The notes under the pieces: generated by a model | What the model saw: the letters and a program-made list of their open reading frames with translations, nothing else | The model's database searches: none | Told to the model about the DNA's origin: nothing | Translations under genes and position numbers: made by a program | Origin: Bacteroidales bacterium | Lineage (GTDB): Bacteria > Bacteroidota > Bacteroidia > Bacteroidales > JAAUTT01 | DNA length: 64,000 nucleotides | NCBI GenBank assembly: GCA_038213375.1 | Contig: JBBQTB010000001.1 | Span: 36,785-100,784, forward strand | Direction of reading: 5' to 3' | Part shown: positions 1 through 64,000 of the stretch, piece after piece | Layout of the letters: each line of letters starts with the position of its first letter | Numbering within the stretch: the first letter of the stretch is position 1

Positions 1-2049
1 TTCCACATCAAATGAACCCTCGTATGTATCAATTATTTTTAACCAGGAGCGGCCCCATCTTTCGTCGGGGATTTTATAAACAACCGTTTCGTAATGCGAG
101 TTAAACATGATGTAAAAACTATCGTCATTTATTTTTTCGCCTTTGTCTGTTAGTTCGTTTAATTCATCTCCGGATAGAAAAATGCCCAACGATTTAGCAT
201 ATGTTGTGCTCCAATGTTCATCGGTCATGGGATCACCTTCGGGTAAAAACCATTCAATGTCTGTTACTCCTTTTCCTTTTATTGATTTGTGCTGAAACCA
301 TTTTTTGCGGCAAAAAACAGGATGATGCGATCTGAAGTGTATTAATCTGGAAGTGAATTCAATTAATTTATCATCTTTAATTTTCCAATCTAACCACGAT
401 ATTTCATTATCCTGGCAATAGGCATTGTTATTTCCTTTTTGTGAGCGGCCTTGTTCATCGCCAGCTACCAACATAGGAACTCCCTGCGATAAAAATAAAG
501 TGGTTAAAAAGTTTCGTATTTGTTGTTTCCTCAATTTATTTATCTCTTCATTATCCGTTGGTCCTTCTGCACCACAATTCCACGACCGGTTATGATCCCC
601 GCCATCCTCATTGTTATCGCCATTTGCCTCGTTATGTTTATCATTATACGATACCAGATCCATAAGGGTAAAACCATCATGTGCTGTAATAAAATTGAGG
701 CTTGCCATAGGCGTACGAGAGTCACTTACGTACAAATCGGAACTTCCTGTAAAACGGTTAGCAAATTCAGGAAGCATTTCATTGTCACCTTTCCAGAATT
801 GACGCAGGCCATCGCGATATTTCGCATTCCACTCCATCCATCCTGCAGGAAAATTTCCAACCTGAAAACCATTTTCACCTACATCCCAAGGTTCGGCAAT
901 TAATTTAACCTGCGACAAAATTGGATCCTGATGTAATATATCAAAAAACGAACCCCATTTATCCACATCATCGAACTCACGTGCCAGAGCGGTAGCCTCA
1001 TCAAACCGGAATCCATCAACATGCATTTCGGTAACCCAATACCGGAGGCTATCCATTATAAGTCTGAGTGTTGTGGGATGCACGGTATTCAAGGTATTTC
1101 CTGTACCGGTATAATCCATATAATATCTTTTATCTTCACCAGTTAAGCGGTAATATGAAATATTGTCTATTCCACGAAAACTTAACGTGGGTCCCTGATG
1201 ATTACCTTCGGCAGTATGGTTATAAACTACATCGAGAATAACTTCGATACCTGCTGCATGTAAGGTTTTCACCATTTCCTTAAACTCCTTAACCTGTTCA
1301 CCTGATTTTCCAGAACTTGAGTATGTTACATCAGGGGCAAAATAGCCAATGGTATTATAGCCCCAATAATTTGTAAGGCCTTTGTCAATTAAATAACCGT
1401 CGGCAACAAATTGATGAACAGGCAGCAATTCTATTGCACTAATGCCCAACGATTGAAAATATTTAACCGATTCAGGGTGAGAAATTCCGGCATAGGTGCT
1501 TTTTATATTGTCAGGTATATTTGGCGCTAAGTGCGTAAATCCTTTTGTATGCAGCTCATAAATAACTGTTTTATGCAAGGGGATATTTAATAGTCGATCG
1601 CCCTGCCAATCAAAAGCACTGTCAATGACTACAGATTTGGGTATATAAGCTGCGCTGTCTTTTTCACTAAAGGACAAATCTCCATCTTTATCGTTTAGTA
1701 CATATCCAAAGATAGCTTCGTTCCATTCAATCTCCCCATTAATTGCCTTAGCATATGGGTCGATAAGTAATTTATTCGGATTAAAACGATATCCATTATG
1801 GGGTTCATATGGTCCATATACCCGATAACCATATTGTTGCCCCGGTTTTAAACCAGGGATATATACATGCCAACTACCATGCGTTCTCTCGTTAACACTT
1901 ATTCGTGTTTCCTTTCCCTTAAGATCAAAAAAACATAATTCAACTTTTTCGGCATTTTGTGAAAATAGTGAAAAATTGACACCTTTTCCATCATAGGTTG
2001 CTCCCAACGGGTATGGATTTCCAGGCCACGTTATTATTTTATCCGCCAT
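1..2049 (-). CDS. glgX: Glycogen debranching enzyme (GH13 isoamylase); 3' end runs off the window
   Basis: Not in the ORF track because it is open at the edge. Manual translation from the ATG at 2049 gives MADKIITWPGNPYPLGATYDGKGVNFSLFS, then NYWGYNTIGYFAP, DVVYNHTAEGN, DYTGTGNT, VDGFRFDEA and QGQGNNNAYCQDN motifs. Confidence 0.95.
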   Translation of the reverse strand, partial: MADKIITWPGNPYPLGATYDGKGVNFSLFSQNAEKVELCFFDLKGKETRISVNERTHGSWHVYIPGLKPGQQYGYRVYGPYEPHNGYRFNPNKLLIDPYAKAINGEIEWNEAIFGYVLNDKDGDLSFSEKDSAAYIPKSVVIDSAFDWQGDRLLNIPLHKTVIYELHTKGFTHLAPNIPDNIKSTYAGISHPESVKYFQSLGISAIELLPVHQFVADGYLIDKGLTNYWGYNTIGYFAPDVTYSSSGKSGEQVKEFKEMVKTLHAAGIEVILDVVYNHTAEGNHQGPTLSFRGIDNISYYRLTGEDKRYYMDYTGTGNTLNTVHPTTLRLIMDSLRYWVTEMHVDGFRFDEATALAREFDDVDKWGSFFDILHQDPILSQVKLIAEPWDVGENGFQVGNFPAGWMEWNAKYRDGLRQFWKGDNEMLPEFANRFTGSSDLYVSDSRTPMASLNFITAHDGFTLMDLVSYNDKHNEANGDNNEDGGDHNRSWNCGAEGPTDNEEINKLRKQQIRNFLTTLFLSQGVPMLVAGDEQGRSQKGNNNAYCQDNEISWLDWKIKDDKLIEFTSRLIHFRSHHPVFCRKKWFQHKSIKGKGVTDIEWFLPEGDPMTDEHWSTTYAKSLGIFLSGDELNELTDKGEKINDDSFYIMFNSHYETVVYKIPDERWGRSWLKIIDTYEGSFDVE

Positions 2050-2085
2050 AAATTCTGTTTAAATAAGTGCAATTGGTTTTTATGA

Positions 2086-2151
2086 CAAAATTGCGACCCT
2101 AAATTTTAACAATTATTACACAATCATTTAAATAACTTATATAATTTCCAC
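2086..2151 (-). promoter_or_regulatory. Stress-regulon promoter for glgX (tandem ATRTAA boxes plus -7 element)
   Basis: Minus strand reads GTGGAAATT-ATATAA-N15-GTGTAA-N22-CAATTTTG. Confidence 0.75.
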
Positions 2152-2198
2152 ACTTTTTCTCTTGTATCGTATGAGTAAAATTGAAAACCTTTAAAGTA

Positions 2199-2264
2199 GT
2201 GGAAATGATATAAATTATTTAAAATCAAGTGTAACATTTTACAATTGATAGCATACCACCTTTG
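2199..2264 (+). promoter_or_regulatory. Stress-regulon promoter for the DUF748 gene
   Basis: GTGGAAATG-ATATAA-N15-GTGTAA-N22-CACCTTTG. Confidence 0.75.
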
Positions 2265-2295
2265 TTATGATTTTCGATGCTCAATATCTGCGTAA

Positions 2296-4659
2296 ATGAC
2301 AAGATTTTTAAATACAAGGCTTAAAAAAGTTTCTTTTATTGTAATTGGATTCATAATCGTTACAGTAATAGTAGTTATTTTAATGCTGTCACCCATCACA
2401 AAATACTTGATTGAGAAGTATGATGTAAAATATACCGGAAGGCAAATTAAAACCGGTTTGGTTTATATAAATCCATTTACCGGTTATGTTTATCTTGGCA
2501 ATCTTAAAATTTACGAATCAAAAAGTGGACCCGATTCTACACAAAGGGATAGTGTTTTCTTTTCAGCAAAGGGGATAAGTATCAATTTATCGTTAACTAA
2601 ATTGTTCTCAAAAACAATAGAAATATCCGAATTCACATTAGATCAGCCAAATGGAATAATTATTCAAAACAAGAAGGATTTTAATTTTAATGATTTAGTT
2701 AAAAAATTCAGTTCCAAAAACTCAGTCCCGAAACAATCATCTTTTCATGTTAACATTCTTAATATAAAAATTAAAAATGGTGAATTCTATTATCATGAAA
2801 AAGAAATACCTATAAACTATTCTGTAAAAAATGTCAATTTTGAAAGTCCAGGCAAGTATTGGAACGCTGACACCATGGCTGTAAAATTTTCCTTCTTATC
2901 CGGAACGGGCAGCGGTAGTGTCAATGGCAATATTACAGTTGACCTTAAAAATCTTGATTATCAGCTTGCTATTGTCATTCAAAAGTTTGATATGAAAATT
3001 ATTGAACAATACCTCAAAGATTTAGCTAATTATGGTCACTTTAGTGCAAAATTGGATGCAAATATGCAATCAAAAGGTAATTTTAATGATGTAGAACGTG
3101 TTACAAATTCAGGTTTGTTGGAAATTAGCGATTTTCATTTCGGCAAAGATTCAGCTACGGATTATGCTTCGTTTGATAAACTTGCCATAGCCATTAATGA
3201 GCTTAGCCCACGGAAGCATATTTATTTTTACGATTCAATCTCGCTCAGTCATCCACATATAAAATATGAGCTTTATGATTATTTAGATAATTTTCAAAGG
3301 ATGTTTGGAAAAAAAGGAGCCAACATTTCGGCAGTTAAAGACGACCCTGCAAAATTCAATCTTATTCTTAAAATTGCTGATTATATTAAAACAATTGGCA
3401 AGAATTTTTTGAAGAGTGATTTCAAAATTAATCGACTGGCAATTTACAATGGTGTTTTAAAATTTAACGACTTCTCTCTGAATGAAAAATTTTCGATGGA
3501 AGCCAATCCTCTCAATATATTTGCCGATTCCATTGATAAGCATCGTAAACAGGTGGGGATAATGCTTAAATCCGGTATTCAACCATACGGAAATATTATG
3601 ATTGCTCTTAAAATAAATCCAAGAGACAGCAACGATTTCGACATACAATATCGACTTCAAAATTTACCCCTTTCTTTATTTAATCCCTACCTAATAACCT
3701 ATACGTCATTTCCGGTGGACAGGGGTAGCATAGAATTCAATGGTAATTGGAATGTGAGAAATGGAATGATAAAGAGCGATAACCACCTGTTAGTAATAGA
3801 CCCGCGTGTAGGTAGACGGTTAAAAAATAAATTTACAAAATGGATTCCCTTACGCCTTGTTATGCTTTTTGTTCGCGAACGTGGCAATGTTATTGATTAT
3901 CAAATTCCGGTAACCGGAAACTTAAAAGATCCCAAATTTCATTTGCATGATGTAATCTTTCATACGCTGAAAAACATTTTTGTTAAGCCAGTGGCAACGC
4001 CTTACATAGCGCGCGTGAAAACTACAGAAAATGAAATTGAGAAATCCCTCACTTTAAAATGGAAAATAAGACAAGCCACAATGGAGCGCAATCAGGAAAA
4101 GTTTACGAATAAAATGGCGGATTTTCTAAAAAATAACCATGATGCTTCTATTGTTGTTTATCCCATACAGTATGCCGAAAAAGAAAAAGAAAACATCCTG
4201 TTTTTTGAAGCGAAGAAAAAATATTTTTTGGTTTCCAACAAGATACAAACGATAAGTAAAGATGATTCCATAAAGGTGGATAAAATGTCAGTAAAGGATT
4301 CTCTATTTGTGAAGTATCTTAACAAACATCTTAAAGATTCGATGCTTTTTACCATTCAGGAAAAATGCGTTAAATTTATTGGTTCTGGTATTGTGAATGG
4401 TAAATTCAAACAATTAAACGACGAAAGAAAAGCCGCCTTTATTCTTCATTTTAAGAAAAAGGCTGTTGAAAATCGTGTAAAAATTCATACTGCTTTAAAT
4501 ACCATCCCATATAACGGATTTTCGTTTTTTAAAATAGATTACAATGGTGAATTTCCGAAATCCTTAATTAATGCTTATCAGCAAATGAATGAATTAAATA
4601 ATGAGGCTCCCAGAAAAGCGTTTAAAAAGGAGCGAGATAAAAATGAAAAAATTCTCTAA
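2296..4659 (+). CDS. DUF748 domain-containing (AsmA-like) envelope protein
   Basis: 787 aa with an N-terminal membrane anchor, INPFTG, a beta-rich body and an 'IPVTGNLKDPKF' motif typical of DUF748. Confidence 0.75.
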   Translation: MTRFLNTRLKKVSFIVIGFIIVTVIVVILMLSPITKYLIEKYDVKYTGRQIKTGLVYINPFTGYVYLGNLKIYESKSGPDSTQRDSVFFSAKGISINLSLTKLFSKTIEISEFTLDQPNGIIIQNKKDFNFNDLVKKFSSKNSVPKQSSFHVNILNIKIKNGEFYYHEKEIPINYSVKNVNFESPGKYWNADTMAVKFSFLSGTGSGSVNGNITVDLKNLDYQLAIVIQKFDMKIIEQYLKDLANYGHFSAKLDANMQSKGNFNDVERVTNSGLLEISDFHFGKDSATDYASFDKLAIAINELSPRKHIYFYDSISLSHPHIKYELYDYLDNFQRMFGKKGANISAVKDDPAKFNLILKIADYIKTIGKNFLKSDFKINRLAIYNGVLKFNDFSLNEKFSMEANPLNIFADSIDKHRKQVGIMLKSGIQPYGNIMIALKINPRDSNDFDIQYRLQNLPLSLFNPYLITYTSFPVDRGSIEFNGNWNVRNGMIKSDNHLLVIDPRVGRRLKNKFTKWIPLRLVMLFVRERGNVIDYQIPVTGNLKDPKFHLHDVIFHTLKNIFVKPVATPYIARVKTTENEIEKSLTLKWKIRQATMERNQEKFTNKMADFLKNNHDASIVVYPIQYAEKEKENILFFEAKKKYFLVSNKIQTISKDDSIKVDKMSVKDSLFVKYLNKHLKDSMLFTIQEKCVKFIGSGIVNGKFKQLNDERKAAFILHFKKKAVENRVKIHTALNTIPYNGFSFFKIDYNGEFPKSLINAYQQMNELNNEAPRKAFKKERDKNEKIL

Positions 4660-4749
4660 AAATTTTCATCTCCAAATCAATTGATTATTCCAAGTTAAAA
4701 TAATAAAACAATAGCCTAGATAAATCCTAAAGTAGCACAAGGCTACAAA

Positions 4750-4822
4750 TAATTTTTTTTAACAATTATTTCAGTCATTTTATTTATTTATTCATTACTG
4801 CATTCGTGGCGTGTTTTCCTTT
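4750..4822. repeat. Dispersed repeat (GCATTCGTGGC family), degenerate/half copy
   Basis: TTCAGTCATTTT...TGCATTCGTGGCGTGTTTT also occurs at about 44800-44850; the core matches the arms of the palindromes at 7856 and 48694. Confidence 0.65.
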
Positions 4823-4859
4823 ACTACAATTGAGGATTTTCAATTGTATTTCAATTGTA

Positions 4860-6647
4860 TTACGCCGGAAGAAAAACGGTAAAAGTAGCACCAATGCCGG
4901 GTTTACCATTTGCAGTAATATACCCATTGTGGTTTTCAACAATTTTTTTGCAAATTGATAGTCCGATGCCTGAACCAGGGTATTCTGTTTTATGAGGCAA
5001 CCGGTGAAACAGAATAAAAATGTCTTCGGCATATTGTTGGTCAAAACCCAATCCGTTATCCGTTATCGAAATTTTGAAATATATTTTATTATTATCTTTC
5101 TTAACAATCGGATAATCTTTGGCTGTAATTTTTATGCACTCAATATTTATTATCGGAAAAATATCTGGGTTGCAATATTTTAACGAATTGCCAATTAAGT
5201 TTGCAAATAATTGCTGAATTTGAAATGGAATCACTTCCAGAAAAGGCAACTGAGTAAATTGTATAACAGCATTTTTCTCTTCAATAGTGTGAGCTAATTC
5301 TTGTTTCACGTTTTCAAGTAAAAGATTACAATCGGTTTTCGCAAAAACCTTGTCGGTTTTATTGGTATGCGAAAATAAGAGCAAGTCGTCTATGAGTTTT
5401 CGCATGCGAATTGCAGATGCTATAATTTTTTCAAAATATTCTTTACCAGTTTCCGACAGGGTGAATGCTTCTTTTTCAGAAATACGCGAAATGAATGTCT
5501 GTATTTTTCGTAATGGTTCCTGTAAATCGTGACTTGCTACACGGTTAAAGGATTCTAATTCCTTAATAATTTGTTCTAATTCCTGATTTTTTTCTTCTAA
5601 TGCTTTAGTATTTAAATTGTATTCCGTAACATCTTTTATAACTCCAATATAAATTTTATTTTTTTTATTGAATGAAAGATATTTACCTAAGGATTTGAAA
5701 TAACGCAATTCTCCATCTTTGCGGATGATCCTGTATAAGCGAGGATATGTTTTATTAATTTTTACGTCTTCTGCTCCATTGGCTACAATACTCCTATCAT
5801 CAGGGTGTACAAATTTTAAATAATTTTCAATTGAAGGTTCAAACGATTGTGGTTCGTAACCTAATAAACGGTATAAGTTATCAGAATACAATAACTTATT
5901 GGTTTTTAAATCCCATTGAGAGATGCAAAATTCGCCAATAATTTCTGCATGTTTCATTGATTCTATCGATATCATTAATTGCTCATTTGATTGTGTTAAC
6001 ATAAATAAATCCGTGGTAATTTTGACATAAGAAATGATGAAAATCGCCAATGTAAAAAGCAAAAGCATTAACGTAAAAAGCGGGGTAAATGAAATTTCGT
6101 GTTTGTATTTTTTTTGATTTTGGTTAAAATGTTCCGTTTCCAAATCATTCATTTTTGAGATGAAGGAGCGTATCGAGTCCATTACCATTTTGCCTTTCAT
6201 CAAATTTTTATCTAACATCTTAGTATTTATAACTGGATTAGAATTTATTTCTAACGTTTTCTCCAATAGAGCATATCTATAATTGATTAAATGAAATAAT
6301 GTATCTAACTGCTTTTGTTGCTGTATATTTTCATTTAATAGAGTTTTTAAACCGTTGAATACCTGGTTTACCTTTTCGCGACCCGAATTATAAGGTTGAA
6401 GAAATAAAGTATCTTTTGAAATAATAAAGCCGCGTTGGCCTGTTTCTGCATCTTTAAGATAGGAGAGTAGTTTCTCTAAATGAATCTGAATTTTATATGA
6501 ATGAACTAATAAATCAGATGATTCACTAAGAGAAATAGTGTGCTTGTAAGATACACTTGAAATAAAAACTAATACAAACAATGCTATCACAAAAATACTC
6601 TTAAGTAAAAAAGGACTTTTGAAAATGAACATGCCTTTCATAAACAC
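4860..6647 (-). CDS. Sensor histidine kinase, CHASE3-PAS-HisKA-HATPase
   Basis: DAETGQRGF (CHASE3), VHPDD (PAS), SHDLQEPLRKI H-box, N box NLIGNSLKY, DNGLGF and GSGIGL G boxes. Confidence 0.93.
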   Translation of the reverse strand: MFMKGMFIFKSPFLLKSIFVIALFVLVFISSVSYKHTISLSESSDLLVHSYKIQIHLEKLLSYLKDAETGQRGFIISKDTLFLQPYNSGREKVNQVFNGLKTLLNENIQQQKQLDTLFHLINYRYALLEKTLEINSNPVINTKMLDKNLMKGKMVMDSIRSFISKMNDLETEHFNQNQKKYKHEISFTPLFTLMLLLFTLAIFIISYVKITTDLFMLTQSNEQLMISIESMKHAEIIGEFCISQWDLKTNKLLYSDNLYRLLGYEPQSFEPSIENYLKFVHPDDRSIVANGAEDVKINKTYPRLYRIIRKDGELRYFKSLGKYLSFNKKNKIYIGVIKDVTEYNLNTKALEEKNQELEQIIKELESFNRVASHDLQEPLRKIQTFISRISEKEAFTLSETGKEYFEKIIASAIRMRKLIDDLLLFSHTNKTDKVFAKTDCNLLLENVKQELAHTIEEKNAVIQFTQLPFLEVIPFQIQQLFANLIGNSLKYCNPDIFPIINIECIKITAKDYPIVKKDNNKIYFKISITDNGLGFDQQYAEDIFILFHRLPHKTEYPGSGIGLSICKKIVENHNGYITANGKPGIGATFTVFLPA

Positions 6648-6656
6648 GTTATTGAA

Positions 6657-7103
6657 TTAACGACTAAGTATAAATGTATCTTTGTTGAGACCAGATAAAT
6701 GGTATTGCCAATTAATAGCAACGACTTCTTGTAATATTTTTTTTAGAGCGCTAAAATCGCTTGGTTTTTTTATATAAACATTAGCCCCTTTAACAAACGT
6801 TTCCTCAATATCTTCTTCAGAAGCGGACGTCGAATAAATAGCAACCGGAATTTCCTTTAAAAAGTCGTTTCGTTTGATATCCAATAAACAATCCATACCA
6901 TTTTTACGAGGCATGTTTAGGTCAAGAAAAATAATATGAGGCAGAATCACGCCTTGTTTCGTAAGGTGTTCCATTAATTCTACCCCATCACATAAAGTTT
7001 TAACAATAGTCTTGATTTTTATTTCTTCAAAAGCTTCTTTAAAAAAAATTCTGTCATCCTCATCGTCATCGGCAATTAAAATTTGCATTATTCCGTTTTG
7101 CAT
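6657..7103 (-). CDS. Single-domain response regulator (receiver only)
   Basis: ILIADDD, FLDLNMP, STS and YIKKP motifs; no output domain. Confidence 0.93.
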   Translation of the reverse strand: MQNGIMQILIADDDEDDRIFFKEAFEEIKIKTIVKTLCDGVELMEHLTKQGVILPHIIFLDLNMPRKNGMDCLLDIKRNDFLKEIPVAIYSTSASEEDIEETFVKGANVYIKKPSDFSALKKILQEVVAINWQYHLSGLNKDTFILSR

Positions 7104-7124
7104 TGGTTTTATATATGTGGTTGG

Positions 7125-7685
7125 TTATTTCACGTCATCGGGTTTTCTTCTTTTATTAATAATTCGTTGGAAGGCAGTAGGAGTGAGCCCCGTTACATTC
7201 TTAAACTGATTGCTAAAATGGGCGAGGCTACTATAGTTTAATTTATCGGCAATTTCAGTAATGGTTAATTCATTAGAAATGATTAACTTTTTCGCACGCT
7301 CGGTCTTTTGAAGTGCTATGAAATTTTCGACTGTAGTATATGTAATATCTGAAAATAATTTAGAGATATAACCATACTTATAGTTAAGTTTATCAGCGAT
7401 ATACAAAGATATTTTTGAAATGGGTAATTTATCTTCCATATAAACCATTTCTGTTATCACATCTTTTATTTTTTGAACCAAAATACTTTTGTGACTTTCA
7501 ACAATTTCAATACCATAACTATTTAAGGTGATATTCAGTTGCTGTAAATTTTCGTTGGAAAAAGTTTCTTGTATTTCAACTTCGCCCAAAGACGATAGGG
7601 AATAGGTAAGGTTATATTTATCTAACTGTTCCTGAACTATTTTTTTACAAAGTGTGTGTGTGTCATATTTAAGGTAAAGCTTCAT
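7125..7685 (-). CDS. AraC-family transcriptional regulator
   Basis: C-terminal TITEIADKLNYSSLAHFSNQFKNVTGLTPTAF double-HTH signature and a short Cys-containing N-terminal domain. Confidence 0.92.
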   Translation of the reverse strand: MKLYLKYDTHTLCKKIVQEQLDKYNLTYSLSSLGEVEIQETFSNENLQQLNITLNSYGIEIVESHKSILVQKIKDVITEMVYMEDKLPISKISLYIADKLNYKYGYISKLFSDITYTTVENFIALQKTERAKKLIISNELTITEIADKLNYSSLAHFSNQFKNVTGLTPTAFQRIINKRRKPDDVK

Positions 7686-7855
7686 TGATTAATACTATTT
7701 AGAAATACTTTTATAAGCTATAAACTTATTGTAGTTTGTTATAACACTATAATTATATGGTAAACAAAGATATTTTTATTTTGTTCAAGGCAATTATTGC
7801 CAATACATCCAAAGTGCGTTAATTCTTAAGATAGGACAACACTAAAATCAAAAAA

Positions 7856-7904
7856 AATGAGCCACAAATGCACAAATAATTTATTTGTGCATTTGTGGCT
7901 CATT
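7856..7904. repeat. Perfect 24-bp inverted repeat (REP-like palindrome)
   Basis: AATGAGCCACAAATGCACAAATAA-T-TTATTTGTGCATTTGTGGCTCATT. Confidence 0.9.
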
Positions 7905-7980
7905 AACAATATGTTTATAAATCAGGTCTTAGTGTATTTGGTGACTTGTAAATTTTTATAATAAGCTCTCAAATTCCCAA

Positions 7981-8157
7981 TTACCCATTAATAATTGCGC
8001 CACAATTAATATGAATGAATTGACCCGTAATGCAACTGGTATCATTACTTACTATAAATAAACTTTTACCACCCTTTCCGGATTTTAAAGTATTCTCTTT
8101 AAATTCGTGCATCACTTTCTCAATTTTCTTCTAAGCTTTATCTGAATATTTTGACAT
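7981..8157 (-). pseudogene. Deletion scar: 5' part of a DUF6496-like gene fused to the 3' end of an SDR oxidoreductase
   Basis: Manual translation MSKYSDKA*KKIEKVMHEFKENTLKSGKGGK-SLFIVSNDTSCITGQFIHINCGAIING*; in-frame TAG at 8131-8133. Confidence 0.7.
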
Positions 8158-8205
8158 ATTGTAATTTTTATTACCAATTTATTTAAAAATTAACGCTATC
8201 CCGTA

Positions 8206-8373
8206 TCACTTTTTAAAAATTGTAAATCCAAGAATACCCGTTATAACCACCAAAACTAGAAAAGTGAAGAATATTATTTTAGCGATAGCAGCGGCTCCTT
8301 CAGCTATACCCGTAAAACCAAAGATTGCAGCTATTATAGCAATTACAAAGAAAATTACAGTCCATTTTAACAT
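8206..8373 (-). CDS. DUF1328 / UPF0391 small membrane protein (55 aa)
   Basis: Manual translation [36 protein letters not shown]...; below the ORF-track cutoff. Confidence 0.9.
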
Positions 8374-8425
8374 TTGCTTTATTTTTTAGTTGTGAAATTG
8401 ATTTTTATTTGAGTCATTAACTCTC

Positions 8426-8491
8426 CAAAGTTAAACAAGAGCTGAAGAAATCGTATTACATTATTCCAAATTAAATTTATATAATTACCAT
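8426..8491 (-). promoter_or_regulatory. Stress-regulon promoter for the DUF1328 unit
   Basis: Minus strand reads ATGGTAATT-ATATAA-N15-ATGTAA-N22-TAACTTTG. Confidence 0.75.
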
Positions 8492-8696
8492 ATAATAGGA
8501 CAATTATCTATTATAAAAATCACTTCTAGCAGAGAAAAATTGAAGCAGAAACCATTGTATTTATCTATTATTGATTATTTTTTATCTTTTTGTTTTTTTC
8601 GGACGAAAAAATCTTAAGTACACCCTGTATGTTATGTTTTTTTAACGGATCGTTGAAAATTTATTATGCTAACACGAAACATAAGAAAATATAAAA

Positions 8697-8733
8697 GCAG
8701 GTTCTAAACCATAGAAAGTGGGTTAGAACCTGC
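8697..8733 (-). terminator. Stem-loop after the PA2169-family gene
   Basis: GCAGGTTCTAA...TTAGAACCTGC with a U-tract on the minus strand. Confidence 0.65.
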
Positions 8734-8740
8734 AATAAAA

Positions 8741-9202
8741 TTATGAAGTAGTTACAAGTGTATCGCGCATTGATTTAACTAAGTTGTGATCAGCTTTAAT
8801 TAACTCATATTGCGAGGTAATGAGCATTTTTAGTGGAGTATTCAAATCTTCAACATCATCTTTTAATGCTTTTTCATACGTTTTAAGCGCCTGATCTTCA
8901 CCAAATTCGCATAAGTTTAGAATGGTTTTACGATCTTTGCCAGTAAGGGCTGTTTTGACATCCATCCATACACGGAAAAATTTTCCAGTTGTTTTTGTAC
9001 TTTCCGTAGGTTTACCCCCTAATTTAATTATTTCACTTTCTAATTCGTTTTTGCATTTATTACTGGTTCTGGCAAATTGTGCAAAGAGTGTTTTCAACTC
9101 ATGTTCATCAGTTTCGCTGGAGGCTGTTACATAACCTTCAATTCTGTCGTTGTTTATTTCGACAAGTGTGTTTAACACATCAATTTTTTCTTCGTTTTTC
9201 AT
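8741..9202 (-). CDS. PA2169-family four-helix-bundle (DUF2383, ferritin-like) protein
   Basis: LNTLVEINNDRIEGY, GKFFRVWMDVK and CEFGEDQAL motifs. Confidence 0.88.
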   Translation of the reverse strand: MKNEEKIDVLNTLVEINNDRIEGYVTASSETDEHELKTLFAQFARTSNKCKNELESEIIKLGGKPTESTKTTGKFFRVWMDVKTALTGKDRKTILNLCEFGEDQALKTYEKALKDDVEDLNTPLKMLITSQYELIKADHNLVKSMRDTLVTTS

Positions 9203-9278
9203 ATCGTTGATTTTAATTTAAAATTAAATTTTTGTTTTACCACAAGCTTTTGAGTAAAATGTGTAATTATTAACGATT

Positions 9279-9344
9279 TAAAGATATGCCTGCTTTGAAA
9301 TAAAATCATTATATATAAAACAGAAAATATTACATCATTTCCAT
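9279..9344 (-). promoter_or_regulatory. Stress-regulon promoter for the PA2169-family gene
   Basis: Minus strand reads ATGGAAATG-ATGTAA-N15-ATATAA-N22-TATCTTTA. Confidence 0.72.
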
Positions 9345-9382
9345 ATACCTTCAAAATACAGGCTAATATATGCGTGGAAATT

Positions 9383-9836
9383 TCAATTAATTTCTTTGTT
9401 TATTTGAACAGAATATTCATTGGAAATTATTTTTTTACCTTGTACAATGTCATATATCTTAGTGAATTCGGCTCCAAAATTTAATATTATGGCAGAAAAA
9501 TACACCCAAGCCAGAATGAGAATAATCGAATCAACAGCTCCATAAACAGAAACCATACTATTACTTTTAAGATAAAGACCAATAGCAAATTTTCCAATCA
9601 TAAAGAAGGCAGTGAAGGCTGAACCAATAATGCCATCGCGAAGAGCGAAAGAAAATATAAAAAGGTATTTTGATGAAGTAAGTTAGTCAAACGTTTGCCA
9701 AGGATGTCAAGTAATGAATTTAAGATTTAGTTAGTGACTACATTACTGCGCCCAATTTGATGGCATTATCATCTATAAATCCATCAAAAGTCTCTTTAAA
9801 TAGATGATATCCAGTCTTTTTTAATGTTATTTTCAT
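9383..9836 (-). pseudogene. YihY/BrkB-family membrane protein, internally deleted
   Basis: N-terminal piece MKITLKKTGYHLFKETFDGFIDDNAIKLGAVM* from 9836 and C-terminal piece ...IGKFAIGLYL...WVYFSAIILNFGAEFTK; most of the central helices are missing. Confidence 0.8.
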
Positions 9837-9887
9837 TCCATGTATATATTCCCGTAGCGGCTGATATTATCTTATAAAAAAATATTA

Positions 9888-9950
9888 GCTTCTTACCGGC
9901 AAGTAAAACTTCGAAATGGCAAATTCAAGTAAATACTTGCGGCAAGAAGC
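9888..9950 (-). terminator. Imperfect stem-loop after the porin-family gene
   Basis: GCTTCTTACCGGCAAGTA...TACTTGCGGCAAGAAGC. Confidence 0.5.
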
Positions 9951-9973
9951 ATATCAAAAGCCCTTATTTGATA

Positions 9974-10621
9974 CTATAATGAAACGCCTATAGTGGCCTG
10001 ATACCAAACATTTTTGTAACGAGGATTTGAAGATGTCCCATCTCCATTATTATTCGATATATCCCAACCGGCTCTTAAATTAAGTACAAAATGGCTTAGG
10101 TTAAACTGCACACCACCCAGGAAACATAAAATGTTTTTGCGAATGTTACTGTTATCAAAATCACTCTCTTGTTGTCCGCTCAGAATGGAATTCGAAAATA
10201 CATTCTTTTGCTTCATTAAATAAGAATATTGCGGGCCGGCCTGTAAGGTAAAAAATTCACTTGGTTTCAAGGAGAATAAAATAGGTATGTCTAAATAATT
10301 GGTCGTATGGGTAAATTCATAATTACTACCAAAAACGGAACCTTTTGCCATGAAGCCTTTTTGGGAAAATAATAATTCAGGTTGAATTCCAAAATATTTG
10401 CCGATAGGTATAGATAAAAATGCTCCTGCGGCCAAACCAATCTTACTACCTGCCTTATATTCCTGACCTTTTGTGTCATACACGTTCGATAAATTTACTC
10501 CTGCTTTCAACCCAAACTGAAGCTTCTCGCGATTGTCCAAAATATTATCTTGCGCGTTACTTTTATTTGCAATTAAGGCAACTACTGCAATCATTAAAAT
10601 TATTTTTTTCATGATTATCAT
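9974..10621 (-). CDS. Outer-membrane beta-barrel (PorT-like porin family) protein
   Basis: Signal peptide, FGLKAGVNLSN, IQPELLFSQKG, YLDIP and AGPQYSYL. Confidence 0.85.
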   Translation of the reverse strand: MIIMKKIILMIAVVALIANKSNAQDNILDNREKLQFGLKAGVNLSNVYDTKGQEYKAGSKIGLAAGAFLSIPIGKYFGIQPELLFSQKGFMAKGSVFGSNYEFTHTTNYLDIPILFSLKPSEFFTLQAGPQYSYLMKQKNVFSNSILSGQQESDFDNSNIRKNILCFLGGVQFNLSHFVLNLRAGWDISNNNGDGTSSNPRYKNVWYQATIGVSL

Positions 10622-10713
10622 ATTAAGTTATTTAGGTATTAATTTTAGAATTTTTCACATCTTCTTAAAGTGTCATTTAACAAATTGGTTGTTAAACGGC
10701 TTTTGAAAACAGG

Positions 10714-10902
10714 TTATTTAAGCCCTGCAATCATCTTATCAAATTCATCCTTAGATGTTCCCAGCTTTGTTTGAATTTTTCCAAGCATCTCATCTTCTTT
10801 ACCTTCTTCATACATAAGGTCATTATCAGTTAAAACTGCAAATCTCTGTTTGAGTTTACCTTTTAACTCATTCCAGTTACCTTTTACTATTGATGTGTTC
10901 AT
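10714..10902 (-). CDS. CsbD-family general stress protein
   Basis: KGNWNELKGKLKQRFAVLTDNDL...GKIQTKLG. Confidence 0.92.
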   Translation of the reverse strand: MNTSIVKGNWNELKGKLKQRFAVLTDNDLMYEEGKEDEMLGKIQTKLGTSKDEFDKMIAGLK

Positions 10903-10943
10903 TTTTAGAAATTTTAAATGGTGAATAAAAGTTATTAATTTAT

Positions 10944-11417
10944 TTATACTTTGCCTTTAATTTTGATAATGCTATTTTTATTTTTGGATGAAAAAGCTTT
11001 TAAATCGAAACCCAGTTCATCCATATTTTGTTTAAACTCTTTTTTGAATGATTCCCATTTTAGCATGTCATTATCCATTTTATAATTTGCCATTTTCTTT
11101 TTAAGATCTTTGTTTCTGTTTACTAACACACTTATCTCTTTATTGAATGCAGCATCCTCCTTTTCATTTACTTTCACATATTTTGTTTTCAACTCTGCCA
11201 TTTTTTTTTCATTTTTGATAATTTTTTTTTCAAAGTCAATTTTAAATTGATGGTATTCCGATAAATATTCATCTGGATTTTCCATGGGTTGTTTTGCATC
11301 AGCTAACTCTTTGTGCAAATTTTCTTTGGATTTAAGAATATCTTTTTGCTGTCCGTAGGAGGTGGTAACTCCCATCAAAATTGCAATTATAGTTGTTGTT
11401 ATAATGTTTTTTTTCAT
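10944..11417 (-). CDS. Secreted coiled-coil hypothetical protein
   Basis: Signal peptide and a KWESFKKEF-type helical repeat. Confidence 0.7.
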   Translation of the reverse strand: MKKNIITTTIIAILMGVTTSYGQQKDILKSKENLHKELADAKQPMENPDEYLSEYHQFKIDFEKKIIKNEKKMAELKTKYVKVNEKEDAAFNKEISVLVNRNKDLKKKMANYKMDNDMLKWESFKKEFKQNMDELGFDLKAFSSKNKNSIIKIKGKV

Positions 11418-11453
11418 AGTGATAAGTATTAAATGTTAATATTAAAAGCACCT

Positions 11454-11519
11454 CAAAGTTGCAAATCATTATGTCGATAACTATTACATGAATTTCGAAT
11501 TATTTTACATCATTTCCAC
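11454..11519 (-). promoter_or_regulatory. Stress-regulon promoter for the hypothetical-CsbD-porin unit
   Basis: Minus strand reads GTGGAAATG-ATGTAA-N15-ATGTAA-N22-CAACTTTG. Confidence 0.78.
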
Positions 11520-11543
11520 GTTGTATTTACAATGATAAGGGGA

Positions 11544-12824
11544 TTATCGTTCATCCTTCGGCTTAATAATCAACCGGAAGGATTGATCGTAGGTAATATA
11601 ACTCCATATCCAGTTAATAAAAATAAGCACTCTGTTTTTAACTCCCACTATTGAAATCAGATGCACAAACATCCATACAATCCATGCAAACAGACCTTGA
11701 AATTTAATAAAGGGTAATTCAACAACTGCCAAATTTCTTCCAATGGTGGCCATTGTGCCCAAATCGCGATAGTGAAACTTTTCTAATGGTTTATTTTTAA
11801 CTAGTCTTACTAGGTTTTTTGATAATAAAACGGCTTGCTGAATAGCTACCTGTGCAAGTTGCGGATGACCGTCAGGATAACCATCTTCTGTCATCAACGC
11901 CGTATCCCCTAATGCATAGATGTTTGGATAACCCGTTACCAAGTTGTAACGGTCAACTAAAAGTCGCGCACTTTTTGAATAACATTCAGGGTTTAACCCT
12001 TCAATAATATTACCTTTAATGCCGGCAGTCCATATTACAATATTTGTTTGGATTTTATCAGCTGTATTGTAAAATACAGTTTTATCCTTGTAATCTTTTA
12101 CTATGGAGGAGGTTAATACAATTATCCCAAGCTTATCAAGAAATTCGGTTGCTTTTTCTGATGTTTTGTTTGACATGGATCCCAAAAGCCTTTTGTTTCC
12201 CTCAATAAGGTATATATTTATTTTTGAACAATCTAATTCGGGAAAGTCCTTTGGTAAGATGTAATTACGCATTTCAGCAAGAGCCCCTGAGATTTCGACT
12301 CCTGAAGGCCCTCCACCCACAACAACAATATTCATATACTGATCTCTTTCTTCCTGGTCGGACACTGATAAAGCATCTTCGAAATTCTGTAAAATGGAAT
12401 TTCTAATGTCTAATGCCTCCGTAACTGATTTCATGGATTTTGCACTTTGTTCTAAGTAGTCTAAACCAAAATATGATGTTTTAGCTCCTTGTGCTAGAAT
12501 GAGAATGTCGTAATGCAAAGTCCCAACAGAGCTCACTAATTCATTGTTTTGTGGATCAATTTTAATAACCTTCGCTTTACGTATATAAAAGTCAATATAC
12601 TTTTGGAAAATTTTGCGCAGTGGAAACGATATGGCACTTGGTTCTATACCAGCAGAAGCCACCTGATAAAATAAGGGTTGAAATTGGTGAAAATTATTTT
12701 TATCAATAATAACCACCTGAAAATTTGAATGCCGAAGTTTTTTGGCAAGCATTAAACCGGCAAAACCACAACCTACAATAACAATACGTTTTTTATTATT
12801 TGCTGGAATAGTAATCATAATCAA
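11544..12824 (-). CDS. ndh: Type II NADH dehydrogenase
   Basis: GCGFAG FAD motif, FQPLFYQVA, GGGPSGVE, AQVAIQQ and GTMATIGRN. Confidence 0.9.
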   Translation of the reverse strand: MIMITIPANNKKRIVIVGCGFAGLMLAKKLRHSNFQVVIIDKNNFHQFQPLFYQVASAGIEPSAISFPLRKIFQKYIDFYIRKAKVIKIDPQNNELVSSVGTLHYDILILAQGAKTSYFGLDYLEQSAKSMKSVTEALDIRNSILQNFEDALSVSDQEERDQYMNIVVVGGGPSGVEISGALAEMRNYILPKDFPELDCSKINIYLIEGNKRLLGSMSNKTSEKATEFLDKLGIIVLTSSIVKDYKDKTVFYNTADKIQTNIVIWTAGIKGNIIEGLNPECYSKSARLLVDRYNLVTGYPNIYALGDTALMTEDGYPDGHPQLAQVAIQQAVLLSKNLVRLVKNKPLEKFHYRDLGTMATIGRNLAVVELPFIKFQGLFAWIVWMFVHLISIVGVKNRVLIFINWIWSYITYDQSFRLIIKPKDER

Positions 12825-13237
12825 TTATTTACTTGGTTCCCCATTTTAGTTTGTAAATAATTTGATATAGAATTATTATAAGTTACATGGTAAGCAGTAT
12901 TACCGTATTTATCTTCAGCAAATACGTCAGCCCTACTTTCAGCCAGGTATTTAACAATGGAAAAATGTCCATTCATGGAAGCAAACATGATGGCAGTTTT
13001 ATGGTCCTTATCTTTAATATTCAAATCAGCGCCATATTCAGTAAGATATGCAACAATGCCTATATGACCATACTTTGAAGCTTCCATTAGAGCAGTTTTA
13101 CCATCATCATTTTCAATGTTTATATCCGCACCTTTTATAAGAGCTTTTTTTACATAAATAAGCAAATTATATTTGGAGGCTATAAATAATATTTCACTAG
13201 GTTTCATAGCATTAACAATATGTTCCAAAACAGGCAT
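12821..13237 (-). CDS. Ankyrin-repeat protein
   Basis: Repeated GKTALMEASKYGH...GADLN units; 4-bp overlap with ndh. Confidence 0.88.
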   Translation of the reverse strand: MPVLEHIVNAMKPSEILFIASKYNLLIYVKKALIKGADINIENDDGKTALMEASKYGHIGIVAYLTEYGADLNIKDKDHKTAIMFASMNGHFSIVKYLAESRADVFAEDKYGNTAYHVTYNNSISNYLQTKMGNQVNN

Positions 13238-13386
13238 CCTTTTAAAAATGAATATGTTAATTTTATATTCCGGACTTTATTGTATTAACGAAGGCATTAA
13301 CGGTTTTGGGGCTAGAACTGTTTAAATTGACGTTTGTTTATTGTTTTGTTTGCCAGATATTCTTAAAAGATTTCGCAATGGAGCTT

Positions 13387-13587
13387 TTAAAGGTATGAGT
13401 AGGTTGCTATCCCACATTCTCTGGGTGGATAGGATGTAATAAACAGAATTTCTGTATTTTCATCCAAATGACCTTGAAAATTATTTTGTTTGTTTTTTAA
13501 ATTTCTTCCAGAACTTATTTGGGCTTCAAAAAGTGGTTCTTCTGATAGTGTTCCATATGAAAAATTAGAAACGGTTTTATTTTTCAT
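13387..13587 (-). pseudogene. Truncated GT4-type glycosyltransferase (N-terminus only)
   Basis: Stops just after EILFITSYPPRECGIATYS, the opening motif of much longer GT4-like enzymes. Confidence 0.75.
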
Positions 13588-14674
13588 TTTTTTTAGTGTT
13601 TCGCTTTGTTTTTATAACTGGCATGGTGTCTCCTAAAAGAAAACCCCAAGGTTTCAAAGGTTCGATACTATCGAATATAAGTTTTACAATTGCTAGCAGC
13701 GGTAAGGAAAGAAACATACCTGGTATACCCCATAATGCATTGCCCACCAGTACAACTATGATAGCGAAAAGTGCATTTATTTTTACTTTTGAGGCAACTA
13801 TATTCGGTACAATGTAATGATTGTCTATTAATTGAATGAAATAATAAACGGCAAGTACATACAGTGCATACCATGAAGTCGATTTTGTTGTAATAGCCAC
13901 AATCATAGGTAACAATACGGCAACCACCCCTCCAATGTATGGAATAACGTTTACAATTGCACCAATTACGCCCAAAAGGATAGCATACTCAATACCAAGT
14001 ATTAAGAGACCGATAGAGTTTAAGGTTGCAACCAATAAAGCTTCAATGAGTAGCCCAACAAGATACTTTTGAATGAGTGTCTTGATCTGGGTAATTATTT
14101 GATTCACTTGTCCATGATTGCTTCTATCAAAGAGTTTTCGGGTAAACTCGAAAAAAAGGGGCTGGTAATAAAGTAGAATAAAGACGTAAACTGGTATTAA
14201 AAAGGACACCATTAGCAGGCTGCCAACCGTAACAAGAGTTTTGCCTATAGCAGCTCCACTGGAATTGAGAAGTTCACCTTTGCCTTTTGTAATCCAATCC
14301 TGTATTTTTTGTGGATTAACATCGAATTTACCCGAGAACCAGGATATAAATTCATTAACCATTTCAGAAAATTTATCAACCAGAGTTGGCCATGATTCAC
14401 CAAAGCGACTTGCTTGATTAATTAGGAGAGTAAAAATAGCCGCAATAACTAAAAATGCCAACACTAAAGTGAGGGTAATTGCAATTACCCTATTTATTCC
14501 CAGTCTTACAAAAAGCATTTGAGCGGGATGCAATACCATGGCAATCATAATGGCAAACACAATCGGTATAAGAATTCCCTGACCAATATATAAAATTGCA
14601 AACAAGGCAATTATCCCTATTAAAAAAATAGTAACCTTTGCATAAAATGGTAACTTAAATATATCTGTGTTCAC
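13577..14674 (-). CDS. AI-2E family transporter
   Basis: Multi-TM protein with IPYIG, QLIDNHYIVP and WGIPGMFLSLP motifs. Confidence 0.9.
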   Translation of the reverse strand: MNTDIFKLPFYAKVTIFLIGIIALFAILYIGQGILIPIVFAIMIAMVLHPAQMLFVRLGINRVIAITLTLVLAFLVIAAIFTLLINQASRFGESWPTLVDKFSEMVNEFISWFSGKFDVNPQKIQDWITKGKGELLNSSGAAIGKTLVTVGSLLMVSFLIPVYVFILLYYQPLFFEFTRKLFDRSNHGQVNQIITQIKTLIQKYLVGLLIEALLVATLNSIGLLILGIEYAILLGVIGAIVNVIPYIGGVVAVLLPMIVAITTKSTSWYALYVLAVYYFIQLIDNHYIVPNIVASKVKINALFAIIVVLVGNALWGIPGMFLSLPLLAIVKLIFDSIEPLKPWGFLLGDTMPVIKTKRNTKKNEK

Positions 14675-14734
14675 AATAATATTTTATTAAGTATCAATTT
14701 GGATAAATCTTTTATTAAAACTCCATTTTTCAGT

Positions 14735-15127
14735 TTAATTCACTGATGCTTTCTTTTTGCGTAAAACATTTTGAAAAACAAATTGTCCAATTGATTTTAT
14801 TGTTTCTGGATGTTGGGCAACTATTCGTGTTATTCCAAATTGCAAAAGAGAACCAAAAATATTTCTAAATATATTGCCTGATCCTCCAACCACTATTTTT
14901 TTAGAAAGATACCCTGTTCCCATTCCCATGGTAGTACCCAGTAGATTATTCATTAAATTGGGTGTTGAAGCAACATTATGAAAAGTGCTCTTTATCAGGT
15001 TTATCGGTTTAATACTCTCAACAGCAAGCAAAAATTGTTCTTTTAATAGTTGCTCTTCATGCGCTTGCTCAACTTCTAAAAGTTGAATGGCATTTTTAAG
15101 ATCAGAAGTGGAGGATATTTTATACAT
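14735..15127 (-). CDS. Hypothetical protein of the YtxH-associated cluster
   Basis: 130-aa ORF co-oriented with and tightly packed against its neighbours. Confidence 0.7.
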   Translation of the reverse strand: MYKISSTSDLKNAIQLLEVEQAHEEQLLKEQFLLAVESIKPINLIKSTFHNVASTPNLMNNLLGTTMGMGTGYLSKKIVVGGSGNIFRNIFGSLLQFGITRIVAQHPETIKSIGQFVFQNVLRKKKASVN

Positions 15128-15132
15128 AAAAT

Positions 15133-15474
15133 TTAATTAAGTAGCTTTTTAATAATATAATTACCAGAAATCGTTTTAATCCGTTTCTGCATAAACAACA
15201 AAAATATAATTACTATGAGCAAATAAAAACCTGCTACTACAAAAAATCCAAAATATATTTTACCAAGAATTTCACCGACCCATAAAGCAAGTCCTATGTT
15301 TACAAAAATAGTTACTGTTGAAATTAGAAAAATGGTTATAGAATTAGGGATGAATGAGGAAACTACGTCCGATGTTTTGTCTAGTGCTTTAAGTTTTATT
15401 AGTTCCAGACTCGTTTTGCCATATTGAGTAGCATTCTCTAATATGTTTTCAATTAAATTTGATTTATTTTCCAT
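15133..15474 (-). CDS. Holin-like (YqjE-type) two-TM membrane protein
   Basis: Y.KT.LEL.KL N-terminus followed by two TM helices; adjacent to YtxH. Confidence 0.7.
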   Translation of the reverse strand: MENKSNLIENILENATQYGKTSLELIKLKALDKTSDVVSSFIPNSITIFLISTVTIFVNIGLALWVGEILGKIYFGFFVVAGFYLLIVIIFLLFMQKRIKTISGNYIIKKLLN

Positions 15475-15587
15475 AAATTCTATTTTCTAAAAGATTACTT
15501 CATTTATTTTTTCAAAGTCTACATTTTATTTTTTATGAAGTGTAAGGTATTTACCCGATATATAGTAATGTAGTTTTAAATTATACC

Positions 15588-15622
15588 AGGTCTGTTCCGA
15601 AATTTTTATTCGGAACAGACCT
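15588..15622 (-). terminator. Perfect 14-bp stem-loop after the YtxH gene
   Basis: AGGTCTGTTCCGAA-N7-TTCGGAACAGACCT. Confidence 0.65.
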
Positions 15623-15629
15623 AAATTGT

Positions 15630-15926
15630 TTAAACACTTTGTGAAGCATAAGATCTGGCATTTTTTACATCTTTTTTTACTTCTTCAGATTTAGCTTCAG
15701 CTTTTTCCGCAAACTCAGATACATCTTCCTTTGCTGAATCGTATTTTTCAGAGATATTGTCTACAAACTCGTTGAATTTTTCCTTTAAGGCATCAACGTA
15801 GTCATCTCCCTTTTTTAATACTTTTTTACGGGTGTCCGAACCTTTTTCCGGAGCAAATAAAATACCTATTAATGCACCTGCGGCCAAGCCAGCAAAAATG
15901 CCTACTAATACATTACCTGTTTTCAT
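15630..15926 (-). CDS. YtxH domain general stress protein
   Basis: GLAAGALIGILFAPEKGSDTRKK. Confidence 0.92.
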   Translation of the reverse strand: MKTGNVLVGIFAGLAAGALIGILFAPEKGSDTRKKVLKKGDDYVDALKEKFNEFVDNISEKYDSAKEDVSEFAEKAEAKSEEVKKDVKNARSYASQSV

Positions 15927-15961
15927 GTTTTGATTTTTTTAAATGATTAAATACTAAATTA

Positions 15962-16117
15962 TTACGCAATTCTATTGCCCTGTATAATTCTAATAAGAAT
16001 TGAAATTACTGCAATTACAAGCAGTATGTGAATAATTGAACCTGCACTATATGCAAAAAACCCGATAGCCCAAAAGATGACTAAAATGACTGCAATTACA
16101 TAAAGAAGATTTCCCAT
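15962..16117 (-). CDS. lmo0937-family (DUF5670) small membrane protein (51 aa)
   Basis: Manual translation MGNLLYVIAVILVIFWAIGFFAYSAGSIIHILLVIAVISILIRIIQGNRIA. Confidence 0.9.
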   Translation of the reverse strand: MGNLLYVIAVILVIFWAIGFFAYSAGSIIHILLVIAVISILIRIIQGNRIA

Positions 16118-16189
16118 GGTATTAATTTTAAAATTATTAATAAATTGATTTACTAGTGTTTATATCTACTGTGGGGGGTAGTATATTGT

Positions 16190-16765
16190 TTACATTTTTT
16201 CGCATTTCTTTTGACACGTAATTGCACGATCAAGATGTTTCCGCAAGATCGGTAGTGTTTCCGCTGCCCAGGTTCTAATATCTATATCATTCGCGTCCTT
16301 GGATGCTTTTTCAAATGTTGCAATCGCATCTTTATGTCCGCTTACCATCATATCACAGTATTCCTTATCAAATTTTTTTCCTGTTTTCTTACTCAAATCC
16401 TTATAAACATTCTTTACCTTATCGGTAGGTGATGTTGGAATGGTTATTAGTTTCTTCTTTGCCAAAGCAATTAAGTTTTTCATTGATTCACTGTGAGATT
16501 TTTCTATCATTATGCCCATTTCTTTAACATCAGTCATCTGACTGTTTTGCTGAGCTAATTGTCCTAAAAGAGATTCTTTCCAATTAATCTCTGCAGCATC
16601 CACAAGAAATTGGGCATCTTGTTTTTGATTATCTGTATTATCAAATTTGGCATCGTTGTGTTCCTCAGCTACAGCTTTAGTGTCAGCCGGTTTTTGGGAA
16701 CTATTACATGACCATATGCTAAAAATGGCTGCAATTAAAATAACACTTAAAGTTTTATTTTTCAT
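16190..16765 (-). CDS. DUF4142 domain lipoprotein
   Basis: Lipobox WSC, FDKEYCDMMVSGH and TLPILRKHL. Confidence 0.88.
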   Translation of the reverse strand: MKNKTLSVILIAAIFSIWSCNSSQKPADTKAVAEEHNDAKFDNTDNQKQDAQFLVDAAEINWKESLLGQLAQQNSQMTDVKEMGIMIEKSHSESMKNLIALAKKKLITIPTSPTDKVKNVYKDLSKKTGKKFDKEYCDMMVSGHKDAIATFEKASKDANDIDIRTWAAETLPILRKHLDRAITCQKKCEKM

Positions 16766-16794
16766 TTTTCTGTTTTTTTGATTGATTAATGGTA

Positions 16795-16861
16795 CAAATT
16801 TATGCTTGCTTTTATCTCAAAGCATTACATCATATACATAAAAATGTTACATGATTCCCAT
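16795..16861 (-). promoter_or_regulatory. Stress-regulon promoter for the DUF4142-lmo0937-YtxH operon
   Basis: Minus strand reads ATGGGAATC-ATGTAA-N16-ATGTAA-N22-TAAATTTG. Confidence 0.78.
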
Positions 16862-16900
16862 ATATGAAATTTCGGATATTTTACAACATTTTCCATGAAG

Positions 16901-16937
16901 GTGGAAATGATGTAAAATATAGTGCAACATGGTGTAA
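16901..16937 (+). promoter_or_regulatory. Orphan copy of the regulon boxes lacking the -7 element
   Basis: GTGGAAATG-ATGTAA-N16-GTGTAA, but no TAnnTTTG 22 nt downstream. Confidence 0.6.
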
Positions 16938-17068
16938 TAATTTTATAGATTAAACCACGGATAAATAAGAACTGGTTATTTGAAATCAATTATGATGGTT
17001 ATAGGACAATAGGTTTTCTGAAAAAAACTAAAAAAAAATGTAAATTTGCTCAAGTAGTTTTTTCCTAA

Positions 17069-17569
17069 ATGATCAGTTTAAAGATATATATCCTTTCGTT
17101 ATTGCTTTTGTTTTCGGCCAGAAGTTACCATCCGGTGCATGTTTCAGTGCTGAATATGGAATACGTACCGGAAAAATCGATGGTCGATTTATCATTTAAA
17201 GTTTTTACGGCAGATTTGGAATTTGCAATTGCCCATAATTATAATGTGGCATTAAATTTGGGCCAACCCACTGAGAGTTCTGAGGCTGAAATGCAAATTA
17301 ACAAATATTTTTCTGCAACTTTCAGGTTGATGATTAACAACAATTATCAACCAAAAATTGTTTCTATCAGTAAAGAAACATCTGAAGATGCAACATGGGT
17401 TCACGTATCATTTCCGGTTACAGAACAAATTCACCATTTTACTATTCACAACGCTATATTTATGGATTTATATCAGGATCAAACAAACCTGCTCATTATG
17501 ACATTAAACAAAAAAGAGACCGGATACCGGCTTGATTTCTATAACCGTGAAATAACTTTGACCAATTAA
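17069..17569 (+). CDS. DUF6702-like secreted protein
   Basis: Signal peptide followed by HPVHVS, KVFTADLE and DQTNL. Confidence 0.7.
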   Translation: MISLKIYILSLLLLFSARSYHPVHVSVLNMEYVPEKSMVDLSFKVFTADLEFAIAHNYNVALNLGQPTESSEAEMQINKYFSATFRLMINNNYQPKIVSISKETSEDATWVHVSFPVTEQIHHFTIHNAIFMDLYQDQTNLLIMTLNKKETGYRLDFYNREITLTN

Positions 17570-17593
17570 ACCCAGATACAGATTATTTATGCT

Positions 17594-20218
17594 ATGAGAA
17601 AAATAATATTTATTTTATTAACTCTAATCTTTACTGTTTTCACAGTTAAGGCTACTCATAATAGAGCCGGAGAAATCACCTACCGGCAATTGTCCGCTTA
17701 TACCTTCGAATTTACTGTAACAACATTAACTTATACTCTTAGCGCTGCCGACCGCAACGAATTGGAAATAACATGGGGCGACAACTCCAGCTCTATAGCG
17801 CCCCGAGTAGCTATAAATAACAACCTTCCGGATTACTATCGAAAAAACACTTATAAGACAAATCACACTTTTCCAGGGCCTGGTATTTACGAAATTGTGA
17901 TGCAGGACCCGAACCGGAATTTTGGTGTTCTTAACATTCCTAACTCTGTAAATGTACTTTTCGCCATTAAAACGACCATGATTGTAAATCCACAATTAGG
18001 AACCAACAATACCCCTGTATTACTAAACGATCCGCGCGATAAGGCTGCCCTAGGTCAGGTATTCATTCATAACCCGGCGGCATTTGATCCCGATGGAGAT
18101 AGTATTTCATATAAATTAGCTACTTGTTTACGTGATGGGGGGAAACCAATTGAGAATTACAGTTTACCAAGAAAGGTCGTGAAAGGCGATACACTTTTTG
18201 TAAACCCTGTAACTGGCGACTTGGTATGGAACGCTCCCAGGGATACCGGAATTTTTAATATTGCCATGAATATTGAAGAATGGCGAAAAGGCGTAAAAAT
18301 CAGCAATATTGTTCGCGATATGCAAATTGAGGTTCATAACTCTGATAACAAACCTCCTTTAAACCCACCTTTAAAACCTTGGTGTGTTGAAGCCGGAACC
18401 ACTATTAAATTTAATATTAAAAGTACTGATCCAAACAACGACAATGTTAATCAATTTGCCAGTGGTGGTCCATTTGAAGTTAGCAGTCCGGCTACTTTCA
18501 AGCTCGACTCGGCAAATTCAGGAAAAGGATACAGCACATCCCTATTTACCTGGAAAACCAATTGCAACCATGTACGAAAACAACCTTACATTGTTGTTAT
18601 AAAAGCTGAAGACATTAATCCCCAACTCAGACTTACTGATACTGATAATTTCACCATTATGGTGCTATCTCCGGCTCCAAAAAATCTGAAGGCTTCCGGA
18701 AGCAACAATTCTATCATATTAAGGTGGTCGAAAAATAGTTGTACCAATGCTTCAGGATATGCTATTTACAGGGCATCATCACCAACATCGCTGGTAATTG
18801 ATAGTTGTGTAGGAGGTATCCCTGCCAATTCGGAATACAAAAAAATTGGAATCATTAAAAGTATTAATGATACTAGCTATGTTGATAACAATCAAGGGAC
18901 GGGATTAAATTTGGGTGTAAACTACTGTTATCGAATAGTGGCCACATTTGTCGATGGAGCTTTAAGTTACCCTTCCGATGAAACATGCGCTACGCTCATT
19001 CCCGGAACGCCGGCTTTAACATCGGCCAGTGTAATCAAAGTAGATGCAGCAAATGGAGAAGTATTTGTATCGTGGATAAAACCCATAAAACTAGATACTA
19101 TACCTGCTCTGGGGCCTTATGAATACCGGATTTATCGCACCGATAATTTCTCAGGAAACAATTATGCCTTAATATTAACCCGTGAATCAATTGATTTAAT
19201 GGATACTACTTTTACCGATGCAGGACTAAACACTATAAAATATCCGTATAGTTATAAAATTGAGTTGTATAACAATACACCGGGCAACCGATTTATGATC
19301 GGAAGGGCAGAAACTGCATCTACCATGTATCCAAACCTATTGCCTTCCGATAATCAGGTTACCATACAATTTGCAAAATCAGTTCCATGGGTGGATAAGA
19401 GATATATTATTTATAGAAAAAATCTACTAACTGAGAAATTCGACTCAATTGGCTACACGGAAACCGAGGAGTTTGTCAACAAAGGGCTTGCCAACGGTCA
19501 ATCGGTTAGTTATCAGGTTAAGGCTTACGGAACTAGACTTCTAAATGGGCAAACATTTAAAACACTAAACTGGTCCCACATAAACAGCACCATACCACTC
19601 GATACTATTAAACCGTGTCAGCCTCCATTCACCATTTCTTCAAGTTGCGATACCAATATTAACATTATCACCTGGAGAAACCCAAATTTGCTATGTGCAA
19701 ATGATATTGTAAAATACAATGTTTATTATAAACCGGGGCTCAACGACAAGTTTATTCTTATTGCGACTATTGATAATGCTAAAGATACGGTATTTAATCA
19801 TAATCCTGGAGAAACACTAGCCGGATGTTATTCAGTTACCGCCATTGACAGTTTTAATAATGAAAGTAGAATAATAAATGAACGGTGTGCAGATATTTGC
19901 ACAGGGTATGCCCTACCAAATGTTTTTACTCCAAATGACGATCAAGTAAATGACAAATACATTTCTTATAACCCAAATCATTATGTTAAACAGGTTGATA
20001 TGAAAATATTTAATCGGTGGGGGAAACTGGTGTTTAGAACGTCCGATCCTGATATAAACTGGGATGGTAGGGATAAAGAAACAAAACAATACGTGTCAAC
20101 CGGGGTATATTATTACCTGTGCGATGTATACGAACCTAAGCTCGCGGGAATAGAGGTTCGAAATATGACAGGTTTTATTCATGTATATAGCGAACAAGGC
20201 AAACCTATAGCTAAATGA
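17594..20218 (+). CDS. T9SS type-B CTD (gliding motility-associated C-terminal domain) protein with FN3-like domains
   Basis: ATHNRAGEITY N-terminus; C-terminal LPNVFTPNDD..ND, IFNRWG, WDG and GVYYY. Confidence 0.9.
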   Translation: MRKIIFILLTLIFTVFTVKATHNRAGEITYRQLSAYTFEFTVTTLTYTLSAADRNELEITWGDNSSSIAPRVAINNNLPDYYRKNTYKTNHTFPGPGIYEIVMQDPNRNFGVLNIPNSVNVLFAIKTTMIVNPQLGTNNTPVLLNDPRDKAALGQVFIHNPAAFDPDGDSISYKLATCLRDGGKPIENYSLPRKVVKGDTLFVNPVTGDLVWNAPRDTGIFNIAMNIEEWRKGVKISNIVRDMQIEVHNSDNKPPLNPPLKPWCVEAGTTIKFNIKSTDPNNDNVNQFASGGPFEVSSPATFKLDSANSGKGYSTSLFTWKTNCNHVRKQPYIVVIKAEDINPQLRLTDTDNFTIMVLSPAPKNLKASGSNNSIILRWSKNSCTNASGYAIYRASSPTSLVIDSCVGGIPANSEYKKIGIIKSINDTSYVDNNQGTGLNLGVNYCYRIVATFVDGALSYPSDETCATLIPGTPALTSASVIKVDAANGEVFVSWIKPIKLDTIPALGPYEYRIYRTDNFSGNNYALILTRESIDLMDTTFTDAGLNTIKYPYSYKIELYNNTPGNRFMIGRAETASTMYPNLLPSDNQVTIQFAKSVPWVDKRYIIYRKNLLTEKFDSIGYTETEEFVNKGLANGQSVSYQVKAYGTRLLNGQTFKTLNWSHINSTIPLDTIKPCQPPFTISSSCDTNINIITWRNPNLLCANDIVKYNVYYKPGLNDKFILIATIDNAKDTVFNHNPGETLAGCYSVTAIDSFNNESRIINERCADICTGYALPNVFTPNDDQVNDKYISYNPNHYVKQVDMKIFNRWGKLVFRTSDPDINWDGRDKETKQYVSTGVYYYLCDVYEPKLAGIEVRNMTGFIHVYSEQGKPIAK

Positions 20219-21450
20219 TGATAAGAAGATTAATACTTTATAGCATTTTTATTTTGTTTGGGTATAACGCCATTGCCCAGCAACAAGTCCTAAATCGTTT
20301 AAAAGCAAAAGTTCTTATAGGGCAGGAAAAATATGATATGGCATTGGATCTACTTCAAAATTCTATTCCCATTCAAAAAACAGACAATACAATTTTCAGT
20401 GAAATTGGAGATTGTCAGTATCACAAACAGGATTACAACCAGTCCATTATCAATTACCTGAAAGCCGACAGCATTTTGCAAAACAGTTCGAGCATCGAAC
20501 TTGCACATTGCTATGCCTCAATAGGAGACAAAAATAGTTCGCTTCTCTGGCTTGAAAAACATTTGAAGGGAAATCAAAAGAAAACGGAACTTGAGATTGT
20601 AACCGACCCTGTTTTTGCTTCGATGTCGCACACCAATGAATGGAAAGAATTCTGGAAAAAATCATGGTATAGCGAAACCGAAACCGAAATAAATGCCATT
20701 GGCGCATTATTGGCAAAGGGTAAACCAAACGAAGCACTAAATGAGCTAGACACTTATCAAACTAAAATATCGCCTAAACATACTTATTATGCACTTCAAG
20801 CAAAGGCTTACGATCAGCAAAATTTGCCTGATCAGTCTCTGTTATCAATCACCCAAGCCATAGAAAAACATAGTCTGTCAGATGATTATCTTTCATTTCG
20901 AGCTCAGTTATTCCTTAAAACAGGAAAATACCCTCAAGCTTTGGATGATATTTCGAAAGCGATAAAACTGAATCCATTAATTCCCTTTTATTATATCAAA
21001 AGAGCCGAAATAGCCAGGTTAGCAGGAGATATGAAAATTGCTGAGTCGGATTTAAAAATCTATCAGGAGTTGTATCCGGAATCCATTGAAACAAACCATC
21101 AGTTGGGATTGCTCGAAAAGGCGAAAGGAAACCACCTTACGGCATTAAGCTATTATGATAAAGTGATTGAAAAAGATGCTTCCAAACCAGCATACTTTCT
21201 TGAAAGAGGTAAAATTGCGCTTGATGTGAAGCAAATTGAGAAAGCTGATGAGGATTTCGGCATGGCATTGGATCTTGACCCGTATATTGCTGAAGCTTAT
21301 TTACAAAAAGGCAACACAAGGCTACTACTTCAGGATAGCGAAGGAGCTTGTTATTGTTTTAAAAAAGCAAAACAATATGGCAACGCTGAGGCTGCCAAAC
21401 TAATTTATCAGAATTGTAAAGAGGAAAATAATCAAGTAAATAAATTTTAG
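20215..21450 (+). CDS. Tetratricopeptide-repeat protein
   Basis: Signal peptide and multiple TPR-like helices (ALDDISKAIKLNP). Confidence 0.85.
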   Translation: MMIRRLILYSIFILFGYNAIAQQQVLNRLKAKVLIGQEKYDMALDLLQNSIPIQKTDNTIFSEIGDCQYHKQDYNQSIINYLKADSILQNSSSIELAHCYASIGDKNSSLLWLEKHLKGNQKKTELEIVTDPVFASMSHTNEWKEFWKKSWYSETETEINAIGALLAKGKPNEALNELDTYQTKISPKHTYYALQAKAYDQQNLPDQSLLSITQAIEKHSLSDDYLSFRAQLFLKTGKYPQALDDISKAIKLNPLIPFYYIKRAEIARLAGDMKIAESDLKIYQELYPESIETNHQLGLLEKAKGNHLTALSYYDKVIEKDASKPAYFLERGKIALDVKQIEKADEDFGMALDLDPYIAEAYLQKGNTRLLLQDSEGACYCFKKAKQYGNAEAAKLIYQNCKEENNQVNKF

Positions 21451-21545
21451 GCTAATAGGAAAAAAAATATTTGTGTTCCCTTTTGACTCATGTTGAGGAA
21501 TCAACTCCCGACTTTGGTCTTTCAACATGAGACGTTATTTACGAA

Positions 21546-21911
21546 TTAGTTTTTATTTATGCGGGAATTCAGACTTGCGTCAAACCTTGGTTTCAGTTCG
21601 TTTAAAACATGTTGAGCGTCTATATCGCCTGCTAAAGCAGCTTCTTTATATTTATAATACAAACCAACCGCCTTGCCAAACAAATCATCGCCCAAGGCTT
21701 GCATAGCCATTGAGAGCACTACGCCAATTGATAATAATAATTGTTGAATTGTTTGAAACTCTGTTTCCTCCTCGATACTTCGAGTTTTCATTAATAAAAA
21801 ATTATTATACTGAGTAAGATAATCTATGTATTTATCAACCAGATAACGAAAATCCCGTTCAAATTTTTGCTTCTCTTCCTGCGATATTGACATTGGGTGT
21901 AATTTATCCAT
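21546..21911 (-). CDS. Hypothetical protein
   Basis: 121-aa helical ORF starting 14 bp after the CDF gene. Confidence 0.6.
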   Translation of the reverse strand: MDKLHPMSISQEEKQKFERDFRYLVDKYIDYLTQYNNFLLMKTRSIEEETEFQTIQQLLLSIGVVLSMAMQALGDDLFGKAVGLYYKYKEAALAGDIDAQHVLNELKPRFDASLNSRINKN

Positions 21912-21925
21912 ATAATTTACAAAAA

Positions 21926-22801
21926 TTATACCGTTTTTATGTTTTTATCCAATTGTTCGAGTGGTTCAGCATGAATATTTATCTCAAGATTTTTTATTTT
22001 TGTTTTCAGCTCATTCTCAATTTCATCGCACACATTGTGAACGTCTTTTAGTGACAAGTCCTCAAACATTTCAAGATGAATTTCAGCAAAACGATAGTGT
22101 CCTGCTCTTCTTGTTTTTAAATTGTGAAATCGCAGGGATCTGTCCCTGAGTGTATCCATAATAATCTGAACCTCACTATCGGCCATAGCAGTATCTACCA
22201 AAGGGAAAAAAGCATTTTTTAACAGTTGAAACGCTTCAAATAAAATAAAAATAGCCACCAGGATAGCTACAATTGGGTCGAGGTAATATAATCCTGTAAT
22301 CCAGATAAGAAACAAACCCACTCCAACTCCTGCAGAGGTATAAACATCGGCTTTTAAGTGAAGTGCATCGGCTTCAAGAGCAATGGAATCAGTTTCTTTT
22401 GCCACTTTATATAATCTACTGGAAACGAAATAGTTTACTATTGATGAAACGAACATAACGATAAAACCGAGGCCTATTGACCCAATTGGATCGTTTACGA
22501 CAAGCTTCTTTATTGCTTCAACAATAATCCATACCGCAGCAACAAAAATTAAAAGCGCCTCTATTACTCCCGAAATATTTTCGAATTTACCATGCCCGTA
22601 AGGATGTTCTTTATCAGCAGGTGTATCAGATATTTTCACTGAAAATAAAGCGATGATTGAAGCCAACAAATCCATTGACGAGTGAATTGCTTCAGAAATA
22701 ATACTCACTGATCCCGAGGTTAGTCCAACAACCAATTTAATTGCGATAAGAAATGAATTGGATAAGATGGATAGTCTGGCAACTTTTATTTTTTTGTTCA
22801 T
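21926..22801 (-). CDS. Cation diffusion facilitator (FieF-like) transporter
   Basis: SEAIHSSMD, HPYGHGKFE, ADALHLKAD and IHAEP. Confidence 0.92.
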   Translation of the reverse strand: MNKKIKVARLSILSNSFLIAIKLVVGLTSGSVSIISEAIHSSMDLLASIIALFSVKISDTPADKEHPYGHGKFENISGVIEALLIFVAAVWIIVEAIKKLVVNDPIGSIGLGFIVMFVSSIVNYFVSSRLYKVAKETDSIALEADALHLKADVYTSAGVGVGLFLIWITGLYYLDPIVAILVAIFILFEAFQLLKNAFFPLVDTAMADSEVQIIMDTLRDRSLRFHNLKTRRAGHYRFAEIHLEMFEDLSLKDVHNVCDEIENELKTKIKNLEINIHAEPLEQLDKNIKTV

Positions 22802-22887
22802 TATAATAAAATTTGAAATGCAAAAATACCATCTTTAATGAAATTCTCTAATCCACAAATAAAAAGTTATTACCAAGTTTTTACCGT

Positions 22888-23335
22888 TTATAAAGCGTGA
22901 TCATTTTTAAGATCAACACCTTTCCATGCTTTTTTAGCTGTCCAATCAGTTGTCGGCAATGTCTAAAATTGATGATTTGATGGTAATCCAAGAACTACCA
23001 TTCCAGTAGTAAATAGGTTTAAGCTTCCGGTGGAAATATAAATTTGCCGATAACTGGCTGATGTCCGCAAAAATCTATGGTTAACCATCCCTCGTGATCA
23101 AAACTCCACGAAGCTTCAATCATCTTTTGCATTCCATTGGCATGTTTTTTTAAGATTTTCATTACTCAGGGAATTAAATATAGGGTTTTGCGATATTTGT
23201 TAGTACCGAAACCCAGTATTCACGAGTATCAGCACTAAGTATTTGATTTTTGCACACATTCACTCGTGCTAAAGGAATTGTATATCCTGCCACTCCGGCA
23301 ATGGGCATAAGTTTTATAAAGTTTCGACAGCGCAT
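22888..23335 (-). pseudogene. DUF2264-family gene remnant with large internal deletion, stops and frameshifts
   Basis: N-terminal REYWVSVLTNIAKP and C-terminal GWLTIDFCGHQP...DWTAKKAWKGVDLKNDHAL* fragments lie within only about 450 bp. Confidence 0.7.
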
Positions 23336-23422
23336 CGTATTGTTTTCACAAAAATAGAATAACATGAGCGACAAATAATCTAAGATATTTACTATTTTTA
23401 TTGATCACTAAAAACCTCAATT

Positions 23423-24409
23423 ATGACGTACATTCCATCAGACAAAAGATACCAGCAAATGGTATATAAACGTTGCGGACAAAGCGGAGTAAAGCTTCCG
23501 GCAATATCACTGGGCTTATGGCACAATTTTGGGGGATCAGATATTTATGAAAATTATAGAAAAGTGTTGTTGCATGCATTTGACCGCGGTATTACACATT
23601 TCGATCTTGCGAATAACTATGGTCCTCCTCCGGGATCGGCTGAAGAAAATTTCGGCTCTATCCTAAAAAAAGATTTTGCCGGATACCGCGATGAGATGAT
23701 CATCTCAACTAAAGCAGGATATTTTATGTGGGAAGGGCCATATGGTGATTGGGGATCGAAAAAATATCTGGTGTCAAGTCTCGACCAAAGTTTAAAGCGA
23801 ATGCAGCTTGATTATGTGGATATTTTCTATTCTCACCGGCCAGACCCGGAAACGCCGATTGAAGAGACCATGTCGGCACTTGATTTGTTAGTAAGACAGG
23901 GTAAAGCTTTGTACGTCGGAATATCAAACTACAAAGACGATGAAGCGAAGAAAGCTATAAAAATCCTGAAGGAACTTGGAACACCGTGCCTCATCCATCA
24001 ACCAAAGTATTCGATGTTCGAACGCTGGGCAGAAGGGGGTTTGCTTGATGTGTTAGAAGATAATGGTGTAGGATGCATTCCGTTCTCCCCTTTGGCACAA
24101 GGATTATTAACCAACAAATACCTAAACGGAATTCCGGAGGGCTCGCGGGCCAGCAAAGGTGTATTCCTTAAACCAGAGATGCTTACACAAGATAAATTGA
24201 CTCAAATAAGAACACTTAACGAAATTGCCCAAAGCCGCAATCAATCGCTTGCACAGATGGCGCTTGCCTGGTTGCTGAAAGATAAACGCATAACCTCTGT
24301 GCTTATTGGAGCCAGCAGTGTTGTTCAACTTGATGATAATTTAAAAGCACTTGATAATTATCAGTTTTCGGCAGATGAATTAAAAAAGATTGAAAAAATA
24401 TTAAACTAG
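23423..24409 (+). CDS. mgrA: L-glyceraldehyde 3-phosphate reductase (aldo/keto reductase, YghZ/Gpr type)
   Basis: SLGLWHNFG, HFDLANNYGPPPGSAE and YSHRPDPETP. Confidence 0.9.
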   Translation: MTYIPSDKRYQQMVYKRCGQSGVKLPAISLGLWHNFGGSDIYENYRKVLLHAFDRGITHFDLANNYGPPPGSAEENFGSILKKDFAGYRDEMIISTKAGYFMWEGPYGDWGSKKYLVSSLDQSLKRMQLDYVDIFYSHRPDPETPIEETMSALDLLVRQGKALYVGISNYKDDEAKKAIKILKELGTPCLIHQPKYSMFERWAEGGLLDVLEDNGVGCIPFSPLAQGLLTNKYLNGIPEGSRASKGVFLKPEMLTQDKLTQIRTLNEIAQSRNQSLAQMALAWLLKDKRITSVLIGASSVVQLDDNLKALDNYQFSADELKKIEKILN

Positions 24410-24757
24410 AATAATTCTGATTTTTATTGATCGAAAGAATGATTTTAGTGAATTGTGCAAACGAATGCGCAGTTCACTAATCATGTTCAAAACCCTACCT
24501 GATGCTTTGATAAGCAAAAAAATATAAAATAATTCCAAAAGATCTTAAAATATTTGGATTTTATATTTATTCATACTTAATTGATTTAATGTATATTGCA
24601 AAATAAATGGCTAAGTTCAAGTTAAAAACAAACAATGTATTTGTAAAAACCTTGCTATTATTGGCCTATCAGAGTGTTTATATTAAAAATAATTGTATTT
24701 TTACATAGGTCTTATCACAAACCTTCTAAATTATTAAAAACTAAAAAACTTAATTTT

Positions 24758-25030
24758 ATGAACAAAGCAGAATTAGTTGATGCAATTGCAGCAGAAAGCG
24801 GATTGACAAAAGTAGATTCAAAAAAAGCTCTTGATGCCTTTATTAAAGTTTCTTCAGACACCTTGAAAAAAGGGGAAAGTGTTGTTCTTATTGGCTTCGC
24901 CACTTTTTCAGTTACACAACGCAGTGCCAGAACAGGTAGAAATCCTCAAACAGGCAAACCTCTTCAAATTAAAGCTAAAAAGGCTGTTAAATTTAAAGCC
25001 GGTTCGGAACTTAGTAAAAGTGTCGAATAA
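24758..25030 (+). CDS. hup: DNA-binding protein HU
   Basis: MNKAELVDAIA...GRNPQTG; likely start at ATG 24758. Confidence 0.95.
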   Translation: MNKAELVDAIAAESGLTKVDSKKALDAFIKVSSDTLKKGESVVLIGFATFSVTQRSARTGRNPQTGKPLQIKAKKAVKFKAGSELSKSVE

Positions 25031-25038
25031 AAAGTATC

Positions 25039-25068
25039 AAAAAAAGGAGCCATTAAGCTCCTTTTTTT
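25039..25068 (+). terminator. Intrinsic terminator after hup
   Basis: AAAAAAAGGAGC-CATTAA-GCTCCTTTTTTT. Confidence 0.85.
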
Positions 25069-25197
25069 ATAATATCATGTTAGTTGAAAAATTTAACATC
25101 ATCTATTCTACCCAAATACAATAAACAAGATAAATTTTAATATATTTCATGTGAAGCAAATTCCGCACACGAAAGTTGATTTTTTCAAATTTATTTA

Positions 25198-25773
25198 TTA
25201 GGCATATAATTTGGAATCTTTTTTAAGTGATCCAAAACGTTCCAAAAGAATCTTTCTTTTATCTTTATCTGACAGGTTCTTATATTCATACAATACCGGG
25301 TTGGCAAATACCCTGCGTTTATAAGCCTCAGTTGTCATTACTACCTTTGCCGGGTTACCTATTACTACTGAGTTGTCGGGTATTTTACCCCTTAATACGG
25401 ATCCTGCCCCTATGATACAATTATTGCCAATAGTGGTATTTGGAAGTATAAAACATGACATGCCTATAAAGCAATTGTTTCCGATTTTTATTGTACCAAA
25501 AAGGTCGAGGTTTGGATTTTCGTGATGAAAAATACAAATGCTTCCTTCATGTGTAATAAGTTTAGAGCCTTGTGCAATAATTACATCATTGCCAATATCA
25601 ATTAAATAAGACTCGGGAGAAATTGATACACAATGTATTCGGCATCTTTCGCCTATTCGTGCTCCCAATTTACGTAATGTATTTATTCTATAGGAATTAT
25701 TCAGGTTTTTATATAAGAAAACAAAAATATCATCAGATATCTTATTAATAGTGTTTTTAATAAAACGAATCAT
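25198..25773 (-). CDS. Hexapeptide-repeat acyltransferase
   Basis: IGNNCFIG...ILP...IGAGSV...GNPAK left-handed beta-helix motifs. Confidence 0.88.
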   Translation of the reverse strand: MIRFIKNTINKISDDIFVFLYKNLNNSYRINTLRKLGARIGERCRIHCVSISPESYLIDIGNDVIIAQGSKLITHEGSICIFHHENPNLDLFGTIKIGNNCFIGMSCFILPNTTIGNNCIIGAGSVLRGKIPDNSVVIGNPAKVVMTTEAYKRRVFANPVLYEYKNLSDKDKRKILLERFGSLKKDSKLYA

Positions 25774-26084
25774 AATTAGTTGAGATTTTTATATCAAAGT
25801 TACTATTTTTAAATTTGTTTTAAATTTGTCTTATATTTAAGGGAAAAATTACAATTTAAACAACTTTTTTATAACTATTGTTCATTCTCGAATATTAAGT
25901 CAAATTAAAGGATCAAAAGTAACAATTTCCATTATATTTCAATTTTACACTTACAATTGTTGTTTAATAACATCAATACATTAAACATAAAACAATACAT
26001 ATACTTCCCAATGCAATGGTAAGTATAAAACATTAATTATTTATTGATTAACTATATTATTATATAACATTACTACTTAAAATA

Positions 26085-27167
26085 TTGACAAAGATGGATA
26101 GACAACCTATATTGAGTAAAATTAACCTTCTGAAAAAATTTCTGAAAATTTCTAACCGTAAACCCTTATTAAAGATAATAAAGGAATGTATTATCCTTGC
26201 AGTGGTATTTCGATCTTTGCCAAGACAATATTTTGGCAGGTATTTATTCAAAAATGAAATTACAAACATAAAGGATTATCTTCCTACAAAAGTTTTGGGT
26301 GACATAAAGCGCTTTTTTAATGATAGATCGGTTGTTGAAGTATTAGAAAATAAACTATATTTTAACTTTTTTTATGGCCAATTCCATCTCAATCTACCTA
26401 AAATATTAATGTATAACCATCTAAAAATGTTTGTAATAGGTGGCGTTGCTCGTGAAATCAATACACCTGAAGGTTTTTACGAGATTTTAACTGAGTTGAT
26501 AAAAATAAATTCCATTGATTCTATTTTCATAAAAAGCACTTATGGCACTTATGGTGGAGAAAAAATTTATAAAATTTTTGAACATCAGCTCATCAAAGAA
26601 CGTTCAAAAATAGATTCATTGTATACTGAAATAATTAAGTCCGGATACCTTTTTCAGGAAACCATAAAACAACATCCTGAAATGGATAAACTTAATCCTT
26701 CGTGCATGAATACCATAAGGATGGATACTTTTATTGACTTGAAAGGTAATATTGAGGTAGTCTCGGCCTTTCTCCGAATGAGTATCAAAAACTCTCATGT
26801 TGACAATGTTTCTTCGGGAGGGTGTTTTGTTTATATAGATATCAAAACCGGAAAGCTGCTCGCTGATGGTTATAGGGGTATAAAGCAAGATGCTGGCGAA
26901 ACAATAATGATACATCCTATAACGAAGGTAAAATTTGAAGGCTTTGTAATTCCATTTTTTGCAGAGGCTAAGGATTTGATTATTAAGGCTGCTGGTTATA
27001 TGCCTGGTTTACGTCTAATTGGGTGGGATATTGGAATAGGTATTTCTGGACCGGTGTTAATTGAGGGAAACTCGGACTACGACTTAACAGGTAATGATAT
27101 GGCAGCTGGAGGATACTTATCAAATGCTGTTTTTTTAAAGGCACGGAATGAAATTCAGCATTTATAA
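26085..27167 (+). CDS. Sugar-transfer-associated ATP-grasp protein
   Basis: QETIKQH, NTIR, DNVSSGG, HPITK, IGWDI and LIEGN. Confidence 0.82.
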   Translation: MTKMDRQPILSKINLLKKFLKISNRKPLLKIIKECIILAVVFRSLPRQYFGRYLFKNEITNIKDYLPTKVLGDIKRFFNDRSVVEVLENKLYFNFFYGQFHLNLPKILMYNHLKMFVIGGVAREINTPEGFYEILTELIKINSIDSIFIKSTYGTYGGEKIYKIFEHQLIKERSKIDSLYTEIIKSGYLFQETIKQHPEMDKLNPSCMNTIRMDTFIDLKGNIEVVSAFLRMSIKNSHVDNVSSGGCFVYIDIKTGKLLADGYRGIKQDAGETIMIHPITKVKFEGFVIPFFAEAKDLIIKAAGYMPGLRLIGWDIGIGISGPVLIEGNSDYDLTGNDMAAGGYLSNAVFLKARNEIQHL

Positions 27168-27209
27168 TAATTTTGCTGCAAAATAAAATCATTTTTAAAA
27201 ACCAAAAAT

Positions 27210-28205
27210 ATGATTGACCTCTCTACAACTTATATGGGTTTCAAATTAAAGAACCCAATTATTGCAGGAAGTTCGGGACTTACCGATTCGGTTGACAAAA
27301 TTACAGAACTTGAAAAACACGGAGCTTCAGCCGTTGTTCTGCGTTCTATTTTCGAAGAAGAGATTCTTCTTGAAATGAATGCTAAACTGAAACAGATGAG
27401 TTCAAATGGCTTTGTATATCCCGAAACAGTAAACGACTACAAGTATTACGAAGATATTGAAGAAGAAACAACTTACAAATATCTAAAGTTAATCCGTGAC
27501 GTTAAATCGACTGTACGGATACCAGTTTTTGCAAGCATTAATTGTGTTAGTTCAACAAACTGGACGTATTTTTCAAAACAAATTGAGGATGCAGGCGCTG
27601 ATGCTATAGAACTTAATTTATTCATTCTTCCAACCGATTTTAATCATTCAAGCACCGAAAATGAGGAGGTTTACTTTGATATTGTTGCAGAAGTTCAAAA
27701 GCAGTTATCGATTCCCGTTTCGGTAAAAATCAGTTATTATTTTTCAAATCTGGGAAAATTAATTCAGGATATTTCCAAATCCGGGGCCAAAGGCATTGTG
27801 TTATTTAACAGGTATTATAGTCCGGATATAGATATTGAAAAAATGGAAATTAACTCCGGATTTGTATTGAGCAACCCCTCGGATATGGCAATATCACTTC
27901 GGTGGATTGCCATTATGTCGGGCAGGGTGAACTGCGACCTGATAGCTTCAACAGGGGTACACCATGGTAAAGATGTGATTAAACAATTGCTTGCCGGTGC
28001 GAAAGGGGTACAGATAGCATCAACACTTTATACAAACGGTCCGCAACAAATAGGACGGATGCTGGAAGAATTGAAAATCTGGATGGGTTCTAAAAAATTT
28101 GAATCGATAAATGATTTTAGGGGCAAATTATCTCAAAAAAACACCAAAAACCCCGCAGCTTACGAAAGAATTCAATTTATGAAATATTTCAGGGGATATA
28201 AATAA
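27210..28205 (+). CDS. Dihydroorotate dehydrogenase-like FMN protein
   Basis: DLSTTYMG.KLKNP, SIFEEEI, LFNRYYSPDID and YERIQFMK. Confidence 0.85.
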   Translation: MIDLSTTYMGFKLKNPIIAGSSGLTDSVDKITELEKHGASAVVLRSIFEEEILLEMNAKLKQMSSNGFVYPETVNDYKYYEDIEEETTYKYLKLIRDVKSTVRIPVFASINCVSSTNWTYFSKQIEDAGADAIELNLFILPTDFNHSSTENEEVYFDIVAEVQKQLSIPVSVKISYYFSNLGKLIQDISKSGAKGIVLFNRYYSPDIDIEKMEINSGFVLSNPSDMAISLRWIAIMSGRVNCDLIASTGVHHGKDVIKQLLAGAKGVQIASTLYTNGPQQIGRMLEELKIWMGSKKFESINDFRGKLSQKNTKNPAAYERIQFMKYFRGYK

Positions 28206-28294
28206 GACTTGAATATATCGGAGATCGATTTTTAAGTGATTAAAGGCTTCCAAGATTCAAACATTACTGATTCTTAAATCCAAAACATTTGAAT

Positions 28295-28885
28295 TTATAC
28301 TAAATCACACGCTTCCACAGGCATCCAGTGGTTGTCCTTACCATCCCACTTTATGTTGCAGCCGATAGGATTGGTTACCGGCAACGTTATATTTTTCCCG
28401 GCAGTAAGTTCAACCAGAGCCTTGTCCAAATTGTTAACCGTAACTTTTTCTGTATCCCGGGGACTATCTACATTTCGACCTGTATACACCAACTCGCGCT
28501 TTTCATTGAACACATAAAAATGCGGAGTGCGAAGAGCTCCATAAACTTTAGCAATTTCCTGCTTTGAATCCCTAAGATAAACCCACGGGAACTTAAACTT
28601 CTTCATTCGCGAAACCATATGGTCATAATCGTCTTCTTCGTAAGTCGATTCACTGTTTGAGTTAATGGCTACAAATTTCACCCCGGCAGACGCATGTTTT
28701 TCCGCGGTACATCGTGTAATTTCATCCGAACCAACCACATAAGGACAATGGTTGCAAGAAAAAAACACCACCAGGTATTTATATTGATCAAAATCTTTTA
28801 ACGAATATGTTTTTCCATCGGTTGCCAACAATGAAAAATCGGGAGCCTTTTTTCCTAATTCTAATGTGTAAGCCATAATTGTCAA
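28295..28885 (-). CDS. Thioredoxin/AhpC-TSA family protein
   Basis: CNHCPYV, TPHFYVF and PIGCNIKW. Confidence 0.88.
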
Positions 28886-29210
28886 TTGTTTAAGTAATTT
28901 TTTATACTTTCATTTTAAAACAAGTGAGGAAAAAAGTTGTTCATTGGGTTTTATGGAAATTGTTGAAAAAAACCTAGATTTATCAATTTTTATGCCATAA
29001 AATTACATATCTAATCTTTATTTTATATTTAATTATATTACAAGTAATTACATAATTTGTAATAAATAATTTAATAAAATTCTGTTCAGAATTGTGGAAA
29101 TATTCTACAATTACTATTTTTGCAATCATAAGAAGTCTTTCAATTTGCTATTGTTATCATGATACAACTATTTATTCAATAGTATTATAGAGGACAATAA
29201 TAAATACTTC

Positions 29211-30506
29211 ATGAGTTTTACCAATTATAGACAAGTAATGAATTTTTTTCCTAAATTTTTATTTTTATTATATTGTTTCTTAATGCCGATCAATGCCTTA
29301 TTCGCAATAGATCCCGATGTACCATGCACTAAACCAGATTCATTACAGAAAGATGCTCTCAGGATTTTTATTGATTGTCCTTTTTGTCAGTTTGGCTATC
29401 TAATGGAGAATATCCCCTTCGTAAACTATGTACGCGAGGTTGCTGAAGCTGATGTGTATATAAATATTTCATCGCAAAAGAATGGTACAGGCGGACCAAC
29501 CTATACTATTTTTATTAATGGACAAAAGAGGTTCGCAAATATGAGTGATACATTGATTTGCCAACAAACTCCTTACCTTACTAATGATGAATCGCGAATA
29601 GATTTTGTAAATACGCTAAAAATAGGTTTAATGCGGTATGTTGCTAAAACACCTTTGGTAAAATCTGTCTCCATCGATTACGCTTTTAAGAGCCAAAAAA
29701 GTAATGTTCAGGACAAATGGAAAAGCTGGGTTTTCTCTGTTAGCACAAACGGATCGCTGCATAACGAAGCAACATATAAATCGCAATCGCTGTCAACCGC
29801 CATCAATGCAAATAAAACAACTCGCGATTATAAATTCCGGCTTTGGGCAAGTACTTATTCCAATAACAGTAAATATAAGGTCGACAGCGGATACACGTCG
29901 GTCACAAACCGTAGTTTTGAAATTGGAAACAGGTATGTAAAAAGCTTGAATGATCACTGGTCATTAGGAGAGATTGTTAATTACTCATCAAATACGTATT
30001 ACAATATAAAGACTGCGTATTCAGTTTTTCCTGCCATTGAATACGACTATTTTCCTTATTCGGACTATAATCGTCGTCAATTGCGGTTATTGTATAAGGT
30101 TGGATATGTTCATCACAACTACATTGATACAACCATTTACAACAAAATAGAATCAGATATTTACATGCATTCGTTGGCCGCTACTTTTCAAATGATAGAA
30201 AAATGGGGATCTGCGACCACATCCTTAACGACAAGCAATTATCTTACTGATTTTGAAAAAAACAACCTATCTCTATGGGCATCAGTTGGCGTGCGTGTTT
30301 TTAAGGGTCTTTCGGTTTATTTATCAGGTAGTTCTTCGTTGATTCATGATCAGGTTTATCTGGCTAAAGGTATCGTAACCAGTAATGATGTTATACTTCG
30401 TCAACATCAATTACAGACCCAATATGTGTATGCAATGAATTTTGGTATTTCCTATACCTTTGGTTCAATGATTAATAACATAATTAATCCCCGATTTGGA
30501 GATTAA
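29211..30506 (+). CDS. Hypothetical outer-membrane beta-barrel protein
   Basis: Signal peptide, alternating beta strands and C-terminal YTFGS..NNIINPRF. Confidence 0.65.
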   Translation: MSFTNYRQVMNFFPKFLFLLYCFLMPINALFAIDPDVPCTKPDSLQKDALRIFIDCPFCQFGYLMENIPFVNYVREVAEADVYINISSQKNGTGGPTYTIFINGQKRFANMSDTLICQQTPYLTNDESRIDFVNTLKIGLMRYVAKTPLVKSVSIDYAFKSQKSNVQDKWKSWVFSVSTNGSLHNEATYKSQSLSTAINANKTTRDYKFRLWASTYSNNSKYKVDSGYTSVTNRSFEIGNRYVKSLNDHWSLGEIVNYSSNTYYNIKTAYSVFPAIEYDYFPYSDYNRRQLRLLYKVGYVHHNYIDTTIYNKIESDIYMHSLAATFQMIEKWGSATTSLTTSNYLTDFEKNNLSLWASVGVRVFKGLSVYLSGSSSLIHDQVYLAKGIVTSNDVILRQHQLQTQYVYAMNFGISYTFGSMINNIINPRFGD

Positions 30507-30527
30507 GCGGATAGAAAATTCATAATA

Positions 30528-31892
30528 TTAATCTTTGATGATTCGAACGCTTGGATGATTCTTCAGATAATTTTTAATGATTTGCTGAACCTCCCTGTTA
30601 TCGGGATAGGATTTGATACAATCCGACAGATTTTCAGTATTTGAGATTGGGTCATCCGTTCCAATGTGTCCAAATCCCAGATATTTGCCATTTCTGATTC
30701 GAACAACGGTAAGTTCTGCTGAATGACGTCCTCTATCAATAATCCAGAAGTTTTCGGATTCAAATTCAAAAAGGTGGATTACCTGCTTTGCCCGCATATT
30801 ATATTCATCTGTACTTTCTTCACCCTTGCATGCCCCAAAACATTCGCGAATCTGGTATTGAAAACAACCTTCGGAACTATTATATAATCCGCTCAGTTTT
30901 TGGCAAAGCTTATATTTTTCAACCAATAAGGCCAGATATTGTTTAGCTTCCGCGGAATTATTAAACGACACAATTGGCAGATCAGCGCTACCTGAATTCT
31001 GGCCTACCTGAAAACGTACATAACCGTTTCCGTCAATGTAAGTGTAAATTCCAAAATGATGCATTGTTCGGCGCTGGGTTCTGTTGTATAGTGGTTTATG
31101 CTTCTTAATATCAAACGACTCTTTAAGCAGAGCTACCAACTCACTGCCTGTTAAATCGTACCCAATATCGGTAATATGAGATCTCATCTCCAATGCTTTT
31201 TTGGTTGTAGTATTGTTGAAATGTGAATTCACACGGTCGCGAATATCGTTGCTTTTGCCAATGTAGATAATATCTCCTTTTTCGTTAAGAAATTGATAAA
31301 CTCCGGTTTCATGGGGTAGTTTACTAATAATGGATGTGTCGAGGTTGGGATGCAGGTTCTTTTTCAATAGCGCTGTGGACGACCCTTTCATGTTCTCGCC
31401 GTTAGCAGAAAGAAGAATTTCGAAAAGCTTTACTGTGGCAAGGGCATCACCGGTGGCCCTGTGTCGGTCATTTACCAGAATGCCAAGATCGTCGCAGAGA
31501 TTTCCCAGACTATAGGAGCGTTTCCCGGGAATAAGCTTTCGGCTCATTTTCACTGTACAAAGAATATCGCGAATGTAATCGTAGCCTAACCGTGAGAATT
31601 CCTCGCGAACAAAATGGTAGTCGAAATTAACATTGTGGGCCACAAAAATACAGTTCTCGGTGATCTCAACAATACGCCTGGCAACCTCGAAAAACTTTGG
31701 CGCATCGGCCACCATTTCGTTGGTTATACCGGTAAGGTTAGTAATAAAATAAGGTATATTCCTTTCCGGATTTATTAACGTGGCAAACTCTTCCACCACC
31801 TTACTGCCATCGTGTATATATACGGCAATTTCGGTTATTTTTTCGTGCTTATGACTTCCTCCCGTTGTCTCTATGTCAATAATGGCATACAT
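30528..31892 (-). CDS. DEDDh exonuclease (Pol III epsilon-like) fused to a GIY-YIG nuclease
   Basis: DIETTG, VAHNVNFD and HRATGDA, then GVYQF...IYIGKS. Confidence 0.9.
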   Translation of the reverse strand: MYAIIDIETTGGSHKHEKITEIAVYIHDGSKVVEEFATLINPERNIPYFITNLTGITNEMVADAPKFFEVARRIVEITENCIFVAHNVNFDYHFVREEFSRLGYDYIRDILCTVKMSRKLIPGKRSYSLGNLCDDLGILVNDRHRATGDALATVKLFEILLSANGENMKGSSTALLKKNLHPNLDTSIISKLPHETGVYQFLNEKGDIIYIGKSNDIRDRVNSHFNNTTTKKALEMRSHITDIGYDLTGSELVALLKESFDIKKHKPLYNRTQRRTMHHFGIYTYIDGNGYVRFQVGQNSGSADLPIVSFNNSAEAKQYLALLVEKYKLCQKLSGLYNSSEGCFQYQIRECFGACKGEESTDEYNMRAKQVIHLFEFESENFWIIDRGRHSAELTVVRIRNGKYLGFGHIGTDDPISNTENLSDCIKSYPDNREVQQIIKNYLKNHPSVRIIKD

Positions 31893-31981
31893 GTTGGTAA
31901 AATTATTAAAAATCCAAAAGGAGACAAGTTAAAATAGATTATTTTCCATTCCTTAACAAATACTCATTATAAAGAATATTA

Positions 31982-33556
31982 TCAATTCTCCACACGTTGA
32001 AAATCTAAATCCTGAAAATCGAAACTAAAATCGGTGAGAGGCGAAATAGCTTTCATCTTTATTTGCGAGGTTTTTCCCGTGTTGGCAATAGTGAACATCA
32101 CAAATGCATCGGCATCCATAAACCGATCGTTCCATTTAACCACAAATGTATTGCCTTTGTAGGGAAATATAGGTCCGGTTAATCGCGGCGACCGCTTTGA
32201 ATCGAACCAAAGTTTGCCGTTTTTAACTGAAATAATAATATCGCCAAGCCATTTGTCGTTGTATATTCCAACATAAAGCGCCATATCCTGTTCAGTGAAA
32301 CTTAATTTTTGCCGGGCAACGAGAACATTTTCTACTTCGTTGAGAATTTTTTTGGCACTGGAATATGAGGATACTCTGTTTTCAGAGTTCTGTTTTATAC
32401 GATCAATACCTTTGATTCCTAAATAGCTATCCTTAATGGTATTGGTAATGGATATAAATGCAGCGCTCTCCTGTTGGTTCGTGAGAACAATAATGCCAAG
32501 TGTTAGCTCGGGTATAAGTGTTACCTGAGTTACTATGCCGGCCAGTCCGCCTGTATGCGATATCTGTTTATACCCTTTTATATCGTTTAATCTCCAACCC
32601 AATCCATAACTGGCAAAATGTGTATTATAAGCAGGTATTCCTTTAACTGGCATAATTGTCTGTGAAGTCCACATCTCGTCGTGAACCTCTTCGCTTAATA
32701 GGCGTTGAGTTGGCTCTATACTGATTATTCCTTTGTTCAAGTGCATTTTAACCCATTTGCATAAATCGGTAAGGTTGCTATAAATGCCACCAGCCGCATT
32801 GGTAGTTTCGCTGAAATCGCGCGTTATCACCTGCACCTTTCCTTTAAGCGGAGCGTGTGGATCAATAACGTCCGATTTATCCTTTATCCGGCTAAAAGAA
32901 GCCGAACTGCCTGTCATACCAAGGGGAAGCATAATCTGAGTTTCGATAAAGTCTTCCCAGCTCTTCCCTGAAACACGAGCAATAATCTCACCAGCTACTA
33001 CATATAGAAGGTTATCATAATCGTATTTCGTCCGGAAACCTGATACTGGTTTTAAAAACCGGAGATTGTAAATAACATCCTTTACGGTGAAGTCGTTCGA
33101 TGCAGGCCAAAACATCAGGTCGCCTGCGCCGAGACCCAACCCGCTGCGGTGTGTGAGCAAATCACGAATGGTAAATTCTTTCGTCACATATGGGTCATAC
33201 ATTTTAAATTCGGGAATATATTCGCTTACCTTATCGTCCCATTTCAATTTACCCTTGTCGACGAGTATGCCCAAAGCCGCTGTAGTAAAGGCCTTGCTGT
33301 TAGAGGCAATACCAAAAAGAGTATTTTCGTCAACGTTTTGTTTGGTTTGCAACGATCGAACGCCATACCCTTTGGAGTGAATAACTCTACCATCTTTTAC
33401 AATGGCAACAGCTATTCCGGGAACGTTAAATGTCTTCATAGTTCTATCAACCAACATATCCACTTCGTTGGATGTGATAGGTTGTGCATTTAACAAAGGT
33501 TGGGTTGCAATTACCAACCAAAGAAGAAAATAAGTACTAAAGACGAAATGTTTCAT
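31982..33556 (-). CDS. Serine hydrolase (beta-lactamase fold, DUF3471 C-terminus)
   Basis: SNSK (SxxK), YDN and HTGG motifs. Confidence 0.9.
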   Translation of the reverse strand: MKHFVFSTYFLLWLVIATQPLLNAQPITSNEVDMLVDRTMKTFNVPGIAVAIVKDGRVIHSKGYGVRSLQTKQNVDENTLFGIASNSKAFTTAALGILVDKGKLKWDDKVSEYIPEFKMYDPYVTKEFTIRDLLTHRSGLGLGAGDLMFWPASNDFTVKDVIYNLRFLKPVSGFRTKYDYDNLLYVVAGEIIARVSGKSWEDFIETQIMLPLGMTGSSASFSRIKDKSDVIDPHAPLKGKVQVITRDFSETTNAAGGIYSNLTDLCKWVKMHLNKGIISIEPTQRLLSEEVHDEMWTSQTIMPVKGIPAYNTHFASYGLGWRLNDIKGYKQISHTGGLAGIVTQVTLIPELTLGIIVLTNQQESAAFISITNTIKDSYLGIKGIDRIKQNSENRVSSYSSAKKILNEVENVLVARQKLSFTEQDMALYVGIYNDKWLGDIIISVKNGKLWFDSKRSPRLTGPIFPYKGNTFVVKWNDRFMDADAFVMFTIANTGKTSQIKMKAISPLTDFSFDFQDLDFQRVEN

Positions 33557-33682
33557 GGTGCCAATATTAAATATTTACGGTAATAATCCGATGTAGAAAC
33601 AAAGTGTAAATTATTTCATAAAAAATGCTATCTCTTTTCTGTACAACTATTAAATTTACGACATTAACCTAAATAAACCCAT

Positions 33683-34042
33683 ATGATAAACTCATTAAAC
33701 ATTGCATTCCAAGCGATAGATTGGACTATAATTCCAAGAACAGAACATAAAGGTACGCAAGGAATGGCGTATTGGCAAACACTTCAATTCCCAGGATTAC
33801 GAATCAGAATGGTGGAATATTCCAAAGGATATATTGCCGACCATTGGTGTAAAAGGGGTCACATTGTTCATTGCCTTGATGGTGAGTTTATAAGTGAATT
33901 GGAAAATGGGGAAAGTTTCCATTTAACCCAAGGTATGTCTTATGTGGTTTCAGATGAGTTAAGTTGTCACCGATCTATTGCAACATCAAGTGTAAGGTTA
34001 ATGATTATCGATGGAGACTTTTTGAAATTAAAAATGGAGTAA
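33683..34042 (+). CDS. DHCW-motif cupin protein
   Basis: ADHWCKRGH. Confidence 0.88.
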   Translation: MINSLNIAFQAIDWTIIPRTEHKGTQGMAYWQTLQFPGLRIRMVEYSKGYIADHWCKRGHIVHCLDGEFISELENGESFHLTQGMSYVVSDELSCHRSIATSSVRLMIIDGDFLKLKME

Positions 34043-34074
34043 ATTTCCAACAAATATATCATTAAAATACTTAT

Positions 34075-34467
34075 ATGAAAATCCATCACATAGCTATTTG
34101 GACAAACGACCTTGAGCGTTTACGAAAATTTTATACCACGTATTTTGGTTGTAGTTGTAATACAAAATATCGGAACGAATTGAAGCAGTTCGATTCGTAT
34201 TTTCTTCGATTTGATGACGGTATCCAACTCGAAATCATGCAAAAACCCGGAATTCCTTACAATGCAAATGATCCTATTCTTCAGGCGACAGGGTTTACAC
34301 ACATTGCCATTGAGGTTGATTCGAGACAAAAAGTACTGGATCTCACCGAACGGTTGAGGTACGAAGGTTATAACATTGTGTCGGAGCCCCGCCAAACAGG
34401 CGATGGTTATTTCGAAAGTTGTATCCTCGATCCTGATGGAAACAGATTAGAGATTTTATCGGTTTAA
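34075..34467 (+). CDS. VOC/glyoxalase family protein
   Basis: IHHIAIW, HIA and DPDGNRLE. Confidence 0.9.
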   Translation: MKIHHIAIWTNDLERLRKFYTTYFGCSCNTKYRNELKQFDSYFLRFDDGIQLEIMQKPGIPYNANDPILQATGFTHIAIEVDSRQKVLDLTERLRYEGYNIVSEPRQTGDGYFESCILDPDGNRLEILSV

Positions 34468-34529
34468 GTCGCACGTTTATGGAGTACCTTACCTCAAAAA
34501 CTATATCTTTGTAAAGTTTGTAAAAAGCT

Positions 34530-36260
34530 ATGAGTAATTTCATTGTTTCTGCCAGAAAATATCGACCAGCAACTTTTCATTCTGTTGTGGGACAGCAATC
34601 TATTACTACAACACTAAAGAATGCTATTCAAAACAATCATCTGGCACATGCCTATTTGTTTTGCGGACCCCGTGGGGTTGGTAAAACTACTTGTGCCCGC
34701 ATATTTGCTAAGACATTAAACTGTTTTAACCGAAACGCGGAAACCGAAGCCTGCAATGTTTGCGAGTCGTGCCTTTCATTTAATGATTCCCGTTCATATA
34801 ACATTCACGAACTGGATGCTGCTTCCAACAACTCTGTGGAAGATATTCGTAGTTTGATTGATCAGGTTCGAATCCCTCCGCAGGTAGGTAAATACAGTAT
34901 ATATATTATCGATGAGGTGCACATGCTCTCAACATCGGCTTTTAATGCTTTTTTGAAAACATTGGAAGAACCGCCTTCGCATGCTTTTTTTATTCTGGCA
35001 ACAACCGAGAAACATAAGATTATCCCTACTATACTTTCGCGTTGCCAGATATTTGATTTCTCCCGGATAAAAATTGAGGATACCGTCCACTTTCTGGAAC
35101 ATATCTCAAAAACAGAAAATGTAGAATATGAAATCGATGCCTTAAACGTCATAGCTCAGAAAGCTGATGGCGGTATGCGCGATGCATTGTCAATTTACGA
35201 TCAGATTGTTAGTTTCTCAGGAACAAAAATTACTTATAAAGGAGTAATCGATAACCTGAATATCCTCGACTACGAATATTATTTCAGAATGGTAGATGCT
35301 TTTTTGGAAAAAAGTATTTCCAAATCATTGTTACTATTTAATGACATTTTGGATAGGGGCTTTGACGGCCATAATTTTATCAGTGGTCTTGCCTCCCATT
35401 TTAGAGATTTATTGGTTTGCAGGGATCCGGTTACCATACAATTGCTTGAAGTAGGTGTTAATATCAAAGAGCAATACAAAACACAATCACAGCGATGCGT
35501 ACCGCAATTTATTTTCGAAGCCTTAACCGTTTGCAGCCAATGTGATGTGCAGTATAAGACGAGCAAAAACCAACGATTGCATGTGGAATTGGCCTTGATA
35601 TTACTCTGCAATATAGACATAGAAAAAAAAAACTCTAGTTTAAATCAAGCTTCCTCTGCAACACAATCGTCCGGATCAACCCCTCAGAACTCTTCAGTTG
35701 GTATCAGACCAATGGTATTGCCTGTTCAGCAAGGTAATTCTGTTCAGGAAGTTAAATCTACGCAATCGAACATACCTTCTTTTTCTATTAAAGATGGATT
35801 AAAGGGCAGTTCACTTAAAACCACTTTAGAAACTCCCGTAGAACAAAAACCGGAAGTTAAAGAAGCAGTTGAAAACTATGTAGTTTTATCTTCAACCTCA
35901 TTTACACATGAACAGCTTTCAGTTGCATGGGAAAAGTTTGCAGCCTCTTATAAGGACAATGATCCTCGCATGTTCAGCACGCTTACAACCCAGCATCCAA
36001 CATTAAAAGAAAACTTTCAGGTCGAATTTGCACTGAATAATCCTCTTCAGGAGGAAGAAGTACAAAAGATCAAAACGACTTTGTTAACTTTTTTGCAAAA
36101 AGAGTTGTTGAACAGTAATATAGAACTTGTGACAATAGTTTCCGAAACACCTCAGGGGAATAAAAAATTTTATACTGACAAAGAAAAGTTCGAACACTTG
36201 GCACAAAAGAATCCAAGTTTGCTTAAATTTAAACAACAATTTGGATTGGATTTCGGATAA
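34530..36260 (+). CDS. dnaX: DNA polymerase III subunits gamma/tau
   Basis: ARKYRP, GPRGVGKTT, Zn-binding cysteines, DEVHML and SRC. Confidence 0.96.
   Translation: MSNFIVSARKYRPATFHSVVGQQSITTTLKNAIQNNHLAHAYLFCGPRGVGKTTCARIFAKTLNCFNRNAETEACNVCESCLSFNDSRSYNIHELDAASNNSVEDIRSLIDQVRIPPQVGKYSIYIIDEVHMLSTSAFNAFLKTLEEPPSHAFFILATTEKHKIIPTILSRCQIFDFSRIKIEDTVHFLEHISKTENVEYEIDALNVIAQKADGGMRDALSIYDQIVSFSGTKITYKGVIDNLNILDYEYYFRMVDAFLEKSISKSLLLFNDILDRGFDGHNFISGLASHFRDLLVCRDPVTIQLLEVGVNIKEQYKTQSQRCVPQFIFEALTVCSQCDVQYKTSKNQRLHVELALILLCNIDIEKKNSSLNQASSATQSSGSTPQNSSVGIRPMVLPVQQGNSVQEVKSTQSNIPSFSIKDGLKGSSLKTTLETPVEQKPEVKEAVENYVVLSSTSFTHEQLSVAWEKFAASYKDNDPRMFSTLTTQHPTLKENFQVEFALNNPLQEEEVQKIKTTLLTFLQKELLNSNIELVTIVSETPQGNKKFYTDKEKFEHLAQKNPSLLKFKQQFGLDFG
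35623..35632 (+). other. A10 run: putative programmed slippage/frameshift site in dnaX
   Basis: G-A10-CTCTAGTTTAA at about codon 365; both alternative frames stop almost at once (TAG 35636-38, TAA 35641-43). Confidence 0.7.
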
Positions 36261-36340
36261 TGTAAATTACTTTTTACTAGTTTTAAAAAACGAAAAATTA
36301 AAAACAAATCACTTCATAATCAGTACTATATAATTAATAT

Positions 36341-37567
36341 ATGGAAGGTCAAAAAATCACCATTCAGAACAAAAAACTGGTTGTTCCCAATTCGCCAATC
36401 ATTCCTTTTATTGAAGGCGATGGCACAGGTCCGGATATTTGGGCAGCATCAGTTAGGGTATTCGATGCTGCTGTTGAAAAAGCATATCATGGTAAGCGCA
36501 AAATTTTCTGGAAAGAAGTTCTTGCCGGAGAAAAGTCTTTTAAACTGAAGAATGAATGGCTTCCAAAAGAAACCCTCGACACGATAAGGGAATATCTGGT
36601 GGCAATAAAAGGTCCTTTAACAACACCCATTGGTGGAGGCATACGGTCTCTTAATGTTGCCTTACGTCAGGAACTTGATCTATACGTTTGTCTTCGTCCG
36701 GTTCGTTATTATAAAGGTGTACCCACTCCTGTAAAAGACCCCACAACCACGGACATGGTCATTTTTCGGGAAAACACAGAAGATATATATGCCGGAATCG
36801 AATGGATGAATGGAACTCCGGAAGTGAAAAAGCTGGTTGAATTCCTTCAGAAGGAAATGAAGGTGACAAAAATACGTTTTCCAAATTCATCATCCATCGG
36901 CATTAAACCTGTTTCCGAGGAAGGCAGCGAACGATTGATTCGTTCCGCCATCGACTTCGCCATTGAGCAGGATAAACCTTCGGTAACTTTGGTTCATAAA
37001 GGAAATATTCAGAAATTTACCGAAGGCGGGTTCAGGGATTGGGGTTACGCTCTTGCAAAACGTGAATACGGTGCTGTGCCCATTGATGGTGGACCTTGGT
37101 GTTCGTTTAAGAATCCGAAAACAGGTAAAATTATTGTGATAAAAGATGTTATTGCTGATGCATTTCTACAGCAGATATTAACTCGTCCTGCAGATTATTC
37201 AGTAATTGCTACGCTAAACCTCAATGGCGATTATATTTCCGATGCCCTGGCTGCCATTGTTGGTGGCATTGGAATAGCTCCGGGAGCAAATATTAACTAT
37301 GATACCGGTCATGCTATTTTCGAGGCAACCCATGGTACAGCTCCTAAATATGCCAACAAGGATCAGGTAAACCCAGGATCTCTCATCCTTTCGGGAGTTA
37401 TGATGCTTGAGTACCTTGGCTGGGCTGAAGCTGGTGATTTAATTGTAAAAGGTTTACAGGCGTCAATTATCAAAAAACAAGTTACTTATGATTTTGAACG
37501 CCTTATGGATGGCGCAACAAAACTGAAGTGTTCCGAGTTTGGTGAAGAAATTGTAAAAAATATGTAA
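36341..37567 (+). CDS. icd: NADP-dependent isocitrate dehydrogenase
   Basis: [31 protein letters not shown] and HGTAPKYA. Confidence 0.96.
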
Positions 37568-37574
37568 CCATAAT

Positions 37575-37709
37575 TCAATGTCGTTTAGTTAACAAAACTA
37601 CCCCCTCCCAACCCTCCCCCAATCGGGGAAGGGCTAAAGTCCCGCTCCGTTTGGGGAGGGACTTAGGGAAGGGTTAAGCAACAAATAAATTCTAAACTAA
37701 CGACATTGA
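37575..37709. mobile_element. MITE-like element with about 16-bp TIRs and 8-bp target duplication
   Basis: TCAATGTCGTTTAGTT...AACTAACGACATTGA flanked by ACCATAAT at 37567-74 and 37710-17; interior has CCCTCCCC/GGGGAGGG hairpins. Confidence 0.8.
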
Positions 37710-37752
37710 ACCATAATTTGTAAACAATAACCACACCTAAATCTTAAACAAT

Positions 37753-38259
37753 ATGTTAACAAAAAAAGTAGAAGAAGCTTTGGTTTCTCAAATTATGAAA
37801 GAAGGTTATTCATCTAACCTTTATCTTGCAATGGCCTCATGGACAGAATCAGAAGGTCTGGAAGGTATTTCGAAGTGGCTTTATATTCAAGCCGACGAAG
37901 AACGACTGCACATGTTAAAAATAGTTCATTACGTGAACGAGCGTGGTGGTAAAGCTGTAATACCGGCATTTGAGAAGCCACCGGTTGAATTTCCTGGTGT
38001 GAAATCAATGTTCGAAAAAGTACTTGCTCACGAAGAGTTTATCTCAGCATCAATTAACAACATTGTGGCTGTTTGTGATGCAGAAAAAGATTTTACAACA
38101 CAGAATTGGATACAATGGTTTGTAAACGAGCAAATACAGGAAGAAAAATCGTCCCGGACTATTCTGGATAAACTTAAAATACTGGGCGAAGGTAATCTTT
38201 ACTTGTTCGATCGCGACATCCTCAGTCTTCGCAAAGCTGAAGCCGTCGCCGAAGCATAA
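37753..38259 (+). CDS. ftnA: Non-heme ferritin
   Basis: SSNLYLAMASW, EERLHM, HEEF and WFVNEQIQEE. Confidence 0.93.
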   Translation: MLTKKVEEALVSQIMKEGYSSNLYLAMASWTESEGLEGISKWLYIQADEERLHMLKIVHYVNERGGKAVIPAFEKPPVEFPGVKSMFEKVLAHEEFISASINNIVAVCDAEKDFTTQNWIQWFVNEQIQEEKSSRTILDKLKILGEGNLYLFDRDILSLRKAEAVAEA

Positions 38260-38266
38260 TACAGAA

Positions 38267-38308
38267 TACAAGTATTAAGTTCTTATCAATAAGAACTTAA
38301 TACTTGTA
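38267..38308. terminator. Perfect 20-bp inverted repeat between convergent genes
   Basis: TACAAGTATTAAGTTCTTAT-CA-ATAAGAACTTAATACTTGTA. Confidence 0.75.
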
Positions 38309-38316
38309 AAAATCTC

Positions 38317-40278
38317 TTAATAAACCAATTGTTTTAATATAACTGGTTCTTCAGTTTTATTTTGCATCATACGTTGTTCAATAGCCATCAATATCAAATC
38401 GAGAACTTTTGAATAACTAATCCCTTCAATGCCTGCCATTTTAGCCAGATGACCATCCCAACACCAGCCTGGGTTTGGATTTACTTCAAGCAACTTTGGA
38501 ACACCATTTGCATCGAGTCGAAGATCGAACCGGCAATAATCGCGACACTCAAGGCGAGCTGAAAGCTTTACGCAATTTTCAATAATTGATTTTTCCACAT
38601 CATCAGGCAAATCAGCCGGTATGGAACGTAGCAATTTAAAATAAGGTGATTCGGGCATCCATTTTGCTTCGTATCCGCAAATTTTTGGTAAATCAGGCGG
38701 AAGCAGCGAAAAATCCTCTTCCACAATAGGAAGAACGGTGTATGATTCCGGCGGATTACCAATAATCCCAACACTAATTTCTTTACCTGTGAGAAACTCT
38801 TCAACAAGAATAGGGTTTTCGTATCCGAATTTCTGACGTATTTGAAGGATGGCATCGTTCAGTTCTTCAATAGAATTAGCAACACTCTCGCGTGTAATAC
38901 CAAAACTACTGTCTCCAAAGTTTGGTTTTGCAATTACCGGAAAATCAATTTGGAGATCGAATACATTATCATCAGATTTTACAAAGAAAGCTTCTGCAAC
39001 TGGTATACCCATTTCCTTAGCGATGCCTCGAATGAGTGATTTATCATAACAATAAGCCAAACATTGCGGACCAGAACCTGAATATGAAATATCAAGCATC
39101 TCAAGCAATGCAGGTACATGAAGTTCCTTGCGGGCTTCGTTATTAAAACCCTCATCACAAAGGTTTAGCACAAAATCAATCTTGTTTTTCTGTTTGAGCA
39201 GATCATTATAAAAATTATGATGAGCATTAAGATAGCTAAACTTATACCCGGGCAACTGACCTAATGCGTCTTTTAATCGTTCGATGGTCAAAAAATCATC
39301 TTCATCAAATACGCTGGAAGGTTTAATAATATCCGGGCGTCGTGGATCGCCCAAAAGAACAACCACATTTTTAATACCGTTTATTCGAACTTTTTCAGGA
39401 GCCCAATCTTTATTAACCTGTGCAGTAACAATAATGCGGCGTTCCATCATGCCCAAATCCTGGTTTCGTAAGGAATTAGTTTCTATCGAACCATGAAAAC
39501 TAATATTTTCATAACCTACATCTGAGAACATATCGTTTAGAATATCACGATTGTATAGTCGCTCAGCATAGAACTGATCAACTAAAACACCTTTCTCTAC
39601 ATGTGTAATCACTTCCCTTGAAATAAGTCGTTCATTATCTTTTGCAAGCGAACGTTCGCGACATACAAAATGTTTTTTATCGATCCATTCCCAGCTTCGG
39701 GGAAGGTAATTTTTCTTTAGATAAGCCCCATCAGCTACATCGATTAGAAAAATACCACCTGGTTTTAAAATACGGTACACTTCTTTCAGGATTTTTACAT
39801 CATCCTCTGTACTTTCAAAATACCCGAAACTATTGCCGAGAATCATCACAACATCAAACATATCGGTTTCGAAAGGAAGCTTTCTCGCATCGCCTTCTTT
39901 GAAGTTTACTTTCAACCCTTCCTGCTGCATGATAGATTTTGCTTTGCGAATAAGGTAATGAGAGCGATCCAGCCCGAATACCTTTGAATAACCCTGGCGG
40001 GCAAGTTCCAAAGAATGGCGGCCTTGTCCGCAGGCCAAATCAAGTATTACAGAATCTTTTGAAGCCTGAAGTATGGATGAGAACAGCCCAACTTCGCTTT
40101 TAGTAATTATTTTATCTTCAACAACATCTGCATCTGTTTTAAGGTACATGGAATTGAATATTCTACGCCACCAATCAGGCTGAAGATGCAATTCGAGGTT
40201 TGCTACAGGTCCGAGAACGGAATTCCCGTTCTTTCCATTTTTCTTAACAGACAGTACTTTGGTATTTCGTTTATTCAT
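38317..40278 (-). CDS. Class I SAM methyltransferase fused to a D-Ala-D-Ala ligase-like ATP-grasp domain
   Basis: LDLACGQGRH and GDAR in the N-half; KPNFGDSSFGI, EEFLTGKE, RFDLR and LEVNPNP in the C-half. Confidence 0.88.
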   Translation of the reverse strand: MNKRNTKVLSVKKNGKNGNSVLGPVANLELHLQPDWWRRIFNSMYLKTDADVVEDKIITKSEVGLFSSILQASKDSVILDLACGQGRHSLELARQGYSKVFGLDRSHYLIRKAKSIMQQEGLKVNFKEGDARKLPFETDMFDVVMILGNSFGYFESTEDDVKILKEVYRILKPGGIFLIDVADGAYLKKNYLPRSWEWIDKKHFVCRERSLAKDNERLISREVITHVEKGVLVDQFYAERLYNRDILNDMFSDVGYENISFHGSIETNSLRNQDLGMMERRIIVTAQVNKDWAPEKVRINGIKNVVVLLGDPRRPDIIKPSSVFDEDDFLTIERLKDALGQLPGYKFSYLNAHHNFYNDLLKQKNKIDFVLNLCDEGFNNEARKELHVPALLEMLDISYSGSGPQCLAYCYDKSLIRGIAKEMGIPVAEAFFVKSDDNVFDLQIDFPVIAKPNFGDSSFGITRESVANSIEELNDAILQIRQKFGYENPILVEEFLTGKEISVGIIGNPPESYTVLPIVEEDFSLLPPDLPKICGYEAKWMPESPYFKLLRSIPADLPDDVEKSIIENCVKLSARLECRDYCRFDLRLDANGVPKLLEVNPNPGWCWDGHLAKMAGIEGISYSKVLDLILMAIEQRMMQNKTEEPVILKQLVY

Positions 40279-40368
40279 TTCAGATAATACGGTTTTTTAG
40301 GATATTGATTTTAATAAATTTATAAGAATTACTTTACAAAAAAGTTTTGTAAAAACAACAAAATATAA

Positions 40369-40395
40369 TTAATCAACAAACTGTGGCGGATTCAT
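40369..40395 (-). CDS. Putative 8-aa leader peptide MNPPQFVD
   Basis: ATG AAT CCG CCA CAG TTT GTT GAT TAA after an A-rich initiation context, ending 90 bp upstream of the fusion gene. Confidence 0.35.
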   Translation of the reverse strand: MNPPQFVD

Positions 40396-40586
40396 AATGT
40401 TTGATTTTTTAATAAATTATGCTACAATAGTATTTTAATTTAAAATCAATGATTTACAATTAAAATACAAAAAAATAAACAAGCACAAATTTAAGATAAA
40501 AATAAACTGGAGAACAATAAAAAGAGTGGAAATATGTAAAGAAATTCCGAGAGTTATGAACAACTTTTTAACATAAATATAAAAAG

Positions 40587-40685
40587 TGGGTAAGCTACTT
40601 ACATCGCACCGCTCAACCGTCTACCCTTGCTTCCTTCCGAACCTGGGGGAGTTCAACAGGAGCTGGTCGTATAAGACTTACCCGA
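40587..40685 (-). ncRNA. ffs: SRP RNA (4.5S)
   Basis: Long hairpin closed by GGGTAAG/CTTACCC with the CAGG-TTC-GGAA-GGA-AGCA domain IV motif; TACTTTTG -7 promoter just upstream. Confidence 0.92.
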
Positions 40686-40796
40686 CGCAAAAGTATAAAT
40701 AATTTTGTAATCACAACAACGAAAACTAATCATTTTTACAACAGTCACGTAAAAAAACTGATATATTTGTGCAAACCTTTTTAAAACTATTTTTTT

Positions 40797-41342
40797 ATGG
40801 AAAACAATAATCCACACTTTCTGAAAAGCACAATGACTTATGGAGCTATACTTGGTATATCAATGGTGGTTTATAATATAATTTTGTATATAGTAAACTT
40901 ATCCCTAAATAAACCTTTAAGTTATATTGGTTACATAATCATTATTGGAGGTATTTATTTGTCAATAAAATCATTCCGTGACCAAAGCGAACAAAAAGCT
41001 ATTACATATGGCAGAGCTGTGGGCGTAGGCGTATTAACTGTAGTATTCTCTTCCATAATCGTTGCTTTTTACACTTACATTCTTAATACATATATTGATA
41101 CCGGTTTAATCCAAAAAATTTTGGATATGACAAGGGAGCAATATGCAACAAAGGGAATGTCTGACGAGCAGATAGACACTGCCATCAATATGAGCAGTAA
41201 GTTCATTACTCCTGGGTTTATAAGTTTTTTTGTAATTCTTGGATCTGCATTTATGGGTACTATTTTTTCATTGATTATCGCAGCCTTTTTGAAAAAAGAA
41301 CCTAGTATTTTCGAGTCTTCTGAAAATACATTACAATCATAA
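40797..41342 (+). CDS. DUF4199 family membrane protein
   Basis: Four TM helices, ITYGRAVGVG and SLIIAAFLKKE. Confidence 0.82.
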   Translation: MENNNPHFLKSTMTYGAILGISMVVYNIILYIVNLSLNKPLSYIGYIIIIGGIYLSIKSFRDQSEQKAITYGRAVGVGVLTVVFSSIIVAFYTYILNTYIDTGLIQKILDMTREQYATKGMSDEQIDTAINMSSKFITPGFISFFVILGSAFMGTIFSLIIAAFLKKEPSIFESSENTLQS

Positions 41343-41359
41343 ATAAACATTTTTAGTAG

Positions 41360-42307
41360 ATGGACATTTCTTTAGTAATCCCTCTCTTTAACGAAGAGGA
41401 ATCTTTGCCAGAGCTGGCTAGTTGGATCGATCGTGTAATGCAGGAAAACGGTTTTAGATACGAAATTTGTTTTATTGACGATGGTAGCTCCGACAGCTCC
41501 TGGCAAGTAATTGAAAATCTCAGCCTCACAAACCGAAACATACACGGAATTCATCTTCGACGTAATTACGGAAAATCGGCTGCCTTGCATTGCGGTTTCA
41601 ATATTGCAAAAGGCGATGTTGTTATTACTATGGATGCCGATTTACAGGACAGCCCCGACGAAATACCCGAACTTTACCGGATGATTAAGTTCGAGAAATT
41701 CGATCTGGTATCGGGATGGAAGAAAAAAAGGTTCGATCCCATCTCCAAAACGCTCCCTACAAAACTATACAATGGCACTCTTCGTGCAATGAGTGGTATA
41801 AAGTTACACGACTTTAACTGTGGATTGAAAGCCTATCGCAATGAAGTGGTAAAATGTGTGGAAGTGTATGGTGAAATGCACCGTTATATTCCATACATGG
41901 CAAAAAAAGCCGGCTTTTATAAGATCGGTGAAAAAGTAGTGCAACACCAAAAAAGAAAATATGGTGTTACAAAATTTGGTCTGGAACGTTTTATAAACGG
42001 TCCGCTCGACTTGTTAAGTATTATGTACATTCAGAAATTCGGAAAACGACCTATGCATATTTTCGGATCGCTCGGCACCCTTATGTTTATGGTTGGATTG
42101 TGTGCCTCTCTTTACCTCGGAATTCATAAATTATATTGTATGAGTTTACATATAAAAGCAGGGCTTGTTACCGATAGTGCATACTTTTATATTGCTTTAA
42201 CTACCATGGTTTTAGGTACACAGTTGTTTCTTGCGGGCTTTTTGGGAGAACTGATTTCACGAAGTTCTTCGGAGCGAAATAATTACCTGATTGATAAGGA
42301 ATTCTAA
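41360..42307 (+). CDS. Glycosyltransferase family 2 (ArnC/GtrB-like)
   Basis: DDGSSD, RNYGK, MDADLQD and DFNCGLKAY, plus C-terminal TMs. Confidence 0.92.
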   Translation: MDISLVIPLFNEEESLPELASWIDRVMQENGFRYEICFIDDGSSDSSWQVIENLSLTNRNIHGIHLRRNYGKSAALHCGFNIAKGDVVITMDADLQDSPDEIPELYRMIKFEKFDLVSGWKKKRFDPISKTLPTKLYNGTLRAMSGIKLHDFNCGLKAYRNEVVKCVEVYGEMHRYIPYMAKKAGFYKIGEKVVQHQKRKYGVTKFGLERFINGPLDLLSIMYIQKFGKRPMHIFGSLGTLMFMVGLCASLYLGIHKLYCMSLHIKAGLVTDSAYFYIALTTMVLGTQLFLAGFLGELISRSSSERNNYLIDKEF

Positions 42308-42316
42308 TGTAAAAAC

Positions 42317-43459
42317 TTAATAACCACTTAATTCCAGCTTGTTAGTTTGTATCAGGGTGATTCGCTTGCCCATCTTTTTTTGAATTACAACAAAATGATG
42401 AACCTCTTCGGGACTTATCAACGAAATAGCGTCACCGGACGACTCGGCGCGACCTGTTCGTCCTATCCGATGCACGTAATCCTTGGGTGAGCGTGGTAAT
42501 TCGTAGTTAATTACATATGGCAGAAACTGAATATCAATACCTCTTGATGCCAGATCAGTAGCTACCAACACTCTTAATTTGCCGGTTTTAAATTTTTGCA
42601 ATGCCTGAGTCCTTGCTCCCTGACTTTTCAAACTATGCATAGCCGAAGCTTCGATGCCATTAATATTTAGTTTAGTTGTAACATGGTCAGCTGTTTTTTT
42701 TGAGGACACAAATACCAACACCTGATTCATGTTCTCATGCTTGATTAGGTAGCGCAATAGGGGTCCTTTTCGTTCGGTCTCCACATGATAGGCTATTTGT
42801 GTAATCAAATCGATATTCTTACTTTCTGCCTTTATTTCAATTACTACCGGATTGCGAAGAAGAACCTCCCGGAAAGCATTCATGTCGGTTCCAAGCGTTG
42901 CCGAGAAAAGAATATTCTGGCGTTTTTTGGGTAATAGAGCGAAAATTTGGTCCATCTCATCACGGAATCCCAGATTCAACAATTTATCCGCTTCATCCAA
43001 AACAAGCGTTTCAACTTCCGAAATATTCACAGCATTAGACGCAATTAAATCGAGCAATCGTCCGGTTGTTGCCACTAAAATTTCGGTACCCTGCAATTGC
43101 ATCATTTGAGGATTGATAGAAACCCCACCATAAACCGCCATTGTTTTTATCCTATTCGGTAACGCTGAACCAAATAATTGAAAAACTTCTGCCGTTTGAA
43201 TTGCCAATTCTCTGGTGGGAACAAGAACCAGTGTTTTAACATGCCTGTTTTTAGATAGTTTTTTATTTTGAGAAAGTTCCAATATGGGCAAAACAAAACT
43301 TGCCGTTTTCCCCGAGCCAGTTGGAGCAATTCCCAGAACATCCTTACCATTTAATATAGCCGGTATTGCTTCTTTTTGAATGGGATAAGGCATAGCGTAA
43401 TGTTGTTCAGCAATTACATTTAAAAGAGTCGCTGACAAACCAAGTGATGAAAACGGCAT
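42317..43459 (-). CDS. DEAD-box RNA helicase (RhlE-like)
   Basis: GSGKT, PTRELA, DEAD, SAT and HRIGRTGR. Confidence 0.93.
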   Translation of the reverse strand: MPFSSLGLSATLLNVIAEQHYAMPYPIQKEAIPAILNGKDVLGIAPTGSGKTASFVLPILELSQNKKLSKNRHVKTLVLVPTRELAIQTAEVFQLFGSALPNRIKTMAVYGGVSINPQMMQLQGTEILVATTGRLLDLIASNAVNISEVETLVLDEADKLLNLGFRDEMDQIFALLPKKRQNILFSATLGTDMNAFREVLLRNPVVIEIKAESKNIDLITQIAYHVETERKGPLLRYLIKHENMNQVLVFVSSKKTADHVTTKLNINGIEASAMHSLKSQGARTQALQKFKTGKLRVLVATDLASRGIDIQFLPYVINYELPRSPKDYVHRIGRTGRAESSGDAISLISPEEVHHFVVIQKKMGKRITLIQTNKLELSGY

Positions 43460-43753
43460 ATGATCGGGTAATAAATGAATAAAATAAATACTTTAAGGCA
43501 CAAACATACTACTAATTAAATTAACGATCGGTGACACAATAAGGCTCTTACCCCTAATTAATAAAGGTGAATTTTGTGCTTTTCTAAATTTCAGATTTTT
43601 TCTTTAAAAATGTATCAACCAGTTCCTTTTTGGAATTCAGGGTAAAACAGGTTGGTTTTTCGAATGTGTCAAGTAGATTTAAACAATAGAAGAAATTTTG
43701 TGTTAAAGAAGATATTTAAGATATTATATTTAGAATTTGGATTTGTTGGTTAG

Positions 43754-43787
43754 AAAAGGCAACGTCGTGAGATGTCGCCTTTTTTTT
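43754..43787 (+). terminator. Intrinsic terminator with no upstream + strand CDS
   Basis: AAAAGGCAACGTC-GTGA-GATGTCGCC followed by a T8 tract. Confidence 0.65.
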
Positions 43788-43992
43788 ACACAATATGATA
43801 TCAGTAATAGAAAGATGAAAGATGAAAGATTTTTGCGGTACACTGCAAGTGAATATTAGCATTGGCCTTGCCTATACACACATTCAATAAGATCACTCAT
43901 TTTAAAGTTTTTTAGCTTTTTTTAACAAATCCGCACACAAGAAAACTCATATTTCCACGTCTTATATTAAGTAAAACCTATTACTTAAAATT

Positions 43993-44238
43993 ATGAACCC
44001 AACAAACATGTTAGAGCTTCAAAAACTCGTATTGGAAAAGGTGTATGAAAATAAATTTTTATTTGTTAAAGAACTTCAAAAATCATTTCTATGGCTCAAT
44101 CAAGAGGATTTATACATACTTTATAACTGGGCTATCGGAAAATTCAACGCTCGGTACCGGAATATAATTAACTGCGTGTATTTGGGTTTTGACTTTCAGA
44201 AATCAATGACCACAGGTGCACTGGCTCCGGCTTACTAG
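43993..44238 (+). CDS. Small hypothetical protein
   Basis: MLE.QK.VLEKV...LF.KEL.KS..WL pattern and a good initiation context. Confidence 0.7.
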   Translation: MNPTNMLELQKLVLEKVYENKFLFVKELQKSFLWLNQEDLYILYNWAIGKFNARYRNIINCVYLGFDFQKSMTTGALAPAY

Positions 44239-44307
44239 GTAGTATTTAAATCAATGTAATAAATTTAAAATTGATTAAATGGAGTTTATGTGGTAAAACT
44301 GAGTAGC

Positions 44308-44754
44308 CTATCTTATGCCAGTATCAATGCTGATTTCAACTTGTAAAGTATTTCCCTGTTTGATTGTAATAGGAAAAGGCAAATTACTACCTCCAAATCG
44401 ATTGTTATTTTTTACATCAAAATCAATCACATACTCACCGATTGGAAGATCAATTTGATATGTACCATCCAAATTAGGATTAATAACAACTATCCTCGAC
44501 TTTTCATCTTTCGACCAGATAGCAGTTGCCCAATTCTTATATGTTTCTTTTGTGGGTTGGCATGCAGGGGATGGCGGGTCTGTTTCTACTGGACAAATTG
44601 GACCGATTGATATTTTGCCCTTTAATATACCCTTCATATTTAACTTATTAGCATCAACATCAATTGACTTGTCCTTACAACCAGCCAATAATACTAATAT
44701 TACTACCATTGCCAAGAAATATTTTACGATTCGATGATGTTTGTTTTCGATCAT
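44308..44754 (-). CDS. Hypothetical lipoprotein
   Basis: Lipobox LAGC, GPICPVE and C-terminal IDTGIR. Confidence 0.75.
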   Translation of the reverse strand: MIENKHHRIVKYFLAMVVILVLLAGCKDKSIDVDANKLNMKGILKGKISIGPICPVETDPPSPACQPTKETYKNWATAIWSKDEKSRIVVINPNLDGTYQIDLPIGEYVIDFDVKNNNRFGGSNLPFPITIKQGNTLQVEISIDTGIR

Positions 44755-44779
44755 TTGATTTTTTTAGTTGCTTATTTTT

Positions 44780-44850
44780 AAACTTTTTAACCTATTTAAT
44801 TCAGTCATTTTTTATTTATGCATTCGTGCAATCGTGGCGTGTTTTACTTT
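44780..44850. repeat. Dispersed repeat (GCATTCGTGGC family), half copy
   Basis: TTCAGTCATTTTTT...ATTCGTGCAATCGTGGCGTGTTTT, similar to 4750-4822. Confidence 0.65.
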
Positions 44851-44988
44851 GCTTCTTTGGCCTCATACAAATCTAGTTACTCTTTCGGGGTTGGGTGATG
44901 TTTTTAAATGGATTTGTGAATTATACAAGTTAGATGCTAAATTTAACAATTAGTTGCGTAAAATCTTCAAAAATTTATTTTCAATAGG

Positions 44989-45054
44989 GTGGAAATCATG
45001 CAACACTTTGCGGTTGAGATGTAACATTTTTTGATATTAAAGGTACCACCTTTG
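44989..45054 (+). promoter_or_regulatory. Stress-regulon promoter for the lipoprotein gene
   Basis: GTGGAAATC-ATGCAA-N15-ATGTAA-N22-CACCTTTG. Confidence 0.75.
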
Positions 45055-45134
45055 TATTACACGAGACTTTTGCCATTGATATGGTAAATGTTTCAATGAG
45101 AATCTTATATAAATTTAACCCTAAAAAAAACAAA

Positions 45135-45563
45135 ATGAAAGCAATTAAATTGAAATCTATGACAAAAAATATCTTTATAGGTATTTTTGTATCATTAATG
45201 ATGGTTTTTTTCACATCATGTGCCACAAAGATGGTTTTTTTGGATTCACCCGTTGTTCCGGGAGCAAAAGGTAATGTATCGATAAAAAATGACAAAAACA
45301 AAAATTACACTATTCAAATAGAAATCTCATATCTGGCTGAAATCGAAAAACTGCAACCACCTAAGAATACCTATGTTGTTTGGTTGGTTACAAAGCAAGA
45401 ATCAGCGAAAAATATAGGTCGAATTACAAGTTCAAAAAAATTAAAAGCATCATTTAAGACAGTATCTTCAGTTAAACCAACCAAAATATTTATTACGGCC
45501 GAAAATGACGGAAATATTCAATATCCAGGTACAATGGTTGTATTATCCACATCCAAAAATTAA
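45135..45563 (+). CDS. Hypothetical lipoprotein
   Basis: Lipobox FTSC, YVVWL and IFITAE; start chosen at ATG 45135. Confidence 0.75.
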   Translation: MKAIKLKSMTKNIFIGIFVSLMMVFFTSCATKMVFLDSPVVPGAKGNVSIKNDKNKNYTIQIEISYLAEIEKLQPPKNTYVVWLVTKQESAKNIGRITSSKKLKASFKTVSSVKPTKIFITAENDGNIQYPGTMVVLSTSKN

Positions 45564-45713
45564 AAGTAATATTTTTATACCAACATGGTGTTTGATGGGC
45601 AGTTGATTCCTGTTTTTTTAATAATGATTATATCATTTCAGGAATCACGCCTACCCGTTGTTTAGTTTTTGATTTTTTCCCGGTGTAAAATTCCACTAAT
45701 TTTTCTAAACTAT

Positions 45714-45780
45714 GTGGAAATCATGTAATATTTTTCTATAAATCATATAATAATTTTATATGTCAGCCTCTATAATTTTG
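45714..45780 (+). promoter_or_regulatory. Stress-regulon promoter for the Mn-catalase operon
   Basis: GTGGAAATC-ATGTAA-N16-ATATAA-N22-TAATTTTG. Confidence 0.78.
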
Positions 45781-45971
45781 AATTGTTAATTAACAATTAT
45801 AATTAAACTAATTATAAATTCATTTCAATTATGGAAAATAAAATGAATCAAAATAATAATTTTAAGATGGTACTGAAGCAGAGAACTAATACCCTCACTT
45901 CCTATAGATGGTTTGGGGCTGAGCAAATTAATGAATTCATAAATACATAAAATTTCACTAATATTTTTGCC

Positions 45972-46148
45972 ATGAAACTTTCAAGAGTATTTATTTTAAT
46001 TTTACTATTATTGACGTCATTGCTAAGTTCATGTGAAGCGATTGCCGGTATATTTAAAGCCGGAATGGGGTTTGGAATTTTTATTGTAGTAGCCATATTT
46101 GTAGCAATTATAGCTATTGTAATACGGTTTAATAAACAGAAATCATAA
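45972..46148 (+). CDS. Small membrane lipoprotein (58 aa)
   Basis: Manual translation MKLSRVFILILLLLTSLLSSCEAIAGIFKAGMGFGIFIVVAIF...; missed by the ORF track. Confidence 0.8.
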   Translation: MKLSRVFILILLLLTSLLSSCEAIAGIFKAGMGFGIFIVVAIFVAIIAIVIRFNKQKS

Positions 46149-46170
46149 AAAAATTTTAAAAATAAAAACT

Positions 46171-47097
46171 ATGTTCCATCATGTAAAAGAATTACAGTAT
46201 AACGCCCGGGTTTCAAAACCCGATGTGCGCTTTGCAAAACTATTGCTCGAACAATTTGGGGGCGGTAATGGAGAATTGAAAGCCGCGATGCAATATTTTG
46301 TGCAGGCTTTTGGGTGTAAAAAACCATATCCTGACAAGTATGATCTGCTAATGGATATCGCCACGGAAGAATTCAGCCATCTCGAAATTGTTGGCGCTAC
46401 CATTCAAATGCTTTTAACAGGTGTGAATGGCGATTTAAAAAACACAGCAGATGAATCAGATCTCACAAAATTATTGGATGGGAATGCTGCAAAGGAAGAA
46501 TACATTCATCAAGCAATGATTAATCCTCATTTCTTTTTATTAAGTGGCGGTGGCCCAACGGTAACCGATAGTAAAGGAATACCATGGTCTGGGGCTTTTG
46601 TAAATGCAATGGGAGATTTAACTGTTGACCTTCGTTCAAATATTGGCGCTGAATCAAGGGCAAAAATGGTTTACGAAAATTTAATGAAGTTTACCGATGA
46701 TACGTTAGTGAAAGAATCATTGCGTTTTCTTATGACAAGAGAAGTTGCCCACTTTCAGATGTTTCAGGCAGCATTAGAATCTATTCAACCAAATTTTCCT
46801 CCCGGTATTTTGCAAAGCGACCCACGTTACAGTAATTCGTATTTCAATTTATCACGAGGAGAAGACTTTAATGGGCCATGGAATGAAGGTAAAAGCCCTG
46901 AATTTGAGGAAACATGGAGATATATTGAGGATCCCTTAAAACATGTGCTTGAAACAAAAGGTTTGCTTGCAGAGCAAGTAGAAGGCACAAAACGCACGGA
47001 GAAACTCATCCAGAAAAAGAATAAATTATTAAGTGCACAGCGTAAAGCTGAAGTGGACCATGCAACACAACCTCTTAATGGAGTAATGAATTGGTAA
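46171..47097 (+). CDS. Manganese catalase family protein
   Basis: EQFGG..GEL.AAMQY, DIATEEFSHLE and REVAH. Confidence 0.93.
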   Translation: MFHHVKELQYNARVSKPDVRFAKLLLEQFGGGNGELKAAMQYFVQAFGCKKPYPDKYDLLMDIATEEFSHLEIVGATIQMLLTGVNGDLKNTADESDLTKLLDGNAAKEEYIHQAMINPHFFLLSGGGPTVTDSKGIPWSGAFVNAMGDLTVDLRSNIGAESRAKMVYENLMKFTDDTLVKESLRFLMTREVAHFQMFQAALESIQPNFPPGILQSDPRYSNSYFNLSRGEDFNGPWNEGKSPEFEETWRYIEDPLKHVLETKGLLAEQVEGTKRTEKLIQKKNKLLSAQRKAEVDHATQPLNGVMNW

Positions 47098-47147
47098 ATA
47101 GTAAAATTGACAGTAATCAAAATTAAACATTTCTAAAATTTAAAAGT

Positions 47148-47711
47148 ATGAAAACAAATGGTGATTCGCGCAAAAGCGCACAGACAAGAGATATTCAGGA
47201 TAACGGAGTTCAATCATCGCAATTGATGCAATTGTTCGAAGACGAGTTGAAGGATATTTATTGGGCGGAAAAAGCACTCACGAAAGCAATTCCTAAAATG
47301 ATTAAAAATGCAACTGCTCCTGAATTGAAAAAAGCATTGGAAAATCATCTGGAACAAACGCATGAACAAGTTAACCGTGTAGAAGAAGTATTTGAATTGC
47401 TTGACAAAAAGGCTACCGCAAAGGAATGCAAAGCTATGGCCGGATTAATTAAAGAAGGCCAGGAAATTATGGAAGAATGTGAAGAGGGGGTCATGTGTGA
47501 TGCCGGAATTATTTCCGCGGGTCAAAAAATCGAGCATTATGAAATTGCCTCCTATGGAACACTTCGCCAATTTGCCGATACTCTTGGCCGATCAGATATA
47601 GCAAAATTGCTCCAGCAAACGCTTTCTGAAGAAAAAGCAGCCGATGAAAAATTATCAGAAATAGCAATGAGAGCCATCAATATTAAAGCGTCAGAAAAAG
47701 TTGAGAGTTGA
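47148..47711 (+). CDS. yciF: YciE/YciF ferritin-like protein (DUF892)
   Basis: LKDIYWAE, CKAMAGLIKEG, QKIEHYEIASYG and TL.EEK.AD. Confidence 0.9.
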   Translation: MKTNGDSRKSAQTRDIQDNGVQSSQLMQLFEDELKDIYWAEKALTKAIPKMIKNATAPELKKALENHLEQTHEQVNRVEEVFELLDKKATAKECKAMAGLIKEGQEIMEECEEGVMCDAGIISAGQKIEHYEIASYGTLRQFADTLGRSDIAKLLQQTLSEEKAADEKLSEIAMRAINIKASEKVES

Positions 47712-47733
47712 AAATGTCGGTCTCACTTACAAG

Positions 47734-47765
47734 AAAAGCGCAGGCTTAGTAACTGCGCTTTTTTT
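47734..47765 (+). terminator. Intrinsic terminator after yciF
   Basis: AAAAGCGCAG-N9-CTGCGCTTTTTTT. Confidence 0.75.
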
Positions 47766-47782
47766 CTTTAAAAAAAACTAAA

Positions 47783-48265
47783 ATGACTCAAAAAATCAGA
47801 TCAAAATGGTTCGAGACTTTTGCTTCCAAAGCTACAAAAGCAACAGGAAGTAATATTGCCTTTGTAATTGCATGTTTTGTAATTATGGTATGGATTTTAA
47901 CAGGACCCATATTTCACTATTCGGATACCTGGCAACTTGTAATTAACACCGGAACAACAATTATAACATTTCTTATGGTTTTTCTTATTCAAAAAACACA
48001 AAATAAAGATGCCATTGCCATACAAATAAAATTAAATGAACTGGTGGCTGCAAATGAAAAGGCAAGTAACCGAATAGTAAGTATAGAGGATTTGGCGGAA
48101 GAAGAACTGGTGCGGCTTAATGAATATTATACCCGGTTGGCAGAGATAACTAAAAAAGAAAAAAATCAGAAAATATCACATTCTATTGAAGACGTTTCAA
48201 TATTGAAGGATGAAAAGAAAAAGTTACAAAAAAAGATAAACAGCATAACGAAAAAAGATACATAG
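47783..48265 (+). CDS. Low-affinity iron permease (Fet4-like) family protein
   Basis: YSDTWQLVINTGTTIITFLMVFLIQ and QIKLNEL. Confidence 0.9.
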   Translation: MTQKIRSKWFETFASKATKATGSNIAFVIACFVIMVWILTGPIFHYSDTWQLVINTGTTIITFLMVFLIQKTQNKDAIAIQIKLNELVAANEKASNRIVSIEDLAEEELVRLNEYYTRLAEITKKEKNQKISHSIEDVSILKDEKKKLQKKINSITKKDT

Positions 48266-48693
48266 CTTTTGAGATCCTTCTCGAAATCTGTAAATTTTCC
48301 TGATAAATACAGGTAACGTCCATTAAGCATTTGTTTCTTTACGACCATGGCTCTTATTAGTTCCGTATCGGATAGTGCTATGGTCTCAGAAAAGGTTCAT
48401 CCAGAGAATGAAAACAAGTAATATACTCACTGGTAGCTGTTTTTCCCTCCCAATACGAAGCGTTGCCTCCCTGCACTTAGCCAGTTCAAATTTAAACTGA
48501 AATAACTATCGTACTTTTTTCATATCGGTTAATTTGTTGCCCAACTTATAAATTTAAGTTCGCCAAATTTACCACTGGAAAAGTGTTCGCCTATTATCTT
48601 TAGGAGTGTTCACCTATTGTCGAAATAGGCATTTTACATAAATCTTTTATTATTTCTCACACAAAAGAAATACAATAAAATTAGGATAAATTA

Positions 48694-48733
48694 AGCCACG
48701 AATGCACGAATAATTATTCGTGCATTCGTGGCT
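48694..48733. repeat. Perfect 40-bp palindrome (REP-like)
   Basis: AGCCACGAATGCACGAATAA-TTATTCGTGCATTCGTGGCT. Confidence 0.9.
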
Positions 48734-49101
48734 ATTGAGTATTTTATCAGGATAAAAACATTCTCATTTGATTATTTTATTTTTATCCAAATTGTCTGAC
48801 TTATTGGTAAATTCAAATTGCCTAAATCCTATCTGGCTGAATATTATTCCCATAATAAAAGAGTAAGTCGGAAAAAAATGCTTCTTTTACTCAGATCGTA
48901 TGCCTTTTGATACTAAGCAAAAATGAGTGAATATAACTAGATGGACTCATCAATAAGTAATTATATTTGCATGTGAGGGATTCTTTATTTTTGGAATCGA
49001 ATAATTGTGAGGGTTTTAGAGTTAGATTATTGAATATTATATAACTAACTGTAACTTGAGCAATAAATTTATAACCATTTTTTCGCCAAACCGTAAAAGA
49101 T

Positions 49102-52100
49102 ATGTTAATGATACCATTTAGTTTTTCAAAATCTTTGAATATGAATAAAATACTAGATAAATTATCTCAGATGTCCGGAGCACTCAAAACCAAGTTTGGG
49201 ATTACTGCGTATTCTATGATGGCGAAGCGGTTGGGGTTGGTGATGGTGTTGTTGGTTAGTTACAATTATTTTGTACAAGCGGCAAACAAAACCTTTTTAG
49301 GCTCTGGTATTTTTAGCGATGCCACAAAATGGAATTTAGGAGTTCTTCCTGTGGCTGGCGATGTCCTTTGGATAGACGGTACATGTACCTTTGATAATGC
49401 TGCTAACGGCGCATTAGTTTATGGGAGCATCGATGTTGGACATACAATAGCAGGTACGCTTAACTGGTCGGGTGGGAGCAATACATTGCAGGTAACAGGT
49501 ATATCTTCTACAAAAGCAGGAAGTACTATTGATATGACAAATGGTGGGACATTGCAGTTGACAGGTGCTTGGGCAATTGCCAACCAAACTTTCACGGCCG
49601 GAAGCGGTACTATAATTTATAATGCAGCCGCAGGTGGTCAGACAGTGATCGCGCTTACATACAACACCTTAACTTTAGGCAATACCAGTGGTACCCAGAC
49701 GGCAAGCGGAGCAATAATAACAACAACTCTGAATAACAATACAAACCCTGCCAATATATTTAATATGGGTACTTTCGCTTTAACAGGCGTCACAACCTTA
49801 AATAATACAGGTACCATCAGGACTCAAAACATTTCAGCTACTCCGTTACCTACCGGACTTACGTGGGGCGGTACGGTAAAATATGATGCAGTTATAGGCA
49901 CTCAAACGTTGATGGCAGGCACTTACGCCACCTTAACCATGGGCAATACAAGTGGTACCCAAACGGCAAGCGGAGCAATAGTCGCAACAACCCTGAACAA
50001 TAACACCAATGCTGCCGATGTACTCAACATGGGTACTTTTGCATTAACCGGGGTAACCACGGCAAATAATACCGGCACCATCCGCACCCAAAACATTTCA
50101 GCTACTCCTTTACCCAACGGACTTATCTGGGGTGGCACGATTAAGTATGATGCGCTCACAGGTGCTCAAACGGCAATGGCAGGCACTTACGCCACCTTAA
50201 CCATGGGCAATACCAGTGGTACCCAAACGGCAAGCGGAGCAATAATAACAACAACTCTGAATAACAATACAAACCCTGCCGATATATTCAATATGGGTAC
50301 TTTTGTATTAACCGGGGTAACCACTGCAAATAATACCGGCACCATCCGCACACAAAATATTTCAGTTACTCCCTTACCCACCGGACTTATCTGGGGTGGC
50401 ACGGTAGCATACGATGCAGCTACAGGCACTCAAACGTTGATGGCAGGCACTTACGCCACCTTAACTTTGGGCAATACAAGTGGCACAAATACGGCTGGTG
50501 GAGATATAATTGTAGGAGGAACATTAACACTTGCTGCGGGTACATTTACAATTGGGGCCAATACTCTGACATTAAACGGCTCAACAATTGCAGGGACTCC
50601 TGCCAATTTATTAACTTCTGTATCTTCCAATTTGGTTTTTGGTGGTTCAACTGCTGGCGTTTTAATTCCCACAAGTATATTAGCATTGAATAATTTATCA
50701 ATTTCTAATACCGGTATTGTTGCCCTGCAAAGTTCACCTACCATAAATGGCACTTTCGATCCTCAGGGAGCCGGTTTATCAATCGGAGCAAATACATTGA
50801 CATTAAACGGACAGTTAAATTGTGGTAAACTTACAGGTAGCGCAACTTCGAATATTATCATTAATGGTGCCGGAACAGCTGCTTTATCCGCCGTTACTTT
50901 AGGAAACCTTACTATTAACAGGGCCTCCGGTGTTGCCTTATGCGGCAATGTAACCGCAAATGGCACCCTTACCCTCACTTCGGGAGTTTTTCAACTTGGA
51001 ACCTTTGATTTAACCCTTGCCAACACCACCGCCATTGCTGGTTCACCGTTTAGTGTTACAAATATGGTCGAAACCAATGGCGCCGGGCATTTAATCCGTT
51101 CCGCGAATGCTACAAATATACTATTTAACCTTACCTACCCCGTAGGAAGTAGCGGGTATTACAGTCCGTTGATTGTAAGCGGATTAACCAGTGTGGCGGG
51201 TGGAGCAAAAACTTTTAAGGTAAGAGCCGTACCTACCAACCCGGGCGTGTTAACCAACGCTATCAACAGATACTGGGAATTATCTCAAACCGCAATGAAC
51301 TTAACTGGAATAAACCTTTCATTCACGTATAATGCTGGAGAAGTGACAGGCGATCCGCTTTTATTCCTGCCTTATACCAATACTTCGGGTACGTGGTTGG
51401 TTGCCACCGGGCCTTCCCTTGCAGGTGCCAACCCGGCTACATCAACAGGTAGCGCTTCAATTAATGGTAACTGGACTGTAGGTGCGCCAAGTATTTTCTA
51501 CTCGTATCAAACTGGTGACTGGAACCAGGCAACTACCTGGACGTTCGACCCAGGTGGTACTACAGGTCCCGGTTCTTTGGTTCCCGGCATGAACGATGCA
51601 GTGGTAATCCTCAGCGGACGCACCGTAACCCTTTCAACCGATGTTGCTACTCAATTCCTCGATATAACTATTAATAACGGCGGTACTCTCGATCAATCTA
51701 CAAGGCAGTTCAGCAGCGGACTGATAGCATTAAGGGGCGATGGGACATTAAAACTTTCATCTTCTAACTTCCCAAATGTTGTCCCTGCTGTCAACAATAC
51801 TTTTGTTACTGCCGATGGTGGTACCACCGAGTACAATGCCGGAGGTAACATGTCTGCCACCCAGTTAACTTATTATCACCTTAACATAAAAACTGCTGGC
51901 ACTGTTATTCAGGGAAAGAGTCTTACCCTAAACGGCGATCTGCATGTAAAACAAGGTACGTTCCAAATTAATGACGGAACAGCCCAAAGGTTGAAACTTT
52001 TTGTTTCGGGAAATGTCACAGTTGACGCACCTGGTTCTATTACAGTTGGTACAGGTAATACAATAAATGGGGCAGATGTGCCAACTACCAATAACAATGG

Positions 52101-55100
52101 CGGTATAGCTCCTTTTATCAATTACTACGATCAGGAAACCCATAGGGTGGTTATTAAGGGAGATTTTATCAATAACGGGTCGGTCAGGTTTACCAATCAG
52201 GCTTTTCCGCAATACGACGCTTTTCCGGTAAATGGTGCCACCTCTGTCTTTTTTCAGGGATTGAAAGACAATGTACTGACCTGCAAAGGTACCACTGATT
52301 TTTACAACCTCATTGTGGACAAAGGCATTGACCAGACATTTAAACTTACGCTTTATTCGGATGCATACAACCATTTTCGGTTGTTTGGCGCCAATGTTGC
52401 TCCTTACGACTTAACCAGCCCTGTTACTGCGGCCGATAATCCCAATCTTAAAAAGGCGTTGTGGATCCGAAACGGGTCCCTCGTATTACAGGGCCTTACT
52501 GTTATACCATCGCTCACCGAGGGTGTAACAGCCGCAGCACCTTCTACCGATTATTTTATACCCAAAAATGGGGCAATGGTACTCGATGGCACTGGTGTAA
52601 TTGTACTTTCAACTGCCGACGATTTTTCGGAAGTGAATGCTGCGTATGGCGCTCTTCCGGGAGGCACGAATGTATCGGAGGGGATATATAATGGCAATAA
52701 TGGAGGTAGCGGTTTGTCTGTTTCAGGAAAACTTCAGATGAATAATGGTTATTTATCAACGCGCGAATCATCTGGTTTGCTTTATTGGAGTTATGCACCG
52801 GGGCAAATTATTGTTAACGGTGGCATGCTAGATACCAAACAGTTACATAACCCAGAAGGTACAAATGTTGGTTTAGTTTCATACACTCAAATCGGAGGGA
52901 ATGTTATTGTTCGCGGGCGTTTTCAAAATACAATAAGCTATATCAATCCTGCCGATCTGGCAAATGCTTTAATTAACACCGCAAGGGCGGCAAATGGCAT
53001 TGATGCCACATCAGGCATCGGTGCGTTCAGCATCAATAGTAACGCATCGAATGTCTTTACGATGGCAGGTGGCACACTTTCTGTTTACGATGTTTGTAAT
53101 ACTACGGCCACACCTTTTGCATTTTTGGTTAACAGTCCGGCATCAAACAACAATGTTACAGGTGGTACAGTTCAATTTATACCTACAACGGGAACTGGTT
53201 TGGCTGATGCAAATTTCTTAATAAACTCGCTGGTACCTTTTGGGAATTTAACTGTTAACAGGGTAAGCGGTGCTTCAATTGTACAATTAAATACAAACCC
53301 GTTGAATGTTTTGCAAAACCTCACACTTCAATCAGGTACCTTGGATGCCAATAACCTCGATGTAACCATAGGGGGAAATTTTTCGATTGCTGCGGGAACT
53401 ACTTATACGGCAGGCACAAACAATACTATTTTTAATAGTACAAATACACAAGCATTTACAGTGAATCTCGCAGCTGCACTAACAATAAATAACCTTCAGA
53501 TAAATAAAAACGCCGGCATTGCCCTGGCATTTGCTGGAGCACAGAATACGGTAAATATAAATAATTTGACCCTATCCGGAGGAATATTAAACGATAATGG
53601 AAATACGATCAATGTTTCAGGCAATATAATTAATAGTGGCATACATCAGGGTACAGGTAAAATTGTATTAATAGGTACCAACCCACAAACGATAGGTGGC
53701 AACAATTCCGGAATATTTAACAACCTTGATCTAAACAGCACCAATGCTGCTTCGGCACCTGTTTCCCTCACGGCCAATATAACAATTGCAGGTATACTTA
53801 ACTTAGTTTCGAACAAGATATTTAATATCGCCAATAATAACCTGAATATTACTGCAACCGGTTCAATTCCTACAGCGGGATGCAGCATTACCAGCTTCAT
53901 TCAAACAAACGGGCAGGTTGGTGATGGAGGGATTACAAAAACATATTCATCGACCGCGGCATTTACATTCCCTGTTGGCGCTTATTCTACAAAGCGTCCG
54001 GCCACGTATGATTATACTCCGGCAACCATTGGATTTAGCGTTGCCCCATCAGCTTATGGTTCAATAACTGTAAATCCAGTAGGTACTGAGCAACCAAACA
54101 CTACAACCAAAAATATAAGCTTAACCTATTATTGGCATGTAAAATCTTCCGGGTTTACACTTTCTCCAAACTCTGTCAATCATAGTTATGTATATTCCCA
54201 AACAGATGTAAACTCTATAGAAACAAACTATGTTCCAGCCAGATATAATTATTCGAATTTCTCGTGGACTAACGGTACAACAGCAAGCATAAACACTGTA
54301 TCAAATACAATTGGACTTGGGGTGGGTGATCCATTTATGTCCAATGCAAATGCTATTGACGGAGATTATACTGCAGGTAACAATAACCCAACCAATCCTT
54401 TTGGTGTTCCTAAAATATATTATAGCAGACAAACAGGCCTTTGGAGTAATGCTAACTCTTGGTCCCTTGTAAGCCATTCAGGCGCTGCGGCAGGCACTGT
54501 GCCTGGAGCTGCCGATATAGTTTTAATCGGAGGTAACGATTCAATATATCTTGCAACAAATAACACAATTGTAAATACAGATATCAGAAGTTGTGCCTCT
54601 TTGCAAATTGAAGGTGGTTCAGCTTTGGATATTGGCTACAATCCAGGATGTACTTTTAGTGTGGTATCATCGAATTCAACAAGTGCTCTTGGTAATGGGA
54701 ATTTCAGATTAACTACTTCCTGGAATTCTGGTTCTACATTCACTTTTCCTTCAGGTGATTTTTCCGACTTTAACCAAAAACTCGGCACTACCGAACTATA
54801 CTCAACAAACCCAGTTGCTGGTACCACTTATTGGTTGCCTCAAGGTATTCTATCGTATGGCAATCTTATCTTATCACCCGTTGGAGGTTCAAATATTATT
54901 TTTGCAAATAACAATCTCACAATATTCGGAAACTTAATTACCCGCGGACAGAATGCAGATTCCTGGTTTTGTCCCTCATGGAATAGTGCCTATCCAACTG
55001 CACCTGCCGCCGTTGTAGCAAAAACCATAACCATTAATGGAAGTATGTTAATTCAAAGTGGGGCATTAATATGGTATGGGAATGGGGCTATCGCACAAAA

Positions 55101-58100
55101 TTTTGTTGTGAATGGAGATGTGGTGGTGTCCCCGTGGGGTGCAATTCAAAATGGAGGTGGAGGAGCAACGAATCAAAGCATGGCTATTGGTGGAAGTTTA
55201 ATAAATAATACAAATAATGCTACACAGGCAGGAGTAGGTACAGTCAGTTATGTGGATTTCAGCACCAACGGCGTTATACCCGTTACTTTTTTTGGACCCA
55301 ATAATGCATTTATAACAAATACTGCAGGTACACCTAGAACCGTGTTTAGCACTTTGAATATAAATAAAGGTTCATCGCAGTCAACTTCACTCACATGCAA
55401 TATCGGTGGAACACTGACTACACCAAACGATAATTGGCTTACCTTACAAAACGGCACGTTTATATATAACCACACAGGAAACTTCGATATTACCAAGGGC
55501 TCCCCATTTAACATTCCAGCTACTTCGGGGCTTACCATAAATACCCCATCGAATGTTTATCTGGCCAATTCAGGGGTTAACACCAACGATGTGTATCTTA
55601 GCGGGAAGCTTACGCTGATCAGTGGTAACCTTTTTGTAGGGCCAATGCCCTCCGTTGCTTTTAACAATGATATCGAATATTCAAGCGGAGGAGCTTCAAC
55701 CATTGACGTGCAGGGCGGTAACCTGGTAGTAAACGGACAAATACGACGCAACCCCGGGAATGCCGCAGGTATATTAAACTATTCACAAAGTGGTAGCAGT
55801 GTCGTTACAATAAACGGTCAAAATGCAAATAATACCAATGCTAAGCTGGAAGTAGTGAACAATGGCAGCCAGTTTAACATGTCGGGAACCAGCACCCTTA
55901 CCATCGTTCGGGGAAACGGAGCCACAATTACTCCTTCTTCTCCTTTTGGCGACTTGTACATTAAGCCACAGACAAGCTCTATTACTGGCGGCAACATTGT
56001 GTTTTCGCAAGCATCTACTACTCAGAATTATTTTCTGGATGTCAACGTGCCTTTAAATAACCTAACCATCACAGGAGGTGTTCAGGGCACAGTTAGGCTA
56101 TTAGTTAGCCCACTGACGGTTAACGGCGATATGACCATAAGCACCAATAGTATATTGAATACCAATAACATTAATGTTACTTTTAATGGTAATTTAATAA
56201 ATAATGTAGGCATTGGAGGGTATGTATCTGGTGCCAATCTTACTACTTTCAGAGCTTCCGGTACCCAGAGTATAACCGGTGCAACCAATTTCTATGATTT
56301 ATTGGTTAATCCCGGTACCTCACTAACCTTAAACAACCCATCCACCATAGCGAACACCCTTACCACCAGTTCAGGTACTTTTATTTGTGGCGCAAATTTG
56401 GTAACCGTGAAAGGCGATGTTTCAATCAATGGGCGCTATACCACCGATAATATCAATGGGGGAGTCAGTTTGCAGGGAACTACAAAACAACTTCTTTCCG
56501 GTTCCCAGCCCTACGGAAGGTTAGAATTAAAGAACCTTAATGGCGCGAAAATTGGGGAAAATATACTCCTTAAGGAAGATTTGGTTTTAACACAGGGTAT
56601 ACTTGATATTAATAAATATATGCTTACACTCGATAATGGGAGTTCATTGAAGGGGGCTCCCTTTAGCGCAACAAAAATGATTACATCTGACGGGGTTTAT
56701 AGTAATGTGGGCATGAAAAAATTTTTTAACATTGGGGCAAATCCCGCTTTCGAGTATCCGATTGGAACAGCAGGCAAATACACACCAGCCGTACTTACTT
56801 TAACAGCAAATGCATCTGCCGGATTTATACGCCTAAACAATATTAACAGCCGGCATCCGGCAGTAATTGACCCTACAAATGTACTCGATTATTACTGGGA
56901 AGTTGAAAGCTCGGGACCAACAGGTGTTACTGGCACCTTATTGTTTAATTATCTTCAGGGCGATGTTTTAGGCTCGCAGGAAACGAGCTGGTTGACAACC
57001 CGCCTTATTGTACCCCCTAGTACAAGCTGGAGTAAAGGAGGAGGTGTGGTGGATCCCATTTTAAACAAATTAACATTTAACTACGGACCTGTTCCAATCA
57101 ATAATTTAAGTGGTGAATATAGTGCTGGTATCGGAGCCGCATTCCCAGATGATGTTCCTATTTATACCAGTAATAAAGATGGAAACTGGACTGACAATAC
57201 AATATGGGATCAAACCGGTGGAAGCCCATATCCTTGCCCGGCCGGAGGCCCTAATGGCTTTATTGTAATCATCAATCATGTGATAACGGCCAACGCAAAT
57301 AACTGCATGGCTTATGCAGCAACGATTAACAATAAGTTAAAAATAGTTTCTCCTTTCAGTGGTCATAGCCTGCTGAAAATTGATGGTAGCGGTACCCTAT
57401 ACCTCGAAGGCGGCAAAGCACCTGACGGGGATTATTCCAAATTCCTTGATTGTACAAATAATGGAACGATCGAATATGGTGGATCAGGCATTGATTACAC
57501 GATATTACCTGACATTTATAATAATGTTTCCAATGTGCCCAATGTGCTTTTATCCGGAACCGGAACCCGTACCTGGCCAAATAAAGATCTGACCATATGC
57601 AAATCGCTAAAAATTAATGGGCCAATTCTTGATAATACCGGAAATAGTCACCTGACGATTCAAGGTTCTATGGAGCGTTATGGTACGGGAGCTTTCCTAA
57701 GTGGTACCTCCACCGTTACCTTTGCGGGTAGCGGATACCAAACGATAGGCGGAGCATTAGGTGATTTTAACGGCAGCAACGCTTTCTATAACTTCGAAAT
57801 GAATAACCCCGACAGTCTCGTCATAAACACTGGCGGAGCTATTGAGGTGAACGGAAATTTGTTGCTGACCAATGGCTTGATAAAAACACAAACCAATAAT
57901 TCGTTGACTATTACCAACACGAACATCAATTGCGTTGTTCCAGCTGGTGGAAGTGCAACTTCATTCGTGAACGGCCCCCTCGTTAAAAAAATTAATCAGG
58001 GCGATAATTTCCTCTTTCCGATTGGTTTTCGCAGTAATAGTATGAGCAGTAAGCCAGGTAACAGGCTTTCGCTTTCTGCAACCCAGGTTGGAACTGTTCT

Positions 58101-59496
58101 ATGGTCGGCAGAGTACAAAAGCCCAAACAGTACATACACCAGTTTAACGCTTCCACTTCAGGGTGCCAGTCAGCAGGAATACTGGACAGTTAAAGCGCCT
58201 GCCGGTAAACAGGCCATTATTAATATCAACTGGAACCCTTTAAGCGACGTTACGCCATTGATTACGCCACAGACCGACATCAGAATAGCCCAAAATACGG
58301 GATCATGGACCCAAATATCAACCAATTCAGTGGGTGATAATTTCAATGGAACAGCTACAACAGCCGGCTTGGTAACTTCTACCGGCACTAACGATTATAC
58401 CCTGGCAAGCGTTAGCCTGCTGAAACCAAGAGCCAAGTTCAATCCGGCAGGACCGGTATGTGTTGGCAGCGGGATACCGGTTTCATTTACCACACCTTTT
58501 GCTATATCGTTCAATTATTCACTTAGTTATACAATTGGGGGTACTGCCCAACTTCCAGTTACTGTATCGTCTACCCCATATTGGTTGGCAACACCTTCAC
58601 CCGGAAATTATGTACTCACAGGGTATACATACAACAATGGTGTGGGTGTGGGTGTATTTGATGCAACTCCGGTTGCAGTGAATCTGGTTCCAACCAATTC
58701 AGTTGCAGGGCCGGATCAGTCAATGTGTGGTATCTCAACAGCAAATTTGGCAGCAAATACACCCACAATTGGTGTGGGTACATGGAGTATCTTTAGTGGA
58801 ACCGGTGGTACGGTGCTCACTCCTGGTAGCCCTACCAGTCAATTTATTGGAATAAATGGAAATTCATACAAATTGAGATGGACCATCAGCAGTGGGACTT
58901 GCACGTCGTTTAGCGATGTAAATATTAATTTTACGCTTTTACCAAATCCTCCAACAGCGCCTGCCTCACAAAGCTTTTGTGCCGGATCATCGGTTTCAAA
59001 CCTTGCTGGTACTGCACCGGGAGGGAGCACCCTCTATTGGTTTAGTAATCTTTTGGGTGGAGTTGCGCTAACTGGAGGAACAGCACTGTCAACGGGTAAT
59101 TATTATGGTGAATCCAACGGTGGAGGTGGGTGTATAAGTTTAACCCGTAAATTGGTGGCGGTAACGGTGAACCCATTGCCAACGCCAACCTTCACTGCAC
59201 AGCCGGGAGCCAGTGCATGTGCCAGCACCGATGTTAATTATACAACACAGGCAGGACAATTAAATTATTTCTGGACTTTTTCAGGGGTGTTGGGCACGGA
59301 TTACACGATAACTTCGGGAGGCGGTGCAACGGATAATTCGGTTACCTTAAAATGGTTGACCACGGGAAGTAAAACGGTAACGATCAATTATAAAAATGCT
59401 AGCGGATGTGCGGCTGTGTCGGCCACTTTGTCGACAGCTACAACCATTACGCCGTTACCAATAACAGGCCCTCTTTACCGAAAACCCAATAATTAA
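49102..59496 (+). CDS. Giant (about 3450 aa) Thr/Gly/Asn-rich repetitive surface protein or adhesin
   Basis: Uninterrupted ORF with a signal-peptide-like segment ending VQA (true start may be 49141 or 49216), beta-helix-like repeats and C-terminal Ig/PKD-like modules. Confidence 0.85.
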   Translation: MLMIPFSFSKSLNMNKILDKLSQMSGALKTKFGITAYSMMAKRLGLVMVLLVSYNYFVQAANKTFLGSGIFSDATKWNLGVLPVAGDVLWIDGTCTFDNAANGALVYGSIDVGHTIAGTLNWSGGSNTLQVTGISSTKAGSTIDMTNGGTLQLTGAWAIANQTFTAGSGTIIYNAAAGGQTVIALTYNTLTLGNTSGTQTASGAIITTTLNNNTNPANIFNMGTFALTGVTTLNNTGTIRTQNISATPLPTGLTWGGTVKYDAVIGTQTLMAGTYATLTMGNTSGTQTASGAIVATTLNNNTNAADVLNMGTFALTGVTTANNTGTIRTQNISATPLPNGLIWGGTIKYDALTGAQTAMAGTYATLTMGNTSGTQTASGAIITTTLNNNTNPADIFNMGTFVLTGVTTANNTGTIRTQNISVTPLPTGLIWGGTVAYDAATGTQTLMAGTYATLTLGNTSGTNTAGGDIIVGGTLTLAAGTFTIGANTLTLNGSTIAGTPANLLTSVSSNLVFGGSTAGVLIPTSILALNNLSISNTGIVALQSSPTINGTFDPQGAGLSIGANTLTLNGQLNCGKLTGSATSNIIINGAGTAALSAVTLGNLTINRASGVALCGNVTANGTLTLTSGVFQLGTFDLTLANTTAIAGSPFSVTNMVETNGAGHLIRSANATNILFNLTYPVGSSGYYSPLIVSGLTSVAGGAKTFKVRAVPTNPGVLTNAINRYWELSQTAMNLTGINLSFTYNAGEVTGDPLLFLPYTNTSGTWLVATGPSLAGANPATSTGSASINGNWTVGAPSIFYSYQTGDWNQATTWTFDPGGTTGPGSLVPGMNDAVVILSGRTVTLSTDVATQFLDITINNGGTLDQSTRQFSSGLIALRGDGTLKLSSSNFPNVVPAVNNTFVTADGGTTEYNAGGNMSATQLTYYHLNIKTAGTVIQGKSLTLNGDLHVKQGTFQINDGTAQRLKLFVSGNVTVDAPGSITVGTGNTINGADVPTTNNNGGIAPFINYYDQETHRVVIKGDFINNGSVRFTNQAFPQYDAFPVNGATSVFFQGLKDNVLTCKGTTDFYNLIVDKGIDQTFKLTLYSDAYNHFRLFGANVAPYDLTSPVTAADNPNLKKALWIRNGSLVLQGLTVIPSLTEGVTAAAPSTDYFIPKNGAMVLDGTGVIVLSTADDFSEVNAAYGALPGGTNVSEGIYNGNNGGSGLSVSGKLQMNNGYLSTRESSGLLYWSYAPGQIIVNGGMLDTKQLHNPEGTNVGLVSYTQIGGNVIVRGRFQNTISYINPADLANALINTARAANGIDATSGIGAFSINSNASNVFTMAGGTLSVYDVCNTTATPFAFLVNSPASNNNVTGGTVQFIPTTGTGLADANFLINSLVPFGNLTVNRVSGASIVQLNTNPLNVLQNLTLQSGTLDANNLDVTIGGNFSIAAGTTYTAGTNNTIFNSTNTQAFTVNLAAALTINNLQINKNAGIALAFAGAQNTVNINNLTLSGGILNDNGNTINVSGNIINSGIHQGTGKIVLIGTNPQTIGGNNSGIFNNLDLNSTNAASAPVSLTANITIAGILNLVSNKIFNIANNNLNITATGSIPTAGCSITSFIQTNGQVGDGGITKTYSSTAAFTFPVGAYSTKRPATYDYTPATIGFSVAPSAYGSITVNPVGTEQPNTTTKNISLTYYWHVKSSGFTLSPNSVNHSYVYSQTDVNSIETNYVPARYNYSNFSWTNGTTASINTVSNTIGLGVGDPFMSNANAIDGDYTAGNNNPTNPFGVPKIYYSRQTGLWSNANSWSLVSHSGAAAGTVPGAADIVLIGGNDSIYLATNNTIVNTDIRSCASLQIEGGSALDIGYNPGCTFSVVSSNSTSALGNGNFRLTTSWNSGSTFTFPSGDFSDFNQKLGTTELYSTNPVAGTTYWLPQGILSYGNLILSPVGGSNIIFANNNLTIFGNLITRGQNADSWFCPSWNSAYPTAPAAVVAKTITINGSMLIQSGALIWYGNGAIAQNFVVNGDVVVSPWGAIQNGGGGATNQSMAIGGSLINNTNNATQAGVGTVSYVDFSTNGVIPVTFFGPNNAFITNTAGTPRTVFSTLNINKGSSQSTSLTCNIGGTLTTPNDNWLTLQNGTFIYNHTGNFDITKGSPFNIPATSGLTINTPSNVYLANSGVNTNDVYLSGKLTLISGNLFVGPMPSVAFNNDIEYSSGGASTIDVQGGNLVVNGQIRRNPGNAAGILNYSQSGSSVVTINGQNANNTNAKLEVVNNGSQFNMSGTSTLTIVRGNGATITPSSPFGDLYIKPQTSSITGGNIVFSQASTTQNYFLDVNVPLNNLTITGGVQGTVRLLVSPLTVNGDMTISTNSILNTNNINVTFNGNLINNVGIGGYVSGANLTTFRASGTQSITGATNFYDLLVNPGTSLTLNNPSTIANTLTTSSGTFICGANLVTVKGDVSINGRYTTDNINGGVSLQGTTKQLLSGSQPYGRLELKNLNGAKIGENILLKEDLVLTQGILDINKYMLTLDNGSSLKGAPFSATKMITSDGVYSNVGMKKFFNIGANPAFEYPIGTAGKYTPAVLTLTANASAGFIRLNNINSRHPAVIDPTNVLDYYWEVESSGPTGVTGTLLFNYLQGDVLGSQETSWLTTRLIVPPSTSWSKGGGVVDPILNKLTFNYGPVPINNLSGEYSAGIGAAFPDDVPIYTSNKDGNWTDNTIWDQTGGSPYPCPAGGPNGFIVIINHVITANANNCMAYAATINNKLKIVSPFSGHSLLKIDGSGTLYLEGGKAPDGDYSKFLDCTNNGTIEYGGSGIDYTILPDIYNNVSNVPNVLLSGTGTRTWPNKDLTICKSLKINGPILDNTGNSHLTIQGSMERYGTGAFLSGTSTVTFAGSGYQTIGGALGDFNGSNAFYNFEMNNPDSLVINTGGAIEVNGNLLLTNGLIKTQTNNSLTITNTNINCVVPAGGSATSFVNGPLVKKINQGDNFLFPIGFRSNSMSSKPGNRLSLSATQVGTVLWSAEYKSPNSTYTSLTLPLQGASQQEYWTVKAPAGKQAIININWNPLSDVTPLITPQTDIRIAQNTGSWTQISTNSVGDNFNGTATTAGLVTSTGTNDYTLASVSLLKPRAKFNPAGPVCVGSGIPVSFTTPFAISFNYSLSYTIGGTAQLPVTVSSTPYWLATPSPGNYVLTGYTYNNGVGVGVFDATPVAVNLVPTNSVAGPDQSMCGISTANLAANTPTIGVGTWSIFSGTGGTVLTPGSPTSQFIGINGNSYKLRWTISSGTCTSFSDVNINFTLLPNPPTAPASQSFCAGSSVSNLAGTAPGGSTLYWFSNLLGGVALTGGTALSTGNYYGESNGGGGCISLTRKLVAVTVNPLPTPTFTAQPGASACASTDVNYTTQAGQLNYFWTFSGVLGTDYTITSGGGATDNSVTLKWLTTGSKTVTINYKNASGCAAVSATLSTATTITPLPITGPLYRKPNN
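49660..50490 (+). repeat. Intragenic tandem repeat, 264 bp (88 aa), about 3.2 copies
   Basis: GGCAATAC(C/A)AGTGG recurs at 49678, 49942, 50206 and 50470. Confidence 0.92.
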
Positions 59497-59509
59497 GGAA
59501 GGCATTAAT

Positions 59510-59550
59510 ATAAAAACGCCGGAAGACACATGAGCTTCCGGCGTTTTTAT
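59510..59550 (+). terminator. Intrinsic terminator after the giant gene
   Basis: ATAAAAACGCCGGAAG-N9-CTTCCGGCGTTTTTAT. Confidence 0.88.
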
Positions 59551-59682
59551 TTAAAGCAAATTACATTGCAGCTGCGGTATTGGTTCTATCATACGACACG
59601 GTCAACGTTTAGGTTCTACCCCAGTAGAATATAGGATAGCAGGTTGTGCTTATAAAACAAAAGCATTGGTAATGGAATTTTT

Positions 59683-59939
59683 ATGGAAGACAATATGGAA
59701 CATTCAGGCATTAGTCTGAAAAGACATATGCGACTTAGGCGCAGCCTTAGCCGAACGAGGAGAAACCCGGGTATCAGAAGTATTGCACGGCAAACGGCAT
59801 TTGACCTTAAAAATGATAACATTATTGCACAGATACTTGGGAATACCTTTAGAGTCATTAATCAGCGGAAGTGAAGACATAAAATTGGAACCTGGGAAAA
59901 AAGAAAAGCTTTTAAATATATTATCCATCAGGGGTTATA
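59683..59939 (+). pseudogene. HigA-type HTH antitoxin remnant (frameshifted)
   Basis: MEHSGISLK, a 1-nt shift near 59720, then DICDL...ETRVSEVLHGKRHLTLKMITLLHRYLGIPLESLI. Confidence 0.7.
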
Positions 59940-60179
59940 ACTCTACTTTACGAACTTAAAAAGCACTGAAAGTGCGGTATATATCAGCCCGGTGTGAAGC
60001 ACCGGGTTATTTAATGGTTCTTGGATTTAGCACTGTAAGTGTGCAATAAATTCAGACCCTTCAGGCCTAAATTCATTTCCAACTTTACGACCAAGCTCTA
60101 GCAGGCTGGGCTAGTATATTTAGCTTTTTCAGGACTATAATACTTAAAATCAGTCCTAAATAATTTCGTAAAGTAGAAC
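59940..60179. mobile_element. MITE-like element with 13-bp TIRs, TA flanks and internal REP-like hairpins
   Basis: TCTACTTTACGAA (59942-54) and TTCGTAAAGTAGA (60165-77); TA at 59938-39 and 60180-81. Confidence 0.7.
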
Positions 60180-60449
60180 TAAATGGATCGATGTTTTTCA
60201 TAACAAAAATATATTTGATATAACCTATTTACCAGCTGGCGAGACTTAGCATTACGTACCCATTTTAACCGTCGTTGGTAATGGCATTTGCGCAGCAAGA
60301 ACAAAAATAGTAAACTGAAAGTAAAATACGTATGTGGCACAAATATAAAATACGGATAATTAGGTTGAAAGGCACGGATTGCAAATCAGCGCCAGCGAAG
60401 ATAACATAGTCTAACAGCCTTTAACTTATTTACTTGATTACTTATTTGT

Positions 60450-61574
60450 TTACCTCACCACAACCTCTACCCGTCTGTTTTTTTTCCGTCCTTCGGGAGT
60501 TTCATTTGTTGCAATGGGTTGGGTACTTGCAAAACCTTTGAAGGAGATTCTTTTTTCTATAACACCATTTTCTTTTAGGAAGTTGGCCACTGTTTCTGCG
60601 CGATGGAGCGATAGTTTCTGGTTATGCAATTCATTACCGGTATCGTCTGTATGTCCGCAAATTTCAATAGTTAAACCGGGTTTATCGGTAAGAAGCTTAC
60701 TGAGTTTTTGCAATTCATGATATGATTCTGGCAAAAGCTCATATTTATCAACATCGAAGAAAATATTTCTTAAGATAAAAGGTTGGTTTATTATGACTTC
60801 TGTCGATGAAGGAGTGTCGAATGCCATCGTTTTTTCTGATTTTGAGGATGGAAAAAAATTGTCGTTGGGGTTTGTATGTCGCCAGCGGTTGTTTCGGATG
60901 AGCGTCAAATAGTCGGTGAAATCGCAAGTTGGTTGGCCATTGGCAGGTTTCAGCGCCACATTATCGATGTAATATGTTGACCGTCTTTTTTCTTTTCCCT
61001 CAAAATCAATTTCCTTATATTCAGTTAGAAGATGTGGGCGAAAGTTTCCTATAAGTAAATACTTTTCTGTTCCGTTGGCAATATACGACGATGTTAATGT
61101 AATCCACTTCCCCTTTGGATCGTACCAAAAGCGCTCGTTTCGAAATTTGACTTGTGGATTTGCAGCAATAATCTGATTTTCAGGAGTAATAATATAGTTG
61201 GATACAAACCAAATACCGATTTCTTTTACGGCAAACTCTTCAGGTTTAAGTTGCATACTGATATTATATTTGCGACCTTTTTCCAGCGGACAAAGAATTG
61301 ATGTTTGAAGATATTCACGATATTTTCCTCTGTCTTGCAAGCTAAAAGGAACAAACGAAGTCCAGTGAGCTGATGCGATCGTATCTCCCTTTTTAAATTC
61401 GCTGTAATAACTTGGAGGGTCCGATGATGTGAGCCTCCATCCCATAGGGCCACATTTAAGATTGAACTCAATGCAAATAACCTCTTCCTCAAAATCGCCA
61501 TTGGGAATCAGATTTTGAGCATTTACTATAGCTCCAGTTATTATCAAAAGAGTTACGATAGAAAATTTCTTCAT
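60450..61574 (-). CDS. OmpA-family peptidoglycan-binding protein
   Basis: Signal peptide, QNLIPNGDFEE, GHTDDTG...LS..RA and NRRVE. Confidence 0.9.
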   Translation of the reverse strand: MKKFSIVTLLIITGAIVNAQNLIPNGDFEEEVICIEFNLKCGPMGWRLTSSDPPSYYSEFKKGDTIASAHWTSFVPFSLQDRGKYREYLQTSILCPLEKGRKYNISMQLKPEEFAVKEIGIWFVSNYIITPENQIIAANPQVKFRNERFWYDPKGKWITLTSSYIANGTEKYLLIGNFRPHLLTEYKEIDFEGKEKRRSTYYIDNVALKPANGQPTCDFTDYLTLIRNNRWRHTNPNDNFFPSSKSEKTMAFDTPSSTEVIINQPFILRNIFFDVDKYELLPESYHELQKLSKLLTDKPGLTIEICGHTDDTGNELHNQKLSLHRAETVANFLKENGVIEKRISFKGFASTQPIATNETPEGRKKNRRVEVVVR

Positions 61575-61754
61575 ACTACAAAATTCGATGTTACTAATTT
61601 AGAAAAAATCTGTTTTTAAAGTCAATACTTCACGCAAAGTTCACAAAGTTTTAGCAAAGCATGCAAAGAAATGGATTATATATAACGCAAGATGCATGAA
61701 AAAGAAGATAAATTTGTTATAAATCTGAGCCAGCTAAAACCCAGATATTTTTTT

Positions 61755-61800
61755 ACTTACGACTTGATACTTGATGCTTACTACTTACTACTTACTACTT
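61755..61800. repeat. Heptamer tandem repeat (ACTTACT/ACTTGAT, about 6.5 units)
   Basis: ACTTACG ACTTGAT ACTTGAT GCTTACT ACTTACT ACTTACT ACTT. Confidence 0.8.
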
Positions 61801-61870
61801 TTTTAATTGAAATCTTGGTGTATTGGATTTTATTATATATTTGCCAATCCTAATTAAAAAAGTGACTTGA

Positions 61871-62746
61871 ATGAATGGACTAAGAATAATCGTTTTAGCT
61901 AAACAAGTTCCCGATACACGAAATGTGGGAAAGGATGCCATGAAGGCCGATGGTACTGTAAACCGCGCTGCATTGGCAGCTATTTACAATCCCGAGGATC
62001 TTAACGCGTTGGAACAGGCTTTACGTTTAAAAGACAAATACCCAGGTACTACTATTACCATATTGACTATGGGACCCGGCAGAGCAGCCGAAATAATCCG
62101 CGAAAGCATTTACCGTGGAGCTGATAATGGATTTCTGTTAACGGACAGAGCATTTGCCGGATCCGATACTCTGGCTACTTCTTATGCCTTATCGTGCGCT
62201 ATTAAAACCATTGGAGAATTCGATCTGGTCATTTGTGGTCGTCAAGCTATTGATGGTGATACAGCCCAGGTGGGTCCTCAGGTTGCTGAGAAATTAAAAA
62301 TTCCACAAATCACTTATGCCGAAGATGTTATATCAGTAACTAAAGGTAAGATAAAAGTAAAACGTCGGTTGGACCGTGGTGTTGAGATTGTTGAAGGTCC
62401 ATTGCCTCTTGTAATCACAGTAAACGGAACAGCTCCTGAATGTCGTCCACGCAATGCCAAACGGGTAATGAAATATAAACATGCATCTTCTGTTTCCGAA
62501 CGTCAAAATTCTTCTGAAGATTATATTACTTTATACAACGAGCGCCCATACCTGAATATACCTGAATTAAGCCTTAAGGATACAAAAGCTATTGAAACAG
62601 AGGTTGGATTAATGGGATCGCCAACAAAAGTTAAAAAAATAGAAAATGTTGTATTTCAGGTAAAAGAATCGAAAGTTCTTTCGGCATCCGATGAAGATAT
62701 TGAAAATATGATGGTAGAGCTTATTACTAACCATACGTTGGGATAA
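61871..62746 (+). CDS. etfB: Electron transfer flavoprotein beta subunit
   Basis: KQVPDT, GSDTLATS and GRQAIDGDTAQVG. Confidence 0.95.
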   Translation: MNGLRIIVLAKQVPDTRNVGKDAMKADGTVNRAALAAIYNPEDLNALEQALRLKDKYPGTTITILTMGPGRAAEIIRESIYRGADNGFLLTDRAFAGSDTLATSYALSCAIKTIGEFDLVICGRQAIDGDTAQVGPQVAEKLKIPQITYAEDVISVTKGKIKVKRRLDRGVEIVEGPLPLVITVNGTAPECRPRNAKRVMKYKHASSVSERQNSSEDYITLYNERPYLNIPELSLKDTKAIETEVGLMGSPTKVKKIENVVFQVKESKVLSASDEDIENMMVELITNHTLG

Positions 62747-62865
62747 TATTCCGGTTGTAATGACTGCATACGTTGTGGAAGATAATAAATCTTACCGGAT
62801 AGCTATCCATTAGTGATCACTTCTACAACTTGTTTTTATCCATAAAAAAAGAATACTAAATACTT

Positions 62866-63885
62866 ATGAATAACATATTTGTATATTGCGAAGTTGAAAA
62901 TGGCGTTGTTGCCGATGTTAGCCTCGAATTGCTTACAAAAGGCCGGAAGCTTGCTGATCAGCTTAAATGTCAGCTGGAAGCTTTGGTTATAGGGTCTAAC
63001 CTCAATGGAATCGAAAGTCAGATTTTTCCATATGGAGTAAATCGAATAAATATTGCAGATGATGAACGTCTGTTTCCATACACCACTCACCCTCATACTG
63101 CTATCACTGTAAAGCTTTTTCAGGAAGAAAAACCTCAGGTGGCCCTGATGGGTGCTACCAGTATAGGTCGTGATCTTGGTCCTCGGGTTTCTTCAGCTCT
63201 TCACAGCGGTTTAACAGCCGACTGCACTGGCCTTGAAATTGGAGGTCACGAAGATAAAAAAGAAGGGAAAGTATACGAGAACCTCCTGTATCAAATTCGT
63301 CCGGCATTTGGAGGAAATATTGTCGCTACCATCATCAACCCCGAATGCCGTCCGCAGATGGCCACTGTTCGTGAAGGGGTTATGAAAAAAGAAATTTTAT
63401 CTGCCACCTTCAAGGGGGAATTACGGCATCTGGACGTAAAAAAGTATACTCAAGATACCGATTTCATGATTAAAGTGATTGAACGTCACATGGAAGCTTC
63501 CAAAGTGAACATCAAAAATTCTTCCATTATTGTAGCTGGTGGCTATGGAGTTGGTTCGCGCGAAAATTTCAATAAACTTTACGAACTTGCTGAAGTTTTG
63601 GGCGCCGAGGTGGGGGCATCCCGTGCGGCTATTGATGCAGGTTATGCCGACCATAACCGTCAGATTGGACAAACCGGAGTAACTGTTCGCCCTAAATTAT
63701 ATATTGCCTGTGGTATTTCGGGCCAGATTCAGCACACTGCCGGCATGCAGGAATCGGCCATGGTCATCTCGATTAATACGGATCCCAACGCTCCAATCAA
63801 CAAAATAGCAGACTATGTTATCACCGGAGAAATTTCGGAAATCGTTCCAAGGATGATCAAATATTATAAGAAAAATTCAAAGTAA
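62866..63885 (+). CDS. etfA: Electron transfer flavoprotein alpha subunit
   Basis: GLTADCT, RPAFGGN, QIGQTG and GISGQIQH. Confidence 0.95.
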   Translation: MNNIFVYCEVENGVVADVSLELLTKGRKLADQLKCQLEALVIGSNLNGIESQIFPYGVNRINIADDERLFPYTTHPHTAITVKLFQEEKPQVALMGATSIGRDLGPRVSSALHSGLTADCTGLEIGGHEDKKEGKVYENLLYQIRPAFGGNIVATIINPECRPQMATVREGVMKKEILSATFKGELRHLDVKKYTQDTDFMIKVIERHMEASKVNIKNSSIIVAGGYGVGSRENFNKLYELAEVLGAEVGASRAAIDAGYADHNRQIGQTGVTVRPKLYIACGISGQIQHTAGMQESAMVISINTDPNAPINKIADYVITGEISEIVPRMIKYYKKNSK

Positions 63886-63905
63886 ACCCCAAAAATTGTA
63901 AGGAG

Positions 63906-64000
63906 ATGGCTAATTTTTATACCGATAATAAAGACCTTAGATTTCACCTCGCTCATCCTTTGATGAAGAAAATTGTAGCATTAAAGGAAGATGGATTTGG
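63906..64000 (+). CDS. Probable acyl-CoA dehydrogenase, 5' end (runs off the window)
   Basis: MANFYTDNKDLRFHLAHPLMKKIVALKE directly after etfA; only about 31 codons are visible. Confidence 0.65.
   Translation, partial: MANFYTDNKDLRFHLAHPLMKKIVALKEDGF

Follow-up and report, generated by a model that had tools for sequence, protein, structure and literature searches.

Eight sites in the window, the whole stretch of 64,000 nucleotides of a Bacteroidales genome that we analysed, share a two-box motif, and the evidence supports this motif as real and non-random, forming promoter-like units ahead of stress-type genes. The sites very probably represent a class of promoters that depend on a transcription factor, and the best reading, which we hold to be rather likely from the layout of the boxes, is that promoters without a -33 element would be activated in class-II fashion by an AraC-type protein. 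No earlier description of the motif was found in the literature searched.

All eight sites proposed in the initial annotation were recovered at their coordinates and on their strands, and all fit RTGGDAATB-ATRYAA-N15/16-RTRTAA-N22-YAnnTTTR (Table 1); the -7 box starts with CA in 4 of the 8, also as reported. Compared pairwise, their distal boxes have a mean identity of 0.83, their proximal boxes 0.86 and their -7 boxes 0.75. The first 7-8 nt 3' of each box still have an identity of 0.52-0.53, so that each box continues at its 3' end as a T-rich tail, with little information past 7 bp in the proximal box. The remainder of both spacers is mostly unrelated, as had been claimed (0.30-0.31, against a random expectation of 0.27), and no Rfam family overlaps the sites.

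Table 1. Two-box sites, the genes that they are predicted to serve, and the operon of the candidate activator, in order of position in the window.
Feature	Position	Strand	Description
glgX	1-2049	-	Extends beyond the window; heads the glgX-treZ-treY operon (trehalose from glycogen)
Site 1	2086-2151	-	Two boxes and CAATTTTG -7 box; predicted promoter of glgX-treZ-treY
Site 2	2199-2264	+	Divergent from site 1; predicted promoter of AsmA/DUF748 gene
AsmA/DUF748 envelope protein	2296-4659	+	
Sensor histidine kinase	4860-6647	-	CHASE3-PAS-HisKA-HATPase
Stand-alone receiver-domain protein	6657-7103	-	No output domain
Candidate activator P0001	7125-7685	-	186-aa AraC-family protein; N-terminal domain of ~80 aa and HTH_18
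DUF1328 small membrane protein	8206-8373	-	
Site 3	8426-8491	-	Predicted promoter of DUF1328 gene
PA2169-family four-helix-bundle protein	8741-9202	-	
Site 4	9279-9344	-	Predicted promoter of PA2169/DUF2383 four-helix-bundle gene
157-aa gene without known family, CsbD, OMP beta-barrel	9974-11417	-	CsbD at 10714-10902; OMP beta-barrel at 9974-10621
Site 5	11454-11519	-	Predicted promoter of the 157-aa, CsbD and OMP beta-barrel genes
DUF4142, DUF5670, YtxH genes	15630-16765	-	
Site 6	16795-16861	-	16-nt spacer; predicted promoter of DUF4142-DUF5670-YtxH
Site 9	16901-16937	+	Two boxes, divergent from site 6; upstream of DUF6702 gene
Site 7	44989-45054	+	Predicted promoter of 160-aa gene
160-aa protein of site 7	45081-45563	+	No Pfam or NCBIfam match
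Site 8	45714-45780	+	16-nt spacer; predicted promoter of small ORFs, Mn catalase, DUF892/YciF and iron permease
58-aa membrane ORF, Mn catalase, DUF892/YciF, iron permease	45972-48265	+	Mn catalase at 46171-47097; DUF892/YciF at 47148-47711
Low-affinity iron permease	47783-48265	+	Last gene of 45972-48265

The whole assembly (4,946,269 bp in 73 contigs) was scanned for the motif. The full pattern, comprising both boxes and the -7 box, matches eight times, every match lying inside the window. When the -7 box is not required there are nine matches, the ninth being site 9, which was absent from the initial annotation; it has no -7 box 22 nt from its boxes and is conserved in the relative G003. 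A tenth two-box site, with a CTGG start, lies on another contig and has a -7 box at 22 nt. The matrix check suggested earlier was run: a matrix built from the eight sites scored 25 positions of the genome above 25 bits, 17 of them outside the training set of 8, whereas six shuffled genomes gave 0, 0, 0, 1, 0 and 0, and in a leave-one-out analysis every left-out site was regained at rank 6-24 of about 9.9 million positions. The reversed pattern had no match in any of 41 relatives or 401 genomes of the phylum. In G003, seven orthologous sites are kept while their spacers have changed, including one change from 16 to 15 nt.

These results bear on whether the sites could have arisen by chance in intergenic DNA rich in A+T, or by the spread of a small mobile repeat. 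The genome has a G+C content of only 37% and the boxes are AT-rich, but the shuffles and reversed-pattern controls, the unrelated spacers and the distance of 22 nt to the -7 box across the phylum refute such an origin, to which we give a negligible probability. Since the spacers are at random-level identity, the sites are not copies of one element; moreover, a co-directional start codon lies 26-76 nt 3' of the -7 box at 8 of 8 sites, and the two-box architecture is conserved across orders of Bacteroidota.

The gene families assigned in the initial annotation proved correct. GlgX, TreZ and TreY all score above the NCBIfam cut-offs, treZ and treY lying beyond the start of the window. A hairpin at 15586-15624 follows YtxH, so genes further downstream may form a separate unit. 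CsbD, YtxH, Dps, catalase, YciF/DUF892, trehalose synthesis and CbpA-like DnaJ are families of the SigB, RpoS and EcfG regulons. From gene content alone we infer that the regulon is induced by stress; that it would be a multi-stress response is a proposition to which we give even odds.

A sister motif, GTGTGAATnATGTAA-N15-RTGTAAY-N22-nAnnTTTG, has about 20 further sites in this genome, whose 47 ORFs include three CsbD genes together with Dps/ferritin, DnaJ/CbpA-like, KaiC, OmpA and others. Its pattern was found in at least 119 stretches in Bacteroidota, and among the 80 listed every one with a named taxon belongs to that phylum. The spacer is 15 nt in 140 of 140 matches, and in 110 of them the -7 box, which was not part of the search pattern, follows the proximal TAA as nAnnTTTR at a distance of exactly 22 nt; in 6 more it does so at 21 nt. 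In the consensus of 138 unique sister sites a 12-bp element is directly repeated with a 21-bp period, and about 16 bases without conservation separate the repeat from the -7 box. The strict motif is present in 13 of 401 sampled phylum genomes, or 22 with a looser pattern. The window's sites are a local, genus-level GTGGAAAT variant of a larger motif class spread through the phylum. The suggestion that the eight sites define a self-contained regulon is not upheld, given the sister sites elsewhere in this genome and in the phylum.

Scanning other Bacteroidota genomes did bear out the expectation that the motif would precede the same families there (CsbD, DUF5670, YtxH, DUF4142, DUF748 and OmpA). 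The first ORFs downstream of the sister sites in the phylum (n = 126) include OmpA 9 times, CsbD 8, Ice_binding 7, DUF5670 and Gly-zipper 6 each, HTH_18 and DUF748 4 each, and DUF4142 and YtxH 3 each. Two metagenome loci (L173 and L176) have an orthologous 58-aa ORF after a GTGGAAAT site, as at site 8. The window's genes and the sister-class targets (Dps, DnaJ/CbpA-like, more CsbD, OmpA) would together make up a general-stress-like regulon.

In this genome TANNTTTG is over-represented 20-60 nt upstream of start codons (253 at 20-39 nt, compared with some 45 in bins further away), and generic promoters show a weak -33 peak at 19-20-nt spacing. Read by eye, none of the eight sites has a TTG just after the proximal box, where that spacing would put it, so the promoters look intrinsically weak. 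Passages of PMC9723704 place the -7 box at -12 to -5, from which the promoter positions of the two boxes given below are reckoned. The free positions of the regulon -7 box are CC or AC in about 60% of sites, as against 55 of 612 (9%) generic boxes, and only 60 of 140 such boxes start with T. These atypical boxes could point to another sigma factor. This genome has two RpoD-like sigma paralogues (286 and 287 aa), as do 4 of 5 motif-positive genomes tested, and in view of them and of the distinct -7 boxes the general stress response without an alternative sigma factor that the initial annotation proposed is not supported as it stands. The second paralogue might be an RpoS-like stress sigma that prefers an nA(A/C)CTTTG -7 box, with the upstream boxes auxiliary. 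We judge this quite unlikely. The presumed regions 2.4 and 4.2, read from the two sequences, are nearly identical, so that no different -7 preference is evident; G345 has three strict sites but a single such sigma; and a -7 preference leaves two conserved, rigidly spaced boxes at -70 to -35 unexplained. Passages of PMC9723704 also describe one primary sigma in F. psychrophilum, with -7 box variants within its own promoters.

The motif is probably read by an AraC family of 180-190 aa, to judge from the company it keeps. This family is the largest ORF cluster near the motif (22 of 119 loci), followed by a 299-aa HisKA-HATPase kinase (20 loci) and a stand-alone receiver (8 loci). It is present in 21 of 22 motif-positive genomes as against 201 of 401 overall; since the motif occurs in only 13 or 22 of the 401, the sites of most family members must have diverged or be of an unknown kind. 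Fifteen loci were fetched around homologues in relatives: in 8 of them the AraC homologue gene has the motif immediately upstream, and in two further loci (L006 and L010) box variants were seen by eye in the same position. The AraC stop codon is often about 16 nt ahead of a motif site.

There are five AraC-family paralogues in this genome, and it is a toss-up whether P0001, the candidate in the window, would be the one that reads the window's sites. Its N-terminal domain of about 80 aa belongs to no established family and has no cupin sugar-binding domain. The AraC and receiver genes are adjacent in 10 of 10 orthologous loci and the kinase is present in 8; in the two kinase-less loci the receiver has lost the Asp of its conserved FLDLNMP block, which is taken to be the phospho-acceptor, to another residue. 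The same AraC-receiver-kinase operon adjoins GTGGAAAT sites in two metagenome loci (L175 and L177). The window's own operon, ahead of which lies a strong terminator-like hairpin (7857-7903, minus strand), has a plain -7 box and no two-box motif upstream, so the AraC autoregulation seen elsewhere is absent here. The GTGGAAAT variant is not confined to the P0001 subfamily: TGGGAAT sites occur in G012, which has no closer homologue than one of 45% identity; in two metagenome loci (L158 and L188) the homologues that accompany GTGGAAAT sites share just 36-43% identity with P0001; and orthologous AraC-receiver-kinase operons in other genera lie near ATGTGAAT or ATTGAAT boxes.

Another DNA-binding protein might instead read the boxes, for example a response regulator of the LytTR or OmpR type, the AraC genes then being members of the regulon. 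Regulators of both types bind direct repeats with a period of about 21 bp beside the -35 region, the link between AraC and motif is one of guilt by association, the kinase and receiver are likewise enriched near the motif, and neither the box-less AraC operon of the window nor the failure of box variant to track AraC subfamily speaks for AraC. We nevertheless find another reader unlikely. Among the 30 largest ORF clusters of the 119 loci, of which AraC is the largest, no other DNA-binding family was seen, as judged from their first 70 residues and from Pfam on 10 representatives. An output domain is absent from the enriched receiver; the two conserved blocks of the distal site are spaced by about one turn, which is what a two-HTH AraC domain would require; and the motif lies within about 16 nt of AraC genes in many loci.

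The activator beside the -33 region proposed in the initial annotation holds as far as the box layout goes, which fits an activator at about -70 to -35; that the protein activates rather than represses, we infer. Were the boxes repressor operators, they would occlude the -33/-40 region until stress de-repressed the genes, and the proximal box does cover the spot where RNA polymerase would touch upstream DNA. We regard this as improbable, since the promoters, which have no -33 TTG at the usual spacing, look intrinsically weak, since AraC-family proteins whose sites reach to about -35 typically activate, and since the invariable 22 nt to the -7 box suggest contact between protein and polymerase rather than mere occlusion.

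In the class-II reading, every site would be an activator-dependent promoter, read as served by a Bacteroidota primary-type sigma, with the -7 box nAnnTTTG standing in for the -10 element. The proximal box (RTRTAAY and its T-rich tail) would lie at about -40 to -35, where the -33 element is missing, and the information-rich distal site at about -70 to -56, in which GTGGA (replaced by GTGTG in the sister class) is separated from ATGTAAY by roughly one turn of the helix. Being 21-22 bp apart, both ATGTAA-type boxes would face the same side of the helix, such that an AraC-family protein could place one protomer on each, the proximal protomer replacing the missing -33 contact as in class-II activation or with AraC at I1-I2. 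The activity of P0001 would be set by the co-operonic CHASE3-PAS kinase via the stand-alone receiver, perhaps acting through the N-terminal domain of P0001. The predicted output is a protective set comprising trehalose synthesis, Mn catalase, CsbD, YtxH, small membrane proteins and the ferritin-like four-helix bundles DUF892, PA2169 and DUF4142.

AraC at araBAD (I1-I2), RhaS, MelR and XylS are class-II AraC/XylS activators. Their direct-repeat half-sites are about 21 bp apart, with a strong distal site and a weak proximal site ending at about -35, as here, and they share with P0001 a C-terminal double-HTH domain (HTH_18/HTH_AraC). Unlike AraC at araBAD, P0001 has only about 186 aa and an N-terminal part of about 80 aa without the cupin domain; it is presumed to take its input from a kinase and a separate receiver rather than from a small ligand, and its candidate sites stand at a rigid 22-nt distance from a Bacteroidota -7 promoter. 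MarA, SoxS and Rob of the enterobacteria are, like the protein proposed here, AraC-family activators of a dispersed protective regulon with asymmetric sites of about 20 bp at fixed promoter distances, and the P0001 HTH domain weakly matches SoxS and MarA in NCBIfam and PDB, far below cut-offs. They differ in acting as monomers at a single marbox, as against two boxes and an extra N-terminal domain here, in gene content, and in having no close sequence relationship.

LytTR regulators (AgrA, ComE) recognise 9-bp direct repeats, separated by 12 bp, beside the -35 region, a layout that resembles our sites in the 21-22-bp periodicity and the position next to the promoter; the distal site here is longer (about 16 bp), and none of the top ORF clusters near the motif looked LytTR-like. 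YesN-type regulators, in which a receiver is fused to an AraC output, give the best PDB sequence matches of the P0001 HTH domain (6swi, 3lsg) and likewise place an AraC-type output under two-component control, but here receiver and AraC are separate polypeptides of one operon and the AraC protein carries an N-terminal domain of its own that is not a receiver. SigB of Bacillus, RpoS of E. coli and EcfG-NepR-PhyR of the Alphaproteobacteria have overlapping target families, and PhyR systems also take their input via a kinase and a receiver protein. In contrast to these, no dedicated alternative sigma is evident here, although a second RpoD-like sigma is present, and what the promoters share is a site for a transcription factor ahead of a primary-type -7 box.

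All eight sites (numbered 1-8 along the window) match RTGGDAATB-ATRYAA-N15/16-RTRTAA-N22-YAnnTTTR on the strands proposed for them when each site is read, so that the rigid tandem-box promoter described in the initial annotation stands as a distal box, a proximal box and a -7 box. The assembly that holds the window (G000; 4,946,269 bp in 73 contigs, 37% G+C) contains the full pattern eight times, every time inside the window. The two boxes alone occur nine times, with one extra occurrence (site 9) that diverges from site 6 and lacks a -7 box, and a tenth site on contig C42 begins with CTGG and has its -7 box at 22 nt. A three-block matrix was built from the eight sites, with six shuffled genomes (three second-order Markov and three local 60-nt shuffles) as controls. 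Positions scoring above 25 bits numbered 25 in the real genome as against 0, 0, 0, 1, 0 and 0 in the shuffles, and when each site was left out in turn every omitted site was recovered, at rank 6-24 of ~9.9 million positions.

The mean pairwise identity of the sites is 0.83 in the distal box, 0.86 in the proximal box and 0.75 in the -7 box. In the bulk of both spacers it is 0.30-0.31, compared with a random expectation of 0.27. A mobile repeat as the origin of the sites was ruled out because the spacers are no more alike than this random level. The first 7-8 nt past each box share ~0.52 identity, which indicates a T-rich 3' tail on each box. No Rfam family overlaps the sites. The eight -7 boxes, all YAnnTTTR (four starting with TA, four with CA, and one ending in A), lie 26-76 nt upstream of the start codon.

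PMC7641319 describes TAnnTTTG as the -7 box conserved in Flavobacterium and Bacteroides, and PMC9723704 places the flavobacterial -7 box at -12 to -5. In the present genome TANNTTTG is enriched 20-60 nt upstream of start codons, with a weak TTG peak 19-20 nt further upstream. By eye, a -33 TTG at this 19-20-nt spacing, that is, just after the proximal box, is absent from all eight sites, as expected if these promoters depend on an activator. On the -12 to -5 frame the proximal box falls at about -40 to -35 and the distal site at about -70 to -56, and the proximal box occupies the usual place of the -33 element. The geometry is like that of AraC at I1-I2, where the distal site is strong and the proximal site, which ends at -35, is weak; on this ground the sites are read as activator-dependent promoters of class-II type. 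A pair of AraC protomers would then lie on one helix face, one per box, and the proximal protomer would stand in for the -33 contact. Two other promoter classes were rejected by eye: an ECF promoter because the proximal GTAAY, at 21 nt, is too far away from the -7 box, and a sigma-54 promoter because the distal box does not fit GG-N10-GC, which we take to be its consensus. A scan for E. coli-type promoters, which is not informative for Bacteroidota, gave 94 matches where shuffled sequence averaged 90.5.

The genes behind the sites were identified with Pfam and NCBIfam (see the table). The site 1 unit, glgX-treZ-treY, is a trehalose-from-glycogen operon. The strong hairpin that follows YtxH is likely to terminate transcription in both directions and to divide the long row of minus-strand genes below site 6, so the AI-2E, ankyrin and NDH-2 genes beyond it may form a separate unit. 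In the annotated stretches between the two groups of sites (17-28 kb and 38-45 kb) no further site was found, the content being ordinary genes and an SRP RNA. The ORF matching the BrkB model closes the site 5 unit and has probably been truncated. The frame between DUF1328 and the terminator begins like a 58-61-aa gene (MAKYSKKS...) that lies behind GTGGAAAT sites in the metagenome loci L175 and L184, and finishes like a short-chain dehydrogenase C-terminus; it is probably what remains of a gene.

Features of the window, and of other contigs of the same assembly where a contig is named
Feature	Position	Strand	Content
Site 1 unit			glgX, then treZ and treY past the window edge; all three above curated cut-offs
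Site 2 unit			AsmA/DUF748 protein
Site 3 unit			DUF1328
Site 4 unit			PA2169-family four-helix bundle
Site 5 unit			157-aa protein without assigned family, CsbD, OMP beta-barrel protein
Site 6 unit			DUF4142, DUF5670, YtxH
Site 7 unit			160-aa protein, no family
Site 8 unit			small ORFs, Mn catalase, DUF892/YciF, iron permease
Site 9	16901-16937	plus	two boxes
Kinase	4860-6647	minus	Pfam CHASE3, PAS_3, HisKA, HATPase_c
Stand-alone receiver	6657-7103	minus	Pfam Response_reg
P0001	7125-7685	minus	186-aa AraC-family protein; operon between sites 2 and 3
Frame between DUF1328 and terminator	~7950-8160	minus	in-frame TAG at codon 9
BrkB-matching ORF	9383-9601	minus	72 aa; matches just the last 50 of 259 model positions
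Hairpin	15586-15624	both	perfect, 14-16 bp, directly after YtxH
Long ORF	49102-59496	plus	single open reading frame, 3464 aa
Acido-Lenti-1 RNA match	59962-60006	minus	41.7 bits; gathering score 37
Sister-class locus	C31:66425-66742		site before KaiC-like gene (cut by contig end)
Sister-class locus	C8:133384-134094		site before CheR-like gene
RpoD-like sigma	C41:12220-13080	plus	286 aa
RpoD-like sigma	C41:20569-21432	plus	287 aa

The window motif is one dialect of a larger motif class. Scanning the genome with the matrix returned ~20 more sites of the form GTGTGAATnATGTAA-N15-RTGTAAY-N22-nAnnTTTG, which are spread over ten other contigs and the rest of contig C1. The 47 ORFs scanned downstream of these sister sites include three CsbD, Dps, a DnaJ/CbpA-like protein, two OmpA and two ice-binding-like proteins, together with parts of a Mla-type transporter, a KaiC-like protein, a CheR/CheB/MCP set, a TPP enzyme and a phosphorylase. 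One sister site is followed by a small membrane protein and then by an AraC paralogue.

The sister form was also searched as an exact pattern in a set with one genome for each prokaryote species, which yielded at least 119 stretches. Among the 80 listed, all those that carry a taxon name are from Bacteroidota, among them Bacteroidales (Prolixibacteraceae, Paludibacter, Rikenellaceae), Chitinophagaceae, Saprospiraceae, Flavobacteriaceae and genera of Cytophagales. Every one of the 140 matches within the 119 stretches has a 15-nt spacer. A -7 box (nAnnTTTR) formed no part of the query and is found exactly 22 nt past the proximal TAA in 110 of these 140 (and at 21 nt in 6 more), which independently confirms the fixed 22-nt distance of the original proposal. 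The consensus of 138 unique sites, AATGTGTGAATgATGTAAcTtTT ... AATTGTGTAACActt followed by ~16 unconserved bases and then ttAcCTTTG, is a 12-bp direct repeat with a 21-bp period and an extra distal block. The first downstream ORF was scanned for 126 of the 140 matches, the other 14 having no ORF within 350 nt; the families counted among these 126 were OmpA (9), CsbD (8), Ice_binding (7), DUF5670 (6), Gly-zipper (6), HTH_18 (4), DUF748 (4), DUF4142 (3) and YtxH (3). These gene families match those in the window. The GTGGAAAT dialect was found in 32 metagenome stretches, with a -7 box at exactly 22 nt in 17, and the relative G003 has 7 orthologous sites with changed spacers, including one shift from 16 to 15. 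In a sample of 401 genomes from the phylum, 13 genomes contain the strict two-box pattern and 16 a looser one (22 in union), and a reversed-pattern control gave 0 throughout. G000 has 18 strict matches against at most 6 in every other sampled genome. The system appears to have expanded in this genus.

A candidate reader of the sites emerged from clustering ORFs of at least 55 aa over the 119 sister-form loci. The cluster found at most loci consists of AraC-family proteins resembling P0001 (22 of 119); it is followed by a 299-aa HisKA-HATPase kinase (20), OmpA/Gly-zipper (19), CsbD (18) and cupin (17), and a stand-alone receiver cluster is found at 8 of these 119 loci. No other DNA-binding family was seen in the top 30 clusters, judged from the first 70 residues of each and from Pfam on 10 representatives. 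Genomes carry 1-8 AraC genes of this kind, for which arithmetic gives a chance presence of ~1% in an 8-kb stretch. Judged by its helix-turn-helix domain P0001 is a member of the AraC/XylS family: it matches Pfam HTH_18 at 1.7e-15 (57.5 bits, cut-off 33.6) and HTH_AraC at 4.9e-11, and its sequence matches in the PDB are AraC-type domains. The motif stands directly upstream of the AraC gene in 8 of 15 loci fetched around homologues in relatives, and variant boxes are visible by eye upstream of it in two more (L006 and L010). At many motif loci the AraC stop codon is ~16 nt upstream of a site. At locus L015 (contig C2 of G015), a tandem array of ~24-nt units (TATTTATAGTGCC-like) stands where the two-box motif would be, ~150-420 nt upstream of an AraC paralogue. 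The family is present in 21 of the 22 motif-positive genomes compared with 201 of 401 overall, a comparison among interrelated genomes that does not amount to a formal test.

The AraC operon of the window is preceded by a strong terminator-like hairpin and has a plain -7 box of its own, without tandem boxes. It has the marks of a two-component system, the kinase carrying HisKA and HATPase_c and the receiver block DDD...FLDLNMP...K being kept in 9 of 11 aligned receivers; the Asp of FLDLNMP is taken from the alignment to be the phospho-acceptor. At two loci that have no kinase (L141 in G309 and L143 in G249) this Asp is replaced, the block reading FINYMIP and FMNHNLP. In the P0001 subfamily, whose members in other genera are 50-63% identical, a receiver adjoins the AraC gene at 10 of 10 loci and a CHASE3 kinase at 8 of 10, and the AraC-receiver-kinase operon adjoins GTGGAAAT sites in the metagenome loci L175 and L177. 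In the window, the kinase would act on the activator by way of the receiver protein, which, as a speculation, might touch the AraC N-terminal domain directly.

Alignment divides the AraC proteins into two subfamilies, A (P0001-like), which opens with MKLYIKYD..C, and B, which opens with MKLYIKNMVCxRC. Within the N-terminal 15 residues, some members of B have NMVCxRC, with an HMA-like CxxC, and others SxxC; the P0001 subfamily keeps a single Cys, equivalent to the second. The CxxC of kinase-less subfamily B regulators could possibly provide a redox or metal input. An HMA fold for the N-terminal domain is suggested as a lead only: Pfam HMA (PF00403) matched 3 of 16 N-terminal domains below the cut-off (best E 0.15), a profile search of the PDB with the domain gave nothing meaningful, and one Atlas neighbour cluster was automatically named HMA with a score of 0.89. 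Alignment to the helices of MarA indicates that the subfamilies share the second recognition helix and differ in the first. A simple assignment of GTGG boxes to the P0001 subfamily and GTGT boxes to the other does not hold cleanly, and dialect does not track subfamily. This genome has five AraC paralogues, and P0001 as the reader of GTGGAAAT sites is favoured only weakly, by the location of 9 of 10 such sites within 45 kb of it.

The initial annotation had proposed a general stress response without an alternative sigma factor. The 47 window ORFs scanned with Pfam, which come from the stretches up to ~28 kb and from ~38 to 48.3 kb, include no sigma gene. Elsewhere in the genome, two RpoD-like sigmas are encoded 8 kb apart on contig C41; both match Sigma70_r3 above the cut-off and, as read from their sequences, they appear nearly identical in regions 2.4 and 4.2. 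Four of five other motif-positive genomes have two RpoD-like sigmas and the fifth, G345, has one. The -7 boxes of the regulon are atypical, with T as the first base in 60 of the 140 sister-form matches and mostly CC or AC at the free positions, which generic -7 boxes have in 55 of 612. Stress induction of the regulon we infer from gene content alone.

Taken together, these data allow a tentative reading that we consider possible, though somewhat short of an even chance. Bacteroidota of at least four orders would run a general stress or dormancy response through dedicated small AraC-type activators and not through an alternative sigma. These activators would have an HMA-like N-terminal domain, some with a CxxC and others, as here, paired with a receiver and a CHASE3 kinase; docked at the rigid pair of boxes, they would make up for the -33 contact that these primary-sigma promoters lack. 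In the genus of the window this system would have expanded and diversified, with ~35 promoters, two dialects of the boxes and five paralogous regulators.

Bacteroidota are abundant in soil, water and the gut, and genetic tools for them are scarce. To our knowledge, no general stress response and no equivalent of RpoS or SigB has been described in the phylum. Searches of the literature, mostly outside subscription journals, found no description of the motif, of the AraC subfamily or of an AraC-run general stress regulon in Bacteroidota, and the box sequence as a text string returned primer matches alone. Related sites might be present in the promoter tables of PMC9723704. As far as found, this is a previously undescribed, widely conserved cis-element with a candidate regulator family. 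It bears on how Bacteroidota coordinate protection against drying, osmotic and oxidative stress, and it offers three testable pieces: a fixed-geometry cis-element, a candidate regulator family (in 201 of the 401 genomes) and a kinase and receiver module. With reporter fusions, footprinting and gene knock-outs, the question of a general stress response in the phylum can now be addressed directly in any tractable member. The motif further allows stress regulons to be predicted in uncultured Bacteroidota, and could become an inducible promoter part for the phylum.

Several known systems resemble parts of this one. In mechanism it would be similar to class-II activation by AraC, and in output to the MarA/SoxS regulons. 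The split receiver and AraC protein of the window resemble a YesN-type regulator cut in two, and the gene content is similar to that of the SigB, RpoS and EcfG regulons.

Follow-up and report, generated by a model that had tools for sequence, protein, structure and literature searches.

Three adjoining genes in a Bacteroidales genome, which encode a short AraC-type regulator, a receiver-only response regulator, and a sensor histidine kinase, are read here as one signaling module that is conserved across the Bacteroidota and that would activate the neighboring stress-protection genes through paired ATRTAA boxes. This joint reading is held with about even confidence. We know of no described regulator for the general-stress-type genes of the Bacteroidota (CsbD, YtxH, DUF2383, DUF4142, and Mn catalase), and a full-text literature search yielded no paper on an AraC-receiver-kinase module. 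If the model holds, it provides a testable regulator and cis-element for the stress response in a phylum that matters in soils, waters, and guts. It would also represent a two-component output in which the receiver and the AraC protein are separate polypeptides linked by a docking tail.

In the proposed pathway, the CHASE3-PAS kinase would sense an extracytoplasmic or envelope cue and phosphorylate the receiver on D61. The receiver, employing its α4-β5-α5 face and the clade-specific tail WQYHTSGLN..F, would dock on the back of the AraC DNA-binding domain (α4 and α7). Two AraC molecules would occupy direct-repeat half-sites, approximately GGAAAT-N-ATGTAA, with a 21-22-bp period. The box nearer the promoter stops 21 nt short of the sigma-A -7 box; the AraC protein would thus occupy the position of the -33 element and activate as class II activators do. 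The candidate targets, encoded on both sides of the operon, are general-stress-like: CsbD, YtxH, DUF2383, DUF4142, Mn catalase, DUF892, NDH-2, and an AsmA-like protein. The makeup of the genes, the conservation of the trio, the receiver tail, and the box architecture with its clustering around the operon are shown by the sequences. We infer the phosphotransfer, the binding of the AraC protein to the boxes, the sign of the receiver (activating or restraining), and, from a structural model, the receiver-AraC contact.

Organization of the operon

Listed in Table 1 are the features of the window, by which is meant the entire 64,000-nucleotide stretch of DNA that was analyzed.

Table 1. Coordinates of the operon, its flanking signals, and the paired-box sites in the window
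Feature	Coordinates	Strand	Basis or location
Short AraC-family regulator, 186 aa, ATG start	7125..7685	minus	ORF call and Pfam HTH_18
Receiver-only response regulator, 148 aa, ATG start	6657..7103	minus	ORF call and Pfam
Sensor histidine kinase, 595 aa, GTG start	4860..6647	minus	ORF call and Pfam
Operon -7 promoter box TATCTTTG, Bacteroidota type	7765..7772	minus	no box pair upstream
Terminator-like hairpin, 20-bp stem then T run	7857..7903	minus	precedes operon promoter
GG-type box pair and -7 box	2086..2149	minus	upstream of CBM48/alpha-amylase (isoamylase-like) gene 1-2049
GG-type box pair and -7 box	2201..2264	plus	upstream of AsmA/DUF748 gene 2296-4659
GG-type box pair and -7 box	8426..8489	minus	upstream of small membrane ORF 8206-8373
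GG-type box pair and -7 box	9279..9342	minus	upstream of DUF2383 gene 8741-9202
GG-type box pair and -7 box	11454..11517	minus	upstream of 10944-11417 (no family)
GG-type box pair and -7 box	16795..16859	minus	upstream of DUF4142 gene 16190-16765
GG-type box pair and -7 box	44991..45054	plus	upstream of ORF 45081-45563 (no family)
GG-type box pair and -7 box	45716..45780	plus	upstream of small ORFs and Mn catalase (46171-47097)

The original prediction of three co-oriented genes separated by 21 and 9 bp agrees with the ORF listing, in which the gaps correspond to 7104-7124 and 6648-6656. Note that the smaller gap depends upon the GTG start of the kinase; in-frame ATG codons located 6 and 15 nt further in would give gaps of 15 and 24 bp, respectively. 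The -7 box of the operon, TATCTTTG, is to be compared with TAnnTTTG, which we take to be the Bacteroidota -7 promoter consensus. None of the eight box-pair sites in the window lies upstream of it, and the claim that the operon promoter itself lacks the boxes is thus upheld. The hairpin that precedes this promoter insulates the operon against upstream transcription. Inside the operon, the terminator-like sites have stems of only 5 bp (6954-6939 and 6441-6427).

The AraC protein had been put forward as the sole DNA-binding regulator of the cluster. Indeed, a Pfam scan that covered 32 ORFs of the window revealed no other DNA-binding domain between 1 and 17.6 kb. Three ORFs of the cluster (10944-11417, 13387-13587, and 14735-15127) have no Pfam family, however, and a novel regulator among them is therefore possible. 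Beyond this stretch, an HU-type protein is encoded at 24674-25030.

The kinase and the receiver

The kinase displays the order TM, CHASE3, TM, PAS_3, HisKA, and HATPase_c. According to Pfam, CHASE3 extends from aa 45-179 (95 bits), PAS_3 from 253-334, HisKA from 365-426 (42.5 bits), and HATPase_c from 476-594 (66.6 bits). The CHASE3 domain is flanked by hydrophobic segments at approximately aa 11-33 and 185-210, and the cytoplasmic part spans aa ~215-595. The H box is formed by H373 within HisKA, and the motifs GNSLKY, DNGLGF, and GSGIGL are located at 486, 530, and 558, respectively. The protein is accordingly a HisKA-type kinase with a CHASE3 domain between two membrane segments and with recognizable H and N/G boxes.

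The response regulator was expected to lack an output domain, and nothing but Response_reg was found in it by Pfam (aa 8-124, E 4.4e-19, 69.1 bits). As read from the sequence, it has a CheY-like active site, with an acidic pocket at D12-D14, D61 as the predicted phospho-acceptor, and T92, Y110, and K113. The nearest solved chains are of the Rcp type (5te9, 1k68, and 1i3c), and the match stops at about aa 126. What follows, aa 127-148, is a tail with the sequence NWQYHLSGLNKDTFILSR. In NCBIfam, none of the three proteins of the operon matched a family above the curated cutoff.

Conservation of the three genes

Two sets of loci were assembled. The first comprised 19 loci from several orders in which the AraC protein is at least 45% identical to that of the window. 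The second comprised 10 loci from nine of the 11 ortholog-bearing genomes that an even sampling of 400 genomes of the class contained. The module is also carried by the culturable Cytophaga aurantiaca DSM 3654 (locus L008). An AraC ortholog was defined by a cut of 239 bits, set after the gap in the scores had been viewed; the genome's own best paralog scores 216.

In the first set, the receiver gene lies directly downstream of the AraC ortholog in all 19 loci, and a homologous kinase gene is adjacent in 15 (one locus ends at a contig end, and three have none). In the sampled loci, the receiver gene is adjacent to the AraC gene in eight of the 10 and no more than 9 kb away in all of them, with a kinase gene beside the receiver gene in nine. 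Taken together, the receiver gene adjoins that for AraC in 27 of 29 loci. Each of the 11 genomes with an AraC ortholog has a receiver with a score of 185 bits or more. A twelfth genome (G291) contains the receiver, kinase, and DUF4142 genes beside an AraC gene carrying one frameshift.

The tail signature WQ[YF]HTSGLN is carried by all 29 AraC-linked receivers, including those of the 10 sampled loci, and N131, Q133, Y134, S137, and N140 are invariant in the 19 orthologs of the first set. Five receivers of a sister clade (52-55% identity) do not have the signature, and these are encoded behind kinases of 900-1400 aa with no AraC gene nearby. At the level of sequence, the WQYHTSGLN tail is specific to the AraC-linked receivers. 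Loci L015-L017 and L091 encode receivers with degenerate active sites and have no adjacent kinase gene; in place of D61 there is N in L017 and S in L091. These lineages nonetheless retain both the tail and the pairing of AraC with the receiver, which suggests that the receiver may be useful without phosphorylation.

The AraC protein and its N-terminal domain

Residues 96-174 of the AraC protein match the Pfam family HTH_18 (E 1.7e-15, 57.5 bits versus a cutoff of 33.6), and HTH_AraC is matched with 42.9 bits versus a cutoff of 26.6. No Pfam family was matched by aa 1-95. In the AlphaFold2 model, which has a mean pLDDT of 86.8, aa 1-62 form a β-α-β-β-α-β N-domain, aa 65-82 form a linker helix, and aa 92-180 form a DNA-binding domain of seven helices. 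The latter aligns with solved AraC domains (3oio, 3oou, 3w6v, and 1bl0) with Z values of 12-14. For 3oio the Z is 14.0 (rmsd 2.8, 111 aligned), and for MarA (1bl0) it is 12.9. With its C-terminal domain of ~100 aa and two helix-turn-helix motifs, the protein is placed in the AraC/XylS family.

The modeled fold of the N-domain is ferredoxin-like. CopZ chains head the Foldseek list (2qif, E 0.024, and 6ff2, E 0.035), and the N-domain alone had no Foldseek match reaching E ≤ 0.001. With VIA-align, ACT domains (Z 7.5-8.4; 2qmw 8.4, 1zpv 7.9) tie with HMA domains (Z 6.7-7.3; 1fe0 7.3, 8rnz 6.9). Pfam HMA reached its cutoff in none of the six N-domains tried, the best being that of L043 with an E of 0.032. 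In place of the HMA motif MxCxxC in the β1-α1 loop, the AraC protein reads THTLCKK. Since only C13 of the motif is retained, the N-domain is at most a degenerate HMA relative.

This fold leads to another view of the operon, namely that the AraC protein senses its own signal through the N-domain, be it a ligand or a redox change at C13, and binds the boxes alone, with the co-transcribed receiver and kinase serving another target or fine-tuning. The ACT/HMA-like fold fits such a role, as does the retention of C13 in at least 90% of the short-AraC family members. Also in accord are the paralog loci, in 47 of 50 of which a C..C is read within the N-terminal ~45 residues; the two that were inspected, L049 and L079, are beside metal ATPase genes, and the ORFs seen there included no receiver gene. 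We nevertheless regard it as very unlikely for the operon at hand, given the adjacency of receiver and AraC genes in 27 of 29 loci, the specific tail, and a complex model, described below, that passes its controls.

Paired boxes in the window and the genome

Each site consists of two direct repeats with a 21-22-bp period, such that the spacer between the hexamers is 15-16 nt. In all four of the first sites, exactly 21 nt separate the proximal box (ATRTAAT) from the -7 box. The eight sites of the window fit, by their sequences, the architecture of a class II AraC-type promoter. An alternative sigma factor as the reader of the boxes was considered and rejected because every site retains a housekeeping-type TAnnTTTG -7 box at fixed spacing.

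The small membrane ORF behind the first minus-strand site beyond the operon matches NCBIfam PRK13682 (66.9 bits versus a cutoff of 59). The site at 11454..11517, which is conserved in locus L001, precedes not only the family-less ORF given in Table 1 but, after it, the genes for CsbD (10714-10902) and an outer-membrane beta-barrel protein (9974-10621). The DUF4142 gene is followed by co-oriented genes for YtxH, a holin-X-like protein, a 130-aa ORF, an AI-2E transporter, an ankyrin protein, and NDH-2. The site in front of the Mn catalase gene also precedes those for DUF892 (47148-47711) and an iron permease (47783-48265). The sites at 2201..2264 and 2086..2149 face away from one another.

Within the 4.95-Mb genome there are 26 sites with the flanked architecture, nine of the GG type and 17 of the GT type. 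Eight of the nine GG-type sites are in the window, where they flank the operon on both sides. The GT-type sites cluster elsewhere: six of the 17 surround the paralog AraC-2 on C1, and three surround AraC-3 on C37. The boxes themselves are real. They were assigned to the AraC protein of the operon because of this proximity, and its binding to them is predicted from co-location. The earlier claim that this AraC protein binds the ATRTAA boxes thus draws support from the distribution of the GG-type sites, but the boxes turn out to be common to the whole short-AraC family.

Boxes in other genomes

The exact consensus, ATRTAA-N15/16-ATRTAA-N21-23-TANNTTTG, was dropped as a cross-lineage marker inasmuch as it gave only three sites in five ortholog-bearing genomes. 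From this low count it follows that the box consensus drifts, and looser architecture patterns with controls were adopted for the same reason. The unflanked architecture occurs 28 times in 191 kb of the ortholog loci (16 of 19 loci) and 17 times in 189 kb of the sampled loci (eight of 10). It occurs 22 times in 560 kb of paralog loci and not at all in 71 kb of six unrelated loci, the expectation from Markov-1 resampling being no more than 0.2 per locus set. In other lineages, boxes are positioned upstream of homologs of the DUF4142, CsbD, 157-aa ORF, and OMP genes. The copper-ATPase-linked paralogs and two further paralogs in the window's genome adjoin similar boxes. To judge from these sequences, the ATRTAA boxes are a motif of the entire Bacteroidota short-AraC family rather than of the operon's AraC clade alone.

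These counts bear on whether the boxes are simply a promoter-upstream element recognized by RNA polymerase or some unrelated factor, with the nearness of AraC genes coincidental. The boxes are A+T-rich in an A+T-rich genome, and AraC binding to them is a prediction. Yet the full architecture is at least 40-fold above the Markov-1 expectation in every family-member locus set and is absent from the six unrelated loci. The boxes recur, moreover, directly beside family members of different clades, and a 21-bp direct-repeat period is an AraC-type arrangement. A promoter element of this kind is, in our estimation, scarcely credible.

The original prediction named as a check whether the motif and this AraC clade occur together across genomes, and the outcome that would count against it was in part observed. 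The strict GG-type pattern is found in 12 of 400 other genomes, only one of which has the clade (G397, with the pattern 4 kb from the AraC gene). It is present in just one of the 11 ortholog-bearing genomes and was rejected as a marker of the clade on that account. Some member of the short-AraC family is encoded in nine of the 12 pattern-bearing genomes. Among the 11 that have the pattern and no ortholog, three gave no family member at E ≤ 1e-40, their completeness being 68, 87, and 95%.

It must be asked, then, whether the main binder of the window boxes is a different family member, or whether several paralogs bind them interchangeably, with the operon's AraC protein controlling a portion of them or other targets. 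The genome encodes five members of the family, the family shows almost no variation in the second recognition helix (about aa 154-165), and the strict motif appears in genomes that do not have the clade. Near orthologs in other lineages, seven GG-type and seven GT-type sites are mixed, so that the GG/GT split may not map to paralogs beyond the window's genome. Cross-regulation among the five members is possible. Within this genome, however, eight of the nine GG-type sites surround the operon's AraC gene, whereas the GT-type sites are found around two other paralogs. Orthologs differ from paralogs in the first recognition helix (aa 104-115), and this difference would fit the variable GG/GT flank. 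On balance, we consider binding chiefly by other paralogs to be quite unlikely and favor the operon's own AraC protein as the candidate reader of the window boxes.

In 11 of the 47 paralog loci with CxxC, a box site is located no more than 260 bp downstream of the AraC gene, and in L049 it is positioned in front of a P-type ATPase gene. If the model holds, a family-wide rule, in which a short AraC protein goes with tandem ATGTAA boxes whose distance from the -7 box is constant, would aid the annotation of promoters and regulons. Such a rule, if true, would extend to copper-efflux control in Bacteroides.

Predicted receiver-AraC complex

The predicted complex of the receiver and the AraC protein scored 0.71 (0.72, 0.71, and 0.70 in the individual runs), and the best of three controls scored 0.00. 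Of 157 solved complexes, 116 reached the mark of 0.71, as did two of 215 mismatched pairs, counts that apply only roughly here because the alignments were our own. At least 89% of the contacts are common to the runs, and the pLDDT of the partner is 85 or higher. Close cousins of a true partner can pass with this predictor. The model may also borrow from solved structures in which a receiver and an AraC domain share one chain, such as 12aw, which matches both profiles.

The modeled interface is formed by AraC residues 74, 115-117, 122-136, and 165-179 and by receiver residues 96-106 and 125-148. It departs from the earlier picture in that the receiver is predicted to contact helices α4 and α7 of the AraC DNA-binding domain (115-136 and 165-179) and not the N-terminal domain. 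In the model, the tail and the α4 face of the receiver dock on the back of the DNA-binding domain. The modeled contact covers the ends of both recognition helices (115-117 and 165-167). Clade-specific residues occupy five of 19 AraC interface positions versus eight of 77 other positions in the DNA-binding domain, a difference that is not significant (Fisher p = 0.08). As for the predicted route from kinase to receiver to AraC protein to boxes, each link gains comparative or modeling support, but two details, the site of the receiver contact and the family-wide range of the boxes, differ from that prediction.

The sign of the receiver's effect could be the reverse of that proposed. In such a scheme, the unphosphorylated receiver would be an anti-activator that holds the AraC DNA-binding domain inactive until phosphorylation or another cue releases it. 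Coverage of the recognition-helix ends in addition to α4 and α7 is consistent with this scheme, as is the retention of the AraC-receiver pair in the pseudo-receiver lineages without an adjacent kinase. Most of the modeled contact, however, is on a face that, in MarA-type complexes, points away from the DNA. The data are compatible with activation and inhibition alike, and we view an inhibitory receiver as unlikely.

Comparison with known systems

In Escherichia coli, AraC bound at araI1-araI2 provides class II activation from direct-repeat half-sites with a 21-bp period next to the -35 region. The window AraC protein resembles it in having a DNA-binding domain with two helix-turn-helix motifs and half-sites with a 21-22-bp period, of which the proximal one lies directly against the upstream promoter element. 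It differs in its size of 186 aa, in its ferredoxin-like N-domain, and in having no cupin arabinose-binding and dimerization domain. In addition, the promoter is of the Bacteroidota -7 type, and the input is apparently a separate receiver rather than a sugar.

There is a likeness to regulators in which a receiver and an AraC domain are fused, for the best solved match of the AraC profile is the C-terminal domain of YesN (3lsg, E 2.1e-10). Likewise, 12aw relates the pair to the hybrid two-component systems of Bacteroides. Unlike those fusions, the receiver and AraC protein are encoded by two ORFs with 21 bp and a stop codon between them, and they are split in this manner in 27 of 29 loci. The AraC protein has its own N-domain, and the receiver has its own tail, which no solved chain matches past ~aa 126.

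Receiver-only proteins that act upon DNA-binding regulators have been reported. VemR of Xanthomonas alters the activity of HrpG by contact, for which phosphorylation may be needed (PMC9923393), and FlmD of Comamonas is a single-domain response regulator reported to act in this way on the transcription factor SoxR (PMC8880074). The partners there are of the OmpR type (HrpG) and the MerR type (SoxR), and neither a dedicated docking tail nor a conserved adjacent gene pair is described in the parts of these two reports drawn upon here.

The kinase RsbK, like that of the operon, carries a CHASE3 domain. In the RsbK-RsbY-SigB system of Bacillus cereus, a two-component kinase acts through a receiver protein on a general-stress regulon with CsbD- and YtxH-type genes (PMC9912610). 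The analogy would be one of logic only, given that the parts of this source drawn upon describe a PP2C phosphatase, a partner-switching cascade, and an alternative sigma factor, whereas the output here would pass through an AraC activator that acts together with the housekeeping sigma factor. A far broader proposal is that the trio is the master switch of the general stress response in the Bacteroidota, a counterpart of SigB, RpoS, or EcfG that operates without an alternative sigma factor by means of a tail-docked receiver on a mini-AraC protein. In this proposal, a copper-sensing regulator derived from HMA would be the ancestor from which the family radiated, and its paralogs would each read a distinct flavor of the tandem ATGTAA box. 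We offer it tentatively, as a possibility that is open to considerable doubt.

Finally, the best solved sequence matches of the receiver are the Rcp-type proteins RcpA (1k68), Rcp1 (1i3c), and RcpB (1k66), with E values from 2.4e-19 to 8.7e-13, and it shares with them the receiver-only makeup and a brief extension at the C terminus. In the adjacent kinase, the domains identified by Pfam are limited to CHASE3, PAS_3, HisKA, and HATPase_c, and because no phytochrome domain is among them, the receiver was not classified as Rcp-type. Rcp-type receivers homodimerize via the same face as that employed in the modeled AraC contact, and such homodimerization would compete with the contact.

Organization of the operon

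Coordinates of the three genes, of the box pairs (two direct-repeat ATRTAA hexamers upstream of a -7 box), and of the short AraC proteins in the source genome are provided in the table. The ORF coordinates bear out the co-orientation and the 21-bp and 9-bp gaps described in the original prediction, and the three-gene observation is confirmed; if translation of the kinase instead began at in-frame ATG codons located 6 or 15 nt into its frame, the second gap would lengthen to 15 or 24 bp, respectively. According to Pfam, the AraC protein displays HTH_18/HTH_AraC at residues 96-174 and no family at residues 1-95. The receiver displays Response_reg at residues 8-124 and no other domain, and thus indeed lacks an output domain. 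Its active site residues, as read from the sequence, are D12-D14, D61, T92, Y110, and K113. The kinase contains CHASE3 (45-179), PAS_3 (253-334), HisKA (365-426), and HATPase_c (476-594) domains by Pfam, with the CHASE3 domain flanked by hydrophobic segments at about residues 11-33 and 185-210, and it carries an H box with H373 along with N and G boxes.

The -7-type box of the operon, TATCTTTG, is positioned at 7772-7765 on the minus strand, and, as claimed previously, no box pair lies upstream of it. It is preceded by a terminator with a 20-bp stem (7903-7857); within the operon, the terminator-like sites have 5-bp stems only. The view that the AraC protein is the only DNA-binding regulator of the cluster also held, in that, of 32 ORFs scanned with Pfam, those between 1 and 17.6 kb display no other DNA-binding domain, three cluster ORFs having no family. 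An HU gene is located at 24674-25030.

Features of the operon (from the ORF listing), box pairs in the window, and short AraC family members of the source genome (C, contigs; L, fetched loci). Genes downstream of box pairs are named by Pfam, except for PRK13682 (NCBIfam).
Feature	Position	Strand	Description
AraC protein ORF	7125..7685	-	186 aa
Receiver ORF	6657..7103	-	148 aa
Kinase ORF	4860..6647	-	595 aa, GTG start
Box pair	2086-2149	-	precedes isoamylase-like gene
Box pair	2201-2264	+	precedes AsmA/DUF748
Box pair	8426-8489	-	precedes small membrane protein, PRK13682
Box pair	9279-9342	-	precedes DUF2383
Box pair	11454-11517	-	precedes 157-aa ORF, CsbD, OMP
Box pair	16795-16859	-	precedes DUF4142, then YtxH, holin-X-like, AI-2E transporter, ankyrin, NDH-2
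Box pair	44991-45054	+	precedes 160-aa ORF
Box pair	45716-45780	+	precedes small ORFs, Mn catalase, DUF892, iron permease
Window protein	C1:43912-44469		the operon's AraC; 8 GG-type sites
AraC-2	C1:168957-169511 (L076)		different receiver-only gene next; 6 GT-type sites within 144-178 kb of C1
AraC-3	C37:12036-12581 (L077)		preceded by kinase and CheB-CheR-PAS protein; 3 GT-type sites nearby
CxxC member	C23 (L079)		upstream of HMA-bearing P-type ATPase
Fifth member	C52 (L078)		adjoins Na/H exchanger

Conservation of the AraC-receiver pair

The receiver gene is directly downstream in all 19 loci whose AraC protein is at least 45% identical. Fifteen of them also have a homologous kinase adjacent, one locus being cut by a contig end and none being present in L015-L017 (Chryseobacterium by record titles), and stress-gene homologs are nearby in nine. 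With a lower limit of 239 bits, which was set after a gap between 239.5 and 218.1 had been seen (the best paralog of the source genome scores 216.2), orthologs of the window AraC were found in 11 of the 400 other genomes of the class. All 11 contain a receiver of at least 185 bits. The ten loci sampled come from nine of these genomes, G138 and G172 being left out; the receiver is adjacent in eight and within 9 kb in all ten, and the kinase lies beside the receiver in nine. Two unpublished genomes, G094 and G180, are counted in the family and receiver tallies over the class, but none of the individual claims depends on them. One further genome, G291, has a receiver of 223.6 bits yet no AraC match in the profile search. 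Its ortholog (L095:7041-7620) is read in two frames and thus contains one frameshift, so that either the gene is a pseudogene or the assembly contains an error; the adjoining receiver, kinase, and DUF4142 genes are intact.

Common to the receivers is a C-terminal extension past the receiver fold, a tail in which N131, Q133, Y134, S137, and N140 are invariant in 19/19 orthologs and WQ[YF]HTSGLN occurs in 10/10 sampled loci. Five sister-clade receivers (52-55% identity; G001, G296 twice, G282, and G148) follow kinases of 900-1400 residues with no AraC gene nearby, and their tails are of equal length but without WQ[YF]HTSGLN. In L015-L017 and L091, the receiver active sites are degenerate (D61 is replaced by N in L017 and by S in L091). 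Since acidic-pocket residues are lost, no kinase is adjacent, and the docking tail is kept, these look like pseudo-receivers. The AraC-receiver pair and tail persist there without an adjacent kinase, and the pair thus looks like the core unit, with the kinase apparently an input dispensable in some lineages.

Predicted structure of the receiver-AraC complex

The AlphaFold2 model of the AraC protein (mean pLDDT 86.8) consists of a β-α-β-β-α-β domain (residues 1-62), a helix (residues 65-82), and an AraC domain that matches solved AraC domains with Z-scores of 12-14. The N-terminal domain resembles ACT (Z 7.5-8.4) and HMA (Z 6.7-7.3) domains about equally. Folded alone, its top Foldseek matches were CopZ chaperones at E-values of 0.024-0.035, with nothing at E ≤ 0.001, and only C13 of the CxxC motif of the paralogs is retained. 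We interpret this domain as degenerate and HMA- or ACT-like, and our guess is that it serves dimerization.

With paired ortholog alignments, the receiver-AraC complex called for by the original prediction scored 0.71 (runs of 0.72, 0.71, and 0.70) versus 0.00 for the best of three controls. Among solved complexes, 116 of 157 attain this mark, as do 2 of 215 mismatched pairs; the counts are only rough because custom alignments were used. At least 89% of the contacts agree among runs, and partner pLDDT values are at least 85. In the model, the α4 face and tail of the receiver (residues 29-30, 96-106, and 125-148) abut the α4/α7 side of the DNA-binding domain rather than the N-terminal domain (AraC residues 74, 115-117, 122, 125, 129, 132-133, 136, 165-167, and 171-179). 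Clade-specific AraC residues at the interface include T115, L125, R174, I175, and K178, an enrichment that is not significant (5/19 interface versus 8/77 other positions, p = 0.08). The prediction supports receiver-AraC binding. A remaining rival, that the AraC protein acts via its own N-terminal domain and the receiver-kinase pair serves another purpose, is to be weighed against this modeled contact. The fused regulators 3lsg and 12aw contain the same two domain types, here carried on two polypeptides; 12aw, with both in one chain, matches both profiles, and thus part of the model's pass may reflect this solved arrangement.

Box architecture and the short AraC family

In all four minus-strand stress-gene sites, GGAAAT-N-ATGTAA is followed by 15-16 nt, ATRTAAT, exactly 21 nt, and a TAnnTTTG-like -7 box. 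The full-architecture pattern gives eight sites in the window versus a mean of 0.0 upon Markov-1 resampling, and 26 in the complete 4.95-Mb genome. The distal box is flanked by GGNAAT (GG-type) in nine of these and by GTGAAT (GT-type) in 17. A remaining rival holds that the boxes are not activator sites.

Full-length relatives of the window AraC occur across Bacteroidota, and in 167 of the 400 other genomes an ortholog-profile search picked up family members (E ≤ 1e-40). The architecture without its flank was found 28 times in 191 kb of ortholog loci (16/19 loci), 17 times in 189 kb of ortholog loci of the class sample (8/10), and 22 times in 560 kb of paralog loci (17/50); there were no sites in 71 kb of six unrelated loci (titled Vallitalea, Oscillospiraceae, Lachnospiraceae, Eubacteriales, Treponema, and Spirochaetia). 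Given this abundance in family loci and a resampling expectation of ≤0.2 sites per locus set, the boxes are real and associated with the short AraC family.

As for which member reads the window boxes, eight of the nine GG-type sites are in the window, on both sides of the operon, and this proximity points to the window AraC. Cross-genome support is weaker, and another paralog as the reader is a remaining rival. Of the 400 other genomes, 12 carry the strict GG-type pattern, versus two matches for a reversed-pattern control, and with this pattern the predicted co-occurrence with the AraC clade was not borne out: pattern and ortholog coincide only in G397, where the site is 4 kb from the AraC gene. 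Some family member is present in nine of the 12 genomes, the other three being 68, 87, and 95% complete. Near orthologs of other lineages, GG- and GT-types are equally frequent (seven each), and the exact consensus is rare (three sites in five genomes). In L001, L002, L003, L008, L011, L014, L085, L088, and L093, boxes with drifted hexamers (GTATAA, ATACAA, CTGTAA) could be seen by eye beside the operon, upstream of DUF4142, CsbD, 157-aa ORF, and OMP homologs. All aligned members have an almost identical second recognition helix (about residues 154-165), and the first (about residues 104-115) differs between orthologs and paralogs, a pattern that would fit a common ATGTAA box whose flank varies from member to member.

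A GG-type pair with ATGCAA hexamers precedes the AraC gene itself in one Chitinophagaceae genome (L014:4770-4830), with no -7 box at the usual distance; the protein may be autoregulated in that lineage.

Among the paralogs, the AraC-2 pair (C1:168957-170031; L076:4976-6031), whose receiver is 23% identical and lacks the WQYHTSGLN tail, is flanked by GT-type box pairs preceding YunG and glycogen-phosphorylase-like genes. AraC-3 follows a HisKA kinase, a 975-aa CheB-CheR-PAS protein, and a 187-aa ORF without family (L077:2293-7597). Its GT-type pairs, near 1901, 10097, and 16703, precede the kinase, an iron-permease operon (iron permease, hydrolase, UbiA, type III polyketide synthase, methyltransferase, FAD monooxygenase), and a ferritin-like (Dps-type) gene. 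In Bacteroides xylanisolvens (L049), the sequence ATATAA-N15-ATGTAA-N21-TACCTTTG comes within about 60 bp downstream of the CxxC paralog, ahead of a P-type ATPase. Such sites lie ≤260 bp downstream of the gene in 11 of 47 paralog loci with C..C within the N-terminal ~45 residues read. CxxC members that directly precede an HMA-bearing P-type ATPase, separated from it by a box pair, occur in Bacteroides, Alistipes, and the source genome (L049:5953-8820, L040, L047, L050, L052, L028, L029, L051, and L079:737-3601), and are candidate AraC-type copper or heavy-metal sensors.

Proposed mechanism

The interpretation that the kinase signals through the receiver and the AraC protein to the boxes is partly supported. 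The kinase would phosphorylate the receiver, the receiver would dock on AraC, and two AraC molecules on tandem boxes abutting the -33 position would activate a general-stress-like regulon transcribed with the housekeeping sigma factor. To this entire chain we assign roughly an even chance; the same wiring with opposite sign, in which the receiver restrains AraC, appears unlikely. AraC at araI is the reference case for the mode of action, and the window protein may act similarly, differing in being a mini-AraC with another N-terminal domain. RsbK presumably has a CHASE3 domain. FlmD, a single-domain receiver, reportedly modulates SoxR via contact. The window receiver resembles Rcp-type receivers, here without a phytochrome partner, as well as those of the FlmD and VemR types, VemR being a single-domain receiver that reportedly modulates the transcription factor HrpG by contact (PMC9923393). 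In logic, the trio parallels RsbK-RsbY-SigB of Bacillus cereus (PMC9912610). No description of the module was found in the literature searched, and subscription journals beyond it could contain one. What appears new is a conserved split receiver-AraC module with a predicted docking tail, beside a family-wide tandem-box promoter architecture.

Additional features of the window

At 7980-8160 (minus), a short frame starting MSKYSDKA has a TAG at codon 9 and continues into a 44-aa ORF, the end of which we take to resemble the tail of a short-chain dehydrogenase. Both frames look like remnants of genes and directly follow the small membrane ORF that has a box pair in front of it. A 72-aa ORF at 9383-9601 (minus) matches only the last 50 of 259 BrkB/YihY profile positions and is probably a truncated gene within the stress cluster; a full-length copy is located at L076:1261-2172. 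Finally, a 3464-aa ORF at 49102-59496 (plus) is located in a stretch with a higher G+C content, 0.41-0.46 versus about 0.31-0.39 across the first 48 kb of the window.
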